A stretch of DNA of 64,000 nt from an uncultured delta proteobacterium (GTDB lineage: Bacteria > Desulfobacterota > Binatia > UBA9968), in NCBI GenBank assembly GCA_963745035.1, contig CAVUVW010000014.1, positions 480,001-544,000 on the forward strand, in the 5' to 3' direction. Both the position numbers and the translations under genes were made by a program. Below are positions 1 to 64,000 of the stretch, one piece after another; within the stretch, counting starts at the first letter, position 1; each line of letters starts with the position of its first letter. Under the pieces are notes generated by a model. The model made no database searches, was not told the DNA's origin, and saw only the letters and a program-made list of their open reading frames with translations.

Positions 1-1140
1 CGCCTTGGCGAAGTAGTGATTATACGCCATGCGCGAGCTAATCTGAGTGTCGAGTTGCCACTTGACCGTCCGCTGGGCGAATTGGCGTTGGGAGGCTTCG
101 ATCTCCTTGAACATCGGATTTTCGGCGGTCTTCTTTGCTGCGGCCTGATCGTAAACAACTAGCTGCCTCTGCAGCACCGAGTCGGGGGTCCGGTAGAACC
201 TCACTTTGTCCTTGGTCTGCATTTCGACGTAATCCTTCGAGTAGCGGTCGATCGCCTTCCACGACATATCCTGCGAAGAGGCCTCCACGCCGTACTCGAT
301 GAGCGCCTTCATCTTCGCCGGCAGGGCGTCGTACTTGGTCTTGTTGAACGTTATCTCGAACTGCTCGGCGGCCTGGTGGTAGCTCTGCAGCATGCAAACT
401 TTAGAGACGTCGGGAAAGCCGAGTATGCGGTCAGAGGAGGCATTGTTGAATTCCGCCGCCTCGATGAGCCCACGATCCATCGCCGGCACGATCTCGCCGC
501 CGGGAAGCGCATTCACCGCCGCGCCCATACCCGTGAACACGTCAATGGACAGACCCACGGTGCGGAACTTCATGCCCTTGAAGTCGTCGGCCCTGGTGAT
601 CGGCTTCTTGAACCAGCCGAGCGGCTGGGTCGGCATCGGCCCATACAAGAAGGATACGACGTTAGCGCCGATCGATTTGTAAAGCTTCTCCAGCAAGTCC
701 TTACCGCCGCCGTATTTATGCCAGGCGAGCATCGTGTTCGCATCCATTCCAAAGCTTGGACCTGAGCCCCAAAGCGCGAGCGCCGTCTGCTTGCCGTAGT
801 GGTATACGACCACGCCGTGGCCGCCGTCGAGGGTACCCTTCGACACGGCGTCAAGAAGCTGGAAGGCCGGCACCACCGCGCCGGCGGGCAGCACCTCAAT
901 TTTCAAGTCGCCGCCGGTCATGTCGTTGACCTTCTTGGCGAAGTCGAGGGCATACTCGTGGAAGATATCCTTTTGCGGCCAGGTGCTCTGAAAGCGCATC
1001 GAGATCGGCCCCGTTTGTCCCTTGGCGATCATCGGAAAGCCGAGCACCGCCGCGCCTCCGGCGGCAACCGCCGCCTTGAGAACGTTACGGCGAGACACTT
1101 TGCCTTTAGCTTGGTCTTGGACTTTAGCTTGCTCAGACAT
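1..1140 (-). CDS. TRAP transporter substrate-binding protein (DctP/TakP-like, Tat signal), 3' end outside window
   Basis: Read manually: ATG at 1140 after AGGAGG; ...RRNVLKAAVAAGG (twin-Arg)...FQSTWPQKDIFHE...MKFRTVG...EAAEFNN; frame open to position 1. Confidence 0.9.
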   Translation of the reverse strand, partial: MSEQAKVQDQAKGKVSRRNVLKAAVAAGGAAVLGFPMIAKGQTGPISMRFQSTWPQKDIFHEYALDFAKKVNDMTGGDLKIEVLPAGAVVPAFQLLDAVSKGTLDGGHGVVVYHYGKQTALALWGSGPSFGMDANTMLAWHKYGGGKDLLEKLYKSIGANVVSFLYGPMPTQPLGWFKKPITRADDFKGMKFRTVGLSIDVFTGMGAAVNALPGGEIVPAMDRGLIEAAEFNNASSDRILGFPDVSKVCMLQSYHQAAEQFEITFNKTKYDALPAKMKALIEYGVEASSQDMSWKAIDRYSKDYVEMQTKDKVRFYRTPDSVLQRQLVVYDQAAAKKTAENPMFKEIEASQRQFAQRTVKWQLDTQISSRMAYNHYFAKA

Positions 1141-1285
1141 ATTGCCTCCTTGGCATCGTCGTTATGGCGCTTTTCGCGCTCCGGCGCTATGCGTCTTCCG
1201 CTTATATCCACTTCGATAATTTCCGTCAATGTCCATTATTTAGACCTTTTAGTCGCCTGATTTTGCGCCAAGCCCCGAGGCGGAA

Positions 1286-1693
1286 TCAATAATACGAACT
1301 TTTTGCGGAGCGTCGCTGCATGATGCGGGACAATAGCGCCTCGAAAAGGCCGGCGGCGATGAGTGACGCGAATACCAACGGCAGCCCGCCAACCTTGCCT
1401 GCCGAAATAGAAGCGGCAATGTACGCCGGCCCGCAGCTCAATGGCATAAATAACCGCAACCGACCGGGCCCTTCGTGCGCGCTTGGAGGATCGTGGCGAC
1501 TCCGGAGACGATCATCGAGATCTGGATCACGCTTTCCGCCTGTTCCGACGTCCCTCCCATCCCGGTAACGATGACAACAACGAAGATCCAACCGACCGAC
1601 ATCACCGAGACATGCTGAATTCCGAGCGCGCAGTGTGCTGAGCGGAGGCTTGTCATCGACGCTGTAGATTAAGTTGGCCGGCTTTTTGGCCAT
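1286..1693 (-). pseudogene. Xanthine/uracil (NCS2) permease N-terminal remnant, frameshifted and truncated
   Basis: MAKKPANLIYSVDDKPP / ALGIQHVSVM...SGVATILQAR...GCGYLC / PLSCGPAYIAAS across two frames; only ~135 codons. Confidence 0.7.
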
Positions 1694-1841
1694 GACCCCA
1701 GACCTTTCGGACGGGGAAGCCGATGCCGAGGCCCGATGAGATATCAGCCGGTGACGAATTTCAACTGCGATGACACCGACTAGAAGCTGCTTTCCTTGGC
1801 TATGTAGCTCTGCACCATTCGTTGGCGATTTACGGTATTGG

Positions 1842-1871
1842 TTGACACGGTGTTCACGGGCCAGTTAGGCT
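1842..1871 (+). promoter_or_regulatory. sigma70-like promoter of glc operon
   Basis: TTGACA-18 nt-TAGGCT upstream of 1926. Confidence 0.5.
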
Positions 1872-1925
1872 CTGACTACCAATCGCAATTGGAACGACTG
1901 AGCAAATGACAAAAGGTTTGCCGGG

Positions 1926-3362
1926 ATGAGCCGGAATCAACTGATCAAGAACCTACAGACAATCGTCGGCGATCGTTACGTGCTGGTCGAAAAAGAGGAC
2001 GTGATCGTCTACGAGCAGGACGGCTCGATCTTTCAGGTCATGCCGGAGATCGTCGTGCTGCCCGGCGACGTCGAGCAGGTCGCCGCGGTAGTGAAAGCCG
2101 CCGGGCAGGCGAATGTGCCGATCGTGCCGCGCGGCTCGGGTACCGGACTTGCCGGTGGCGCGGTGCCCGCCGAAGGCGGCATTATTCTGTCGCTTGCGCG
2201 GCTCAACCGAATTCTAAAGATCGATTTGGAAAATGCCCTCGCGATCGTCGAGCCCGGCGTAATCAACATCGACATCACCAAAGCCGTCGCGAAAGACGGA
2301 TTCTTTTACGCTCCCGATCCGAGCAGCCAGGCCGCCTGCTCCATCGGCGGCAATGTCGCCAATAATTCCGGCGGACCGCACACGCTTGCCTACGGCGTGA
2401 CCACCAACCACGTGCTCGGCCTGGAAGTCGTCCTCGATGACGGTAGGATTATCTGGCTCGGCGGCGAAGTGCCGGACACTCCCGGCTACGATCTCTGCGG
2501 CGTGTTCGTCGGCTCGGAAGGAACCATGGGGATCGTCACCAAAGTCGCCGTCCGGCTCATGCGCGCGCGCGAGTCGGTGCGCACGCTTTTGGCGATCTTC
2601 GACCAGATGGATTGCGCTACCCAAACGGTCGTCGATATCACTGCCGCGGGAATCATACCTGCGGCGCTGGAAATAATGGACCGAATGGCGATCGAGGCTG
2701 TGGAGCGCGGTGCGCCCGTAGGTTTACCACGCGACGCCGAGGCGGTGCTGATCGTCGAAATCGAGGGATTGGATGAGCACACCGAGCGCGCCATAAAACT
2801 CGCCCGCGAAATTTGCCAACGTGACGGCGCGCGCGAAGTCAAGCTCGCCGCCGATGAAGCCGAACGGCAGCGGCTTTGGAAAGGCCGCAAGGGAGCCTTC
2901 GGCGCCATGGGCGCCCTGGCGCCGAACTATTACGTCCAGGACGGGGTGGTGCCGCGCAGCAAGTTGCCGGAGATGATGAAGCGCATCGCCGCGATCAGCA
3001 AGCAATTCGATCTGCGCATTGCCAATGTGTTTCATGCCGGCGACGGCAACCTGCATCCGAATATCTTGTTCGATATGCGCAGCCCCGGCGAGCTCGATCG
3101 CGTGATCGAAGCCGGCGCGGCCACTTTGCGCGCCTGCATCGAGCTCGGCGGTAGCATCACCGGCGAGCACGGCGTGGGGTTGGAGAAAAAAGCTTACATC
3201 GGACTCCTTTTCAGTGAAGCGGACTTGGACGCCATGGCGCGGGTGCGCCGCGCGTTCGACCCGGACAACCGGTTTAATCCGGCAAAGCTCTTTCCCACGC
3301 CGGCGAGCTGTGGCGAAGTCCGCTTGCAGCCCGCGCAGATTCCGGCGGGGCTATGGATCTGA
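1926..3362 (+). CDS. glcD: Glycolate oxidase FAD subunit GlcD
   Basis: PRGSGTGLAGG, PDPSSQAACSIGGN, GSEGTMG, HAGDGNLHP, GEHGVG motifs. Confidence 0.9.
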   Translation: MSRNQLIKNLQTIVGDRYVLVEKEDVIVYEQDGSIFQVMPEIVVLPGDVEQVAAVVKAAGQANVPIVPRGSGTGLAGGAVPAEGGIILSLARLNRILKIDLENALAIVEPGVINIDITKAVAKDGFFYAPDPSSQAACSIGGNVANNSGGPHTLAYGVTTNHVLGLEVVLDDGRIIWLGGEVPDTPGYDLCGVFVGSEGTMGIVTKVAVRLMRARESVRTLLAIFDQMDCATQTVVDITAAGIIPAALEIMDRMAIEAVERGAPVGLPRDAEAVLIVEIEGLDEHTERAIKLAREICQRDGAREVKLAADEAERQRLWKGRKGAFGAMGALAPNYYVQDGVVPRSKLPEMMKRIAAISKQFDLRIANVFHAGDGNLHPNILFDMRSPGELDRVIEAGAATLRACIELGGSITGEHGVGLEKKAYIGLLFSEADLDAMARVRRAFDPDNRFNPAKLFPTPASCGEVRLQPAQIPAGLWI

Positions 3363-3371
3363 TCGGAATCA

Positions 3372-3422
3372 GTCTCGGGTTTCGGGTCCCGCGTTTCAAG
3401 TTCTCAACGCGGGACGCGAGAC
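3372..3422. repeat. Heptamer-repeat hairpin
   Basis: tctcggg/tttcggg/tcccgcg/tttcaag...cgcggga/cgcgaga; 10-bp perfect IR 3386-3395 vs 3406-3415. Confidence 0.6.
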
Positions 3423-3437
3423 GATCTTAATCTGCCA

Positions 3438-4750
3438 ATGGAACCAATGCACCACAAAGCAGCTATCGCAGGCGACGCCGGCATCGCTGCCCTCAACCTT
3501 CCCGAGCTTTACCAATGTGTTCATTGCGGGCTTTGTTTGAATCAATGCCCGACTTATCGCGCGTTACAGTTGGAACCGGAGTCGCCGCGCGGCCGAATTC
3601 ATCTGGTCAAGGCGGCCGCCGAAGGTCGGATCGAGCTCAGTGCGCGTTTCGCCGACCACCTCTATCTCTGTCTATTGTGCCGCGCCTGTGAAAGCGCCTG
3701 TCCCTCAGGCGTGCAGTACGGACGCATCGCCGAAGCTGCGCGCGAGCAACTCGGCCCGCCCGGGTCCGAGCTCGGCACGGCGGTTCTGAAATTTGTTTTC
3801 ACCCAGCTTCTGCCTTATCGCCGGCGGCTGCGCTTGGTCTTCGTTCTCCTGCGCCTCTATCAACGGAGCGGACTGCAGCGACGTGATACGCTTTTTCCTG
3901 CCGAAGAAGCTGCGCGATATGGACGCATTGTTGCCGCGGATCCCGTCGAAGTTTTTCAAACCGCACGAGGGGGTCGCGCCCGCTGATCGGCGCGCGCCGG
4001 GCGAAAGTAGCCATGCTCGACGGCTGCGTCATGCCGCTGTTGTTCGGCGACGTCAACGACGCCACCGTGCGCGTGCTCCGGCGCAACGGCTGCGACGTGA
4101 TTTTCCCCACCGGCCAAACCTGCTGCGGCGCGCTCAACGTGCACAACGGCGAGACGACTGCCGCCAAAGCGATGGCCCGGCGCAATATCGACGCTTTTCT
4201 CGACTGCCGATGTCGATGCGATTATCGTCAACGCCGCGGGCTGCGGCGCGGCGATGAAAGAATATGGTCACTTGTTGCGCGACGACCCCGACTATCGCGA
4301 GAAGGCCGAGCGCTTCAGCCTCCCTCGTCAAAGACGCCGGAGAGTTTCTCGCCGATCTCGGTTTGGTCGGCGAACTTCGCTCCGCTGGAAATGACCGTGA
4401 CCTACCAGGATCCCTGCCATCTCGCCCACGGCCAACGCGTTCGCAGCCAACCGCGAAAATTGCTGCAAGCGATTCCCGGTCTTGAAACTCGTCGAGATGG
4501 AGGGCGCCGACCGCTGCTGCGGCAGCGCCGGCATCTACAATGTCACTCACAGCGGCATGTCGCAGCATCTGCTCAAGGAAAAAATGCAGGCGATCGCCGC
4601 AACCGGCGGCGAAGCAGTCGTCGCGCCCAACCCCGGTTGCATGCTGCAACTCCGTGCCGGCGCCGCTCGATCCGGCACCGACCTCAAGGTCTATCATCTG
4701 TTCGATCTCCTCGACCGCGCGTACGAGCAAGACCGAATAGCAATTCCGCC
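3438..4750 (+). CDS. glcF: Glycolate oxidase Fe-S subunit GlcF, multiple frameshifts (end approximate)
   Basis: CVHCGLCLNQCP, CLLCRACESACP, QTCCGAL, YQDPCHLAH, CCGSAGIYN, NPGC distributed over several frames. Confidence 0.8.
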
Positions 4751-6027
4751 ATGCTCACATCCGTCGATCAGCTCATGCAGCGCCTGGGATCGGCGCTGGG
4801 GCGCGACGGAGTCAGCGCCGGCGCCGACGTGCGCCGATCCTATCGCCTAGACGGCATAACGCCGACAACTGGTCGTTGCGCCGAAATCGCCAGAGCAAAT
4901 CGGCGCTGTGCTGCGGCTTTGCTCCGAGGTCGCGCGCGAGCGTCATCCCGTGGGGCGGCGGCACGGCGATGGTGCTCGGCAATCCGCCGCGTCGCGCGGA
5001 CGTGGTCATTAGACTGGAAGAACTCGACCACGTGATCGAGCACGACGCGGCCAATCTGACCGTCACCGTGCAGAGCGGCGTTACCTTGCAAGCCCTGCAG
5101 TCCGTGCTCGCGGCGCACAAGCAATTCCTGCCCATCGACGCGCCATTTCCGGCCCGCGCCACTTTGGGCGGCGTCGTCGCCGCGAATCTCAACGGTCCGC
5201 GGCGCGGCCTGTACGGCAGCGTGCGCGATCTGGTCATCGGCATGAAAGTGGTGCTCGCAAGCGGCGAGGTGATCAAAGCCGGGGGCAAAGTCGTCAAGAA
5301 CGTCGCCGGCTACGACATGAGCAAGCTCTTCGTCGGCTCGCTGGGAACGCTTGGGATCGTCACCGAAGCGACCCTTCGGGTGGCGCCGATCGCCGAAAGC
5401 GCGGCAACTTTGGTCGCCGACGGCGCTCTGGCTCAGGCGGCGACTATGATTCGCGAGATCTCGCGCTCCGCGCTTCTGCCCGTGGCGGCTTTTCTGCGTA
5501 GCGACAATTCAAAAGCATCTTGGCGGGTGGCGGTCTGGTGCGAAGGTTTTGCGGCCAGCATCGAGCGCCAGTTGCGCGAGCTCGAAGCCATGACGCTGTC
5601 GCTCGGCATGCGTTCGCAAGTGTTGCAAGCGCAAGCGCAGGTCGAGTTGTGGGACAAGCTGCGCGATTTCCCGCTTTCGCCGAACCGCGTGATGTACCGG
5701 GTCGCGCTGCCGCGGGCGGCGGTTTTTGCTTTTCTGGAGAACAGTAAAGAGCGGCATCCAGGGGAAATCGTCTGCGATGCTTTGATGGGAACGGTCTGGT
5801 TATCCTGGCCCCCGCGCGAGGCGGCGATCCAACGATTTTCCGCGCTCGAATCTCTGGCGCGCCAGGAGCGCGGTCACGCCGTGCTCTTCGCCGCGCCGGC
5901 GGCGCTGAAAGCCGCGGTCAATGTATGGGGGGCGTCGCCCGCGACCCTGTCGATCATGCGCGAGATCAAGCACCAGTTCGACCCCCATGAATTGCTCAAT
6001 CCTGGGCGGTTTTTGGGTGGCATTTAG
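4751..6027 (+). CDS. glcE: Glycolate oxidase FAD subunit GlcE, frameshifted near the 5' end (~4870-4930)
   Basis: MLTSVDQL start at 4751; ATLGGVVAAN, GGKVVKNVAGYDMSKLFVGSLGTLG, FDPHELLNPGR. Confidence 0.85.
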
Positions 6028-6084
6028 GCGCGATCCGACTGCGCCGCGAAACCATCGGAGACTGGGGATCTACCTCCAACCCGG

Positions 6085-6589
6085 TTAAAAGAACCGGATC
6101 ACCCAGCCGCCGAGCCAGTTGTCGACCCCGAACGCGCCGCTGCCGCGGACCAAGAAATAAATCGCCGCCGCAACGAACACCAGATTATCGCGCAGTCCTA
6201 CCTCGTGCGCATGGTACGCTTGGCGGTCGAAAGAGCGAAAATGGCTTTGCGCCTTTTCGTCCGTGAGCGCGTTTTTCACTACCGGAGCCAGGACCGGCAG
6301 CACTTTGAGCCAGTGCGCCGTGAAGCGCGAAGGTCGGAATCAAAAAAATAATGATCATCGCCGCGCAGATCGGCGTCTGAATGCCCGCAGCCAGTCCGAA
6401 CCCGCCCACGACCATCAGAAACGTCGCGACAAAGCCGAAAAAGGCCGCGCCCCTGGGAAAGAGAATGCTCGCGGTGTTGACCGGATTGGGCCAGCGCCGG
6501 ACATTGCTGAGACCGCTGATCAGCATCCGCCAGCCAAGAATGACGCGCAACAGAGCCTCGGCGACCAATGCCAGCGTCGAATGCTCCAA
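6085..6589 (-). CDS. DoxX family membrane protein, frameshift ~6320
   Basis: LLRVILGWRMLISG...GGFGLAAGIQT...FLIPTFALH then RDNLVFVAAAIYFLVRGSGAFGVD in second frame. Confidence 0.7.
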
Positions 6590-6870
6590 AATTTTTCCCT
6601 TTCTTCGGCAGCCGAGCAAATTGCGCCGCACTATATCCAGCGCCGCCAGGCCGGTCAATTAGGCTGCCCTCGGACAATTATCGAAGCGGACGGGCACGGC
6701 AAAAGACAAACGGCGAATCGCTAGACCGAAATGGGGGTTAAATTCGCTTCTCTAAATGTCGAATTCGCGATTGTTTCTGCCAAGAAATTTCACTAGAATG
6801 CGGCATCCCGCGGGGCTGAGATGCTGGCACGGTGGTTGCTCTGCTTGGCGCCCGTAACACGGAGGTGGTA

Positions 6871-8140
6871 ATGCAACGCGCAAGGCGATCGCTAATCTCA
6901 CTTTGCTTTGGTTTTCTGCTATTCTCGTCGCCGAGGGTAGCCCTTGCCAGCGAAGTCACTACATTAAGCCCATCTCCTTTCCCGATGCCTGCCGGCCTCG
7001 AACCGGCGGTCGAGTTTTGGATAAAGGTCTTCAGCGAGATATGGCGCATCGCAGTTGGTCTATTTCGATCCGCTCGACATGAGCAAAATTTATGAAGTGA
7101 CCGACGTTGGCGAGGAAAGCCGCACCAACGACTATATCAAAGCGGAGCGAGAGCGTATCGCCACCGCACACGGCGTCGACATCGAGCGGGTGAAAGCACA
7201 GCGCGGCATCAAAGAGAGAACCGCGGCGGGCATCAAACGCTCGGGTCGCTATATTGCGCAGATCAGGCAGATTTTCCAAGACCGGGGTTTGCCACCGGAG
7301 CTTACATACCTGCCGATCGTGGAATCGTCCTACGAGATCACCGCTCGGTCTTCCGTCGGCGCCTTGGGCATCTGGCAATTCATGCCACGCACCGGACGCG
7401 AATATATGCGGGTTAACTCTTCGGTTGACGAAAGAAGAGATCCGATCGAAGCGTCCCGCGCAGCCGCGGCGTATCTCAAGCAGGCCTATGAATATTTAGG
7501 CAGTTGGCCATTGGCGATTACGTCCTACAATTACGGCCAAGCGGGCGTGGCCCGCGCGGTCGCCGAAGTCGGTTCGAACAACCTTGTCGACCTGATTGAA
7601 AAATACAACCATCCCTACTGGGGCTTTCCGCCGAAACAGTTCTACGCGGAGTTTCTCGCCGCCGTCGAAGTCGGCAGCAATCTACCTAAGTATTTTCCCG
7701 GCCTTGAGCTCGACGCCGCTGTGCAACTGAAGGAAGTGGAAGTCGAGCGTGGCACATCCTTGGCGTCACTGATCAAATCATCCAGTATGAGTCGCGATGA
7801 GTTTCTGGGCTGGAATCCCGCTCTCAATCCGTCGGCGCGCGTCGTGCCCGCCGGTTACCGCATGAAACTGCCGTCCGACAGAAGCGTTGAGCCGCTCGTG
7901 GTATTGGCGAAGCATGAAAGCATCGAGCCCAGATCGGCAATCAGACAATCGGCAAGCAAACCAAATGTTGAAGCGAACGGGCGAGTGCGCGTCGTGCATC
8001 ACAAGGTCAAGCATGGTGAGACGCTCTACGAGATCGCTCGCCGCTACGGCGCGTCGGTGCAGCGTATCATTCAAGTCAATGGACTCGGTCGATCACGCCT
8101 TTTGAGAGTCGGAAGCACGCTGCGCATTCCCCAGGCATAA
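6871..8140 (+). CDS. MltD-like lytic transglycosylase with C-terminal LysM, frameshift ~7040
   Basis: LPIVESSY, GALGIWQFMPRTG, AITSYNYG; LysM HKVKHGETLYEIARRYG; signal peptide in upstream frame after GGAGG. Confidence 0.85.
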
Positions 8141-8164
8141 GATCTTTCACACGCGGGTCTTTTT

Positions 8165-8199
8165 AAAGCCGGGGTGGTCAATGACACCCCGGCTTTTTT
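8165..8199 (+). terminator. Rho-independent terminator
   Basis: aaagccggggtg...caccccggcttt + T run after the stop at 8140. Confidence 0.8.
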
Positions 8200-8237
8200 G
8201 TTTGCGCCTGTTCCCCAATCGCAAAGATACCGTTAAA

Positions 8238-8337
8238 TGTCATTCTGAGGCGGAGCCAAAGAATCTGCTTTTGGTTTGGAACAAGCAGATACTTCGCGGA
8301 GTTTATCCTGAGTCTCACCGAAGGACTCAGCGTGACA
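8238..8337. repeat. REP/MITE-like palindromic element (GTCATTCTGAG...CTCAGCGTGAC type)
   Basis: Terminal IR tgtcattctgag/ctcagcgtgaca, inner IR agaatctgctt/aagcagatact; related half elements at 11068 and 52403. Confidence 0.65.
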
Positions 8338-8413
8338 TCTATGTGATTTCTGCTCTTGCGATACCGTCGCGGCGGCGGGAGTCCTGGATACGTCGCAGAT
8401 CTGTTGCCCCGCG

Positions 8414-8443
8414 TTGACAACTTTTCCGCCAGCTGGATATAGT
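8414..8443 (+). promoter_or_regulatory. sigma70 promoter, probably leaderless transcript
   Basis: TTGACA-18-TATAGT, 7 nt before ATG 8451, no SD. Confidence 0.6.
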
Positions 8444-8450
8444 CGGCGGC

Positions 8451-9437
8451 ATGAAAAGCGAGCTGGGGGCGTCGTCAAAGTGGCGTCAACTGATTGCGTT
8501 GGTGCTCTTCGCTCTTCTGTCGCTTCAGCTATGTGCGCCTGCAAACGCGCAAGAGACCAAAAAGGTACGCATGGCCTACTCCGCTTTCAGCATCTCGTTC
8601 TTGAATATTTTTGTGGCGCGGGACGCTGGGCTGTTCAAGAAACACGGCCTCGACGTCGAGTTGATTCAGATGGCCGGTCCGCTGCCGGTGGCGGCACTCG
8701 CGGCCGGCGAGATCGATTACCTGACAGGCTACACAACCGGCATCGTCGCCACCGGCCAGGGCGCGCCACTCAAGGGCATCATGATCTCTCTCCGCAAGCC
8801 GCCGTTTTTTCTTGTGGCGGAATCGGCTGTGCAACGGCCCACCGATCTTGCCGGAAAGCGAATCGGCGTCGATCGCATCGGCAGCTTGCAGCATCTGGTT
8901 GCGCGGTTGATGCTGAAAAACAAAGGCGCCGATCCGGAGAAAGCGATTTTCACTCAGACCGGCTCGGTTTCTAATACGGTGACGAGTCTTGGGCAGGGCG
9001 CGATAGCCGCGGCGATCTTATCCGGCCCGCACAACGTGATCATGGCGCAAAAAGGTTTTCGGCAAATCGGCTCTGCGGATGAGCTGCCGACGCACTTTCC
9101 GACCAGCGGTCTGGTCGTGAGCGACGCCAAACTCAAGACCGATGTGCCGCGCATCAAGAGCGTGATCCGCGTGATGCTCGATGCCGCCGCATTTTGCCGC
9201 AAGGAAAGAACCTGGGTGGTGAGCTACATCAAAGATCGCTGGAAGCTCGAGCAAAAGACTGCTGAAACCGTCTATGATCAGTGGCTCTCGATTCTTACGC
9301 CCGACGGCAAAATCAGCATCAAGGATATGCAGGAATATTTCGATCTTGCCCACAGTCAGAAACAGATCTCGGCGCCGATCAACGTCGCCGCAGTAACGGA
9401 TTACTCGCTGCTCGATCAAGTGCTGGCGGGGAAATAG
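8451..9437 (+). CDS. ABC transporter substrate-binding protein (NMT1/THI5/SsuA-like)
   Basis: Signal peptide; GLFKKHGLDVELIQ, ALAAGEIDY, DLAGKRIGV. Confidence 0.85.
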   Translation: MKSELGASSKWRQLIALVLFALLSLQLCAPANAQETKKVRMAYSAFSISFLNIFVARDAGLFKKHGLDVELIQMAGPLPVAALAAGEIDYLTGYTTGIVATGQGAPLKGIMISLRKPPFFLVAESAVQRPTDLAGKRIGVDRIGSLQHLVARLMLKNKGADPEKAIFTQTGSVSNTVTSLGQGAIAAAILSGPHNVIMAQKGFRQIGSADELPTHFPTSGLVVSDAKLKTDVPRIKSVIRVMLDAAAFCRKERTWVVSYIKDRWKLEQKTAETVYDQWLSILTPDGKISIKDMQEYFDLAHSQKQISAPINVAAVTDYSLLDQVLAGK

Positions 9438-9523
9438 CAGTTGTCAGTATTTAGTTATCAGTCAACTCGCACTTTATACTCGACTCTAAAGTCTAAACAC
9501 TTCAAGGAACGAAGGAGCGCAAA

Positions 9524-10192
9524 ATGGACGGCAAAGCGTTGGTGGAATCAGTAAAGAAGGAAATCATCGAACCGGGAATTCAGCGCCTAATGGACTCGCA
9601 ATATTTTTCCGAACTACGCCAGGGCAAGCTCTCGCGGAAACGCATGCAGGGCTGGTCGCTTCAGCACTACCTTCACAACAAGGCGATCCTGAAATCCTTC
9701 GCTCTAGGCATGGTGAAAAACGCCCATGAGCCGACGATGTTCGATTATTTCACCGATCAATTCACCGAAGAGCAGACCCATCCCGATCTGGCGAAACGCT
9801 TCGGCCTCGCCCTCGGCCTCAAGGAAGAAGACTTCACCGAGGCGACGCAGATTTTCGAATGCCAGATCCATTCGGCGCGCACCGTCTACAACACTTTGAT
9901 GGGCTATGCGCCGCAAAACCGCGCCTCGGCGCTCACCAGCGAGAGTATGGTCTGCCGCTACTCGGAAGAGTTCTTAAATGCCGGCCGCAAGCACTATGGC
10001 CTAGACGACCGCGATCTGACCTTTTTCACCGTCCACATGGTCGCCGATCAGGACCACACAGCGCGTTCGGCGGAGCTGATCGCCCGCATGGTCAAGACGC
10101 CGCGCGAAGAGCGCTTGGTGCGCGAGAGCGCCCAGTATATGGTGCGCATCAAGCTTGGCAAGTTCGACGGCATCTACCGCGAATATTCTTAA
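9524..10192 (+). CDS. Heme-oxygenase-like diiron enzyme (TenA/PqqC/CADD fold)
   Basis: EEQTH...TSE...FFTVHMVADQDH (E..H / E / Hx3Dx2H ligand pattern); SD AAGGAG. Confidence 0.75.
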   Translation: MDGKALVESVKKEIIEPGIQRLMDSQYFSELRQGKLSRKRMQGWSLQHYLHNKAILKSFALGMVKNAHEPTMFDYFTDQFTEEQTHPDLAKRFGLALGLKEEDFTEATQIFECQIHSARTVYNTLMGYAPQNRASALTSESMVCRYSEEFLNAGRKHYGLDDRDLTFFTVHMVADQDHTARSAELIARMVKTPREERLVRESAQYMVRIKLGKFDGIYREYS

Positions 10193-10196
10193 ACTT

Positions 10197-10273
10197 GTTC
10201 AAGGTTCAATGTTCCAGGTTCAACGGCTGATCGAAATACCTAATCCGGACTCATGAACTTCGAGCATTGAACC
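10197..10273. repeat. Heptamer-repeat inverted element between convergent genes
   Basis: gttcaag/gttcaat/gttccag/gttcaac ... tgaactt/cgagcat/tgaacc. Confidence 0.6.
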
Positions 10274-10961
10274 CTACGAATTGATCAACGCTGTCGCCTC
10301 GATCTCGAGCAAATACTTTTCGCCCGCAAAACCGTCGACGAAGCTGATCTCCACTTCGGGAACATTCACTTTAGAACCTTGGGTGAGAAGATTCCGGAGC
10401 ACTTCAAGTTTCTGAGTTCGATCAAGCAGAATCGAGAGCTTCACGACTTGGCTCCAGTTTGCGCCAGACACCGCAACGGCATTAGCGAGAGTCCGCAAAA
10501 CGTCCGGCACCTGCTCTTCCAGAGTCGGAGCATCCGAAGTGAACCCTGAGTAGAACAGCACCGAGTCGTAGCGTAAATAGCAGAGATAATTTCTCGCTGG
10601 CTCGAAATCGACCGGCCGCCGCTCGGCTGCCGGAGCGAGCGGGGCGCATCGCCAACAGCTCCAGTCCGGCGGTTCCATCAGAGTCAAACCATTCCCGCGA
10701 AATAAAGCTCGAGCTTGCCGCTTTGCGATTTCCAGTCAAAATTTTTGATCGCGCCGCAGTCGCCAATGTGCGCGCGTCTCTGTCTCTTCCCCACACGCGG
10801 ATACGCGCGATATTGTCGAGCGACAAGTCGTGCGATTTGAGCTCCGCCTCGAATTGCTGGAATAATTCGTTGGCCGCGTTGTCCGGCGATGCTCCGGCCC
10901 TGCCCTCGGCGGCGATCTCGACAAACTCCCTGCCAAGCCAACTGAATATTTTAGTTTTCAT
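10274..10961 (-). CDS. RidA/YjgF-like two-domain protein, frameshift ~10640
   Basis: N-half: LSLDNIARIRVWGRD...ASSS...ELLAM; C-half: FYSGFTS...QVVKLSILL...LLEIEATA. Confidence 0.6.
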
Positions 10962-11067
10962 GATGCGGCACTCTATCGCAATTGATATGAAAGTGAAAAG
11001 AGAGTTCCGCCACACGTGCGGCAACGGCGGTCCATTTGCAATCGCCATAACTCTTTCGATTAAGAAA

Positions 11068-11137
11068 AGATTCCTCGGTTCCCTCGGAATGACAACTCTA
11101 TTAAATGATCTGTCATCTCGAACAGAGTGAGAGATCT
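11068..11137. repeat. Two REP-like half elements (same family as 8238)
   Basis: agattcctcg...ctcggaatgaca and tgtcatctcgaa...gagagatct. Confidence 0.55.
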
Positions 11138-11230
11138 TTCCCCAACTGAACCCTACCTGAGAGCAGTAAACTTGCGCTTCTGACACTATTTAGTTTATCG
11201 TTGCAGTCTCGTGAAGGCTTACTTGCTGCC

Positions 11231-11632
11231 ATGTTCCGCCGTTTGCTCAGCGCCCAAGGGCAAAGCCGCTCAGCCAAAACCGTTGAGGTTTTCGGCTGGC
11301 TCATTCTGATCGAAGGAACCCTGGTACTGTTCGCGCCGCATTTCTCGGCATCGTTGATCCGCATACCTCCGCTCACCGAGCAGGCCACGAATTATTTCCG
11401 ACTTGTCGGGTTACTGGTAAGCGGCCTCGGTATGCTCTATATCGCCAGCGGCCGCTTGAACGCCGAAGGATTTGTTTTCGCTTCCCTGCTCGACCGCCCG
11501 CTCGTGCCCATCACAATGGCGATTCTTTGGTATCATGGAATCATTCCTGGACCGCTGGCGTTGATTTTTTCGATCCAAGACTTCGGCAGCTTTCTTTGGA
11601 CGTTGTTCGCCTGGCGCGCCGAATTCAAGTAA
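11231..11632 (+). CDS. Hypothetical membrane protein (4 TM)
   Basis: Hydrophobic segments; coherent ORF. Confidence 0.65.
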   Translation: MFRRLLSAQGQSRSAKTVEVFGWLILIEGTLVLFAPHFSASLIRIPPLTEQATNYFRLVGLLVSGLGMLYIASGRLNAEGFVFASLLDRPLVPITMAILWYHGIIPGPLALIFSIQDFGSFLWTLFAWRAEFK

Positions 11633-11660
11633 AGCTGAAACAAGTTAAACGAGCGATGAC

Positions 11661-12347
11661 TTGAGGCCAAACAATTTGACCGTGGCGGGATCCATACGAA
11701 AACGCATAGCAGCCCTTTTAGATCCAGACAAAGTTAGACTCTATCTGTTCCGGGGAGCGGATAAGAAAACTATATTTAACATTGTAGTGGGAACGGTTGC
11801 GTACAAAGCGGATCATCAGACAATTATCTTTGACAGAGTGGAAAAGGCTCTCCGTCTGATTCAATCATATGACGCCAAAAGATTCGCGCAGATACAGCGA
11901 TATATAAAGACTATTTTGATATTTGGCGACCCGACTGCTCGCGGTTATTGGCATCAGGATCTCCAAATGTGCGAATTGCAGGAAGATTTCGTCCGCGCAG
12001 AAGACACGTCCAGCGCAAAAATCGCCTCCGTCATCGTTCACGAGATGACTCATGCCCGATTAATGCGTCTCGGGTTCGGATACGAGGAGCCCAAACGTCT
12101 CCGCATTGAACACATCTGCTTCGGTGCACAGCAAGCCTTTGCTCGCCGGCTACCCGATGGCGAAGAACTTGTAAAGGAAGTAGAAGAAACACAAGCGTAC
12201 TACGGGGAGGCTCACTTCAGTGATGCTGGACGATGTGAAGCAGACCTAGAAGGCCTGCGTGTGCTTGGTGTCCCAAAATGGATCATATGGCTGCTGACGA
12301 AGCTTGTTTCGCATAGAACCAGGACTAATCCGAATCAAGATAATTAA
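11661..12347 (+). CDS. Hypothetical protein with HExxH zincin motif
   Basis: IVHEMTHARL and downstream E (RIEHIC); visibly AT-richer DNA; start uncertain. Confidence 0.6.
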   Translation: MRPNNLTVAGSIRKRIAALLDPDKVRLYLFRGADKKTIFNIVVGTVAYKADHQTIIFDRVEKALRLIQSYDAKRFAQIQRYIKTILIFGDPTARGYWHQDLQMCELQEDFVRAEDTSSAKIASVIVHEMTHARLMRLGFGYEEPKRLRIEHICFGAQQAFARRLPDGEELVKEVEETQAYYGEAHFSDAGRCEADLEGLRVLGVPKWIIWLLTKLVSHRTRTNPNQDN

Positions 12348-12441
12348 CTATTGATCCACCGAACTCGGTTTCTGTAAGTCAATTTGCACGATGATGTCAC
12401 CGCGTTGACCCAGTTTTGAGGCGACTCAGCAGGAGGAGTTT

Positions 12442-13335
12442 ATGAGCAATCCAACCATCGGTTTCATCGGTCTCGGCATCATGGGAAAACCCATGGCGCG
12501 GAATCTTCTCAAGGCGGGCTACTCAGTCGTTGCTCACAACAGGAGCCGTGGCTCAGTTGACGAATTGAGCAAAGAAGGCGCGCAAAGCGCGACCAGCTCG
12601 AAAGAAGTCGCCGAGCGGAGCGAAGTCGTCATCACCATGCTGCCCGATTCCCCGGACGTGGAACTTGTCTACACCGGCGAACAGGGAGTTTTCTCGGGTC
12701 TGAAATCGGGACAACTTCTCATCGACATGTCGAGCATCTCCCCGGTCGTCGCGCGCAAGATCGCTGGCGAGGCCGAAAAGCGCGGCTGTGACATGCTCGA
12801 CGCGCCGGTGAGCGGCGGCGAAGCGGGAGCTATCGGCGCGACGCTCTCGATCATGATCGGCGGTAAAGCGTCTGGCGTCGAAAGGGCGATGCCGATCTTC
12901 CACGCGCTCGGCAAGAATATTGTCCACGTCGGCGACGCCGGCGCGGGCCAGGTGACGAAGGCGGCCAATCAGATGGTCGTCGGCACAACCATCGCCATCG
13001 TCGGCGAAGCCCTCGTACTCGCCGCCAAAGCCGGCGTCGATCCGGCGAAAGTCCGCCAAGCTCTCCTCGGCGGCTTTGCGCAATCGAAAATTCTCGAAGC
13101 CCACGGGCAGAAAATGCTGGATCGAAATTTCAAGCCGGGCTTCCGTATTCGCCTGCACGAAAAGGACATGAAGATCGCGCTGGCGACCGGATCCGAATAC
13201 GGCGTGCCGCTGATGGTTACCGGCGTCGTCGGTCAGATAATGACCGCGATGAAGGGCATGGGCAACGGCGATTTGGATCACTCGGGACTGGTGAAGTTCG
13301 TGGAAGAATTGGCAAAAAAGCAGAGCAGTGATTAG
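12442..13335 (+). CDS. garR: 2-hydroxy-3-oxopropionate (tartronate semialdehyde) reductase
   Basis: IGFIGLGIMGKPMA, DAPVSGG, KAANQM, FKPGFRIRLHEKD; SD AGGAGG. Confidence 0.85.
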   Translation: MSNPTIGFIGLGIMGKPMARNLLKAGYSVVAHNRSRGSVDELSKEGAQSATSSKEVAERSEVVITMLPDSPDVELVYTGEQGVFSGLKSGQLLIDMSSISPVVARKIAGEAEKRGCDMLDAPVSGGEAGAIGATLSIMIGGKASGVERAMPIFHALGKNIVHVGDAGAGQVTKAANQMVVGTTIAIVGEALVLAAKAGVDPAKVRQALLGGFAQSKILEAHGQKMLDRNFKPGFRIRLHEKDMKIALATGSEYGVPLMVTGVVGQIMTAMKGMGNGDLDHSGLVKFVEELAKKQSSD

Positions 13336-13766
13336 TGAATTAGGGGCCTAGTGAGTTAGTGAAGACGCTTACTGAGCTGCTGAGAAATCATGCGGTTCAA
13401 CATTTTTAAAATTTCTTCCAACATGGCTCTCCGGCTCGCGAAAACGGCCAAATCGATCAGCTGCAAGTCTCGGCATTTTAGACACCAGTCCAGCGTTTCC
13501 GTCGTTGATCCTCGAGCGACGATCAAGTAGTGCGTGTACTCCTTTCCCGTTCTTCTGCCGAATCCTTCCGCAATATTCGCGCTGATCGAGCTCGCAGACC
13601 GCAACAACTGATTTGCTATCACGCGCGATGCGGTGTTTGGAGAAAAAGTATCGACGTCTTGAACAACGTCAAGAAAAAACTGATGAGCTTTTTGCCAGAC
13701 AATGAGATCTTCGAAACTCCGGATTTCCCCCACGAACTAGCTCACTTCCTCACTAACTCACTATTC
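13328..13766. repeat. Inverted octamer-repeat arrays bracketing the four-helix-bundle gene
   Basis: Left tagtgaat/taggggcc/tagtgagt/tagtgaag; right (revcomp) tagtgagt/tagtgagg/aagtgagc/tagttcgt; perfect 14-bp IR 13349-13362 vs 13750-13763. Confidence 0.75.
13356..13733 (-). CDS. Four helix bundle protein (23S rRNA IVP/Avd-like family)
   Basis: SFEDLIVWQKAH...QLLRSASSISANIAEGFGR...ARGSTTE. Confidence 0.9.
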   Translation of the reverse strand: MGEIRSFEDLIVWQKAHQFFLDVVQDVDTFSPNTASRVIANQLLRSASSISANIAEGFGRRTGKEYTHYLIVARGSTTETLDWCLKCRDLQLIDLAVFASRRAMLEEILKMLNRMISQQLSKRLH

Positions 13767-13767
13767 C

Positions 13768-14781
13768 CTACGGCTTCCACCCCGCCTTAGTAAGCTGCTG
13801 ATCGGCCTCAAGCGCGAAGCTGAAATCATAGGCTCTGCTATTAGGCAAGGTCTCGTTGGCGTTGATCACCTGGCGCACGATGTTGAGGTCATTGCGCTGG
13901 GTTTCGTCGTCGACGGCGCCATTGCGCGTAAAGGTGCCGATGAGATCATCATACAAGCGGGTTGCCTGTTGGCGCGACACACCGGAGAATTTCAGCAACG
14001 CCGAGACCGTGCCTTCCTTGTCCTGGCGCATGTAACGTAACGCCTTCAAGGTTCCGCGAACAAAACCGCCGACCATCTTCGGGTTCTCTTTGATCAGCTT
14101 GTCCGTGGTCGCGAGCGTTCCCCAGGAATTTTTCACTTCGTTGCCCATGAAGAACATTTCTTTCATGCCCTTTTCGAGAGCGATGTAGCGCTGCTCCACG
14201 CTCAGGATCGCGGCGTCGAAGCCGCCGCCGAGCAGCGCCGTGAGCTGATTACCCTGCCCGACGTCGAGATAGATCGGGTCCTTGTTTCCGTCGATGCCGT
14301 GTTTGCTCAGCACCTGCTTGATCATGAATGTAGCGATCGCGGCGACTCCCGTCGTCGCGATCTTTTTGCCTTTGAGATCCTTGGGGCTGGTGATATCAGG
14401 GCGGGTAACGAACCATTGCAGTACCCGGTCGTTGGTCGCAACCACAACCTTAAGCGGCGTATTGCCCCGCGCGATGCTCACCAACGCGCTCGAGCCGGCT
14501 CCGGTGAAATGCGCATCGCCGCCGAGCATCGCTTGAATGCTGGTCGTCGGCGCGATGTAGATCACCCGCTGGTCGATGCCCTCTTCTTTCATGTAGCCTT
14601 TTTGCTGCGCGATCGGATAGATCGCCATCTGAAAACTTTTGGAGGGAATCGCCATGTTGACGACCTGGGACGATTGGGCGTCGGCAAAGCTGCAGATAGC
14701 AAGTAACAAGCAGAGCGCCGACGCGCGACTGATTAACCCGATGACCATTCGATGCGCGTTTATCCCATGCGAGGTTTTCAT
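13768..14781 (-). CDS. ABC transporter substrate-binding protein (NMT1/SsuA-like)
   Basis: Signal peptide; KGYMKEEGID, DLKGKKIAT. Confidence 0.85.
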   Translation of the reverse strand: MKTSHGINAHRMVIGLISRASALCLLLAICSFADAQSSQVVNMAIPSKSFQMAIYPIAQQKGYMKEEGIDQRVIYIAPTTSIQAMLGGDAHFTGAGSSALVSIARGNTPLKVVVATNDRVLQWFVTRPDITSPKDLKGKKIATTGVAAIATFMIKQVLSKHGIDGNKDPIYLDVGQGNQLTALLGGGFDAAILSVEQRYIALEKGMKEMFFMGNEVKNSWGTLATTDKLIKENPKMVGGFVRGTLKALRYMRQDKEGTVSALLKFSGVSRQQATRLYDDLIGTFTRNGAVDDETQRNDLNIVRQVINANETLPNSRAYDFSFALEADQQLTKAGWKP

Positions 14782-14807
14782 GAGTGACTCTCCTAAACGG
14801 CGCTTCA

Positions 14808-14855
14808 CCCTCATCCTTCCCTCTCCCTCACGATGAGGGAGAGGGTTAAAGAGGG
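14808..14855. repeat. REP-like hairpin (CCCTCTCCC...GGGAGAGGG type)
   Basis: ccctctccctca-cga-tgagggagaggg (14819-14845). Confidence 0.65.
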
Positions 14856-14876
14856 ACGATGACGGTCGGGACTGCT

Positions 14877-15971
14877 TTAATTCAACGGATAGAGGAGCTT
14901 CGGATTGTCGAAGAAGATCTTGTCGGTGAGCGCGCGCGGGATGTCTTCCCTGGCCCGCATCGCGGCCACTAACTGGCGTTCCTCGGATGGATCCTGGTGA
15001 CCGTAGTCCGAGCCGATCAAGAGATGGTCTTCGCCGGTATAGCGCGCGATGTAGCTCACGTCCTCGTCGGCCTCGCAGGCGACAAAAATGCGATACTCTC
15101 GAAACATGTCCTGGTCAGATGAAAACTTCCATTTCTCCCGGAAGAGTCTTTTGAGAATATGCAGCATGAACGGCACCCAACCCGCCGACGCCTCGATGAA
15201 GCCGAACTTGAGCTTGGGAAACTGCTCGGGAATCTTGTTGGCGATCAGGTCGCGAAACGCGAACAAGGGCTGCACCCGGCTGTGGCCGAACGTGTGATTG
15301 CGCTCGACGTCGAACAAGCTCAAAAAGAGCGGGCAACCGGCGCCGGTATGAATCAAGATTGGCAGATCGGTGTCGCTCGCGGCCTGGTAGATCGGATTAA
15401 AGTAGGGGTTATCGAGGGTCCGCTGCCCCTCGATGCCGCGGAAGAAGACGCCCACCGCACCGTTGTCTTTGCCCCATTTGATCTCTTTCACCGATTCTTC
15501 AACGGAATGAAGCGGCGGCACGACCACCCAACTCATGCGCCCGCCTGACTTCGCGCAGGCCTGGGCGAGAAACCGGTTGTAGGCCCGCGCCATCGCCACA
15601 TCGAGTGCCACGTCGTCGGTGACATAAATGAGAAACAAGGTTGGAAAAACCACCTGCTTATCGACCCCGAGCTTATCCATGTCTCTCAAGCGGCCTGGGA
15701 TATCGGTCATTTCTCTGTAAGGCAGATGAATGTCGCCGCGCGAGGTTTCCAGCTTCGACGCAGACGGGGTGATCAGGCGAAAACTGCCTTTGCCGTTGGG
15801 CTTAGGAAAGATGTTGCCGTCAATCAGCCAAAACGCGTTGCGCGCGCCGTAAAGCGTGTCTTCCGGAGCTTTGAGCAACACGGGACGGCGGTGATACATG
15901 TCCTTGTCCATCATCGCCCACATCGCCTCGCCTTCCGAAATATGTGTATCGGCGTCGATTATGCCAAGCAT
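14877..15971 (-). CDS. Amidohydrolase family protein (amidohydro_2)
   Basis: IIDADTH, ILIHTG, FIEASAGW, GSDYGHQD; SD AGGAGG. Confidence 0.85.
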   Translation of the reverse strand: MLGIIDADTHISEGEAMWAMMDKDMYHRRPVLLKAPEDTLYGARNAFWLIDGNIFPKPNGKGSFRLITPSASKLETSRGDIHLPYREMTDIPGRLRDMDKLGVDKQVVFPTLFLIYVTDDVALDVAMARAYNRFLAQACAKSGGRMSWVVVPPLHSVEESVKEIKWGKDNGAVGVFFRGIEGQRTLDNPYFNPIYQAASDTDLPILIHTGAGCPLFLSLFDVERNHTFGHSRVQPLFAFRDLIANKIPEQFPKLKFGFIEASAGWVPFMLHILKRLFREKWKFSSDQDMFREYRIFVACEADEDVSYIARYTGEDHLLIGSDYGHQDPSEERQLVAAMRAREDIPRALTDKIFFDNPKLLYPLN

Positions 15972-16052
15972 AGAAATCCTCCTTTGATCTGCTTCTTCCA
16001 GCAGCTATAGCAAAATCACCCCGCCCTGCGGAAGACTCCCTTTAAGACAAAG

Positions 16053-16952
16053 TCACCCTGTCAGCGCTCCGGCGGCAATCCACTCGGAGGCGACCTGACG
16101 GGCGTTCGCCGACTGTTCCGGCGCGACCTGCGACAGAAGCCTCTCGAAGAGTCGGTAATCCACCTTGAGGCCTTCGTTCATGCAAGTCACGTAATCATCC
16201 AGAGTTTTTTCCGCGAGTGCTTGTGAATGGCCGAATTGCTTGGTCAAAATCCGCAGCGCCTCGGCGCGATGAGATTTGAAGTGTCGGATTCCTTCACTGT
16301 GCGCCACCAGGAAAGCAGCAAAGTCCCTTTCTCGATCGTGAAAAAGGCTGACCGTGGTTTCAATCGTAATCGGCAGAGGATCGTCAACCACATCGGGCCA
16401 TTCGGCAATGCGTTTGAAGCCCTTTTCCTCGGCAATGAAGCCGAAGGGGCGCGGCACAAGCGCTCCCTGCGCCTTCCCGCTGACCAGTGAGTCAAAAGCA
16501 TCTTGATCGCCATTGACGAGTTGCAACTGCAGATCGGTTCCCACCCACAGTTGCGCCTTTTCGTCGAATGTTTCGGCGATCGGCGCGTTGCGCGAAGGTC
16601 CTTCGCGGCACACGACAGTTTTACCTCGAAGGTCCGCCAATCGGCTGATCGACGGTGACGCGATCAAATAGTAGGGGCAGCTATTCATCGCCGCGCCCAA
16701 AATGCGCGTCGTTTTTGAGGTGAGAAAGTGTTGCAGCGATGCCCGGCCCACCAGCAACGAAAGTTGTGCCGACCCGTTCTCGAGCCTTCGATAACGTTCC
16801 TCCGTGCCTTGAACATGCTGCCAGGATACCTCCAGGCCATGCTTGCGAAAGATTCCCGCTTCAATCGACAGATAGCCGGTCGGATCGCGCGCAAAGTCGC
16901 GTCCGGCGCCTTCAAGGTGGCCGTACATTACAGTGAGATTAGCCGCGCTCAT
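16053..16952 (-). CDS. NMT1/SsuA-like substrate-binding-fold protein lacking an obvious signal peptide
   Basis: GIFRKHGLEVSW, DLRGKTVV, AEEKGFKRI. Confidence 0.7.
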   Translation of the reverse strand: MSAANLTVMYGHLEGAGRDFARDPTGYLSIEAGIFRKHGLEVSWQHVQGTEERYRRLENGSAQLSLLVGRASLQHFLTSKTTRILGAAMNSCPYYLIASPSISRLADLRGKTVVCREGPSRNAPIAETFDEKAQLWVGTDLQLQLVNGDQDAFDSLVSGKAQGALVPRPFGFIAEEKGFKRIAEWPDVVDDPLPITIETTVSLFHDRERDFAAFLVAHSEGIRHFKSHRAEALRILTKQFGHSQALAEKTLDDYVTCMNEGLKVDYRLFERLLSQVAPEQSANARQVASEWIAAGALTG

Positions 16953-17048
16953 TTCTATTCTCCTTTTCGTGCGAATCGTCGATGCATTCCTATATTACGG
17001 CCCATCACGGCTGACAATGACCAATCAGTCAGGTGCGACGAACCAATC

Positions 17049-17078
17049 TTGACAGCCGTGTTCCCCCAGGAATAGAGT
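17049..17078 (+). promoter_or_regulatory. sigma70-like promoter of cupin gene
   Basis: TTGACA-18-TAGAGT. Confidence 0.5.
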
Positions 17079-17127
17079 TCGGTAAAGCGCGATCATATTA
17101 TCGCTATCAAACTTAAAGGAGGTCATC

Positions 17128-17553
17128 ATGCAGCTATTGGATGTTTTGGAGAAGTCCAAAGAACGCAAAAAAGGCCAGCGCCGTATCGATCTGTTTCGGC
17201 GCGAGAACCTCGAGACCTGGATTCTCATTTTCCCTCCCGGCGACGTGCAGAGAATGCACAATCATCCGTCGGACCGCACCTACTATGTCCTCACGGGGAA
17301 GGGCATTATGAAGGGCCTCAACGAAACTCACGAGGTTTCAGCCGGCCAGATTATCAGCATCCCGGCTCACGAGTTCTACGAGGGTTCGAATCCGCACGAT
17401 GAGCCGATGATCTTGTTGGGCAACAGCCACAAGGCCACAGCTGAAGACGTTGTCAAGGCCGGCGGCCAGCGCAACGAGATCGACGAGAAGACCGGCAAAC
17501 GCATCATCTACCAGCACGGCGGCGGCCAGGACATGGGAGTGCTCGCGGACTGA
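17128..17553 (+). CDS. Cupin domain protein
   Basis: MHNHPSDRTYYVLTGKG...AGQIISIPAH; SD AAGGAGG. Confidence 0.8.
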   Translation: MQLLDVLEKSKERKKGQRRIDLFRRENLETWILIFPPGDVQRMHNHPSDRTYYVLTGKGIMKGLNETHEVSAGQIISIPAHEFYEGSNPHDEPMILLGNSHKATAEDVVKAGGQRNEIDEKTGKRIIYQHGGGQDMGVLAD

Positions 17554-17606
17554 ACTTGACTTATTGATCGTTCAAATCATCCTACCGCTAGATACGATAA
17601 AAAGCC

Positions 17607-17667
17607 GAAGATGGAGGATCGAGGATAGAAGATCGACGATCCTCCATCTTCGATCCTCGATTCTCGA
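17607..17667. repeat. Heptamer-repeat hairpin between convergent genes
   Basis: gaagatg/gaggatc/gaggata/gaagatc ... gatcctc/catcttc/gatcctc/gattctc; perfect 15-bp IR 17607-17621 vs 17637-17651. Confidence 0.75.
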
Positions 17668-17682
17668 CCAGTCTGAGTCAGA

Positions 17683-18792
17683 TCACTGGTTCAAGTTTTG
17701 ACCGAGTCGGGTGTGAATGCGCCGGACGCGCTCCAGTTGCCCCTTCGCCGCGAAACGTTCGTAGAAACCTTCGGCGCGAAAATCGCGCGTCAACTCAGTC
17801 CAGGAGCCGATAACGTTCGTAAAAACTTTGGGGGAACGGTCGCTGTCCCAGGCCTGGACGATCTTACGATTACGAATAAGATCGCCGAACACTCGAAACA
17901 ACGCCTTCAGGGTGACGTCCCGGGTGAACGTAAATTTCTCGTTGTCGCCCCAGACGGCGTCCATGACGTCTCGCACCGCTTTCAAGTAATCGCGCAGGAG
18001 CGCGTAGGCGCGGTCCGCGCGCATCCCGAACTGGTCTTCGAAGAAACGGCGGTCCCGCTGCACGACTTTGAAGATCTCGTTGAACACTTCCGACTGTAAA
18101 ATCCATTTCTCCTGCCGGCTTCGCCCGCCCAGGCGATTGATGCGGTAGCGCAGCGGCGAGTCGGACTCTTCGTAGAGCAGGTTTACCAGTTTGGCGGCGA
18201 ACTTCTTTTCCGGTGTCTCCCAGGAAACCCGTTCATAGAGATCCACCAAGTGGGATTTATTAATCCGGGTGTGAGTCGAATTGATGATCACGAACATCTC
18301 GGTGGCGAAGTCGGCGCTCTTGCCGTCGAACAGCACACACGGAACTTCGATGCGGTCGATCTGTTCGGCATGCTTCTGGTGAAAAAAATGCAGCGCCGCG
18401 AGACGGTGCTGGCCGTCGATGATCAGGTAACGACCGTCCGGCTCGCTCAGGAAGCCGACGCTCTCCGATGAGTCCGAGCGCCGGAAGCGCAGCGTCTCGT
18501 CGGTAAAGAGCAGGATCGTGCCCGGGATCAGCGGCTGGCTGACCGCGGTCTCGTAGAAATTGACGATCTGGCGGATCTTGCGCCGGTTGAGCAAGCGTTG
18601 AAAGGATTTTTCACTCTTCTCAATGCCGGCGATAAACCTGGCGACTTCATCGTCGCCTGGTTCGTCAGGCTCGATCTGCTCGCCTTCAAAGTAATAGCGG
18701 CTCGAAAAGCTCACTCGGTCGAGCAGCTCCGCCGCCTTGTAGGCGATAAAGTAAAACGTGCCTTCCTTCTGCAGCACCCTTGTTGCCAACAT
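17683..18792 (-). CDS. DGQHR domain protein (DndB/DpdB-like)
   Basis: FQR motif, PGTILL, YLIIDGQHRLAAL, FVIINST; SD GAGGAGG. Confidence 0.85.
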   Translation of the reverse strand: MLATRVLQKEGTFYFIAYKAAELLDRVSFSSRYYFEGEQIEPDEPGDDEVARFIAGIEKSEKSFQRLLNRRKIRQIVNFYETAVSQPLIPGTILLFTDETLRFRRSDSSESVGFLSEPDGRYLIIDGQHRLAALHFFHQKHAEQIDRIEVPCVLFDGKSADFATEMFVIINSTHTRINKSHLVDLYERVSWETPEKKFAAKLVNLLYEESDSPLRYRINRLGGRSRQEKWILQSEVFNEIFKVVQRDRRFFEDQFGMRADRAYALLRDYLKAVRDVMDAVWGDNEKFTFTRDVTLKALFRVFGDLIRNRKIVQAWDSDRSPKVFTNVIGSWTELTRDFRAEGFYERFAAKGQLERVRRIHTRLGQNLNQ

Positions 18793-18892
18793 GAATCGTT
18801 CCTCCTCAATCAGCTACAGTTTGCCCGGGATGATTTTCGTCATCGTAAGGCGCATGCCACCAAACAGCATCGAGATCTCCCAAGCTCTCGTC

Positions 18893-19606
18893 TCACGGTT
18901 CGCCTTGCGCACCGCCCTTCCGACCATAGCCGGCCTGCAAAGTACGGCTCTTCACGAAGCCGGCAAGCTGATCGTCATCGCGAAACTTGGCCATATCGTA
19001 GGTTTCACGATGGGTAATCTCATCCAGTGATCGGCGTGGCGGCGGCGCCACCGGACCTTTGGCGTAGCCGATAGGCACTACGTGATAAATTCTGAGCGGC
19101 TCGGGGATCTTGAGCAGAACTTTGAGCATAGTTTCCATGTAAGGCGAGTTTGCGTCGCTGACGTACTGCGACGCAAGACCGAGCGCAGTCGCCGCCAGGT
19201 GTATGAGCAAAGTCGCATTCGCCAACCCGGTAACGAAGTGTGATTCCGCTTTTTCCAGCTGCGTGCGGATAGGATAAGAGAGTCTTACTCTCGGATCGCC
19301 CAGAATCACGATATGCACCGGCGCCCGGCGAAAACCGTCGCCGGTCATCTTGGCCGTGCCGCGCACGGCGAGATCCATTTCGCGCTTCTGCTCCATTTGT
19401 TTCAGGTAAATATCGGCAATTCGATGGCGCGTCGCCTGCTCGCGCACCACGACGAACTCCCAGGGCTGGCCGTTGCCACCGGACGGCGCCCAGCGGGCAC
19501 AGTCGAGAATCGACCACACCAGCTCATCCGACACGTCCCGCGCTTCGTCGTAGCCTCGGATGCTGCGCCGCCGCTCCACCAGGGTCTGCAAGTCGTGGAT
19601 ATCCAT
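18893..19606 (-). CDS. Nitroreductase family protein
   Basis: RRRSIRGY, ARWAPSGGNGQPWEFVVV, LAATALGLAS, VPIGY. Confidence 0.85.
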   Translation of the reverse strand: MDIHDLQTLVERRRSIRGYDEARDVSDELVWSILDCARWAPSGGNGQPWEFVVVREQATRHRIADIYLKQMEQKREMDLAVRGTAKMTGDGFRRAPVHIVILGDPRVRLSYPIRTQLEKAESHFVTGLANATLLIHLAATALGLASQYVSDANSPYMETMLKVLLKIPEPLRIYHVVPIGYAKGPVAPPPRRSLDEITHRETYDMAKFRDDDQLAGFVKSRTLQAGYGRKGGAQGEP

Positions 19607-19785
19607 TCGGTACTCCCTCGGTTGCCGCATCAACGTATTCCCAGAAACGCCATGCGCCGTCAATCTCCAGGTCATCCGATTGAGCGCGACGAAAACGTGA
19701 ACCGAGGCGCGCTGGTAGGAAACTTTCCGTCTTTAGCTTTTCCCCGAAGTTATGGTATCCTTCCACTTACATTTAGTGCATTTAG

Positions 19786-22700
19786 ATGAACGGTAAATCC
19801 ATCCCGTCGCCGTCCGATTTTCCCCGGGTTCTTTCCGCGGCCTCTCGGTTCTTCTCGTTTATCAATCACCGGCGGATAAAGCTCTGGCTGTGCTGGCTCG
19901 GTGCTCTTTTGGTCGTTTTTCTGTGTGCTTTCATAGAGTTTCAGACCTCGGCCTTGCAGTCCTGGATCTTTACCAGCACCAACGAACGGCTGTATTTCAA
20001 GCTTGGCGATGGCCCGAGTCAGGAGATCGCTTTTCCACGGTCGGCGCCGTTCGATGATCGGCGCGGTTATTCGAAGCTGCCGCTCTTCCTCTCCCGCCTG
20101 GAAGGGCAAAAATACCGCATCACTCGGCAGGTGCGCCAGTCCGAAACCATGCGCACGCTCTTTGAGCAAGGCATCTCGCCGCCCTACTTGGAACAGCCGG
20201 CGACCGGCCTTGAAGTACGCGGCGCCGACGGCGCGCCGCTGTTTCGCTACGGCCAAGCAGAATTTCTGTTCGCCAAAACGGAAGCGATCCCGCCCCTGCT
20301 GGTAAAAACCCTGCTGTTTCTCGAGAACCGCGATCTCGATAACCCGGCAACGCCGTGGCAAAACCCGGTGATCGAGTGGGATCGCACTCTCAAGGCGGCG
20401 ATGCTGTACATCGGCGCCAAATTGAATCTGCCGGTGCCGGTCCAGGGCGGCAGCACCCTCGCCGTGCAGTTGGAAAAATTTCGGCATTCTCCTCACGGCC
20501 GCACCGACACGCCGCTCGAAAAACTGCGCCAGATCGTCGGCGCGAGCCTCAAGGCTTACAGTGAAGGCGCCAACACCCGCGTCTGGCGGGAAAAGATCAT
20601 CATCGATTATCTCAACACCGTGCCGCTGGCCGCCGCGCCCGGCTACGGCGAGATCCACGGACTGGGCGAGGGGCTTTATGCATGGTTCGGCATGCGCCTG
20701 GATGAGGCCGTCGCGGCGTTGAATGCCGCGGGGCAAACGCCCGCCAAGGTACGCGCCTTCAAACACATCCTGACCTTGCTAATTTCCGTGCGCGCGCCTT
20801 CGGAATATCTGGTCGTCGAGCGCGCTTCGCTCGAAGACAAAGTCGATCAGTTTACCCGCCTGATGGCGCGCGCCGGAATCATCGATTGGGAATTTGCCGC
20901 CGAGTTGCAGGAAACCTCGATCCACTTCCTGCCCGCCGCGCCGCTGCCGCCGCAGCCGTCGTCGAGCAGGAACAAGGCGGCCAACGCGATCCGCACCAAT
21001 ATGATGGAGGCGCTCGGCGTCGGCAACCTCTACGACCTCAACCGGCTCGACTTGCAGGTCGGCAGCACCTTCGATGTGCCGCTTCAGAAGCAAGTGACCG
21101 ATTTCTTGAACCGCTTGGCCGATCCGAAATTCGTCGAGGCGAATGGACTGAATGGCGAGCGGCTCTTGGAGAAGGCCGACCCATCGAAGTTGATCTACTC
21201 GTTTCTGCTGGTGGAGGCGACGCCGGCCGGCAACTTGATCCGCGTGCAGGCGGACAACTTTGCCGCGCCCTTCGATTTCAACAAAAGCGTCAAGCTCGAA
21301 CTGGGCAGTACGGCCAAGCTGCGCACCCTCACCCACTACCTGGAGCTGGCGGCCGAGCTCCATCGCGAGCTTTCCGGCTTGGACGTAAAACAATTGGCGC
21401 AGCGCATACACGCCGCCCGCGACCCGCTGACCCGCTGGGCGGCGGAGACCGTGCGGGGGGAAAAAGGCATCGCGCTCCAGCCGTTCCTCGACGCCGCCAT
21501 GGCGCGCCGGTACTCGGCCAGCCCGTACGAAGACTTCTTCACCGGCGGCGGCGTGCACCGCTTCGAGAACTTCGACAAGCAAGAAAACGGGCTTGTGCTC
21601 AGCCTGCAGGACGCGTTTCGCACCTCGAACAATTTGATTTTCATTCGCTTGATGCGCGACCTGGTGAGTTATCATCGGGCGCGGCTCGCTTATGACGCCC
21701 ACGACGTGCTCGCCAATCCGGCCAACCTCGCGCGCCGCGAGATGCTCGAGGAAATCGCCGAGGAAGAATCCCGCCACGCGCTGCGCCGGGCCTACCAGAA
21801 CTATGCCGGGCAGACGCCCGAGGAAATCCTGCGGCGCGTGCTCGGCAAGGGCAACACCGAGCGGCGCTTGACGATCTTGTTCTTCGCCTGGCGCATCGGC
21901 CAAAGCGAGAACGAGCTCAAGGCATGGCTGAAAAAGAACCGAGTCGTGTTGGTCGACGCGGAGCTGTACCGGCTCTACCGCGCGTATCAAAATCCCCGCC
22001 TCACTTTGGCCGACTACGGCTATTTGCTTGCGCTCCATCCGCTCGATCTCTGGAGCGCCGGCGAGCTGCGCAAGCAGCCGGAGCTTGCCTGGGAAAAATT
22101 CTACGCCGGCCAGCGCAGCGGCGCGCCGGAGTAGGCTCGGCATGGCTGCTCAACGAGCGTGCCCGCCGCGCCCAGGACCTGCGCCTGCGCATCCGCATGG
22201 AAAAAGACGCCTTCCAACGCATGACGCCGTACTGGCAAAAACTCGGATTTCCCTTCAAGACCATGGTGCCGACCTATGCCACCGCGATCGGCGGCTCGTC
22301 GGACCGGCCGGTGGCGCTCGCCGAGCTGGTCGGTATTCTGGTCAACGACGGCGTGCGCCGGCCGTCGGTAAGCCTGACCGAAGTCCATTTCGCCGCCGGA
22401 ACGCCGTATGAATCGATACTCGAACGGGACCGGGAGTCCGGCCAACGCGTCTTAGCGCCTGAGGTCGCCCGCACCATGCGCAAAGCGATGGCCGACGTCG
22501 TCGAGCAAGGCACCGCCCGGCGGCTCAACGGGGTTTTTAAACTATCCGACGGTCGGGTTTTGACCGTCGGCGGCAAGACCGGCTCTGGCGATAATCGCTT
22601 CGAAACCTTCAGCCGCTCCGGCGCCGTCATCACCTCGCGTGCGACCAACCGTACCGCAACTTTCGTTTTCTACATCGGCGAGCGCTACTTTGGCGTGATC

Positions 22701-22931
22701 ACCGCCTATGTGCAGGGGCGCGAGGCGGACAATTATCGGTTTACCAGCGGCTTGCCGGTGTCTCTATTGAAGCTCATGGCGCCGACCCTGCTCGCAAAGC
22801 TCGACAAAAATCCTCAACCGCAGGCGGCGGCGAGTTCGCCGGTCGCGGGCGCCGTTGCCGCCAAGCGGCCGGCCAAACCGATCGAATATTCGCGTTCGCA
22901 GACTCAACCAAGCTCACCGGCCGCGCGTTGA
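19786..22931 (+). CDS. Large class A PBP-like transglycosylase/transpeptidase, frameshift ~22130
   Basis: GT51 motifs LENRD, QGGSTLAVQLEK; TP motifs GSTAK, SNN, GKTG (latter in second frame). Confidence 0.8.
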
Positions 22932-22999
22932 AACGATCTCACCGGACGCAATAACTCGCGCCGCCGCTTTCCTCTCTCGTCGCGCTTCGAAGAAATTTT

Positions 23000-23686
23000 C
23001 TACGTCCCGCGCCGGTTGCCGAACAGCTCGATATGCAGCCGCGGCGTGAAGCCGTAACCGTGATCGAGGCAGGCTTGAACGATCCAGGCGCGCTTTTCCT
23101 CAAGCTGCTTTCGCGTCGTTCCTTGCGCCATGATCAGCACCCGAGCGGTGTCGACGTTCTTTAACCGGTCAATGAGCCCGCGAATCTCGGCAAAGTCCGC
23201 TTGCGCATCGACGACGAATTTTAGCTGATAATCGTAGCGGTCGATATAACTTTGCAGCGCCGCAAAATTCAGCCGCCGCTGCTCGTGCATCGCGGCAAAC
23301 TTTCCCTTTGCTCGTTTCCACGGCGTCGAGCTGGCGAGCTTCGGACTGAGCGAGATTAGATCGCAGGCCACCGGCTTGAACAGGGTTCCCGCGGTCTCGA
23401 TGGTCACGTGCTTGCCTTTGCGCCGCAGCGCCGCCGTCAATTCTGCGATCTCCGCAGCGAGCATCGGCTCGCCGCCGGTAATCACGACGTGCCGCGCCGC
23501 ATGCTCGTCGACGCGGCGGAGAATCTTCGCCAGCGGCCAGGAAGATCCTTCGGGCCGCCACGAGGTGTAAGGCGTATCGCACCAGACGCAGCGCAGATTG
23601 CATCCCGAAGTGCGGATGAATAGCGACGGCGTGCCTATGAGGCGGCCTTCTCCTTGGATGGAGTAAAAGATTTCGCTGATGCGCAC
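23000..23686 (-). CDS. queE: 7-carboxy-7-deazaguanine synthase
   Basis: EIFYSIQGEG, GCNLRCVWCDT, ITGGEP, SLSPKL, PRLH. Confidence 0.9.
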   Translation of the reverse strand: MRISEIFYSIQGEGRLIGTPSLFIRTSGCNLRCVWCDTPYTSWRPEGSSWPLAKILRRVDEHAARHVVITGGEPMLAAEIAELTAALRRKGKHVTIETAGTLFKPVACDLISLSPKLASSTPWKRAKGKFAAMHEQRRLNFAALQSYIDRYDYQLKFVVDAQADFAEIRGLIDRLKNVDTARVLIMAQGTTRKQLEEKRAWIVQACLDHGYGFTPRLHIELFGNRRGT

Positions 23687-23841
23687 GTTACCAATTTAGC
23701 AAACCCGGCAGCAGGCCGACAGCGTTCCGCCCTTCCGACCATCGAGTTAACTTGCAACCGCAACGCCGTGTGGTAGACGTTAAAGGTTGGTGCTTCTGGA
23801 AAAGTTGCCGTCCCTGCGGACGGCGCGAGTAAAACGGAAAA

Positions 23842-24084
23842 ATGGCGGCGGACAAGGAAGCTTTGGCGGCCGAAGAGCGCAAGATTCGCCGGCTGCGCCG
23901 CGCCATGGACGTCGCCGCCGCGCTGCTCTGGAAGGTGAATTTGACACTGGAAGAAGCGCAGGACGTGGTGCGCCACGCCAAGCACACGGCCCTGCAACTT
24001 TTTCCGGACAAGGAAGCAACTTTCGACTTGATCTACGGGGCGCGCTTTCGGCGCATCCTCGTGGAAAAATATCGCTTGCAGTAG
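23842..24084 (+). CDS. Small hypothetical protein upstream of uvrA
   Basis: Helical 80 aa (EERKIRRLRR...LFPDKEATFDLIYGARFRR), 5 nt from uvrA. Confidence 0.65.
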   Translation: MAADKEALAAEERKIRRLRRAMDVAAALLWKVNLTLEEAQDVVRHAKHTALQLFPDKEATFDLIYGARFRRILVEKYRLQ

Positions 24085-24089
24085 ACTGA

Positions 24090-29813
<5,724 letters not shown>

Positions 29814-30194
29814 GTGGCGTCGCGGCTGCTCCAGATGCTCGGCTACGGGCTACGCCTGCGCTGCCCGCGCTGCGGCGCCGGCCGGCTCTTTCACAAGCCG
29901 TTTCGGATGTACGAGCAATGCGAGCATTGCGCTCTGAAGTTCGAGCGCGAGCAAGGCTATTTCATCGGCGCCATCTACATCAACTACGCCGCCACGGTCG
30001 CCATCGCCGTGCCGGGATTTTTCTTGTTGGACGCCTTCGCTGCCCTGACCATCGACCAGCAGCTGACCCTCTGGGTGCCGTTTGCCGTCGTCTTCCCGCT
30101 CGCCTTTTTCCACCACGCGCGCAGCCTGTGGCTCGTCCTGGATCACTTTTTTAATCCCGCCCAGCCGCTCTACAGTGTGCCGCCAAAGAAGTAG
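29814..30194 (+). CDS. DUF983 family membrane protein
   Basis: RCPRCGAGRLF...CEHC plus two TM segments. Confidence 0.75.
   Translation: MASRLLQMLGYGLRLRCPRCGAGRLFHKPFRMYEQCEHCALKFEREQGYFIGAIYINYAATVAIAVPGFFLLDAFAALTIDQQLTLWVPFAVVFPLAFFHHARSLWLVLDHFFNPAQPLYSVPPKK
30162..30194 (+). repeat. Direct repeat copy 1 (3' end of DUF983 gene; att-like)
   Basis: cagccgctctacagtgtgccgccaaagaagtag; 31/33 identical to 35048-35080. Confidence 0.85.
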
Positions 30195-30375
30195 CCGGCG
30201 CGAGCGCGAAGTGATGCCCTTGGTCGCAGGCGGCCTGCCGAACAAGGTGATCGCTTCTAAGCTCGGCACCATGGAGAAAACCATCAAAGTCGATCGCGCG
30301 CGAATCATGCAGAAAGTGAATGCCCAATCTCTGCCTGATTTGGCAAAGGCAGTGGAAAAGCTGCGGCTTTCATGA
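30195..30375 (+). pseudogene. FixJ/LuxR HTH remnant
   Basis: REREVMPLVAGGLPNKVIASKLGTMEKTIKVDRARIMQK, homologous to C-terminus of 39224-39871; no N-terminus. Confidence 0.8.
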
Positions 30376-30408
30376 AAGGCGGCAAGTCGGGTCCCGCTGT
30401 GAGTCATA

Positions 30409-30424
30409 TTGGACCAAGGTCCAA
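30409..30424. promoter_or_regulatory. Palindromic regulator site TTGGAC-N4-GTCCAA (copy 1)
   Basis: ttggaccaaggtccaa, 23 nt before TAACCT (TGn-extended). Confidence 0.75.
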
Positions 30425-30489
30425 TCGTTCCCGTAGTTCTTCAGTGATAACCTTTCATTCAGTCGGTTAAACGATCAATCCGAGATGCA

Positions 30490-30830
30490 ACTCGGTCGGA
30501 CTCGGCGTCGGCGGCAGCTCGGGAGAAGGCGTGCTCAGTTATCAAGGCACAGATTGCCCGTTCACGATCTCGGGTTTCAACGTAGCGGATGTCGGCGTGG
30601 CAAATTTCAGGGCGCCGGCAAAGTCTACGATCTTAAGATCTCCAGGATTTCTCCGGCAACTAAGCTGCCGCCCAGGCAACATTTTCGATTCGCGGCGGTC
30701 AGAGTGAGCTTTCCATGCGTAACGCCAAAGGCGTGACCCTGGTCGTGCTGGCGCGCGACGGCAAAGAGACGGGTACCCGCTTAAGCCTCGGTCCCCGCGG
30801 GCGTCACGTTGAGCTTGAATAATAATTTTC
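30490..30830 (+). pseudogene. Degenerate copy of C-terminal domain of gene 40461-42134
   Basis: SVGLGVGGSSGEGVLSYQG...ISG...FQGAGKVYDLK...GTRLSLGP with frameshifts. Confidence 0.75.
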
Positions 30831-30884
30831 CGTCGCTGAAAGCGGCGTAAGAACATCGTCGCTGCAAACGTAATTGGGCCGATA

Positions 30885-32015
30885 ATGGCGGAAGGTACTC
30901 TCTCGTTCGCGCAAACAAATGACGCCCTGCTCCAAGTTCGTCTGGGAGGAGCATGGCGCTTGCGCGGCGGTTTGCCTTCGGTCGCTTTGCTCGAGCGCGA
31001 GCTGAATTCCGCTCCGCGCGTCAAAAATATCAGCTTCGATGCCGCCGAGCTGCAATCCTGGGACAGCAGCGTGCTCGCCTTTTTGGTCGAAGCCTCAGCT
31101 TTGTGCCGCACGCGCGGTATTCAATTGGACCGCGCCGGCTTGCCTTCCGGGCTGCAGCGGCTTTTGGACTTGGCCGAAGCGGTGCCGGAAAAGCAAGGGG
31201 CGCGCAAAGAAACCGTTCAGACACCTTTCCTCGAGCGGATCGGCAACAGCGCCATCGGCGCCGGCTCTTCGCTCGGGGAGATGCTCGCGTTTCTCGGCGA
31301 AATGTCGGTGACATTCGTCAGGCTTTTGCGCATGAACGTGCGCTTTCGCGCCGTCGATTTGGTTTTGCTGATCCAACAATCCGGCGCCCAGGCGCTGCCG
31401 ATCGTGACCCTGATCAGCTTTTTGGTCGGCGTGATCCTCGCCTTCGTCGGCGCCGTTCAGTTGCGACAATTCGGCGCGCAGATCTACGTCGCCGATCTGG
31501 TCGGCATCGCGATGATCCGCGAGATGGGCGCCATGATGACCGGCATCATCATGGCCGGACGCACCGGCGCCGCTTTCGCCGCTCAACTCGGCACGATGAA
31601 AGTCACTCAGGAAATCGACGCCTTCACCACCCTGGGATTTTCACCGCTGGAGTTCCTTGTGCTGCCGCGGGTCATCGCCTTGGTGTTGATGATGCCGCTG
31701 CTCTGTTTGTACGCGGACATCATCGGCGTGCTCGGCGGCGCGGCGATCGGCGTCGGCATGCTCGATCTTTCGTGGACGACCTATTTCCGCCAGACCTCCA
31801 ACGCCGTCGATCTGGTCGATGTCTTCGGCGGCGTGTTTAAAGCATCGGTCTATGGCGTACTGATTGCGCTCTCGGGCTGTCTGCGCGGGATCCAGTGCGG
31901 CAACAGCTCGTCGGCGGTCGGCGATGCGGCAACCTCGGCGGTGGTGACTGGAATCGTCGCCATCGTCGTCGCCTGCGGCATTTTTGCCGTAGTGTTTTAC
32001 GTGCTCGGCATCTAA
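30885..32015 (+). CDS. MlaE-family ABC permease with N-terminal STAS-like domain
   Basis: REMGAMMTGIIMAGRTGAAFAAQLGTMKVTQEIDA; WDSS STAS motif. Confidence 0.9.
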   Translation: MAEGTLSFAQTNDALLQVRLGGAWRLRGGLPSVALLERELNSAPRVKNISFDAAELQSWDSSVLAFLVEASALCRTRGIQLDRAGLPSGLQRLLDLAEAVPEKQGARKETVQTPFLERIGNSAIGAGSSLGEMLAFLGEMSVTFVRLLRMNVRFRAVDLVLLIQQSGAQALPIVTLISFLVGVILAFVGAVQLRQFGAQIYVADLVGIAMIREMGAMMTGIIMAGRTGAAFAAQLGTMKVTQEIDAFTTLGFSPLEFLVLPRVIALVLMMPLLCLYADIIGVLGGAAIGVGMLDLSWTTYFRQTSNAVDLVDVFGGVFKASVYGVLIALSGCLRGIQCGNSSSAVGDAATSAVVTGIVAIVVACGIFAVVFYVLGI

Positions 32016-32053
32016 GGCCAATGCGATGGCTAAAGAGCGGCTGATGAACTGAC

Positions 32054-32842
32054 ATGGCGGACGGAAGAGCGACCAACGGCAACGGCGCCAAGGCGCACAT
32101 CACGGTGAGCGATCTCACCATGGCGTACGGCAGCTTTGTGTTGATGCGCGGTCTCAATTTCACCATTGATCACGGCGACGTGTTCATCATCATGGGCGGC
32201 AGCGGCTGCGGCAAGAGCACTTTGCTGCGCCACTTGATCGGACTCAAGGAGCCCGCCCAGGGCCACATCTATTATGGCGACGAGAACTTTACCCGCGCGG
32301 ATGCCGCCAAACGACAGGAGATGGTGCGGCGCATGGGCGTGTTGTTTCAAAGCGGCGCCCTGTGGAGCTCGATGACGTTAGCGGAAAACGTCGGGCTGGC
32401 CCTCGGCGAATATACCGATCTAAGCCCCAAGGAGATCGCCGAGATCGCCTCGCTCAAGCTCGCGCTGGTCGGCTTGAAAGGCTTTGAGGATTATTACCCA
32501 TCGCAGATCAGCGGCGGCATGCAGAAACGCGCCGGATTGGCGCGCGCCATGGCGCTCGATCCAGAGATTCTATTTTTCGACGAGCCTTCGGCGGGCTTGG
32601 ACCCGATCAGCTCGCGCTTGCTCGACGATTTGATTCTCGAACTGCGGGACAGTCTGGGCGCGACGGTTGTGGTGGTCACGCACGAGCTGGCGAGTATTTT
32701 CACCATTGGCAACAACAGCGTGTTTCTCGACACCGAGACGCGCACGATGATCGCCGGCGGCGACCCGAAGGAGCTTTTGGCCCATTCGCGCGATCCGAAA
32801 GTGCGCCGGTTTTTAACCCGCGCGGAGGAGGAAAGAGCGTGA
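32054..32842 (+). CDS. MlaF-family ABC ATPase
   Basis: GGSGCGKST, SGGMQKRAGLARA, FDEPSAGLDP. Confidence 0.9.
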   Translation: MADGRATNGNGAKAHITVSDLTMAYGSFVLMRGLNFTIDHGDVFIIMGGSGCGKSTLLRHLIGLKEPAQGHIYYGDENFTRADAAKRQEMVRRMGVLFQSGALWSSMTLAENVGLALGEYTDLSPKEIAEIASLKLALVGLKGFEDYYPSQISGGMQKRAGLARAMALDPEILFFDEPSAGLDPISSRLLDDLILELRDSLGATVVVVTHELASIFTIGNNSVFLDTETRTMIAGGDPKELLAHSRDPKVRRFLTRAEEERA

Positions 32843-33849
32843 GCAAGAGAATCAGTCCGACGTTGATCGGCGCCTTCGTCCTCGGCGCGCTGGCTCTGGT
32901 CGTGGTCGCGGTGGTCGCTTTGGGCTCCGGGAGATTTTTCCGTCAGACTCGCGAGTTCGTGCTTTACTTCGACAGCTCGGTCAACGGTCTGCGCGTCGGC
33001 GCGCCGGTCAAGTTCAAAGGCGTCGAGATCGGCGCCGTCAAAGACATTCGCTTGCAACTCGAAAAGAGCGCGCAGGTCGACAAGATTCCGGTCATCATCG
33101 AAATCGATCTGGAGAAATTGACCTCGCGCGGCGCGAGCGGCGAGGTCGCGCGCGATCTGCCAACTTTCCATCAGACGATCGTTAAGATGGGACTGCGTGG
33201 CCAGCTCTTGATGGAAAGTCTGGTGACCGGCTTGCTCTATGTCGGGTTGGATCTGTTTCCCAACAGCCCGGTACGTCTCGTACAAACGGCCGGCAACAAT
33301 TACCGCTATCCGGAGATTCCCACCATACCGACCACGTTGGAAGAGGCCCAGGACGCAGTGACTCGTATCATTTCCAAACTTGAGGAGCTCGATTTCAAAG
33401 GCCTGACGAAGTCGCTCACCGAAACGGTCGATGGCATCAATCAACTGGTCAACTCGCCTGAAGTCAAGGCCTCGCTGCACGATTTGCGGCAAACAATGCC
33501 GAAGGTCGATGATGCGTTGGTGAGCGTGCGCAAGGCAGCGACGAGCCTGGACGCCAACGTGACAACGCTAAGCGCTAGCCTGGAACAGACCTCAGATGCG
33601 ACCCGCGAAGCGATGCAACAGGCAGCGGTCGCTCTCAAGCAATCCGACGGCGCGCTTAAGGCGGCTGAAGCCGCCATGGTCAACGTGAACGGCATCGTCG
33701 ATCAGGACTCGCCGACATTGTACGAGTTCAGAAGAAGCATGAAGGAGATCGCTGCGGCGGCGCGCACCTTGAGACTTTTGAGCGGCTATATCGAGAGAAA
33801 TCCCCGGGCTTTAATCTTCGGAAAGCCGGAAATCGTGGGAGACCAATGA
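32839..33849 (+). CDS. MlaD/MCE-domain protein with coiled-coil (PqiB-like)
   Basis: SVNGLRVGAPVKFKGVEIGAV, SLVTGLLYV, IERNPRALIFGK. Confidence 0.88.
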   Translation: MSKRISPTLIGAFVLGALALVVVAVVALGSGRFFRQTREFVLYFDSSVNGLRVGAPVKFKGVEIGAVKDIRLQLEKSAQVDKIPVIIEIDLEKLTSRGASGEVARDLPTFHQTIVKMGLRGQLLMESLVTGLLYVGLDLFPNSPVRLVQTAGNNYRYPEIPTIPTTLEEAQDAVTRIISKLEELDFKGLTKSLTETVDGINQLVNSPEVKASLHDLRQTMPKVDDALVSVRKAATSLDANVTTLSASLEQTSDATREAMQQAAVALKQSDGALKAAEAAMVNVNGIVDQDSPTLYEFRRSMKEIAAAARTLRLLSGYIERNPRALIFGKPEIVGDQ

Positions 33850-34460
33850 AATTTCTTCTTATCGTCGGATTCGCGCTCGCGCTCGCCGGCTGTACAAATT
33901 TCTCGGCGCAACCGGACCCATCGCGGTTCTTCACTCTGTCGGCGCTCTCGCAAGGCGAAGAAGGCGCGGAAAAGCACCCCGCGCAGGCTCCGAATCTCTC
34001 TTTCGGCATCGGGCCGGTGAGCTTGCCCGGCTACCTCGATCGTCAAGAGATCGTCACGCGTATCGCGCAAAACCAAATTCGTCTTTCCGACTACGATCGT
34101 TGGGCCGAGCCGCTCGAAGAAAGCATCGGCCGCGTGGTGTCGCAGAATGTAGCAAGTATTTTACGCGCAGAGCGGATCACAAGTTATCCGTGGCCGATCG
34201 ACAGGAGGCCGCTCTATCAAGTGGAACTCGAGATGCTGCGATTCGAAACCAACAACTCCCAGGAAGCGCACTTGGCGGCACGTTGGACGGTGCGCAACAC
34301 GGGAAAAAAAGATTCCGTCCGCTATCGCGATACCCGGCTGTCGCGGCCGGCGCGCGCCAGCTCCACCGACGCTTCCGTTGCCGCGCTGAGCGAGGTGTTG
34401 AAAGATCTGAGCCGGCAGATTGCGGACGCGATCGAGAACATGGACAGCAGCGGCAAATGA
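33846..34460 (+). CDS. PqiC-family ABC auxiliary lipoprotein
   Basis: Lipobox LAGC; GPVSLPGYLDRQEIV, RWAEPL. Confidence 0.88.
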   Translation: MKFLLIVGFALALAGCTNFSAQPDPSRFFTLSALSQGEEGAEKHPAQAPNLSFGIGPVSLPGYLDRQEIVTRIAQNQIRLSDYDRWAEPLEESIGRVVSQNVASILRAERITSYPWPIDRRPLYQVELEMLRFETNNSQEAHLAARWTVRNTGKKDSVRYRDTRLSRPARASSTDASVAALSEVLKDLSRQIADAIENMDSSGK

Positions 34461-34554
34461 CCGTCAGTGACAAAATCCTTGACGTAAGCAAGCGAGTACC
34501 GTTGAAACGGTAAGATGGGAACAAGCATGAATGTAGTCAAATTTGCGGCAGTGA

Positions 34555-34915
34555 AACGATCGCAACGTGTCCTCAACCAATTCCTTGAAGTCAATCCGAT
34601 AGCTCTTCAGCCGCCATTGCAAAGTGCGCGGGCTCACGCCCAACGCATTGGCGGCGCGTGCCAGGTGAAGGCTGCCATCCGTCATTAACTGAGCGATCGT
34701 TTTGCTAATCAGCCTCAGATCCTTAGGTATGCGGCTCAACACTTCGTCCAGATAGTGGGTGATGTAGCAGGGCGGACCGATGACCAGGCCTTCGGCCTGC
34801 GTTTTGGAGCGCGCAGCAATCCGAAAAATATCGGCGTCCTCGCTTACGCGGTTATGAATGCGCCGACTGTTGCCGCCGCTTTCGAAACTGCGGGACGGTA
34901 TATCCATTTGGCTTG
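34555..34915. pseudogene. Scrambled AraC-family remnant: C-part on minus strand, N-part on plus strand
   Basis: Minus: ARAANALGVSPRTLQWRLK...FKELVEDT; plus: DQAFGLRFGARSNPKNIGVLAYAVMNAPT; both match 62308-63414. Confidence 0.75.
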
Positions 34916-35047
34916 ATTTTAGCCCGGCAATCGCTCTAAAGTCCGGGCTGTCGTGGGAACCTCCCAGAGTGCTTGTTCCGGAATCCGCCCGTCGCACCAT
35001 TGGTTTGTTCTTGGTCTTTGCGCCTGTAGCAGTTTTTTGGTGCCGAG

Positions 35048-35080
35048 CAGCCGCCCTACAGCGTGCCGCCAAAGAAGTAG
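35048..35080 (+). repeat. Direct repeat copy 2 (att-like)
   Basis: cagccgccctacagcgtgccgccaaagaagtag. Confidence 0.85.
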
Positions 35081-35369
35081 GTGGGCGGCTGATCACGTCT
35101 GCTGTCGTTCACGCGTTTGCGGCGCGCACAAAACAGAGGCAGAGACCGGCCCGCCGCGACAATCGCAAAATAATCTTTCTGACATCGAAACTATACCGAA
35201 AGCATGTGCGGCTTTGTTGAACGACCTCACTGCGCGCCTCATGTTAATCCTCCGTTGCCGCATTGCTGAAGCTGTTTCCTTTGTGCTACACACTGCTTCT
35301 CCTTGAGGGGTTAGGTTTCCCCAATTTTGAGGCATTTGCCGCCGGCCACCCTTTGATGAGGATTAGACG

Positions 35370-38300
35370 ATGCGGCTTTCAAGAGCTTTGACAACGCTTG
35401 TGCTGGGTTGTCTATGTTGTCTCTCACGGCCTGAAATCGCCCCTGCTGCGCAGGAGGAGATGCGGCCTAAGCGTGTATTGATGATCTCGACCGGCAGCCG
35501 GATTGCGCCGGGCTTCGCGGCTGTTGATCAGCAGTTACTCCAAGCATTGGCGAAGGTCCCGGCGCCCGTCGAAACCTACGCGGAGAATCTCGATATCATT
35601 CGATTTCCTACGCAGCGTTTTCAGCGAATTTTCAGAGAATATTTAATGGAGAAATACGCCCAACATCCTCCCAACCTGATTATACTGGTCTACGTCGGTA
35701 ACTTAGGGATTAGCGTAAAATTGCTCGAGCAACTGTTTCCACAAACTCCGATTATAGTCGCCGGGATATCCGAAGAGGAAATCCGTCCCAACCAGTTCGG
35801 TGCGCTGGTCACTGGCTTGGTGCAGCGCATGGATCCGCGCACGACGTTGGAATTGATTCTCCGCCTACAACCCGACACCCGCCGTATTGTCGTCATCGGC
35901 GGCAGCGCAGAAGTAGATCGCACGTTTCTCAAGCGGGTGAAAGCCATCGCACCCTCCTTCGCAGGACGGGTCGACTTTGATTTTTGGGACAATCGTAGCA
36001 TGGCCCAGCTGCGCCATGACGTCGCCGTGCTGTCGCCGCAAACACCAATTCTCTTTACCGCAATGTTTCGGGATGGAGCAGGTCAGGCGTTTGTTTCCAG
36101 CCAGGTGGGGCAGAATATCGGTCAGTGGGCAAATGCACCAGTCTATGCCTTGACGAATACGGTTTTAGGCACCGGCGCTGTCGGTGGATCGATGCTCAGC
36201 ATCGAAGCAATGGGAAAGCGTGCCGGCGAAATGGCGCAGCTCATTCTAAGCGGTATGGCGCCGGCCTCGCTGCCATTCGAGATCCGTACGGACAGCGTGC
36301 CGACCTTCGATTGGCGCGCTTTGCAACGCTGGGGAATTCGGGAAAACCGGCTATCGCCGGGCAGCGTGGTGCGATTCAAACCGCCTTCTATATGGGAGCA
36401 ATACCGTTGGTACGTCATCGGCGCGCTCTTCATAATCTGCATGCAGGGCGCCATGATCGCCGATTTGCTTCTCCAGCGCCGACGCCGGCTCCGGGCGGAG
36501 GCCGGTTTGTTGGAGAGTCAACAATTCATGGAGTTAGCAACCGAAGCCGGCGGCATCGGATTGTGGGTTCGCGACCTGGTACGTGGGAATTTGTGGGCCA
36601 ATCCTCGCCTGCGTTCTTTGTTAGGATTCGGTGATGCGGATACGCTCAGCGTCGATGAGATTTTGGCTCGCGTCCATCCGCACGACCGAGCGATGGTCAC
36701 CGGAGTCGTCGAGCGAGCACAAGAGAGCGGAGCGCCTTTTGACGTAGAGTTTCGAACAGTATTTCCAGCTGCCCCGGAGCATTGGATTGCCGTCAGAGGC
36801 CAATTCGTACGCAGTCATGAAGGCGAGCTTGTGCGCCGTATGGGAACGATGATCGATATCACGGACCGCAAAGTAGCCGAGCAACAACTGTGGGAGAGTG
36901 AAGAGAACTTTCGCCGACTGGTGGAATCCACAGCGGCCGTCCTTTGGCAAGCCGACCCTGAAACCTGGGCATTTACCTACGTCGCCCCGCAGGCGGTGAA
37001 GCTGCTCGGTTATCCGCTGGAGCAGTGGTACGAACAAGATTTCTGGGTTTCGCATATCCATCCCGATGACCGGCAGTGGGCGGTCGACACGTGTATGACG
37101 AGGAGCCGGACCGCTGAAGAATTCGCATTCGATTACCGGATGATGAAAGCGTCGGGCGAGGTCGTCTGGGTTCATGATATCGTCAACTGCCAGCAGCAAA
37201 ATGGCAAGCCCAAGCAGCTACGCGGTCTGATGTTCGACATCACCGAGCGGAAACACAGCGAGCAGGCGATACTCGAGAGTGAACAGCGTTTTCGCACAAT
37301 GGCTAACGCGGCCCCGGTGATGATCTGGATGTCCGATGCCAATAAGCTCTGCACATTTTTCAACAAAGGCTGGCTCGATTTTACCGGGCGATCGCCAGAG
37401 CAAGAACTTGGCAGCGGTTGGCAAGAGAGTGTGCACGAAAGCGATCTTGATCGCTGCCTTGAAGTTTACTTCACGGCCTTTCATGTGCGCCAAGAATATA
37501 CGATCGAATTTCGTTTGCGTCGACACGACGGAGAATATCGCTGGGTTTTGGCTCGCGGAGTTCCGCGCTTCGAATCGGAGGGCATGTTCCTCGGATATAT
37601 CGGCACTGCCATCGATATTACCGAGCTTAAGCGCGGCGAGGAAAAATTCCGCAGCGCGGTTGAGGCCTCGCCCAACGCGATTGTGATGATCGACGAGCAA
37701 GACCGGATCTTGCTGGTCAACGTGTGCGCAGAAAAGCTGTTCGGTTACGCGCGCGAGGAATTATTCGGCCAACCCGTGGAGATGCTCGTTCCGGAGCGAT
37801 TTCGCGGCGCGCATCCGGCGCATCGCGCGGATTTTCTCGCGGCGCCGCAGACCCGATCCATAGGGGCGGGGCGAGAGCTGTTCGGTCTCTGCAAAGACGG
37901 CAGCGAGTTCCCGATCGAGATCGGGCTCAGCCCCATCCACACGGCTGAAGGATTAATCATATTAACCACGATCATCGACATTTCGGAGCGCAAGCGCAGC
38001 GCCGAAGCTCTGGAGAGGGAGCGGGTTTTCTTGCGACAGGTGATCGACACTGTGCCGAACTTTATTTTTGCCAAGGACCAGGACGGTCGCTTCACGCTCG
38101 CAAACCAGGCAGTAGCTGAAGCTTATGGTACAACCGTGGAGAATCTCATTGGCAAGAGCGATGCCGATTTCAACTCGAATATGGAAGAGGTCGAAGCGTT
38201 CCGGCGCGTCGACCAACAAGTCATCGAGACGCTGAGGGAACGCTTCATCGCGGAAGAACATATCACCGACGCAAAGGGGAGACTGCGCTGGCTTCAGACC

Positions 38301-39149
38301 GTCAAACGCCCGATCATCGAAAGCGATGGCAGGGCGAAGCAAGTGCTTGGCGCATCCACGGACATCACGCGACGCAAAGAAATAGATTTGGAGCTCAGGG
38401 AGCAGCGAGCGGAACTCGCCCACGCGGCGCGCTTGACGAGCATGGGAGAATTGGCGGCCTCCCTGGCGCATGAATTGAACCAGCCACTGACGGCGATCCT
38501 GAGCAATGCGCAAGCGGCACTCCGCTTCATGAACGGCAAATCGGTTCACCTCGAGGAGGTGCGGGAGATCCTGCGTGATATCGTCAAGGACAACAGCCGC
38601 GCGGGCGAAGTTATTCGGCGCATGCGTGCATTGGTCAAAAAGGAAACTCTCGAGTTCGTCTCGATCGATCTGGCGGGCCTGATCGAGGACGTGGTCTCGC
38701 TGGTCCACAGCGACGCGATTCTGCAGAACGTTCGAATCGCGCTTGAATTGAATGGCAGTCTGCCAGCGGTATGGGGCGATCGAGTGCAGCTGCAGCAGGT
38801 GGTGCTCAATATCATGTTGAACGCCTTCGACGCCATGAGCGAGTGTCCAACCGATCAGCGAAAGGTCGAATTGCAGGTGGAACCTTACGGCGCGGAGCTG
38901 ATCAAGATAGCTGTGAGCGACCGCGGACCGGGTCTAAGCGGAGACCAGCTCGACAAAATTTTCCAACCGTTTTACACCACGAAGGGTAATGGGTTAGGAA
39001 TGGGGCTGTCGATTTGTCGATCGATCATTGAGGCGCACGGTGGACGTCTCTGGGCTGAGAATAACAGCGAGGGCGGCGCAACGTTTCACTTCACCGTGCC
39101 GGTCGAGAAGTGTGGAGAAACGGCGGAAGTCGGCGTCGTCCGGACGTGA
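35370..39149 (+). CDS. Multi-PAS sensor histidine kinase with periplasmic binding-protein-like input domain (FixL/NodV-type core)
   Basis: Signal peptide, TM ~aa 345, about five PAS/PAC repeats (DITxRK-like ends), H-box LAHELNQPL, N/G boxes. Confidence 0.9.
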   Translation: MRLSRALTTLVLGCLCCLSRPEIAPAAQEEMRPKRVLMISTGSRIAPGFAAVDQQLLQALAKVPAPVETYAENLDIIRFPTQRFQRIFREYLMEKYAQHPPNLIILVYVGNLGISVKLLEQLFPQTPIIVAGISEEEIRPNQFGALVTGLVQRMDPRTTLELILRLQPDTRRIVVIGGSAEVDRTFLKRVKAIAPSFAGRVDFDFWDNRSMAQLRHDVAVLSPQTPILFTAMFRDGAGQAFVSSQVGQNIGQWANAPVYALTNTVLGTGAVGGSMLSIEAMGKRAGEMAQLILSGMAPASLPFEIRTDSVPTFDWRALQRWGIRENRLSPGSVVRFKPPSIWEQYRWYVIGALFIICMQGAMIADLLLQRRRRLRAEAGLLESQQFMELATEAGGIGLWVRDLVRGNLWANPRLRSLLGFGDADTLSVDEILARVHPHDRAMVTGVVERAQESGAPFDVEFRTVFPAAPEHWIAVRGQFVRSHEGELVRRMGTMIDITDRKVAEQQLWESEENFRRLVESTAAVLWQADPETWAFTYVAPQAVKLLGYPLEQWYEQDFWVSHIHPDDRQWAVDTCMTRSRTAEEFAFDYRMMKASGEVVWVHDIVNCQQQNGKPKQLRGLMFDITERKHSEQAILESEQRFRTMANAAPVMIWMSDANKLCTFFNKGWLDFTGRSPEQELGSGWQESVHESDLDRCLEVYFTAFHVRQEYTIEFRLRRHDGEYRWVLARGVPRFESEGMFLGYIGTAIDITELKRGEEKFRSAVEASPNAIVMIDEQDRILLVNVCAEKLFGYAREELFGQPVEMLVPERFRGAHPAHRADFLAAPQTRSIGAGRELFGLCKDGSEFPIEIGLSPIHTAEGLIILTTIIDISERKRSAEALERERVFLRQVIDTVPNFIFAKDQDGRFTLANQAVAEAYGTTVENLIGKSDADFNSNMEEVEAFRRVDQQVIETLRERFIAEEHITDAKGRLRWLQTVKRPIIESDGRAKQVLGASTDITRRKEIDLELREQRAELAHAARLTSMGELAASLAHELNQPLTAILSNAQAALRFMNGKSVHLEEVREILRDIVKDNSRAGEVIRRMRALVKKETLEFVSIDLAGLIEDVVSLVHSDAILQNVRIALELNGSLPAVWGDRVQLQQVVLNIMLNAFDAMSECPTDQRKVELQVEPYGAELIKIAVSDRGPGLSGDQLDKIFQPFYTTKGNGLGMGLSICRSIIEAHGGRLWAENNSEGGATFHFTVPVEKCGETAEVGVVRT

Positions 39150-39223
39150 GTGAGGCTATGTCCACACTGAAATACAAGTTTTCAGATCCAGTACCCGAAG
39201 GCCGGTTAGCTACCCGAAAGTTT

Positions 39224-39871
39224 ATGGCATCCTCTGCCAACACGGTTTTTCTTGTCGATGACGATCCTTCGGTCCGCAAGGCGTTGACACGGCTGATCAA
39301 GTCTGCCGGATTTGTCGTACACGCGTTTTCCTCGGCGGACGATTTTCTTAAATCCCGTACCACGGTGGACGAAGTCCCAGCCTGCTTGGTGCTCGATGTG
39401 CGTATGCCCGGCCTGAGCGGTCTAGATCTGCAGCTTGAATTGCAGGCTGCCGATGTGCTGCTTCCGATCATTTTCATTACCGGACACGGCGACATCCCGA
39501 TGAGTGTGCGGGCGATGAAGGATGGCGCCGTCGATTTTCTGCCGAAGCCCGTTCAGGACAAGGTGCTGCTGAAAACGATCGAGCAGGCGCTGGAGCGCGC
39601 CCGTCGCGATCACGCCGAGCGCGCAGAACTTGAGGGAATCCGGACGCGTCTCGATAGCTTGACCGCCCGTGAGTGCGAAGTAATGCAGCTGGTCGTGCAA
39701 GGTTTTTTGAACAAGCAGATCGCCTTCGAGCTCGGGACGGTTGAAAAAACCATCAAGGTGCATCGGGCGCGGGTCATGGAAAAGATGAAGGTGCGATCTC
39801 TTGCCGAGCTCGTGCACCTCAGCGATCGCGCGGGATTGGTGAAAAGTCCTAGTCTCCGGTCACGACGCTGA
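39224..39871 (+). CDS. FixJ/NodW-family response regulator (REC + LuxR HTH); alternative start 39158
   Basis: VDDD, LDVRMPG, ITGHGDIPM, FLPKP, LTARE...NKQIAFELGTVEKTIKVHR. Confidence 0.92.
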   Translation: MASSANTVFLVDDDPSVRKALTRLIKSAGFVVHAFSSADDFLKSRTTVDEVPACLVLDVRMPGLSGLDLQLELQAADVLLPIIFITGHGDIPMSVRAMKDGAVDFLPKPVQDKVLLKTIEQALERARRDHAERAELEGIRTRLDSLTARECEVMQLVVQGFLNKQIAFELGTVEKTIKVHRARVMEKMKVRSLAELVHLSDRAGLVKSPSLRSRR

Positions 39872-39938
39872 CCGACATCGATAGGCCTCCCTTCAGGCAG
39901 TCATTCCTCGTCTCCGCAACCTCTTTCCGTTCCTCCTA

Positions 39939-39954
39939 TTGGACTAAGGTCCAA
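39939..39954. promoter_or_regulatory. Palindromic regulator site (copy 2)
   Basis: ttggactaaggtccaa, 23 nt before TACAGT. Confidence 0.75.
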
Positions 39955-40043
39955 TATACGCGCACTTTTGCTCTCGCTACAGTCCTGTTCACTCGATGGT
40001 GTTGCTTATCAATCATTTCGGTCACGGCCCAGAGGGTGTCGCG

Positions 40044-40436
40044 TTGTATAAATCCAAACCGTTGATTGCCATCGTGGACGACGATGAATCGGTCTGCCGC
40101 GCAATACGGCGACTGGTGCGGTCACTGGCCATGGATGCAGAGATATTCAGCTCAGGGCGCCAGTTTCTCGATCTTCTTCATGCCATGCCCTCGTTCCAAC
40201 CTGACTGTGTGATTCTCGACGTGCAAATGCCTGGGATGAACGGTTTGGAGGTGCAAGAGCTGCTCTCCGAGAGCGGCAAGAAGTTTCCTTTGATCTTTAT
40301 TACAGCGCACGATGAGGTCGGCGTGCGGGAAAAGGCTCTCAATGGCGGAGCACTGGCCTTCCTGCGCAAACCCTTTGATGACGAGTTGCTCGTAAAGACT
40401 CTGAGTGAGGGGCTCAAACGCGCTGCGAGGAATTAA
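40044..40436 (+). CDS. Single-domain response regulator (CheY-like)
   Basis: IVDDD, LDVQMPG, ITAH, FLRKPF; TTG start after GAGGG assumed. Confidence 0.85.
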   Translation: MYKSKPLIAIVDDDESVCRAIRRLVRSLAMDAEIFSSGRQFLDLLHAMPSFQPDCVILDVQMPGMNGLEVQELLSESGKKFPLIFITAHDEVGVREKALNGGALAFLRKPFDDELLVKTLSEGLKRAARN

Positions 40437-40460
40437 TGAGTTCAAACAAGGGAAAAGTCG

Positions 40461-42134
40461 GTGACACAGTTTAAAGGTTTCTTTCGGTCCGGGTCTCGGT
40501 TCATGATCGGGGTGCTGGCGATTCTGGCGCTGCAACATGGAATGACTTTCGCCGCGCAGCACGCATATGAGCAGCGGGAAGTCCTCAGCGCTTCGAAAAT
40601 CCTACCGCCGGATCTTCTGAGCGGCCCGAATCATCGGGTCGAAGAAAGAGTTTACAACGACGGCTATCTTAATACCTATCGAATCGGCTCCAAGTTCGGT
40701 ACTTTCGTCGCCGTATCAACGCCAATGCTGCGCAAGCGCATCGGTGAGATCAATGCACTGGTTCGCATGGAGCAGATCCAGAACACGAAGGAATTTACCT
40801 CAGCGCTCAAGGAAGCAGGTACCGACACCTTGGTCGGCTTCAAAAATCTCGTCACCGAGCCCGGCGATACTGTAAAGGGCGCTGTTTCGGGATTAGGCGT
40901 GGCCTTTCGCCGGGCGGGCGACGCCCTCACAGGTCCAAAGCGGAGCGATGCCGAAGACAGCAAAATCAAAGACCTGATCGGGTTCTCTAAAACCAAGCGC
41001 GAATACGCCTACCAACTCGGGGTCGATGCCTATACCGATAACGAACAAGTCCAAGACCGGCTCGACCAGATTTCCTGGGCCGGATATGCCGGCGGGATTA
41101 CCTGGGCGGGCGCCATGGCCGCAGTGCCGGGGGGCGCCGGCTTGGCGATAACGATCTCGGGAACTCACCACCTGTTAAACGAGGTTTTTCGCACCACGCC
41201 TCCAGTCGATCTGCGCCGAATGAATGGCGAAAAACTCAAGGCCATGGCCGTGCATCCGGAAGTCGCTGATGCCTTTTTGAACAATTCCTTCTATTCACCG
41301 CGATACCAGACGCTGCTGGTCCATGCGCTGGAGGAAATGAAAGGCGTCGGCGATCGGGCGACCTTCATCCGATTGGCGGCGTCCAGTGTAAATAGGGACA
41401 TCGCGTTTTTCCGCCAGCGACAGGCTGAAACGTACGCGGGCTTTCATAAAGCGGTAGCTCCGGTTGCAGCATTTATCGACTTGGGTGGATTTGCCGCCGT
41501 GCGAACCACAAAGAACGAAGTGGTCTTCAGCGTACCACTGGATCATCTCGTCTGGACTGAAGACATGGCGAAATTATTGACCGCCGCGGACGCTCGCGTC
41601 ACTCAATTAAACCGTCCGGCCCGCAAACAATTATGGATCACTGGAACAACGAGTACGCGGGCAAAAAAGGAGCTCGAAGCTCGAGGCTGGCAGCTGCACG
41701 AGCGGGCGGAACAGCGGTTGCTCAGTTGGTCCGAAGAGTATCCGAACTATCAGAAGCCGGAGGAAAGAGTCCCGGACGCTCTCGTCAAACTGAACTTTAA
41801 GTCTGTCGGCGTCGGTGTCGGTGGCAGCTCCGGCGATGGCATTCTTTCGTACCAGGGCAAAGACTATCCACTGGGGATCTCCGGAATCAATATTGCCGAT
41901 CTTGGCGTATCGCAGTTTCAGGGTGCGGGCAAAGTGTACGAACTCAAGAACGTCGCCGATTTCTCCGGTAACTATGCCGCGGCGCAGGCCGCCTTCGCGG
42001 TTCGGGGAGGACAGAGTTCTTTGTCCATGAAAAATGGCAAAGGCGTAACCATTGTAATTTTGCAGGATGAGGGCAAAGAATCGGGAACGCGCTTAAGCCT
42101 CGGCCCATCCGGTATCACTTTTAAGCTAAAGTAA
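40461..42134 (+). CDS. Exported hypothetical protein with C-terminal beta-rich (DUF1134/EipA-like) domain
   Basis: Signal peptide; C-terminal SVGVGVGGSSGDGILSYQGK...GAGKVYELKNVADFSGNY. Confidence 0.7.
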   Translation: MTQFKGFFRSGSRFMIGVLAILALQHGMTFAAQHAYEQREVLSASKILPPDLLSGPNHRVEERVYNDGYLNTYRIGSKFGTFVAVSTPMLRKRIGEINALVRMEQIQNTKEFTSALKEAGTDTLVGFKNLVTEPGDTVKGAVSGLGVAFRRAGDALTGPKRSDAEDSKIKDLIGFSKTKREYAYQLGVDAYTDNEQVQDRLDQISWAGYAGGITWAGAMAAVPGGAGLAITISGTHHLLNEVFRTTPPVDLRRMNGEKLKAMAVHPEVADAFLNNSFYSPRYQTLLVHALEEMKGVGDRATFIRLAASSVNRDIAFFRQRQAETYAGFHKAVAPVAAFIDLGGFAAVRTTKNEVVFSVPLDHLVWTEDMAKLLTAADARVTQLNRPARKQLWITGTTSTRAKKELEARGWQLHERAEQRLLSWSEEYPNYQKPEERVPDALVKLNFKSVGVGVGGSSGDGILSYQGKDYPLGISGINIADLGVSQFQGAGKVYELKNVADFSGNYAAAQAAFAVRGGQSSLSMKNGKGVTIVILQDEGKESGTRLSLGPSGITFKLK

Positions 42135-42160
42135 AAGGTAGAGCTCGCGAGGAATTTACA

Positions 42161-43528
42161 ATGAATCGAAATATTGACGGGCGAATCTTTATCTGGCTGA
42201 TGATTGGCCTTTTGTCTGCGCCCCCGCAGGTGTTCTCTCAGCAGAAGGCAGCCGCTCCGGAGAAGACAGCCGCTGCGGTTTTTTCGCAGGAAGAATTGGA
42301 TCAAACCCTGGCGCCCATCGCGCTCCACCCGGACTCGCTCGTCGCGCAGATTTTAATGGCGTCCACATATCCACTGGAGGTGGTGCAGGCCGACCGCTGG
42401 GCAAAGCAAAACGCCAGTCTCAAGGGGGATGCTCTGACCAAGGCGCTCGAGTCGCAGAACTGGGACCCGAGCGTAAAATCGCTGGTGAACTTTCCCCAGG
42501 TACTCACCATGATGAGCGAGAAGCTCGACTGGACTCAGAAGCTCGGCGACGCGTTTTTGGCCGACCAGAAAAAAGTCTTGGATACCATCCAGAGTTTGCG
42601 CGCCAAAGCGCAGGCTTCCGGCAATCTCAAAACGACCAAAGAGCAGACCGTCATCGTCGAAGAAAAGATCATCAAGATCGAGCCGGCACAACCCCAAACG
42701 GTTTACGTGCCGACCTATAACCCGACCGTGGTTTACGGCGCGTGGCCGTACCCGGCCTCCCCGCCTTATTACTACTATCCGCCGGGATATGTAGCCAGCT
42801 CCGTGCTTGCGTTCGGCGCCGGTGTCGCCATGGGGGCCGCGTGGGGTTATGCGTGGGGCGGCTGCAACTGGGGCGGCGGAGACGTCGACATCGATGTCGA
42901 TCGGAACACGAATATCAATAACAACATCAACCGAGACCAGGCCAAGCAGAAATTACAGGAGAGGGGACAGGCTAATCAAAGGGGTCAGGGCAAATGGCAG
43001 CACAACCCCGAGCACCGCAAAGGAGTTTCGTATCGCGACCAGGGAACGGCGCAGAAATTCAATCGGGAGAGCACCAACCAGGCGATTCAGTCCAGGGAAC
43101 AGTTTCGTGGACGGTCCGAGCAAGGACAGCAGGAATTGGCTCGCGGAGGCGGCGATCGCGCCGCTGCCGGCGATCGCGGTGGCCAGGGACCAGGCGGTGA
43201 CCGCGGCGGAAGCGATCGCGCTGCTGGCGGTGACCGCGGCGGCGCCGGTGGTGACCGCGGTGGGGGCGATCGCGCTGCGATTAGCGATCGAGGCGGCCAG
43301 GGAGTCGGCGGTGATCGAGGCGGGTCGGGCGGTGATCGAGGCGGTGCAAGTCAGCTCGGTGGTTCCGGCAGCCGCGGCGGCGCATTCGAGGGTGTCGGGG
43401 GTGGGGGCAGCTCAGCCCGCAGCGCGAGCGAGCGCGGCAGTGCCAGTCGCGGCGGCGGTGGCGGAGGGCGTGGGGGCGGTGGCGGCGGAGGCCGGGGGGG
43501 TGGTGGTGGCGGAGGCCGGCGCCGCTAG
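42161..43528 (+). CDS. DUF3300 domain protein with Gly/Arg-rich tail
   Basis: ELDQTLAPIALHPDSLVAQILMASTYP, WDPSVKSL, VYVPTYNPTVVYGAW, WQHNPEHR. Confidence 0.88.
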   Translation: MNRNIDGRIFIWLMIGLLSAPPQVFSQQKAAAPEKTAAAVFSQEELDQTLAPIALHPDSLVAQILMASTYPLEVVQADRWAKQNASLKGDALTKALESQNWDPSVKSLVNFPQVLTMMSEKLDWTQKLGDAFLADQKKVLDTIQSLRAKAQASGNLKTTKEQTVIVEEKIIKIEPAQPQTVYVPTYNPTVVYGAWPYPASPPYYYYPPGYVASSVLAFGAGVAMGAAWGYAWGGCNWGGGDVDIDVDRNTNINNNINRDQAKQKLQERGQANQRGQGKWQHNPEHRKGVSYRDQGTAQKFNRESTNQAIQSREQFRGRSEQGQQELARGGGDRAAAGDRGGQGPGGDRGGSDRAAGGDRGGAGGDRGGGDRAAISDRGGQGVGGDRGGSGGDRGGASQLGGSGSRGGAFEGVGGGGSSARSASERGSASRGGGGGGRGGGGGGGRGGGGGGGRRR

Positions 43529-43605
43529 TTTGAGCCGGAAGAGCGGAATCAGAAGGTGGAACTGTGGAAAATTTGAATGTTGCTCTTGGTTTTACCGGAG
43601 GAGAA

Positions 43606-44553
43606 ATGAAGTTTGCGAACGCAAAATCGCAAAGCCGCGCCGATCAATGGTTGCTCGCGAGCGTCGTGTTCGTTACAGTGATGTTGAATTGCAGTCTGTC
43701 GTTTGCGGCGGCAGCCCCGCAAAAAACCTTCAGCTCGGCTGAAGAAGCGGTCAAAGCCGCAATAGCCGCGGCGAAGAAGGGTGACGATAAAGAAGTTAGC
43801 GCAATCTTCGGTCCCGGCTCCCAGGAACTGCTGCATTCAGGGGACGCCATTGCGGATAAGCAGAGGCGAGCCGAATTTCTCAAGGCCTACGACGAAAGAA
43901 ACCGGCTGGTCACCGAAGGGGAGCATACCATCCTTGTGGTAGGCAAAACCGATTGGCCGCTGCCGATTCCGTTAGTCAAGAAAGGCAACGGCTGGATCTT
44001 CGATGCTGCCAAAGGAAAAGAAGAAGTACTCAATCGCCGCATCGGGCAAAACGAGCTCAGTGCGATTCAGGTTACATTAGCCTACGTCGATGCACAGCGG
44101 GAGTATGCGAGGAAGGATCGCGACCGTGATGGGCTGTTGGAATACGCCCAGAGGCCTCGCAGCGAATCGGGCAAGCGGAATGGGCTGTACTGGCCAGTCA
44201 AGAGTGGAGAAGAGCAGAGCCCCCTAGGGCCACTGGCTGCCCGCGCCGTCAAAGAAGGATATAAGGCAAGCGATAAACCGGTCCCCTTCCATGGCTATTA
44301 TTACCGCATTCTTACGGCGCAAGGGAAAAACGCGCCCGGTGGAGCCTACAGCTATCTCGTGAAAGGCAGCATGATCGGCGGCTTTGCTCTGGTGGCCTAT
44401 CCGGCGGAGTACCGCAATTCCGGAGTGATGACTTTTATCGTCAACCACGACGGCAAAGTGTTTCAGAAGGATCTCGGAAAGAACACCGCTGCGGTCGCCT
44501 CCGCGATGAAAGAATACAATCCGGACCAGAGCTGGGTGGAGGTGCAACAGTGA
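43606..44553 (+). CDS. DUF2950 domain protein
   Basis: WPLPIPLVK, RRIGQNEL, YVDAQREY, GYYYRIL, FALVAYPAEYRNSGVMTF. Confidence 0.88.
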   Translation: MKFANAKSQSRADQWLLASVVFVTVMLNCSLSFAAAAPQKTFSSAEEAVKAAIAAAKKGDDKEVSAIFGPGSQELLHSGDAIADKQRRAEFLKAYDERNRLVTEGEHTILVVGKTDWPLPIPLVKKGNGWIFDAAKGKEEVLNRRIGQNELSAIQVTLAYVDAQREYARKDRDRDGLLEYAQRPRSESGKRNGLYWPVKSGEEQSPLGPLAARAVKEGYKASDKPVPFHGYYYRILTAQGKNAPGGAYSYLVKGSMIGGFALVAYPAEYRNSGVMTFIVNHDGKVFQKDLGKNTAAVASAMKEYNPDQSWVEVQQ

Positions 44554-44772
44554 TTTGAAACGCAGAGCGATGTGATCTAAGCTACGACCTGGCTCGGACG
44601 AGAGCGGAGAATACAACGAGCTATGTCGCGAGCCGGAAAAAGGTCGATCCCAGTCAGCTTGTCGTGATGTCTTACGGTGAGAGCGCCGAATCGAAATTTT
44701 TGTTTACCGCGATCCCGTGACTGCCGGATCAGCTGAGCAAGCGAAGGACGAGCGCTGACATACGGGTGATCT

Positions 44773-46323
44773 ATGCTAGTCTTTTTGATCCACATTCGAG
44801 ATCCGCAATTCTACGCGCTTCCGACCGCGAAGCGGGCAAAGAACGGCAATATCCGTGTCATGGGTTTCCCGCCGATCGGGATAATGTCGCTCTCCGCGGT
44901 ACTCAAACGCGCCGGGCATGATTGCATAATGTTCGACCAGGCCAACCCCGAAACGCCCAATGAAGCGATCATCGAGCGCATACGGCGCGACAAACCTGAT
45001 TTGGTCGGATTGAGCTTTTTGAGCACGACAAGTTATCCCTACGCAAAGATCCTTGCGCGAAAAATCCGAGCCGTGGACAGCCGCGTGCGCCTGGCATTCG
45101 GGGGGGTCTTTGCCACATTGAACGCGGAGCAAGTGAAGCTGCAGTGCCCCGAAGTCGATTTCGTATGCCGTGGCGACGGTGAACAACTGATTCTCGATCT
45201 GCTTGACCGCTTGGATGATCCTGCGGACGTGCCCGGTGTGACCTGGGCCAAAGACGGTCGACCAATTCATAACCCCAATCGAGAGCTGGATCGCAGGCTC
45301 GATCAGTGGCCGTTTCCAGATCGCGAGAGTCTGGCTTTGGACTTTGTCGAATCCATGCCCCTCGACGTCCCTGCCGTGCTGTCGATGGAGCGCTTCACCA
45401 CGATGCAGACCTCCCGCGGCTGTCCCTGGCCGTGCGTATTTTGCGACATTCCGATCTTCAACGAAGGGAAATGGCGCTCCCGAAGCGCGCAGCACGTGGT
45501 CGACGAGTTCAAGCACCTGCAGTCGCTCGGTTATGGCTCGGTCTATTTTGTGGACGATCATTTTTTGCTCCAGCCCAAACGAATCGAAGCAATCTGCAAA
45601 GGCATCAGGGACAACGGCATCTCGATTCAATGGGGTTGCGAAGGCCGGGTTGATTCAACGGCGCAGCATCTATTTCCGGCAATGGCCCAAGCGCACTGCC
45701 GCACCGTGATGTTCGGCGTGGAAAGCGGCAGTCAAAAAGTGCTCGACCGCTTGAAGAAGGATCAAACCCTGGAACAGGTGGAGGGCGCGGTCAATAAAGC
45801 CAAACAAGCAGGCATCGAGATCGTGCACGGGTTCTTTGTGGTCGGCAGTCCCGACGAGACAGTCGAGGACATGCGCGCGACATTCGACTTTGCCGCGAAG
45901 CTACGACTCGATACCTTCGGATTCAACCGGCTGTGTGTTTACCGCGGCACCCCGCTATGGAAAGAGTACGTTGCCCGTGGTTTGGTTGATGATGCCACGG
46001 ATTGGTACAAGTATTTTAAGTGCTCCGAGATCGATCCTACGTGCCTGCCGGGGGGAGTGATCAATACAGAACGGATTGCCGGCTTACGCCGGCTATTCCG
46101 CTACAAAGTGACTCACCACACTCTGCAAACCTTTCGGCTCTTGCGACGCTTCTTGCGTTATATGCCGCTGCGGGACGTCGTCCATCTGATTATCAAACCG
46201 TTTCTCGGCCAGAAGCAGGGAGCGACGCGCAACGAGGTGCTTACGCGCGCCGTCGAACATGGCGCTTTCAAGGATGCCGCTGCGGAAATGACAACCATCC
46301 CTGACGATCGCTTGAAGGTTTGA
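44773..46323 (+). CDS. B12-binding radical SAM protein
   Basis: N-terminal PPIGIMSLSA...GGVFAT...GDGE cobalamin domain; RGCPWPCVFC; GVESG. Confidence 0.88.
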   Translation: MLVFLIHIRDPQFYALPTAKRAKNGNIRVMGFPPIGIMSLSAVLKRAGHDCIMFDQANPETPNEAIIERIRRDKPDLVGLSFLSTTSYPYAKILARKIRAVDSRVRLAFGGVFATLNAEQVKLQCPEVDFVCRGDGEQLILDLLDRLDDPADVPGVTWAKDGRPIHNPNRELDRRLDQWPFPDRESLALDFVESMPLDVPAVLSMERFTTMQTSRGCPWPCVFCDIPIFNEGKWRSRSAQHVVDEFKHLQSLGYGSVYFVDDHFLLQPKRIEAICKGIRDNGISIQWGCEGRVDSTAQHLFPAMAQAHCRTVMFGVESGSQKVLDRLKKDQTLEQVEGAVNKAKQAGIEIVHGFFVVGSPDETVEDMRATFDFAAKLRLDTFGFNRLCVYRGTPLWKEYVARGLVDDATDWYKYFKCSEIDPTCLPGGVINTERIAGLRRLFRYKVTHHTLQTFRLLRRFLRYMPLRDVVHLIIKPFLGQKQGATRNEVLTRAVEHGAFKDAAAEMTTIPDDRLKV

Positions 46324-46441
46324 GTCATTTGCCGTTCAAAGTGGCCGCTGATGCGTTGTAATTTCAAGCCTCTTCGTTTGACTACCGTGTCTCGATAAGC
46401 CTTCCAGACTTGATCACTGAGACATTTCGGTTTCTTTGTTT

Positions 46442-46471
46442 GCCGGCGATCGTCGATCGAAGATCGCCGGC
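46442..46471. repeat. Short heptamer hairpin
   Basis: gccggcgatc-gtcgatcgaa-gatcgccggc. Confidence 0.45.
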
Positions 46472-46565
46472 CTGTAATCATCGATTCGTACTGTTGCCAT
46501 AAGCTGGGCTCTGAGATTATGATCGGCTACTTCCGGCACAAATCCTTGTCGCAAGTCATCTAACA

Positions 46566-48641
46566 ATGGGAAGAGGGACAAAATTGATCGAGTCGCCGCT
46601 GGTTCCACGGTACCAAGAAGGCATATTGATTAGAGGGAATATTCCCGTAGCGCTTCGTCATGCGTTCGCCGTGCTGTTGGTCTGTACCGGCTACTATGCC
46701 GGAACCTTAATTGCCCAATCGCTTAGATTCCCGAACTCTCATCTATCGCTCCTGTGGCCGCCTACGGCAATCGTCTTGGCAGCATTGCTGCTCGCGCCGC
46801 CACGACTCTGGTGGATTTATCTCGTCGCCGTTTCCCCCGTGCATATTTTCGTGCAACTGCAGGACGGTGTGCCGGAGTTGGGGATATTGAGCCAGCTGAT
46901 CGGCAACTTCGGTCAGGCGGTCGTTGCCGCGCTGGGTGTGCGCTATTTCGTCGGAGACCAACGACAGCTCGACAGTTTTCGCGCCGTCGTAATCTTTACG
47001 CTATGTGCAGCTCTTCTCGCTCCTTTTCTCGTGTCGGCAATCGCCGTATATCTCTACGTGCTGAGCGGGTGGGAGCATGACTATTGGTACGCGTGGCGTG
47101 CACGGGTCTTGTCCAATTCCCTTTCGACGCTGACGATCGTGCCACCTATACTGACGGCGTTCGGTGCCGTAGCTGCGCAGATGGAAAGCCCTCCACCGCG
47201 GCGCTATCTGGAATTGGTTCTCCTTATGACCGGGCTGGTTGTCGTGGGATTTTTGGCCGGTAGGCAAGCGGCTCCCACATTGATTTACGCACCGCTTCCG
47301 TTCCTTCTGTGGGCAGCCGTGCGATTCGAGATCGGCACCTTGTGTCTCGCCCTGTTGCTTGCCGCCTATATCGTTTTTGTGAATACCTCGGGCGGTCATG
47401 GGCCCTTCGCGATGCAGTCAGCTGCCGAGAATGCCTTGTCAGTGCAGCTGTTCCTCATTACGATTTCCGTCCCGTTGATCTACCTGGCGGCGCTGACCAG
47501 CGAACGACGTGAAAAAGAGCAGGCGCTAGGCCGGAGCGAGGCTCGCTACCGGGCGTTGGTGATGACGAGCGCGGAAGTGGTTTGGCGCGCGAACGCACGG
47601 GGAGAGGTTTTCTTTGTTACCCCGAGTTGGCAACAACTCACAGGGCAGAGCGACGAAGAAATGCGCAAATTCGGTTGGCTTCAAGCCCTTCATCCCGACG
47701 ACCGAGAGTCGAACGCGCGTTTGTGGCAGCAAGCGATGAAGAAAAAACGCGTGTTCGAGAATGAGTTTAGGGTCCGCACTCATAGCGGGAGTTACCGGCA
47801 TTTTCACGTTCAAGCGGTGCCGATTGTGGCGCCGGACGGCACTGTGCAAGAGTGGGTGGGAGCGAACACCGATATCACCGACAGAAAGGAAGCTGCATTA
47901 GCGGCTCAGCGGCACCGCGACGAACTTGCCCATGTGTCGCGCATCTCGACGATGGGAGAACTGGCGGCATCCCTGGCGCATGAGCTAAACCAGCCGTTAA
48001 CGGCCATCCTCAGTAACGCCCAGGCTGCCCAGCGCTTGTTAGCGATCGCTCCATCCGATCTCGAAGAGGTGCGTGAGATTCTGAAGGATATCGTCTATGA
48101 CGACAATCGCGCCGGCGAGGTCATCCATCGGCTGCGTGCCCTGGTGAGAAAAGAACATCTCGAGTTTGCGCCGCTCGTTCTCGCCAATGTGGTCAACGAC
48201 GTCGTGCTGCTGCTCCGCAGCGATGCCATTCTGCACAACGTTCGCATCTTGGTCGAAATCAACGCCGATCTAGCGCTCGTGCGCGGCGACCGGATCCAGT
48301 TGCAGCAAGTGGTTCTGAATCTGCTGTTGAACGCCTTTGACGCCATGAAGGACAATCCAGTGCACGAACGCGAGGTTGTCGTGCGTGGGGGATTGGACGG
48401 GACGAACTCGGTAAAAGTCGCGGTCCAAGATCGGGGGATCGGTCTGGATAACGAAAAGCAAAAGGCCGACAAAATATTTGAGCCTTTTTATACGACCAAG
48501 AAAGACGGATTGGGAATGGGGCTTTCCATCAGCCGCTCTATCATCGAGGCTCACGGAGGGCAGTTGTGGGCGGAGAACAATCCACAGCGCGGCGCAACGT
48601 TATATTTTACGGTGCCGATAGCGAAGTCAGAAGCGCTATGA
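46566..48641 (+). CDS. MASE1-PAS sensor histidine kinase
   Basis: LLWPPTAIVLAALL, FLLWAAVRF (MASE1); one PAS; LAHELNQPL; start uncertain. Confidence 0.88.
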   Translation: MGRGTKLIESPLVPRYQEGILIRGNIPVALRHAFAVLLVCTGYYAGTLIAQSLRFPNSHLSLLWPPTAIVLAALLLAPPRLWWIYLVAVSPVHIFVQLQDGVPELGILSQLIGNFGQAVVAALGVRYFVGDQRQLDSFRAVVIFTLCAALLAPFLVSAIAVYLYVLSGWEHDYWYAWRARVLSNSLSTLTIVPPILTAFGAVAAQMESPPPRRYLELVLLMTGLVVVGFLAGRQAAPTLIYAPLPFLLWAAVRFEIGTLCLALLLAAYIVFVNTSGGHGPFAMQSAAENALSVQLFLITISVPLIYLAALTSERREKEQALGRSEARYRALVMTSAEVVWRANARGEVFFVTPSWQQLTGQSDEEMRKFGWLQALHPDDRESNARLWQQAMKKKRVFENEFRVRTHSGSYRHFHVQAVPIVAPDGTVQEWVGANTDITDRKEAALAAQRHRDELAHVSRISTMGELAASLAHELNQPLTAILSNAQAAQRLLAIAPSDLEEVREILKDIVYDDNRAGEVIHRLRALVRKEHLEFAPLVLANVVNDVVLLLRSDAILHNVRILVEINADLALVRGDRIQLQQVVLNLLLNAFDAMKDNPVHEREVVVRGGLDGTNSVKVAVQDRGIGLDNEKQKADKIFEPFYTTKKDGLGMGLSISRSIIEAHGGQLWAENNPQRGATLYFTVPIAKSEAL

Positions 48642-48995
48642 GTTGAATGCTCTAACCAAAAAGCACTGGAACAAGAAACCGGAAGCCGGTGGACAACTTT
48701 CTTTGTATCCCCGGCGGGATGTCAGTTACTCTCAGTAATTCCTGACGCTCGGCGGCACCGGACGCAGATCGCATTACATATCTATCTCTATCGTAAAGAT
48801 CGCTTTGGCCACCTCTGCATTGGACTAATCCCATGCGATTATTTCGATCCCGTGCGACGGGTCGCGCTTCTCTTGACCTGGTAAGAATCCATCGGTTTCA
48901 CAGAAAACACCCGCCTCTCTCGGTGACTTATTCCTTGAGTCAAGCGTGGGTGACCTCAAGGTAGCCGATCGAGCTGGTCGGCCATGTTTCCCCAG

Positions 48996-49011
48996 TTGGA
49001 CCAAAGTCCAA
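48996..49011. promoter_or_regulatory. Palindromic regulator site (copy 3)
   Basis: ttggaccaaagtccaa, 23 nt before TAAAAA (TGn-extended). Confidence 0.75.
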
Positions 49012-49101
49012 TACACAGCGTATCGGCTCTTTGATAAAAACCGCGGCTAGCGGGGTGATTACGAAAACGACCATCGTAAATTTTTGCAGGAGGAGTTGCG
49101 T

Positions 49102-49194
49102 ATGAAACCACTAATTCTCGCGGTCATCGTTATGATGCTTTCAAGCTCTACTGTCGCGCAAGGAAACAATTCTACAGACAGGCCCGCTTTATAG
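49102..49194 (+). CDS. 30-aa signal-peptide-like ORF (small protein or truncated gene)
   Basis: AGGAGGAG SD; MKPLILAVIVMMLSSSTVAQGNNSTDRPAL*. Confidence 0.45.
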   Translation: MKPLILAVIVMMLSSSTVAQGNNSTDRPAL

Positions 49195-49203
49195 AGGTAA
49201 CCC

Positions 49204-50466
49204 ATGACAATAGGAACTCGATCAGTGCTTCTCTCTAACCTTTTGCGCTATTCGGCATGTGTCCGTCGTACGATTTCACTGAAGGCCGTTTCAGCTCTCG
49301 CCGCGGGGCTCGTGCTGACCGGTTGTGGGACTGCCATACAGCGCTCGGACGTTGAGCGGCAGAATCTCCTGAAACTGCGCAGCGCGAGCGACGAACAGTC
49401 CATCGTGGTTGCCCGGAGACTGTTCGCTCGATTGCTGCAACGCACCAAGGCCGAGTACGACCGGCGCGCCGCAGCAGGGCAGCCGCCGCCGGTGATCGAT
49501 ATTCTGATTGTCTCGGGCGGAGGTGACTGGGGGGCGTTCGGAGCGGGATTTCTCAAGGGGTGGCAGAAGGTGCCGGCCCAACACCCGCTGGCGAAGCCTG
49601 AGTTCGACGCTGTAACCGGAGTAAGCACTGGCGCGTTGATCGCACCATTCGCTTTCCTGGGCGACGAGCAGTCGATCGATCAGATCGTCAACCTCTATCG
49701 CAACCCGGAGCCGGACTGGGTGAAGAACCGCGGGTTTCTTTATTTTTTGCCCGACAATATTTCTTTCGCCGAAGTGCCGGGGCTCGAGCGCGAGATGCGC
49801 AAACACATCACCTTGGACATGGCGCGTCGTCTCACGAAGGCGGGAAGCGACGGTCGACTGCTGGCGGTCAACACGACCAACCTTGACGATGCCTCGTCGC
49901 GGGTATTCGACCTGGTGGCGGAAGCCCAGCGCGCCTCTGACTCCGGCCAGCTTGACCGCATTCACAATGTCATGCTCGCATCCGCGGGAATTCCGGGTGC
50001 TTTCCCGTTCCGTATGATCGACGACGAGCTCTACGTCGACGGCGGCGTTACCGGAAACATCATCTATGGCGGGCGTGTAACGGAAGAGGATAGCTTGCCG
50101 GCCGCGTGGCAGAAGACCTATCCGAACCTGCCCATCCCGAAGATACGCTATTGGGTAATTTTCAACAATCAGTTCCGCCCAGTACCGGAGGTGGTGGCAC
50201 CGAAATGGCCGGCGGTCATTCAACGAAGCCTTGAAACGTCCACACGCGCGGCGACGGCGACCGCGGTGCGGCATCTTTACGCTATGGCCGAGATCTCGCG
50301 GCTCAGGCGCAAGGCCGAAGTGGAAGTGCGTATCGTTTCGATCCCTGGCGATTGGTTACCTCCGATACCCGGGATTTTTATCAAAGAGAGTATGAACAAT
50401 CTCGCGGACCTCGGCGAGAAGATGGGCGCCGATCCATCCAGCTGGAGCACGGAGCCGCCGCAGTAG
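49204..50466 (+). CDS. Patatin-like phospholipase lipoprotein
   Basis: Lipobox LTGC; SGGGDWGAFG, GVSTG, DGG. Confidence 0.88.
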   Translation: MTIGTRSVLLSNLLRYSACVRRTISLKAVSALAAGLVLTGCGTAIQRSDVERQNLLKLRSASDEQSIVVARRLFARLLQRTKAEYDRRAAAGQPPPVIDILIVSGGGDWGAFGAGFLKGWQKVPAQHPLAKPEFDAVTGVSTGALIAPFAFLGDEQSIDQIVNLYRNPEPDWVKNRGFLYFLPDNISFAEVPGLEREMRKHITLDMARRLTKAGSDGRLLAVNTTNLDDASSRVFDLVAEAQRASDSGQLDRIHNVMLASAGIPGAFPFRMIDDELYVDGGVTGNIIYGGRVTEEDSLPAAWQKTYPNLPIPKIRYWVIFNNQFRPVPEVVAPKWPAVIQRSLETSTRAATATAVRHLYAMAEISRLRRKAEVEVRIVSIPGDWLPPIPGIFIKESMNNLADLGEKMGADPSSWSTEPPQ

Positions 50467-50790
50467 TGAGTCCGCGGTGATTGTAGGGGACAGTAGAAAC
50501 ACCGATATACGTTCACATGCTCTATATTTACATGAACCGGCCATCGCCTGCGGCGATGAGTCCCGCCCTGCGCGAATTCCTCCGGTTTGTTTGTTCTAGA
50601 CAGGCGCAGGAGATCGCGGCGCGGGACGGAAATTTTCCTCTTGACGCACCGCTCGCAGCGCAGGAATGCGCGATCGGCGAATGAACCAGTGTTCGACGCG
50701 GCCGTGTCACTCGCCGAGCTCGCACCTATGGTGATTGACGGCGCGTGGCTCATTTAGATTGCCTAAGATGCGAAGCTTAGAGGAGATAAG

Positions 50791-52291
50791 ATGACGCGCA
50801 AATCGCTCTTCCATAGAAGATTTGTTAGCTGCTCTCTGTTCACCGTTCTGTACTTCAGCGGCTTATCGACTCTGCCGGCGCAAGCCGGCGAAGCCACGAA
50901 ATCCGCTCCGACGAAGACGCGCGCGCTTCCGACCGATACGAAGGCATGGAAGGGCGACTTCGACGGCATGGTCAAGAGCCGCCACATCCGGATGGCGGTG
51001 CCGTACAGCCGTACTCTCTATTTCAACGACAAGGGACGCGAGCGCGGCATTTCCGCCGACAATGCGCGCGACTTCGAAGGCTACATCAACAAAAAATACC
51101 GCAAACAGATCGGCAACCGACCGATCACGGTTTATCTTGGTGCCGACCACCCGCGACCTGATGCTGCAAAAAGTCGCCGCTGGGCTCGCAGACATTGCCA
51201 TCGGCAACATCACGGCTACCGAAGGGCGCAAGAAGCTAGTCGATTTCGTGGCACCGGCGGATCAGAAGCGGGTCTCAGAAGTAATCGTGACAAGCTCGGA
51301 TGCGCCGCCTCTGGGCAGTGCGGAAGAGCTGTCCGGCAAGACGGTTCACGTCCGCAAGGCGTCGAGCTACTACGAGAGCTTGAACGCGCTCAATAGCCTG
51401 TTAAAGAAAGCAGGCAAGCCGCCGGTCAACCTCATTCTCGTTCCTGACGCCCTTGAGGACGAAGACATGATGGAAATGCTGGGCGTGGGTCTGCTCCGGG
51501 CCATTGTCGTCGATGATTGGAAGGCCGACATATGGGGTAAGCTCTTGCCGAAAATCAGAGTCAATAGCGGAGCTGTGGTGAATTCAGGCGGCCTAATCGG
51601 TTGGGGCATCCGCAAGGGCAGCCCAAAGCTCGCCGCCGAGATCAATGACTTCTACGTGAATTTCATGAAGAAGCACGGCACGGTCAATTCGCGCAAGCAG
51701 GAGTACTTCAAAAAGATCAAACAGATTACCAACTCGACCGATTCCGCCGAAGCAAAACGATTCCGCGAAATGCATCAGGTATTCGAGAAGTATGGCACGA
51801 AGTACGGTTTCGATCCGCTGATGCTCGCGGCCCAAGGCTATCAGGAGTCGCAGCTCAATCAGCATGCCAAAAGCCGGGTAGGCGCCATCGGCGTCATGCA
51901 GGTGATGCCGGCCACCGGCGCCGAGATGAAAGTCGGCGACATTAAAGTCACCGAGGCGAATATCCATGCGGGAGCGAAATACATGGATCATTTGATGACC
52001 CGGTATTTTCGCGACGCGAATTTTCATGAGGCGAATCGATCTCTCTTCGCTTTCGCGGCGTACAACGCCGGACCGGGGCGGATCGCCGGCATGCGCAAGG
52101 AAGCGGCCAAGCGCGGCCTGGACCCGGACAAGTGGTTCAATAACGTCGAGATCGTCACCGCGGAGAAGGTCGGCATCGAAACCACCACTTACGTGCGCAA
52201 CATCTTCAAGTACTACACGGCTTACAAGTTGATGCTTGATCTCGAGGAAACCCAGAAAAAGGCACGCGAGTCGGTCAAGAAAGGGAGCTAG
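50791..52291 (+). CDS. MltF-like protein (SBP domain + SLT domain), frameshift ~51140
   Basis: WKGDFDGM...YSRTLYF; AQGYQES, GAIGVMQV, AYNAGPG, ETTTYVRNI. Confidence 0.85.
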
Positions 52292-52402
52292 ATTATTTCG
52301 AGTGAATTGTCCCGTTTTTGTCCGCGATAGCTATTGACCATACGCCCAAAGAGGCTTTGATTAGCAGTGTAGTTTGGGCTTTTTGAATCGGAGTGTGGAG
52401 AA

Positions 52403-52430
52403 AGATGCCTCGCATCCGCTCGGAATGACA
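52403..52430. repeat. REP-like half element (family of 8238/11068)
   Basis: agatgcctcgcatccgctcggaatgaca. Confidence 0.5.
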
Positions 52431-52604
52431 ACGAAGCAGCTTGTATCGTCGAAGCTTTACTCCGACTAAGAATTGTCGGAATAAAGAATCAGAGTTTCCC
52501 TGATACCGCTCCTAGGTTGTCTCGCGTAGTTTTTTTCGTAAAAAGCGATATAAGTGCGGCACGAAAACCCGGCGTCCTAGGTTAAAAAAACAAGGAAGTA
52601 GCTT

Positions 52605-53609
52605 ATGCACGAAGCCACCGGCGTGAAGGCCGTATCGGAAGCATGCAAAGAGCCTCGAACTCCTCCCTTCCCAGGCATGGTCTGGATCCCGGGCGGCACC
52701 TTTCTCATGGGATCTGACAAGCACTATCCCGAAGAAGCGCCCGCGCACGAAGTGACCGTCGATGGCTTTTGGATGGATGCGCACACGGTGACCAACGAAG
52801 AATTTCGCAAGTTCGTCGAAGCCACCAAGCACGTAACATCCGCCGAGCGACCGCCGAATCCCGACGATTATCCCGGAGCGAAACCGGAACTCCTCGTGCC
52901 AGCTTCGGTCGTCTTTCAAAAACCGAAACAACGAGTCGATCTGCGCGACTGCTATCAATGGTGGACCTATGTTCCCGGCGCCAACTGGCGTCATCCCGAA
53001 GGACCGGCCAGTTCGCTAAAGGGCAAAGCGAAACATCCGGTGGTGCAACTCGCCTACGAGGACGTGGAAGCCTACGCCAAATGGATCGGCAAGGAGCTAC
53101 CGACCGAAGCCGAATGGGAGTTCGCGGCGCGCGGCGGATTGGCCGGCGCTGAATTTGTTTGGGGCGGTGAATTCACTCCGGGCGGCAAATATATGGCGAA
53201 CAGTTGGCAGGGAGAGTTTCCCTGGCAGAATCTCAAGACCGACGGATTCGAAGGAATCGCGCCGGCGGGCAGTTTTCCGCCGAACGGCTACGGGCTCTAC
53301 GACATGGCCGGCAATGTTTGGGAATGGACCACGGACTGGTATCAGGAACACGGCAAGGTCACGCATTCCTGCTGCGGAGCCATCAATCCCCGGGGTCCGG
53401 AACGAGACCAGAGCTACGACCCCAACACGCCTGACATCAAGATCCCGCGCAAAGTGATGAAAGGCGGATCGTATCTTTGCGCGCCGAACTATTGCCGTCG
53501 CTATCGGCCGGCGGCGCGGATGGCGCAGCCGGTCGATACCTCGACCTGCCATCTCGGCTTTCGCTGCATCGTACGGAGGCCGGCACCGACGGAAGGGTCG
53601 CAAGGCTGA
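52605..53609 (+). CDS. Formylglycine-generating enzyme (sulfatase-modifying factor)
   Basis: LPTEAEWEFAARGG, NGYGLYDMAGNVWEW, GGSYLCAPNYCRRYR, GFRC. Confidence 0.92.
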   Translation: MHEATGVKAVSEACKEPRTPPFPGMVWIPGGTFLMGSDKHYPEEAPAHEVTVDGFWMDAHTVTNEEFRKFVEATKHVTSAERPPNPDDYPGAKPELLVPASVVFQKPKQRVDLRDCYQWWTYVPGANWRHPEGPASSLKGKAKHPVVQLAYEDVEAYAKWIGKELPTEAEWEFAARGGLAGAEFVWGGEFTPGGKYMANSWQGEFPWQNLKTDGFEGIAPAGSFPPNGYGLYDMAGNVWEWTTDWYQEHGKVTHSCCGAINPRGPERDQSYDPNTPDIKIPRKVMKGGSYLCAPNYCRRYRPAARMAQPVDTSTCHLGFRCIVRRPAPTEGSQG

Positions 53610-53756
53610 TATCGGTTGATCTCGCGTTTATCCAAAACATTTTATTCGTCGCCTGGTAACGCGGCTTTTTGTCGGGAAACGCAAAATTATAAAGAGCGTG
53701 AATCACTAACGTTGGGCCTATTTAGCAACCTCGAAACATAACGCTAAGGAGGGCGC

Positions 53757-53984
53757 ATGGCACAGCAAGAAACAAAGAAACCGAATATTTTGGTGATCTG
53801 GGGCGATGACATAGGGCAGTCGAATTTGAGTTGTTTCACCAAGGGCATGATGGGGTACCGCACGCCCAACATCGACCGAATCGCCAACGAGGGAATGGTC
53901 TTTACCGACTATTACGCCGAACAGAGTTGTACGGCCGGCCGCGCCGCTTTCATCAAGCCTTTCGGACAATGCGCCCGTCTGTGA
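53757..53984 (+). pseudogene. Arylsulfatase N-terminal fragment
   Basis: [13 protein letters not shown]...TPNIDRIA...CTAGRAAFI, then homology lost. Confidence 0.85.
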
Positions 53985-54155
53985 TGAGCCGGCCCGATTG
54001 CCAGGCAAAAGTCTCAGTAGAGTTCTCGGCTTCAAATTTTTCTTGCTTTGGTCGAACGTATCGTTAGACGGCGGCGCGGTACAGGCCAAGATTCATGATC
54101 GACAGCGTTCGGCCCGGTGCGCACAGAGGCAATTCATCCGAGTTCGGGAATTCCC

Positions 54156-55019
54156 ATGGGAGATGCACCCTTTTACGTCAAAGTCCTCATGTATGTTTTC
54201 GTCGTGGTCTACATGATTTCGGTCATGCTGGAGACCACGCGGGGCGAGCTCGTGACGATGCTTCAGGATCGGCGCAAAATGGGGCGAGGTCTGCTGGCAA
54301 ACCTGATCATCGTTCCCATCGTGGGCTTTATTCTCGTCCGACTGCTGAACCTGGCGCCCGACATCAGAATCGGCATCATGATGTTGGCAATCTCTCCAGG
54401 CGGGTTGTTAGCCTTGCAATTTGCCCGCATCTCCAAGGGCGATCGCGTTTTTGCAGTTGCGCTGGTGATCGTTCTCACGATCCTGGCGATCTTGATTATG
54501 CCCTTGTTGGCCGATTGGCTTTTTCCCAGGACGGAAGGCCGGCCGTTTATCCAGATCGTCCTGCTATTTTTGCTGCTGGTGGTGGCGCCGCTCTTGGTGG
54601 GGCGGGCTCTGCAAAAGCGATTTCCGGAAGTCGCGCCGAAACTGGGCCGCTGGTTGGGCTTACTCTCGATCCTGATTTTCATCGCGGCGGCGCTGCTGAG
54701 CGGCAGGTTCAAGACGCCCGCGATCAAGGCCCTGGATGCCAACGGGATCGCGGCGATCGTGGTGCTGACCGTGCTTTGTTGGGCCGTCGGCTGGATGCTG
54801 GGAGGCCCGGAGATCAGATACCGAAAAGTCCTCGCCATCAGTACGGCCATGCGCAATTTCGGAATCTGTGTTCCGGTCGCACTTCATTATTTTCCCGGCA
54901 CCGAAGTGATCGCGCCGATCATGGCCTTTAGCGGCATCTCGATTCCCATGAATATGGTTTTCGCGCTGATCACCGGCAAGATGCTGCGTGATCCGCCGGA
55001 CAGCACCGGATCAAGTTAA
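54156..55019 (+). CDS. Bile acid:sodium symporter (BASS) family transporter
   Basis: ANLIIVP, ISPGG, STAMRNFG; multi-TM. Confidence 0.8.
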   Translation: MGDAPFYVKVLMYVFVVVYMISVMLETTRGELVTMLQDRRKMGRGLLANLIIVPIVGFILVRLLNLAPDIRIGIMMLAISPGGLLALQFARISKGDRVFAVALVIVLTILAILIMPLLADWLFPRTEGRPFIQIVLLFLLLVVAPLLVGRALQKRFPEVAPKLGRWLGLLSILIFIAAALLSGRFKTPAIKALDANGIAAIVVLTVLCWAVGWMLGGPEIRYRKVLAISTAMRNFGICVPVALHYFPGTEVIAPIMAFSGISIPMNMVFALITGKMLRDPPDSTGSS

Positions 55020-55215
55020 GCAAGCACGAGCGGCTCGATCAATCTAAGGGATTCCGAAGCAGGAAATCAGGCGAACTAGGATGGAGAACTTGCCACGTTT
55101 TAAATTACGTTCTGTTCAGCAACACCCTTCTCCAGTTTGCCGGCTGGCAAAATTATATAGCAGCGGCGGTCCAATCGCGGCGCTATGCGCATACCGGCAG
55201 AGTTGAAGCGAAGCA

Positions 55216-55614
55216 ATGGAGCAAGCCGTTATCGAAAGACAAGTGAGCGCGCTCACCCAATGGGTGGAATATGCCGCGGTGGCCATCGAGCTGCTCGCCG
55301 TAGCAATCATCGTTGTGGTGATTCTCGTAGCTACGGTTCTGTATTTGTTGCGCATCGTGACCGCCCGGGCGGATGGGGACACTTACAAGCAATATCGGCA
55401 TGGCGTGGCGCGCGCGCTTTTGCTCGGGCTGGAAATACTGGTGGCCGCCGATGTGATCCGCACGGTGGCTCTGGCGCCGTCGCTGCAAAATGTGCTCGTG
55501 CTCGGGCTGTTGGTCTTGATCCGCACCTTCCTGGGCTGGTCGCTGGTGGTCGAGATCGAAGAGCGTTGGCCCTGGCAGCCCGCGCGGCGCAACGAACCTG
55601 GCGGCGTTAGCTGA
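55216..55614 (+). CDS. DUF1622 membrane protein
   Basis: LLLGLEILVAADVIRTV...IRTFLGWSL..EIE.RWPWQ. Confidence 0.88.
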   Translation: MEQAVIERQVSALTQWVEYAAVAIELLAVAIIVVVILVATVLYLLRIVTARADGDTYKQYRHGVARALLLGLEILVAADVIRTVALAPSLQNVLVLGLLVLIRTFLGWSLVVEIEERWPWQPARRNEPGGVS

Positions 55615-55691
55615 CTCATGCGAGCGGACAGAACATCCGCGAGCATTCGACGTTTGTCGGTGTCGTTTTCGAGATTGGCTGGGGGGGAACC

Positions 55692-56144
55692 GTGGAATTG
55701 AAGTCGATATTCGCTGGATTGACGTCGAGGATCGATTCGTTTTTTACCATCAGCGGCCAGCGTGAGGGGCCAGGTAGGGCGAAGCCCGATTTCAATACGC
55801 AGCTAGCCGTCGAACGGACCTTCCTCGCGCACGAACGGACGCTGATGGCATGGATCAGGACGGCGACTTCTCTGATCTCTTTCGGTTTTACTATTTACAA
55901 ATTTTTCCAATTGGAAGCGAAAGGCCGCGTGCCTATTTCGCAGGTTATCGGACCCCGTTCCTTCGCTTCCATCATGATTCTTATGGGGCTGTTCGCGCTG
56001 GTAATCGCGACCATACAGCATCGCGCCAACGTTCGGCGCCAAAGAAGCTACGGAGTGCCGCAGCGAACGCTGGTGGGATGGGTGGCTGCCCTCATCTCAG
56101 CGTTGGGGATACTGGCGATGGTCAGCGTAATCCTGGAACTGTAA
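55692..56144 (+). CDS. DUF202/YidH membrane protein
   Basis: LAVERTFLAHERTLMAWIRTATSLISFGF. Confidence 0.88.
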   Translation: MELKSIFAGLTSRIDSFFTISGQREGPGRAKPDFNTQLAVERTFLAHERTLMAWIRTATSLISFGFTIYKFFQLEAKGRVPISQVIGPRSFASIMILMGLFALVIATIQHRANVRRQRSYGVPQRTLVGWVAALISALGILAMVSVILEL

Positions 56145-56234
56145 GCGGCCCCCGGCACAAGAGCTCCGGATATTTGCGAAACACGGCTCGGCGGCCGCCA
56201 TGCATTTTGACGGAGCCGCCGGTAAGCGGGTTTT

Positions 56235-57332
56235 ATGGGTGAAGACATCATTACTGCGCGAGACTATCGCTTTGTCACGCTCTGGGCCGTCGGCATAATC
56301 GTGTTTTTCGTGATCGCCGGGTATTTTGGGGTTCGGCAGTTACGCACGTACAAAATGCAGAGCATGGAGCGACGGCAGGCCTGGTTAGAGCAGGCTAGCG
56401 GCGCAGGCCGCGACCAAAAATCCGCTGCCATCACGCAAAAAGGCAATCCGGTCGAAGTGCGCGTTGGACTTTACGTCACGCACATCGGCGAGTTTTCCTT
56501 GAAGGAGGATAGTTGGGTTGCGCACTTCGACATCTGGTTCCGCTGGACCGGCAAGGCGGTGAGTCCGGGCGAGACGTTCTGGCTTGTCAACGGCGAGGTT
56601 CAGTCGCGTGAGAAACGAGAAGCCTATGTCGTCGGCGGCGAGCAGTACGAGCGCTACCATGTCAAAGCACGCATCAGCAATCATTTCGATCCCACCCGTT
56701 TTCCGTTCGCCGACGAGCCGCTCACCCTTGAAATCGAAGATACGATTCACTCCGCGGAGACCCTGCGCTTTGTCCCAGACACGCAAGACAGCGGAATCAG
56801 CCCGACGGCGATCCTGCGAGAGCTGAAAATCGCCCAGTCGCTTCTGACCGTCAGAGCCCAGGATTACGGATCGCGGGTTGGGGGCCGGCGTTCGGATTCC
56901 GCCTCACGCATTCATTCCCGGGTGGTTTTTGCCGCCCTGCTGAACCATCCGGGCGGTATGTTTCACCTCAAGATGTTCCAAGCGCTGTTCGTCGCTGCGG
57001 CGATTGCAATGCTGGCTTTCTTTATTAAACCCATCCATGTCGACCCGCGCTTCGGGCTGCCGGTCGGCGCCGCGTTCACCGCCGTTGCCAACATCATTGC
57101 GACCGGCGCGTTGCTGCCGCGAGCCGATGGTTTAGTGCTGGCCGACATGGTGAACTCGGTCGGCTTTGCGACGATCTTTCTCGCGCTGGTCCAATCCGCG
57201 ATCTCGCTGTACTTCTTCGATACGCTTGGCAAAGAAAAGTTGTCGCGGTTTTTCGATCACGTCTCCTTCCTGGTTTTCGTCGTGGGGTACGTTGTTGTCA
57301 ATATCGCGCTGCCTATGGCTGCGAGATCTTGA
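56235..57332 (+). CDS. Prokaryotic pentameric ligand-gated ion channel-like protein (Pro-loop)
   Basis: VEVRVGLYVTHI..FS...FDIWFRW; FDPTRFPF..LTLEIED; four C-terminal TM segments. Confidence 0.7.
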   Translation: MGEDIITARDYRFVTLWAVGIIVFFVIAGYFGVRQLRTYKMQSMERRQAWLEQASGAGRDQKSAAITQKGNPVEVRVGLYVTHIGEFSLKEDSWVAHFDIWFRWTGKAVSPGETFWLVNGEVQSREKREAYVVGGEQYERYHVKARISNHFDPTRFPFADEPLTLEIEDTIHSAETLRFVPDTQDSGISPTAILRELKIAQSLLTVRAQDYGSRVGGRRSDSASRIHSRVVFAALLNHPGGMFHLKMFQALFVAAAIAMLAFFIKPIHVDPRFGLPVGAAFTAVANIIATGALLPRADGLVLADMVNSVGFATIFLALVQSAISLYFFDTLGKEKLSRFFDHVSFLVFVVGYVVVNIALPMAARS

Positions 57333-57501
57333 GTTTGCAATGTTGGCGAAAGGGCGAACGTGAGCCGTACTAAGACTCGAAAGAGGGAATAAAGCAAAGG
57401 AGGTAGCATTCAGCAAAAACAGGAGGGCAGGTTGAAGGCGCTCTGCCCAGCGCCCCGGGCGCGGTAAGCAAAGGAAAAACGCAGTTATTAAGGAGGGAAA
57501 A

Positions 57502-59070
57502 ATGGCACAGCAAGAAAATAAAAAACCAAATATCCTGGTCATCTGGGGCGATGACATAGGCATCTCCAACCTGAGTTGTTATTCGCACGGCTTGATGGGT
57601 TACCAGACGCCCAATATCGATCGCCTTGCAAAGGAAGGCATGATGTTCACCGACTCCTACGGCGAGCAATCCTGCACCGCGGGCCGCTCGTCTTTCATCA
57701 CCGGGCAGAGCGTCTACCGCACCGGGCTGTCCAAGGTCGGGCTGCCCGGCGCGCCGATCGGCATGTCGGACAAGCTGGTGACGATCGCGGGGCTGCTGAA
57801 GGAGCAGGGCTACGCCACCGGCCAGTTCGGCAAGAACCACCTCGGCGACTTGAACCACATGCTGCCGACCAACCACGGCTTCGACGAGTTCTTCGGCAAT
57901 CTGTACCACCTCAACGCCGAGGAGGAGCCGGAGATGGAGGACTACCCCCGGAGAAGGACTTTCCAAACTTCCGCAAGAATTTCGGGCCGCGCGGCGTGAT
58001 CCATTCCTGGGCCACCGATAAGGACGACCAGACCGTGATGCCGCGTTGGGGCAAGGTCGGCAAGCAGAAGATCGAGGACACCGGCCCGCTCAATCGCAAG
58101 CGCATGGAGACCTGCGACGACGAGTTCGTCGCAGCCGCCAAGGATTTCATCAAGCAGCAGGAGAAGGCCGGCAAGCCCTGGTTCGTGTGGCTCAACACCA
58201 CGCACATGCACGCCTACACGCACACCAAGAAGACGAGCCGCGGCCAGGCAGGTCGCTGGCAATCGGCCTACCACGACACGATGATCGACCACGACAAGAA
58301 CGTGGGCCAGATGCTCGACTTCCTCGACGAGATGGGGCTGGCTGACGACACTTTCGTCCAGTACTCGCACCGACAACGGGCCGCACCGCAACACCTGGCC
58401 CGACGCCGGCACCACGCCGTTCCGCAGCGAGAAGAACACCAACTGGGAAGGCGCGTTCCGCGTCCCGCTGATCGTGCGCTGGCCGCGGCAGGATCGAGGC
58501 CGGCTCGATCAGCAACGAGATCGTCCAGCACCACGACTGGCTGCCGACTTTCCTCGCCGATGGCCGGTGCACCGGACGTGGTCGACAAGTTGAAGAAGGG
58601 CTACAAGGCGATCGGCCGCACCTACAAGAACCACATCGACGGCTACAACTTGCTGCCGTACCTGACCGGCAAGGAGAAGAAGAGCCCGCGCCAGCTGTTC
58701 TTCTACTTCAGCGACGACGGCGACGTGCTGGGGATCGCATGGACAACTGGAAGATCACTGTTCATGGAGCAGCGAACTGCCGGCGGGCTGGACGTCTGGA
58801 AGGATCCGTTCATGCGGCTGCGCGCCCCCAACATCTACAACCTGCGCACCGATCCCTACGAGTTCGGCAAGATCACGTCGAACACCTACAACGACTGGAT
58901 GTTCCAGCACGCCTACCTGATCTACGCGGTGCAGGCCGTCGCGGCGAAGTTCGCCGCGACGTTCAAGGAGTTTCCGGCGGTGCAGAAGCCGAACACGCTT
59001 CACCATCGACGACGCGATGGCCAAGATGTCCGAGGCAGCGGGCGGGGCGGGCCACTGAGGAAATTGACCG
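57502..59070 (+). CDS. Arylsulfatase (Cys-type), several frameshifts (end approximate)
   Basis: [34 protein letters not shown] across frames. Confidence 0.85.
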
Positions 59071-59287
59071 ACTTATCGAAACGGAGGAGAGATACTATGC
59101 AACCGAAATTACTTTCACAGGAAATACCCGTTTGTTCCTGAGTTACTGCCGCCACGCCCCCGATTCCTTGACGTTGTAAGGAAAATTGGATACCAAAAGT
59201 AGGGTTACCCTGATTTTCATGATTTGCGAAATTAAGTAAAAACTTCTGCTGTGCTGACGGGACCATGTATTCGGAAGGACGAACGTT

Positions 59288-60013
59288 ATGAACAAAAACA
59301 GACTGTGGATTTCGCTTCTTATCCTTGCTTTCTTTCTGAGTAGCTGCGCAGCAAGTTGGACGAGGCGCCAAACCGTTGCGGCTACTGCCGCCGGGGTTTG
59401 CGGTTTCATAGGCGCGGGTATAGCGGGAGGCGTAAACCACAATAACTGGGGCCACGAGCTCAGTGAGGGGCAAGCGATTCCCGCTGGTGCAATCACAGGC
59501 GCTTTGCTTTGCGGCGGACTAGCGTATCTACTGACGCCGGACCCGCCACCGCCCCCCCCGCCCCCACCACCGGAACCGAAGGCAAAGCCGGCTCCCCCGC
59601 CACCACCACCGGAACCGAAGGCAAAGCCGGCTCCCCCGCCACCACCGCCCGCACCGCCACCGGCGCCGAAGGTTGAACGGACGATCATCCTGGATGACGT
59701 GTTGTTCGATTTTGACAAGAGCACGCTCAAGCCCGAAACGACGCAGATTCTCGATCGGCTGATCGTGTTCATGACCGAGAACAAAGACAAGCGCGCAAAC
59801 CTTGCTGGTCACACCGACAGTGTCGGTAATGAAGCCTACAACCAGCGGCTGTCTGAACGGCGCGTGAATTCGGTGAGAGATTATGTTGTGCGCAAGGGCA
59901 TTGATAGCGGCCGAGTTTCTGGACAAGGTCTTGGTGAAAGTAAACCGATCGCTGAAAACAAGACTGTAGAAGGTCGAGCCAAGAATCGCAGGGTCGAAAT
60001 CAAAGTTAATTAG
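59288..60013 (+). CDS. OmpA-family lipoprotein with glycine zipper and Pro-rich linker
   Basis: Lipobox LSSC; FDFDKS, GHTDSVG, NQRLSERR, NRRVEI. Confidence 0.9.
   Translation: MNKNRLWISLLILAFFLSSCAASWTRRQTVAATAAGVCGFIGAGIAGGVNHNNWGHELSEGQAIPAGAITGALLCGGLAYLLTPDPPPPPPPPPPEPKAKPAPPPPPPEPKAKPAPPPPPPAPPPAPKVERTIILDDVLFDFDKSTLKPETTQILDRLIVFMTENKDKRANLAGHTDSVGNEAYNQRLSERRVNSVRDYVVRKGIDSGRVSGQGLGESKPIAENKTVEGRAKNRRVEIKVN
59564..59646 (+). repeat. 39-bp tandem duplication in OmpA linker (PPPEPKAKPAPPP x2)
   Basis: ccaccaccggaaccgaaggcaaagccggctcccccgcca repeated exactly. Confidence 0.85.
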
Positions 60014-60433
60014 ACTCCCTAAGCAATTCCTGCTTCGAGCGTCGGGGCTGAGCGATCGCTTCAGCGATTGCCCCTCGGCGCTCGTTCGGTTGATCGTAAG
60101 CTTTCGCTAGCATCAGCCACGTAATGAGCTAAGGCTCGACGCATGTGCCGTGTTTGCGCACATCTCCAGTGCGCCGCACTACGCTGGCTTTAAGATTCCG
60201 CTAGTAATTGCCGCGACTCAATGTTCCGATCCATTCCACGCTGCTCTGAATCGAACCGAGCTCCGAATCGTCCTACGGCGATACGGCTTTTCGCCACAGG
60301 GAAGAACGGGTATATCCCGCTCGGGTTTTTTCCATTTTTATTTTTGTAAGGTGCTTGGACTGCCTTCGGCTTCAAGCGAAGCAAGGCGCACAGCGGAATC
60401 GAAGTGAAGACTCAAACCCATTGGTAGTTTAAA

Positions 60434-60858
60434 ATGCGACCGATATAATCTCGTTGCCACTCTTTTTGTTCTCTGCAGTTTAAGCGTTGGCCTCGCGGTA
60501 GGCGCCGATCAGCCGACCAACGACACCTTGCCCAACTGGAATGAGGGTGCTGCGAAACAGCCATTGTTGCGTTCATTGGCAAAATAACGAAGCGGGGCTT
60601 GTCTGATTCGGCCGCCGGCCGATCGCCGCGTTCGGCAATTCCGACGGCGATCAGCAGATGCTGCAATACACCGCCGCCTGCAACGGCGCGCGATTCATGA
60701 TGATCGTGCACCATACCGACGCCGAGCGCGAATGGGCCTACGACCGCAAATCTCACATCGGCCGGCTCGATAAGGCGCTGGATGAGGCGAACGCGAAGGG
60801 CTGGACGGTGGTGGATATGAAAAGAGATTGGCGGCGTGTATTCCCGTTCGAGAAGTGA
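60434..60858 (+). pseudogene. HAD-family hydrolase, internally deleted remnant
   Basis: N-part LPNWNEGAAK joined at ~60608 to GRRPIAAFGNSDGDQQML...HHTDAEREWAYD...GWTVVDMKRDW. Confidence 0.8.
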
Positions 60859-60945
60859 AGGGCAGAGTCGGAAAAGAAAACAGAAGGTGGAAACGCTGGT
60901 CCGGGACGGAAAATGCCGGCGGCGGAAAATCGTTGACGTGTTGGT

Positions 60946-61383
60946 CTAAGTTTGAAGGGGATCGATAACCTGGAGAAACGGAAAGCGGTGAAAATCGGCA
61001 TCGCGAGTGCAAATCTGCCGGATTCCGTGCTCACGCATGAGGATGGCAGTATGCGCATCGTGGAGGAGATTGCCTGAGAGGTGAGGGATTTCTCTGATAA
61101 CCTGCTCCGCAACCATTGGGTGTTGTTGGGTCGGTACCAGAATGTCGAGGCCTGGCGAAGCAAGCAGCGCCTGGACGAAGTTCCACGCCTCAGTCACATT
61201 CCATGGTCGCCGCATTACCCGTGGGTGCGTTGTCACGCGGAGGAACTCATAAAGGATCGACCAGGTCGAATACCACGCGTCCGCGCGCCCTCGCTGGCGT
61301 TCCAACCAGCCGCGGCAGCCGGCGTGAAATGGCGAATCACCGTCAGCGGCGTACACGAGGATGTTCGTATCGACAACGAGCAC
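60946..61383 (-). CDS. vapC: VapC-type PIN domain toxin
   Basis: VDTNILVYA, YEFLRV, DAH, TRDADF. Confidence 0.88.
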   Translation of the reverse strand: MLVVDTNILVYAADGDSPFHAGCRGWLERQRGRADAWYSTWSILYEFLRVTTHPRVMRRPWNVTEAWNFVQALLASPGLDILVPTQQHPMVAEQVIREIPHLSGNLLHDAHTAILMREHGIRQICTRDADFHRFPFLQVIDPLQT

Positions 61384-61610
61384 TACCGCCCTTCCATGGC
61401 CTGGTAGAGAGCATCCCGATCCGTGACATCCACTAGCGTGCCCCCGCTGCGAAACGTCGGCAGGGGAGGAACATCATGCGATTTCTTCTGGGATCGGAAC
61501 AGACCGCGCAGAGCGGTCTCGACAAGCTCTGACATCGTGCGTTTCTGGCGCGCCGCCTCCCGCTTGAGTTGGGCCATGACCGTGTCATCGATATTGAGCG
61601 TCGTCTTCAT
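61383..61610 (-). CDS. vapB: VapB-type RHH antitoxin
   Basis: MKTTLNIDDTVMAQLKREAA...SELVETALR; overlaps toxin start. Confidence 0.85.
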   Translation of the reverse strand: MKTTLNIDDTVMAQLKREAARQKRTMSELVETALRGLFRSQKKSHDVPPLPTFRSGGTLVDVTDRDALYQAMEGR

Positions 61611-61646
61611 ATGGAAAACCATATCAACTGTACAGCGATATTGCAA
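61609..61646 (-). promoter_or_regulatory. vapBC promoter with overlapping operator
   Basis: TTGCAA-17-TATGGT-7-ATG; palindrome ATATGG-N4-CCATAT at 61609-61624. Confidence 0.65.
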
Positions 61647-61944
61647 GTTGTACGTTCGATGAGCCTGTCCGCAATGAGGCAAGGCACGATGAAATTTGAA
61701 AGCCTACTCCCGCTCTTCCAGGGACTCAGGCTTTTCGAGCTACAAAATCAAGGAGTGCATCCTAGTCAATTCTATTGTTCCTAAGTTAAATGGCCTCGGG
61801 GTTTAGGCAAGATTTTCAAGAAACTCTGCCGCTTAATTATGCTATTATGCCCGGAGCAGCACGTTCGGGCTCGTAACTCTTTTGAAGGTTTAGCGCCATT
61901 GCGCGTACTGACTAGTCAGTCGGAGCTGAAGAATCGAACAGTCC

Positions 61945-62202
61945 CACGAGGCGAATCGGTCGCTCTTTGCCTTCGGCCTACAACGCCGGTCCGGGGCGCA
62001 TCGCGAGCATGCGTAAGGAGGCGGCCAAGCGCGGACTAGACCCGGACAAGTGGTTTAACAACGTTGAGATCGTTACGGCAGAAGGTCGGTATCGAACCGA
62101 CCACGACGTGCGCAACATCTATAAATACTACGTGGCAAGCCGATGCTCGATCTCGAAGAAACCCAGAAAGAGGCGCGCGAGGCGGTCAAGCAGGGGGGCT
62201 GA
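61945..62202 (+). pseudogene. Remnant of MltF-like C-terminus (paralogue of 52025-52291)
   Basis: AYNAGPGRIASMRKEAAKRGLDPDKWFNNVEIVTAE, nearly identical at the protein level, with indels. Confidence 0.85.
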
Positions 62203-62307
62203 GGATTTCGGACTTGCCGAAAAGCAGACGGCAAGGCTTGGACAATTCAAGCGCGGAAACACTGGAACAGCTGTTATTTTGGAATTCCGAGAGGGTATAG
62301 TAGACAG

Positions 62308-63414
62308 ATGAAACCGATGATCTCGCTGGCGGCGACCACCGGTCTGATAGAAGCCATTAGCGCGGCCGGTGGAGATCCGGATCGAGTTTTAGCCGCCGTC
62401 GGTTTGAAGCGCTCGAGCCTCGACAAAGCCGACGGATTCATCCCTTGCGCTACTTTTGCACGGCTGTTGGAAGAAGCAGCCAAGGCCACTGGCGATCATT
62501 GTTTTGGATTGCATTTCGGCGAGCGGTTCAATCCTAAAGATATCGGCCCGCTGGCTTACGTGGCGTTGAATTCACCGACCATCGCCGTGGCTGATGAACA
62601 AATAGCGCGTTACTTAAAACTCTACAATCAAGCGGCGCAAGTGTCCGCGGCCGTCGAGGGAACGGGTGCTTACCTCCACTTCAAACTTACCGATCTGGAT
62701 ATACCGCACTCGCGCCAGGAGAATGAGTACAGCATGGTCCTCAGGCTGAATGCCGTTCGAATGATGGTGGGCAGCCAATGGGCGCCTCGCGAGGTTCGAT
62801 TCGTCCACGATAAACCGGAAAATATTTTAGAGCACGAGAGGGTTTTTTGTGCGCCCGTGCTGTTCCGCTTTCCCACGAATAATTTTCTGATTGATGCGGA
62901 CTTCCTGAACTCCCGCGTGCCGGCGGCTGATCCAGGACTCTACCGAATCATGAAACGTTACCTCGAGGATATTTTGGAGACGATGCCAGAGGAAGACGGC
63001 GTACTTATGAAGTTTCGCACCGCCATTGCCGAGGGTTTAAGGGAGGGAGAGCCGAGCCTTGCGCGCATTGCCAAGCGACTGGGCGTGGGGCCGCGCACGT
63101 TACAGCGACAACTTCGTGCGCACGAAATCAGATTTAAAAAGCTGGCCGACGACACACGCCGGCATTTTGCCTTGAATTATCTAAAAGACCCTAACAACAC
63201 GCTCACGCAAATCGCTTTTCTTCTGGGGTATTCCGAAGCAAGCGCGTTTAATCGTGCGTTCAAGCGCTGGACCGGCCTGACGCCGCAGATTTATCGTTCG
63301 CAAGCGACGGGCGAGCGCGGCGCGGACGATTCTACCGATCGTCAATTAAAACCACATTCTCCCAGGCGCAGCCGATTTGGACTGGGCCCGCTGCAAAGCT
63401 TGTTCTCACCGTAA
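62308..63414 (+). CDS. AraC-family transcriptional regulator (N-terminal Arabinose_bd_2-type domain)
   Basis: FGLHFGE, GPLAYV; HTH IAKRLGVGPRTLQRQL, IAFLLGYSEASAFNRAFKRWTGLTP. Confidence 0.9.
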   Translation: MKPMISLAATTGLIEAISAAGGDPDRVLAAVGLKRSSLDKADGFIPCATFARLLEEAAKATGDHCFGLHFGERFNPKDIGPLAYVALNSPTIAVADEQIARYLKLYNQAAQVSAAVEGTGAYLHFKLTDLDIPHSRQENEYSMVLRLNAVRMMVGSQWAPREVRFVHDKPENILEHERVFCAPVLFRFPTNNFLIDADFLNSRVPAADPGLYRIMKRYLEDILETMPEEDGVLMKFRTAIAEGLREGEPSLARIAKRLGVGPRTLQRQLRAHEIRFKKLADDTRRHFALNYLKDPNNTLTQIAFLLGYSEASAFNRAFKRWTGLTPQIYRSQATGERGADDSTDRQLKPHSPRRSRFGLGPLQSLFSP

Positions 63415-63540
63415 AACCCACTGCTGGATCATTTGGGGTGTCTGTCGGCCCGGTGTCCATCCTCCAACAGCTGGCCCGACGGCGGCAACCAGCGCCCCGG
63501 CACGGCCGGCAGCGACGGTGAGGACTGCCCTCTCCCAAAG

Positions 63541-63556
63541 TTGGACCAAAGTCCAA
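63541..63556. promoter_or_regulatory. Palindromic regulator site (copy 4)
   Basis: ttggaccaaagtccaa, 23 nt before TAAAAG; following ~28 nt resemble those of copy 3. Confidence 0.75.
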
Positions 63557-63930
63557 TATAAAGCGTGTGGACTCTTTGATAAAAGCTCCTAGTCAGAGCG
63601 TGCAATAAAGTCGTCAAGATGGCGGTAACACTCGGTGTTTCAAGCGGTAAAATCTGATCACCGTGTCAGAGGATTTTCGTTTATGGATGCCGCAGCCGCT
63701 TCTCCAACAACCTAATCAAACGGTGGTCAAAAGTTGAATGCAGCGCGCCAGTCGGACGACGTTTAGGAAATTGCCGCCGGTAGAAGCCGCACAGCTTCAC
63801 TATCGATGAAGCGCTGCGCATGTTGACCGAAGCGGGGGGCGGCGGAAAATCATGATGAAGCGAGGATGTTCGGACGATAGATCGACGCGACAGCAGTCGT
63901 AAAGGAGTCAACTTCGATAAGGAGGTCATT

Positions 63931-64000
63931 ATGACGACGAAAAGCGATTTCACGACCGAGGAATGGAATCAAATCCGGCGCGCGCCTTTCATGGCCTGTC
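63931..64000 (+). CDS. Hypothetical protein, 5' part only
   Basis: AGGAGG SD; MTTKSDFTTEEWNQIRRAPFMAC... Confidence 0.6.
   Translation, partial: MTTKSDFTTEEWNQIRRAPFMAC

Follow-up and report, generated by a model that had tools for sequence, protein, structure and literature searches.

A palindromic box, TTGGAC-N4-GTCCAA, occurs four times in the window (the whole 64-kb stretch of DNA analysed here) and is probably the DNA site of a phosphorylated dimer of the FixJ/StyR-type response regulator encoded at 39224..39871, which would bring about class II-type activation of four promoters in response to a signal from the kinase encoded at 35370. This reading is drawn from the arrangement and conservation of sequence elements. 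Features are on the plus strand unless stated otherwise. An exact-pattern search of the window for TTGGACNNNNGTCCAA returned matches at 30409-30424, 39939-39954, 48996-49011 and 63541-63556, against a composition-based expectation for the exact palindrome of 0.0033 per window, and none of 100 dinucleotide shuffles of the window held a match. Allowing up to two mismatches added only three matches (756, 13478 and 59356), for a total of seven against a shuffle mean of 2.05; these three are at chance level. The preliminary description had proposed a matrix scan against shuffled sequence. A weight matrix built from 18 sites, all from other genomes and none from the window, scored the four boxes at 27.2 to 31.1 bits, whereas the runner-up position in the window reached 9.1 bits, and the highest score among 50 block shuffles was 19.1 bits. 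A chance origin of the four boxes is excluded.

The full element extends beyond the 16 bp described earlier and is an 18-bp palindrome, ATTGGACC-AA-GGTCCAAT, with an 8-2-8 layout. Box 1 (30408..30425, ATTGGACCAAGGTCCAAT) has this symmetry without a flaw and is the top site in the window, at 31.1 bits. Box 2 (39938..39955, ATTGGACTAAGGTCCAAT) scores 29.9 bits, and its position is conserved in other genomes. Boxes 3 (48995..49012) and 4 (63540..63557) both read GTTGGACCAAAGTCCAAT and score 27.2 bits each; from the box through the -10 hexamer they have 42 of 48 bases in common, with background identity in the flanks. All four copies fall in gaps between the called ORFs, as first reported. A 185-aa minus-strand ORF at 29850-30407, the sole ORF candidate overlapping a box, was taken as spurious because it has no family match and two plus-strand features run across it. 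For the putative island in which the preliminary description placed the copies, the window ORFs scanned yielded no integrase, transposase or tRNA. No account of the motif came up in the searchable literature, a weak indication that it has not been described before.

A palindrome of this kind could also be a sequence that no protein reads: a short hairpin in the RNA where genes end, a small mobile repeat or a chance repeat. The arms could pair into a stem of 6 bp closed by a 4-nt loop, two copies come after gene ends, and sites 3 and 4, with their 42 shared bases, could be a duplicated cassette. No T-run follows the putative hairpin, however, and Rfam gave no match; chance is excluded by the counts; across phyla the arms are conserved in sequence and not by compensatory change, with unrelated flanks past the -10; and the box follows the recognition helix of the regulator (see below). 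Such an origin is already very unlikely, its probability being close to nil.

The spacing between the boxes and the putative -10 elements is fixed. In every window copy exactly 23 nt separate GTCCAA from a hexamer beginning with TA (TAACCT, TACAGT, TAAAAA and TAAAAG). A TGn stands before this hexamer at sites 1, 3 and 4 and is missing from site 2, in full agreement with the preliminary description; two of the four hexamers end in A or G, not T. Each box directly abuts a weak -35-like hexamer. At site 1, the -35-like hexamer (30425-30430) and TGn plus TAACCT (30445-30453) predict a start around 30460; at site 2, TATACG (39955-39960) and TACAGT (39978-39983) predict a start around 39990. For sites 3 and 4, TGn plus TAAAAA (49032-49040) and TGn plus TAAAAG (63577-63585) place the predicted starts around 49047 and 63592, respectively. 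The activator-type geometry proposed earlier recurs at independent sites: TAnnnT lies 22-24 nt past the box in 9/9 non-window sites, whose orientation was set solely from the order of regulator stop, box and following gene, against a background chance of 0.014 per site. The six bases right after the box resemble a weak -35, TWNACA. None of the four window sites yielded a consensus sigma-70 promoter, which fits dependence on an activator. A start about 7 nt past the hexamer would put the centre of the box near -43.5; class II-type sites are centred near -41 to -44. Class II-type activator sites abut or overlap the -35 in fixed helical phase to the -10, and the spacing found here is of that type. 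Box and -10 together would thus allow a class II-type activator to recruit sigma-70 RNA polymerase where a good -35 is lacking.

Contact with the -35 position would also suit an operator, at which the regulator or another protein would repress the four promoters by occupying the -35 and upstream sequence. StyR can also repress when additional sites are occupied, as described in the available part of one study (PMC2442086), and one of the other loci, L057, carries two boxes 22 bp apart. The same part of that study nevertheless places the high-affinity site of StyR at about -40 from the start and describes it as essential for activation (PMC2442086). Moreover, no consensus promoter is detected at the four sites and their -35-like hexamers are weak, and the strict spacing between box and -10 across phyla is what a face-of-helix contact with the polymerase would demand but simple occlusion would not. 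We consider repression through the box quite improbable, and activation remains the preferred reading.

The proposed binder has an uncertain start codon (39110-39224) and consists of a receiver (PF00072, E 3e-26) and a GerE HTH (PF00196, E 1e-20) with the recognition helix V-E-K-T-I-K-V-H-R. Residues D12, D13, D14, D58, T86 and K108 are invariant in a 25-sequence alignment, and the protein has the acidic pocket, phospho-acceptor Asp, Lys and GerE HTH of the NarL/FixJ (LuxR-type HTH) family. Box 2 (39939) begins 68 nt past its stop codon. A remnant of a paralogous FixJ-type regulator lies at 30211..30375; only the C-terminal HTH part is left, with the E-K-T-I-K helix retained, and a tblastn search aligned the 46 residues encoded at 30211-30348 with positions 153-198 of the regulator at 56.5% identity (E 1.4e-11). 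Box 1 (30409) begins 33 nt past the stop of the remnant, so that two copies do directly follow a FixJ-type gene or what is left of one. The palindrome of box 1 is perfect despite the decay of both flanking genes, suggesting that selection acts on it.

The sensor histidine kinase (35370..39149) has 1259 aa, with a periplasmic ABC_sub_bind-like domain, several PAS domains, HisKA and HATPase. One PAS domain, spanning residues ~757-872 (window ~37638-37985), is similar to PAS domains that bind haem, its best PDB matches being the haem PAS domains of DosP and FixL (E 1e-12 to 1e-16). For this kinase alone, the haem-PAS-like domain suggests a gas or redox signal. The kinases of other loci whose regulators have the E-K-T helix do not share the domain, which leaves no basis for proposing one signal for them all.

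That the palindrome belongs with the 39224 regulator, as the preliminary description held, is strongly supported by the co-variation of box and recognition helix in other genomes. We compared 80 loci (1.28 Mb), among the matches listed, that encode relatives of the regulator; the set is non-random, since the peptide pattern used to pick it covers the E-K-T helix. The exact box was found in 12 copies, spread over 8 of these 80 listed loci, against 0.06 expected. With helix classes set after the data were seen, it is present in 7 of the 18 E-K-T loci and in 1 of the 62 others (Fisher p 7e-5), and a box with GGAC/GTCC arms lies no more than 400 nt past the regulator stop in 9 of the 18 but in 0 of the 62 (p 2e-7). 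The helix associated with the box is E-K-T-[IV]-K, and the usual place of the box among the listed loci is just past the regulator stop and before a stand-alone receiver gene. At the equivalent place, loci with an E-I-T helix have CTATAC-N4-GTATAG and those with an E-S-T helix CGATAC-N4-GTATCG; sister clades with different helix residues carry different boxes, the place being unchanged. Regulator and box are found together again in uncultured bacteria from many phyla. Only 7 of the 18 listed E-K-T loci have the exact box in the fetched DNA, several of the others being short contigs, and three loci of one tree group (L034, L056 and L075) have degenerate boxes or half-sites only. In the tree 15 of 19 E-K-T rows form one group, with an SH-aLRT of 92 that is not decisive, and a small number of independent events may lie behind the co-variation. 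The boxes of some other genomes precede stress genes, coding for Hsp20, superoxide dismutase or desulfoferrodoxin.

The co-variation concerns the E-K-T helix, and the box could be a real response-regulator site bound mainly by another E-K-T paralogue encoded elsewhere in the genome, or by several that show cross-talk. In that case the 39224 protein would govern no more than the site next to its own gene. A decayed second regulator with an identical helix adjoins box 1, homologues at 70-99% identity are very numerous in metagenomes, with an abundance at 70-80%, and several loci (L030, L036 and L039, among those listed) have at least two related regulators side by side. Yet the 39224 protein is the sole intact GerE-type regulator in the 64-kb window, and the four boxes are near-identical, so that one protein could read them all. 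We regard control mainly by a paralogue as unlikely, though with a small real chance, and take the 39224 regulator as the probable reader of the boxes.

This regulator had been proposed to drive four units, and the evidence for them is uneven. The operon after box 2 (40044..44553) matches the conserved layout of regulator, box and receiver, in keeping with the proposal. It comprises a stand-alone receiver, with a likely TTG start at 40044 and a GAGGG ribosome site, a 557-aa protein (40461-42134), a DUF3300 gene (42161-43528) and a DUF2950 gene (43564-44553). The 557-aa protein had been called DUF1134-like, a family now named EipA (PF06577). No Pfam family matches it, even with the threshold relaxed to E 10, and it falls short of the EipA gathering score; what holds is an EipA-like C-terminus, by an indirect route, in that its last 123 residues match a protein encoded at L066:9478-9936 (38.7% identity, E 2e-15), which scores 27.2 bits against EipA, under the cut-off of 30.8. 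Box 3 is followed by a short ORF of 30 codons (49103-49195) that encodes a signal-peptide-like sequence and by a patatin-like phospholipase gene (49204-50466, PF01734); judging from its position, it likely drives this unit (49103..50466).

For the other two boxes the proposal is weakened. Between box 1 and mlaE lies an EipA-like pseudogene (30528..30819) with a frameshift and an in-frame stop, which matches residues 460-497 and 483-557 of the 557-aa protein in two frames (50-56% identity, E 2e-19). The Mla-type ABC operon (30885..34460), which encodes STAS-MlaE, an MlaF-like ATPase, an MlaD-domain protein and an auxiliary lipoprotein (PF02405, PF00005, PF02470 and PF03886), thus comes ~425 nt after the box with the pseudogene first, and is a possible read-through target. 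Box 4 lies about 375 nt before a gene cut by the window end (63931..64000; 23 codons visible, AAGGAGG ribosome site), with further promoter-like sequences (63625-63653 and 63823-63850) in between; this gene is a possible target through a leader of ~340 nt.

Taken together, we propose that the PAS-rich kinase encoded at 35370 phosphorylates the 39224 regulator, upon which the four promoters would fire. The receiver gene behind box 2 probably makes a feedback or phosphate-sink loop; in Caulobacter, FixT is a stand-alone receiver with feedback on the kinase, according to the available part of PMC7078487. The best-supported promoter would drive this receiver together with the EipA-like, DUF3300 and DUF2950 genes, and a second the small-ORF and patatin unit. 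A third may reach the Mla lipid-transport operon through the decayed pseudogene, and the fourth would stand upstream of the gene at 63931.

Several known systems resemble this one in part. The "7-2-7" sites of NarL and NarP are 16-bp inverted repeats read by a GerE-type HTH dimer, and box 1 is a perfect 7-2-7; the arm sequence is unrelated, however, and the whole-protein homology to NarL is distant (E 5e-17). FixJ and FixL are the top NCBIfam models for the regulator and the kinase, respectively, but the regulator scores 216 bits against an equivalog cut-off of 255 (NF006900) and the kinase 422 bits against a cut-off of 850 (NF041777), with its best stretch confined to residues 866-1246; neither is FixJ or FixL proper. 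The helix of FixJ is P-R-T-I-E (5xso), in contrast to E-K-T-I-K here, and the likeness of the kinase to FixL includes the haem PAS noted above. Induction of fixT is indirect, via FixK, whereas the receiver gene here lies directly behind the regulator's own box.

The promoter-proximal box of DosR also overlaps the -35. The box of the mycobacterial dormancy regulator DosR/DevR, TTSGGGACTWWAGTCCCSAA (PMC2275270), has a GGAC-N4-GTCC core in a register identical to that of the window box, and DosR shares with the 39224 regulator the broad LuxR/NarL-type family. DosR K179 and K182 contact bases, as the available parts of two studies describe (PMC4082495, PMC5861037), and lysines are found at both equivalents in the regulator, in the helix E-K-T-[VI]-K (DosR 175-188, PMC5861037). 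Nevertheless, the two HTH domains are only distantly related (E 0.007-0.03), the base-contacting N183 is replaced by Val, the outer arm bases are TT here and SG in the DosR box, the kinases are different and the accompanying genes do not make up a conserved regulon. Regulator and box thus fall outside the DosR/DevR system.

Among solved structures StyR comes closest (1yio/1zn2; E 3.5e-59 over residues 5-202), and the StyR/TodT group of the Pseudomonas styrene and toluene pathways has an identical domain plan of receiver and GerE HTH. StyR-like regulators recognise ATAAACN4GTTTAT, as given in the available part of PMC5874301, a 16-bp site with a 6-4-6 layout and an arm ending in AC, both as in the window box. 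Of the DNA-reading residues of StyR, K175 and V176 are kept in the regulator but H179 is replaced by Ala; V172 is replaced by Lys, and the arm is TTGGAC instead of ATAAAC, which puts regulator and box outside the StyR/TodT group proper. The partner kinase does not belong to the TodS/StyS type of double kinases, and the aromatic-degradation genes of StyR/TodT have no counterpart near the window regulator. Unlike in StyR/TodT, the box sits past the regulator gene and before a stand-alone receiver. The regulator is best read as a member of an uncharacterised StyR/FixJ-like subfamily, for which the box would be a class II-type activator site.

The palindrome TTGGAC-N4-GTCCAA (the box) occurs exactly four times in the window, at 30409, 39939, 48996 and 63541 (boxes 1 to 4), whereas 0.003 copies per window are predicted from base composition and no match was found in any of 100 dinucleotide-shuffled windows (0/100). 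All four copies lie between called genes. The four exact copies and their intergenic placement, both claimed in the preliminary description, therefore hold; the pattern is genuine and far above chance. Allowing up to two mismatches added three matches (756, 13478 and 59356), for a total of seven against a shuffle mean of 2.05, and these three extras are accordingly regarded as noise. The 16-nt motif originally described is indeed present four times, but the element is longer than was proposed: it is an 18-bp palindrome, ATTGGACC-AA-GGTCCAAT, perfect in site 1 and with one asymmetric base in site 2, while in sites 3 and 4 its first A is replaced by G and one further base is asymmetric. Box 1 has the highest weight-matrix score of the copies in the window (31.1 bits). 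That the box could be an RNA element was rejected, as no Rfam element reached its gathering score across the whole window, and a role as terminator was rejected because no terminator-like site was detected at any of the four boxes. No tRNA gene was found in the window, and a plasmid origin was also dismissed, since the sole match was weak, spanned 608 bp and was to an ABC ATPase gene.

The fixed distance from the box to a hexamer starting with TA was likewise confirmed. Exactly 23 nt separate the two in all four copies (TAACCT, TACAGT, TAAAAA and TAAAAG, for sites 1 to 4), and an extended TGn precedes the hexamer at the three sites 1, 3 and 4. No consensus sigma-70 promoter was found at the four sites with a simple consensus scan, which fits dependence on an activator. 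Over the stretch that runs from box to -10 hexamer, promoters 3 (48994-49041) and 4 (63539-63586) agree at 42 of 48 bases, and within the spacer at 18 of 23, with background levels of identity in the flanks on both sides. This likeness reflects either a duplicated promoter cassette or an unusually tight constraint on the spacer.

Genes around the boxes were labeled by Pfam and NCBIfam searches of the window ORFs. Upstream of box 1 are a double-length UvrA-like ATPase gene (24090-29813) and a DUF983 gene (29814-30194). The former is an ORF of 1907 aa in which the interaction and DNA-binding domains of UvrA are each present twice, alongside several ABC ATPase motifs, and its product would amount to a fused double UvrA-like protein. 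Downstream of box 1 is an Mla-type ABC operon coding for STAS-MlaE, an ATPase, an MlaD-domain protein and an auxiliary lipoprotein (30885-34460). Box 2 follows the genes for a kinase of 1259 aa (35370-39149), with a periplasmic ABC_sub_bind-like domain, several PAS domains, HisKA and HATPase, and for a FixJ-type regulator with a receiver and a GerE HTH (39224-39871). Both proteins scored below the NCBIfam cut-offs, the regulator on the FixJ model (216 bits against 255) and the kinase on the FixL model (422 bits against 850); the pair is FixLJ-like but is not FixLJ. Past box 2 are genes for a stand-alone receiver (40044-40436, with a likely TTG start and a GAGGG ribosome site), a protein of 557 aa with no Pfam match up to E 10 (40461-42134), a DUF3300 protein (42161-43528) and a DUF2950 protein (43564-44553), followed by genes for a B12-radical-SAM enzyme (44773-46323) and a MASE1-PAS histidine kinase (46566-48641). 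A literature search on DUF3300 and DUF2950 returned nothing on their regulation. The MASE1-PAS kinase gene, which ends 355 nt upstream of box 3, adjoins no response regulator gene; its product could be a second input to the 39224 regulator. Box 3 precedes an ORF of 30 codons (49103-49195) and a gene for a patatin-like lipase (49204-50466). Upstream of box 4 is the gene for an AraC-type regulator with an Arabinose_bd domain (62308-63414), and downstream is a gene, from 63931 onward, that is cut by the window end after its first 23 codons. Outside the region of the boxes, an ORF at 17683-18792 matched DndB (DNA-sulfur-modification-associated) weakly (E 2.6e-10).

Box 1 appears in a setting of decayed genes. 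As the preliminary description had it, the remnant of a FixJ-type gene lies before 30409: a fragment of 46 residues (30211-30375), which stops 33 nt before the box, shares 56.5% identity with residues 153-198 of the intact regulator, including the E-K-T-I-K helix. The C-terminal domain of the 557-aa protein recurs in broken form between the box and mlaE, at 30528-30819, where residues 460-557 are matched with 50-56% identity (E 2e-19), spread over two frames by a frameshift and interrupted by an in-frame stop. Together, the two remnants indicate that box 1 was once part of a paralogous regulator-box-effector module whose genes decayed, and they mark a duplicate of the whole module. That the best-scoring box persists amid decayed genes argues for continuing selection on it, plausibly because transcripts run on into mlaE (30885). 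The same C-terminal domain bears on the earlier label "DUF1134-like" for the 557-aa protein. It is similar to a protein encoded at one related locus (L066:9478-9936; 38.7% identity, E 2e-15), which itself scores 27.2 bits against Pfam EipA, the former DUF1134, below the cut-off of 30.8. The label is thus retained as a similarity through this homologue, itself below threshold, and not as a direct Pfam match.

Homologues of the regulator are abundant: all 8000 of the 8000 scored candidates had E <= 0.001, so that there are at least 8000, and the 120 clusters listed are 58-99% identical, mostly 70-80%. With an alignment of the window regulator and 24 homologues (A2), we fetched 80 loci with 10-kb flanks, among at least 601 matching stretches, from a genome collection; they share 48-64% identity with the query and represent many phyla, in a sample biased by a fetch pattern that contains the E-K-T helix. 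The 80 loci (1.28 Mb) contain 12 exact boxes, in eight loci, against 0.06 expected, as well as three boxes with one mismatch and 29 with two. Most good sites are directly 3' of the regulator stop (L001, L003, L005, L031, L033 and L069), and degenerate boxes occupy the same place in L002, L006, L009 and L057. In L033 a box also lies ahead of a gene for a GAF kinase, itself upstream of the regulator, and in L080 one lies upstream of a large ORF containing the regulator, suggesting that some systems are probably autoregulated. Mismatch and matrix scans of the window detected no second box upstream of its own kinase gene, or of the genes at 44773 and 46566.

The promoter geometry recurs at these loci. 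For sites oriented by gene context alone (regulator stop, box, next same-strand gene), TAnnnT was present 22-24 nt past the box in all nine non-window sites (23 nt in six, 24 nt in two and 22 nt in one), whereas the background chance at that spacing is 0.014 per site. The hexamer abutting the box resembles a weak -35 (TTTACA, TATACA, TAGACA and similar), and the box would be centered at about -43.5 if the start is assumed to be about 7 nt past the -10 hexamer. In the direction of the promoter, the central dinucleotide was AA, and never TT, in 11 of 11 context-oriented rows (39939 in the window, and L001, L002, L003, L005, L006, L009, L031, L033, L057 and L069). Thus, the box, otherwise symmetric, carries orientation information. 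L057 has a tandem pair of boxes (5711-5748) with centers 22 bp apart, and one arm of the promoter-proximal box is of the TAAAC (StyR-like) type.

We scanned 54 ORFs at the nine loci in which the box comes after the regulator. The first ORF past the box codes for a stand-alone receiver in seven of them (L001, L002, L003, L005, L006, L033 and L069), for Hsp20 in L009 and for an Fe/Mn superoxide dismutase in L031. The receivers retain the acidic pocket, the phospho-acceptor Asp and the conserved Lys, and that of the window is 67% identical to the one in L003. Further cargo differs between the loci and comprises desulfoferrodoxin and pyruvate:ferredoxin oxidoreductase (L001), a radical-SAM/SPASM enzyme and a sulfatase (L002), an OmpA-like protein (L003), a fatty-acid desaturase (L033), a chemoreceptor and c-di-GMP enzymes (L069) and an AI-2E transporter (L031). 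In L003, the closest related locus among those fetched, a box at 4397 on the other strand faces a gene for a small secreted protein and then an AraC gene (2313-3317), so that a regulator of this type with Arabinose_bd adjoins a box both there and in the window (62308-63414).

The box co-varied with the recognition helix of the regulator. Each locus was assigned to a class from its residues at the alignment positions of E174-K175-T176 in the window protein. An exact box was present anywhere in the locus in seven of 18 E-K-T loci and in one of the 62 others (L051), and a box with at least one GGAC/GTCC arm, within 400 nt past the regulator stop, in nine of 18 and none of 62; the Fisher p-values (7e-5 and 2e-7, respectively) are descriptive, because the classes were defined after the data had been seen and the fetch pattern includes the E-K-T helix. 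Eight of the nine post-stop loci passed the palindrome criterion, and the ninth, L006, came from the mismatch scan of the loci. L009, with helix E-R-T, has the related TTGAAC-N4-GTACAA in the post-stop position. Loci with other helices carry different 6-4-6 palindromes, often in that same position: CTATAC-N4-GTATAG for E-I-T and some E-V-T (for example, L004, L013, L017, L022, L023, L035, L037, L044, L054, L063, L065 and L067), and CGATAC-N4-GTATCG for E-S-T (L030, L036 and L058). The arm ends in AC in every one of these palindromes, and the Lys-Val (or Lys-Ile) that comes next in the helix is kept in most of these regulators. It appears that a single helix residue may set two bases of the box (Lys, GG; Ile, TA; Ser, AT), and the palindromes of the sister clades suggest a possible helix-to-box code for the whole StyR/FixJ branch. 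A quick maximum-likelihood tree placed 15 of the 19 E-K-T rows, that of the window among them, in one group of 19 rows (SH-aLRT of 92, not decisive), which spans Bacillota, Myxococcota, Verrucomicrobiota, Rokuibacteriota, Pseudomonadota, Acidobacteriota, Lentisphaerota and Elusimicrobiota and holds all the box-bearing loci except L057.

As to the signal, a PAS domain of the window's kinase (residues ~757-872; 37638-37985) best matched haem-binding PAS domains, those of DosP, FixL and a recent kinase entry (E 1e-12 to 1e-16), and a His in it aligns within the A-H-P motif of DosP, which hints that a gas or redox signal is sensed in this organism. A haem-PAS-like domain was found in 12 of the 80 loci, ten of which carry a His at that alignment position and fall into classes E-S-T, E-N-T or E-A-T. 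L057 is the only E-K-T locus among the 12, with a weak match and no His; the search of the 80 loci detected no such domain in the kinases of the other E-K-T loci. The domain is, therefore, not a property of the box family, and a shared oxygen signal is not supported.

The four boxes are best explained as activator sites of the adjacent 39224 regulator, acting by the conventional mechanism that is ordinary for this protein family. As a target of the regulator, box 2 is assigned with the highest confidence, box 3 with good confidence, box 1 with moderate confidence because of the pseudogene and a gap of 425 nt, and box 4 with the lowest because of a long leader, alternative promoter-like sites and the truncated gene. 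The predicted targets in this organism have envelope and lipid functions (the Mla transporter, the EipA-like protein, DUF3300/DUF2950 and the patatin lipase), so that the system would couple envelope remodeling to a PAS kinase, possibly gas- or redox-sensing. A broader reading, which we regard as tentative and rather doubtful, combines three elements: an ancient, horizontally moving cassette, in the order sensor kinase, regulator, box and stand-alone receiver, of which the window would show one copy and which would occur in mostly uncultured bacteria of at least eight phyla; the helix code; and a Lys-type box that would have converged on, or share ancestry with, the DosR box. If true, the one-residue rule would be a readable DNA-recognition code for the whole branch, and, in bacteria of soil and sediment, the Lys box may define DosR-like regulons for stress or low oxygen whose cargo is freely exchangeable. 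The FixJ/StyR branch of response regulators is very common in environmental genomes, yet to our knowledge almost none of its members has a known DNA site. A precise, testable candidate is now available for one large subfamily, with a simple architecture (the box directly against the -35, and a stand-alone receiver gene as its first target), and the helix-to-box correspondence could allow regulons to be predicted straight from metagenome assemblies. Exact and degenerate spellings of the box, searched in full-text literature outside subscription journals, returned no prior description of box or cassette, the matches being unrelated primers; both appear undescribed in the searchable literature.

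The nearest solved structure to the regulator is StyR (E 3.5e-59), followed by FixJ. StyR-type regulators are described as reading ATAAACN4GTTTAT through K175, V176 and H179 (PMC5874301), and the high-affinity StyR site as lying at about -40 from the start and as essential for activation (PMC2442086). FixT is a known stand-alone receiver that exerts feedback on a kinase of the FixL type (PMC7078487). In a structure-search alignment, the Lys and Val of the StyR helix are both present in the window protein, which has Lys in place of V172 and Ala in place of H179. The HTH of DosR is only distantly similar to that of the regulator (E 0.007-0.03). Yet the DosR peptide 175-188 displays the helix A-E-K-T-V-K-N (PMC5861037), and K179, K182 and N183 are named as base contacts (PMC4082495, PMC5861037); both of these lysines are present in the window regulator, whereas the Asn is replaced by Val. 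The DosR box, given as TTSGGGACTWWAGTCCCSAA, has GGAC-N4-GTCC in common with the window box, in the same register (PMC2275270). We infer from alignment that the box may be a StyR-type site in which a DosR-like lysine would specify the GG.
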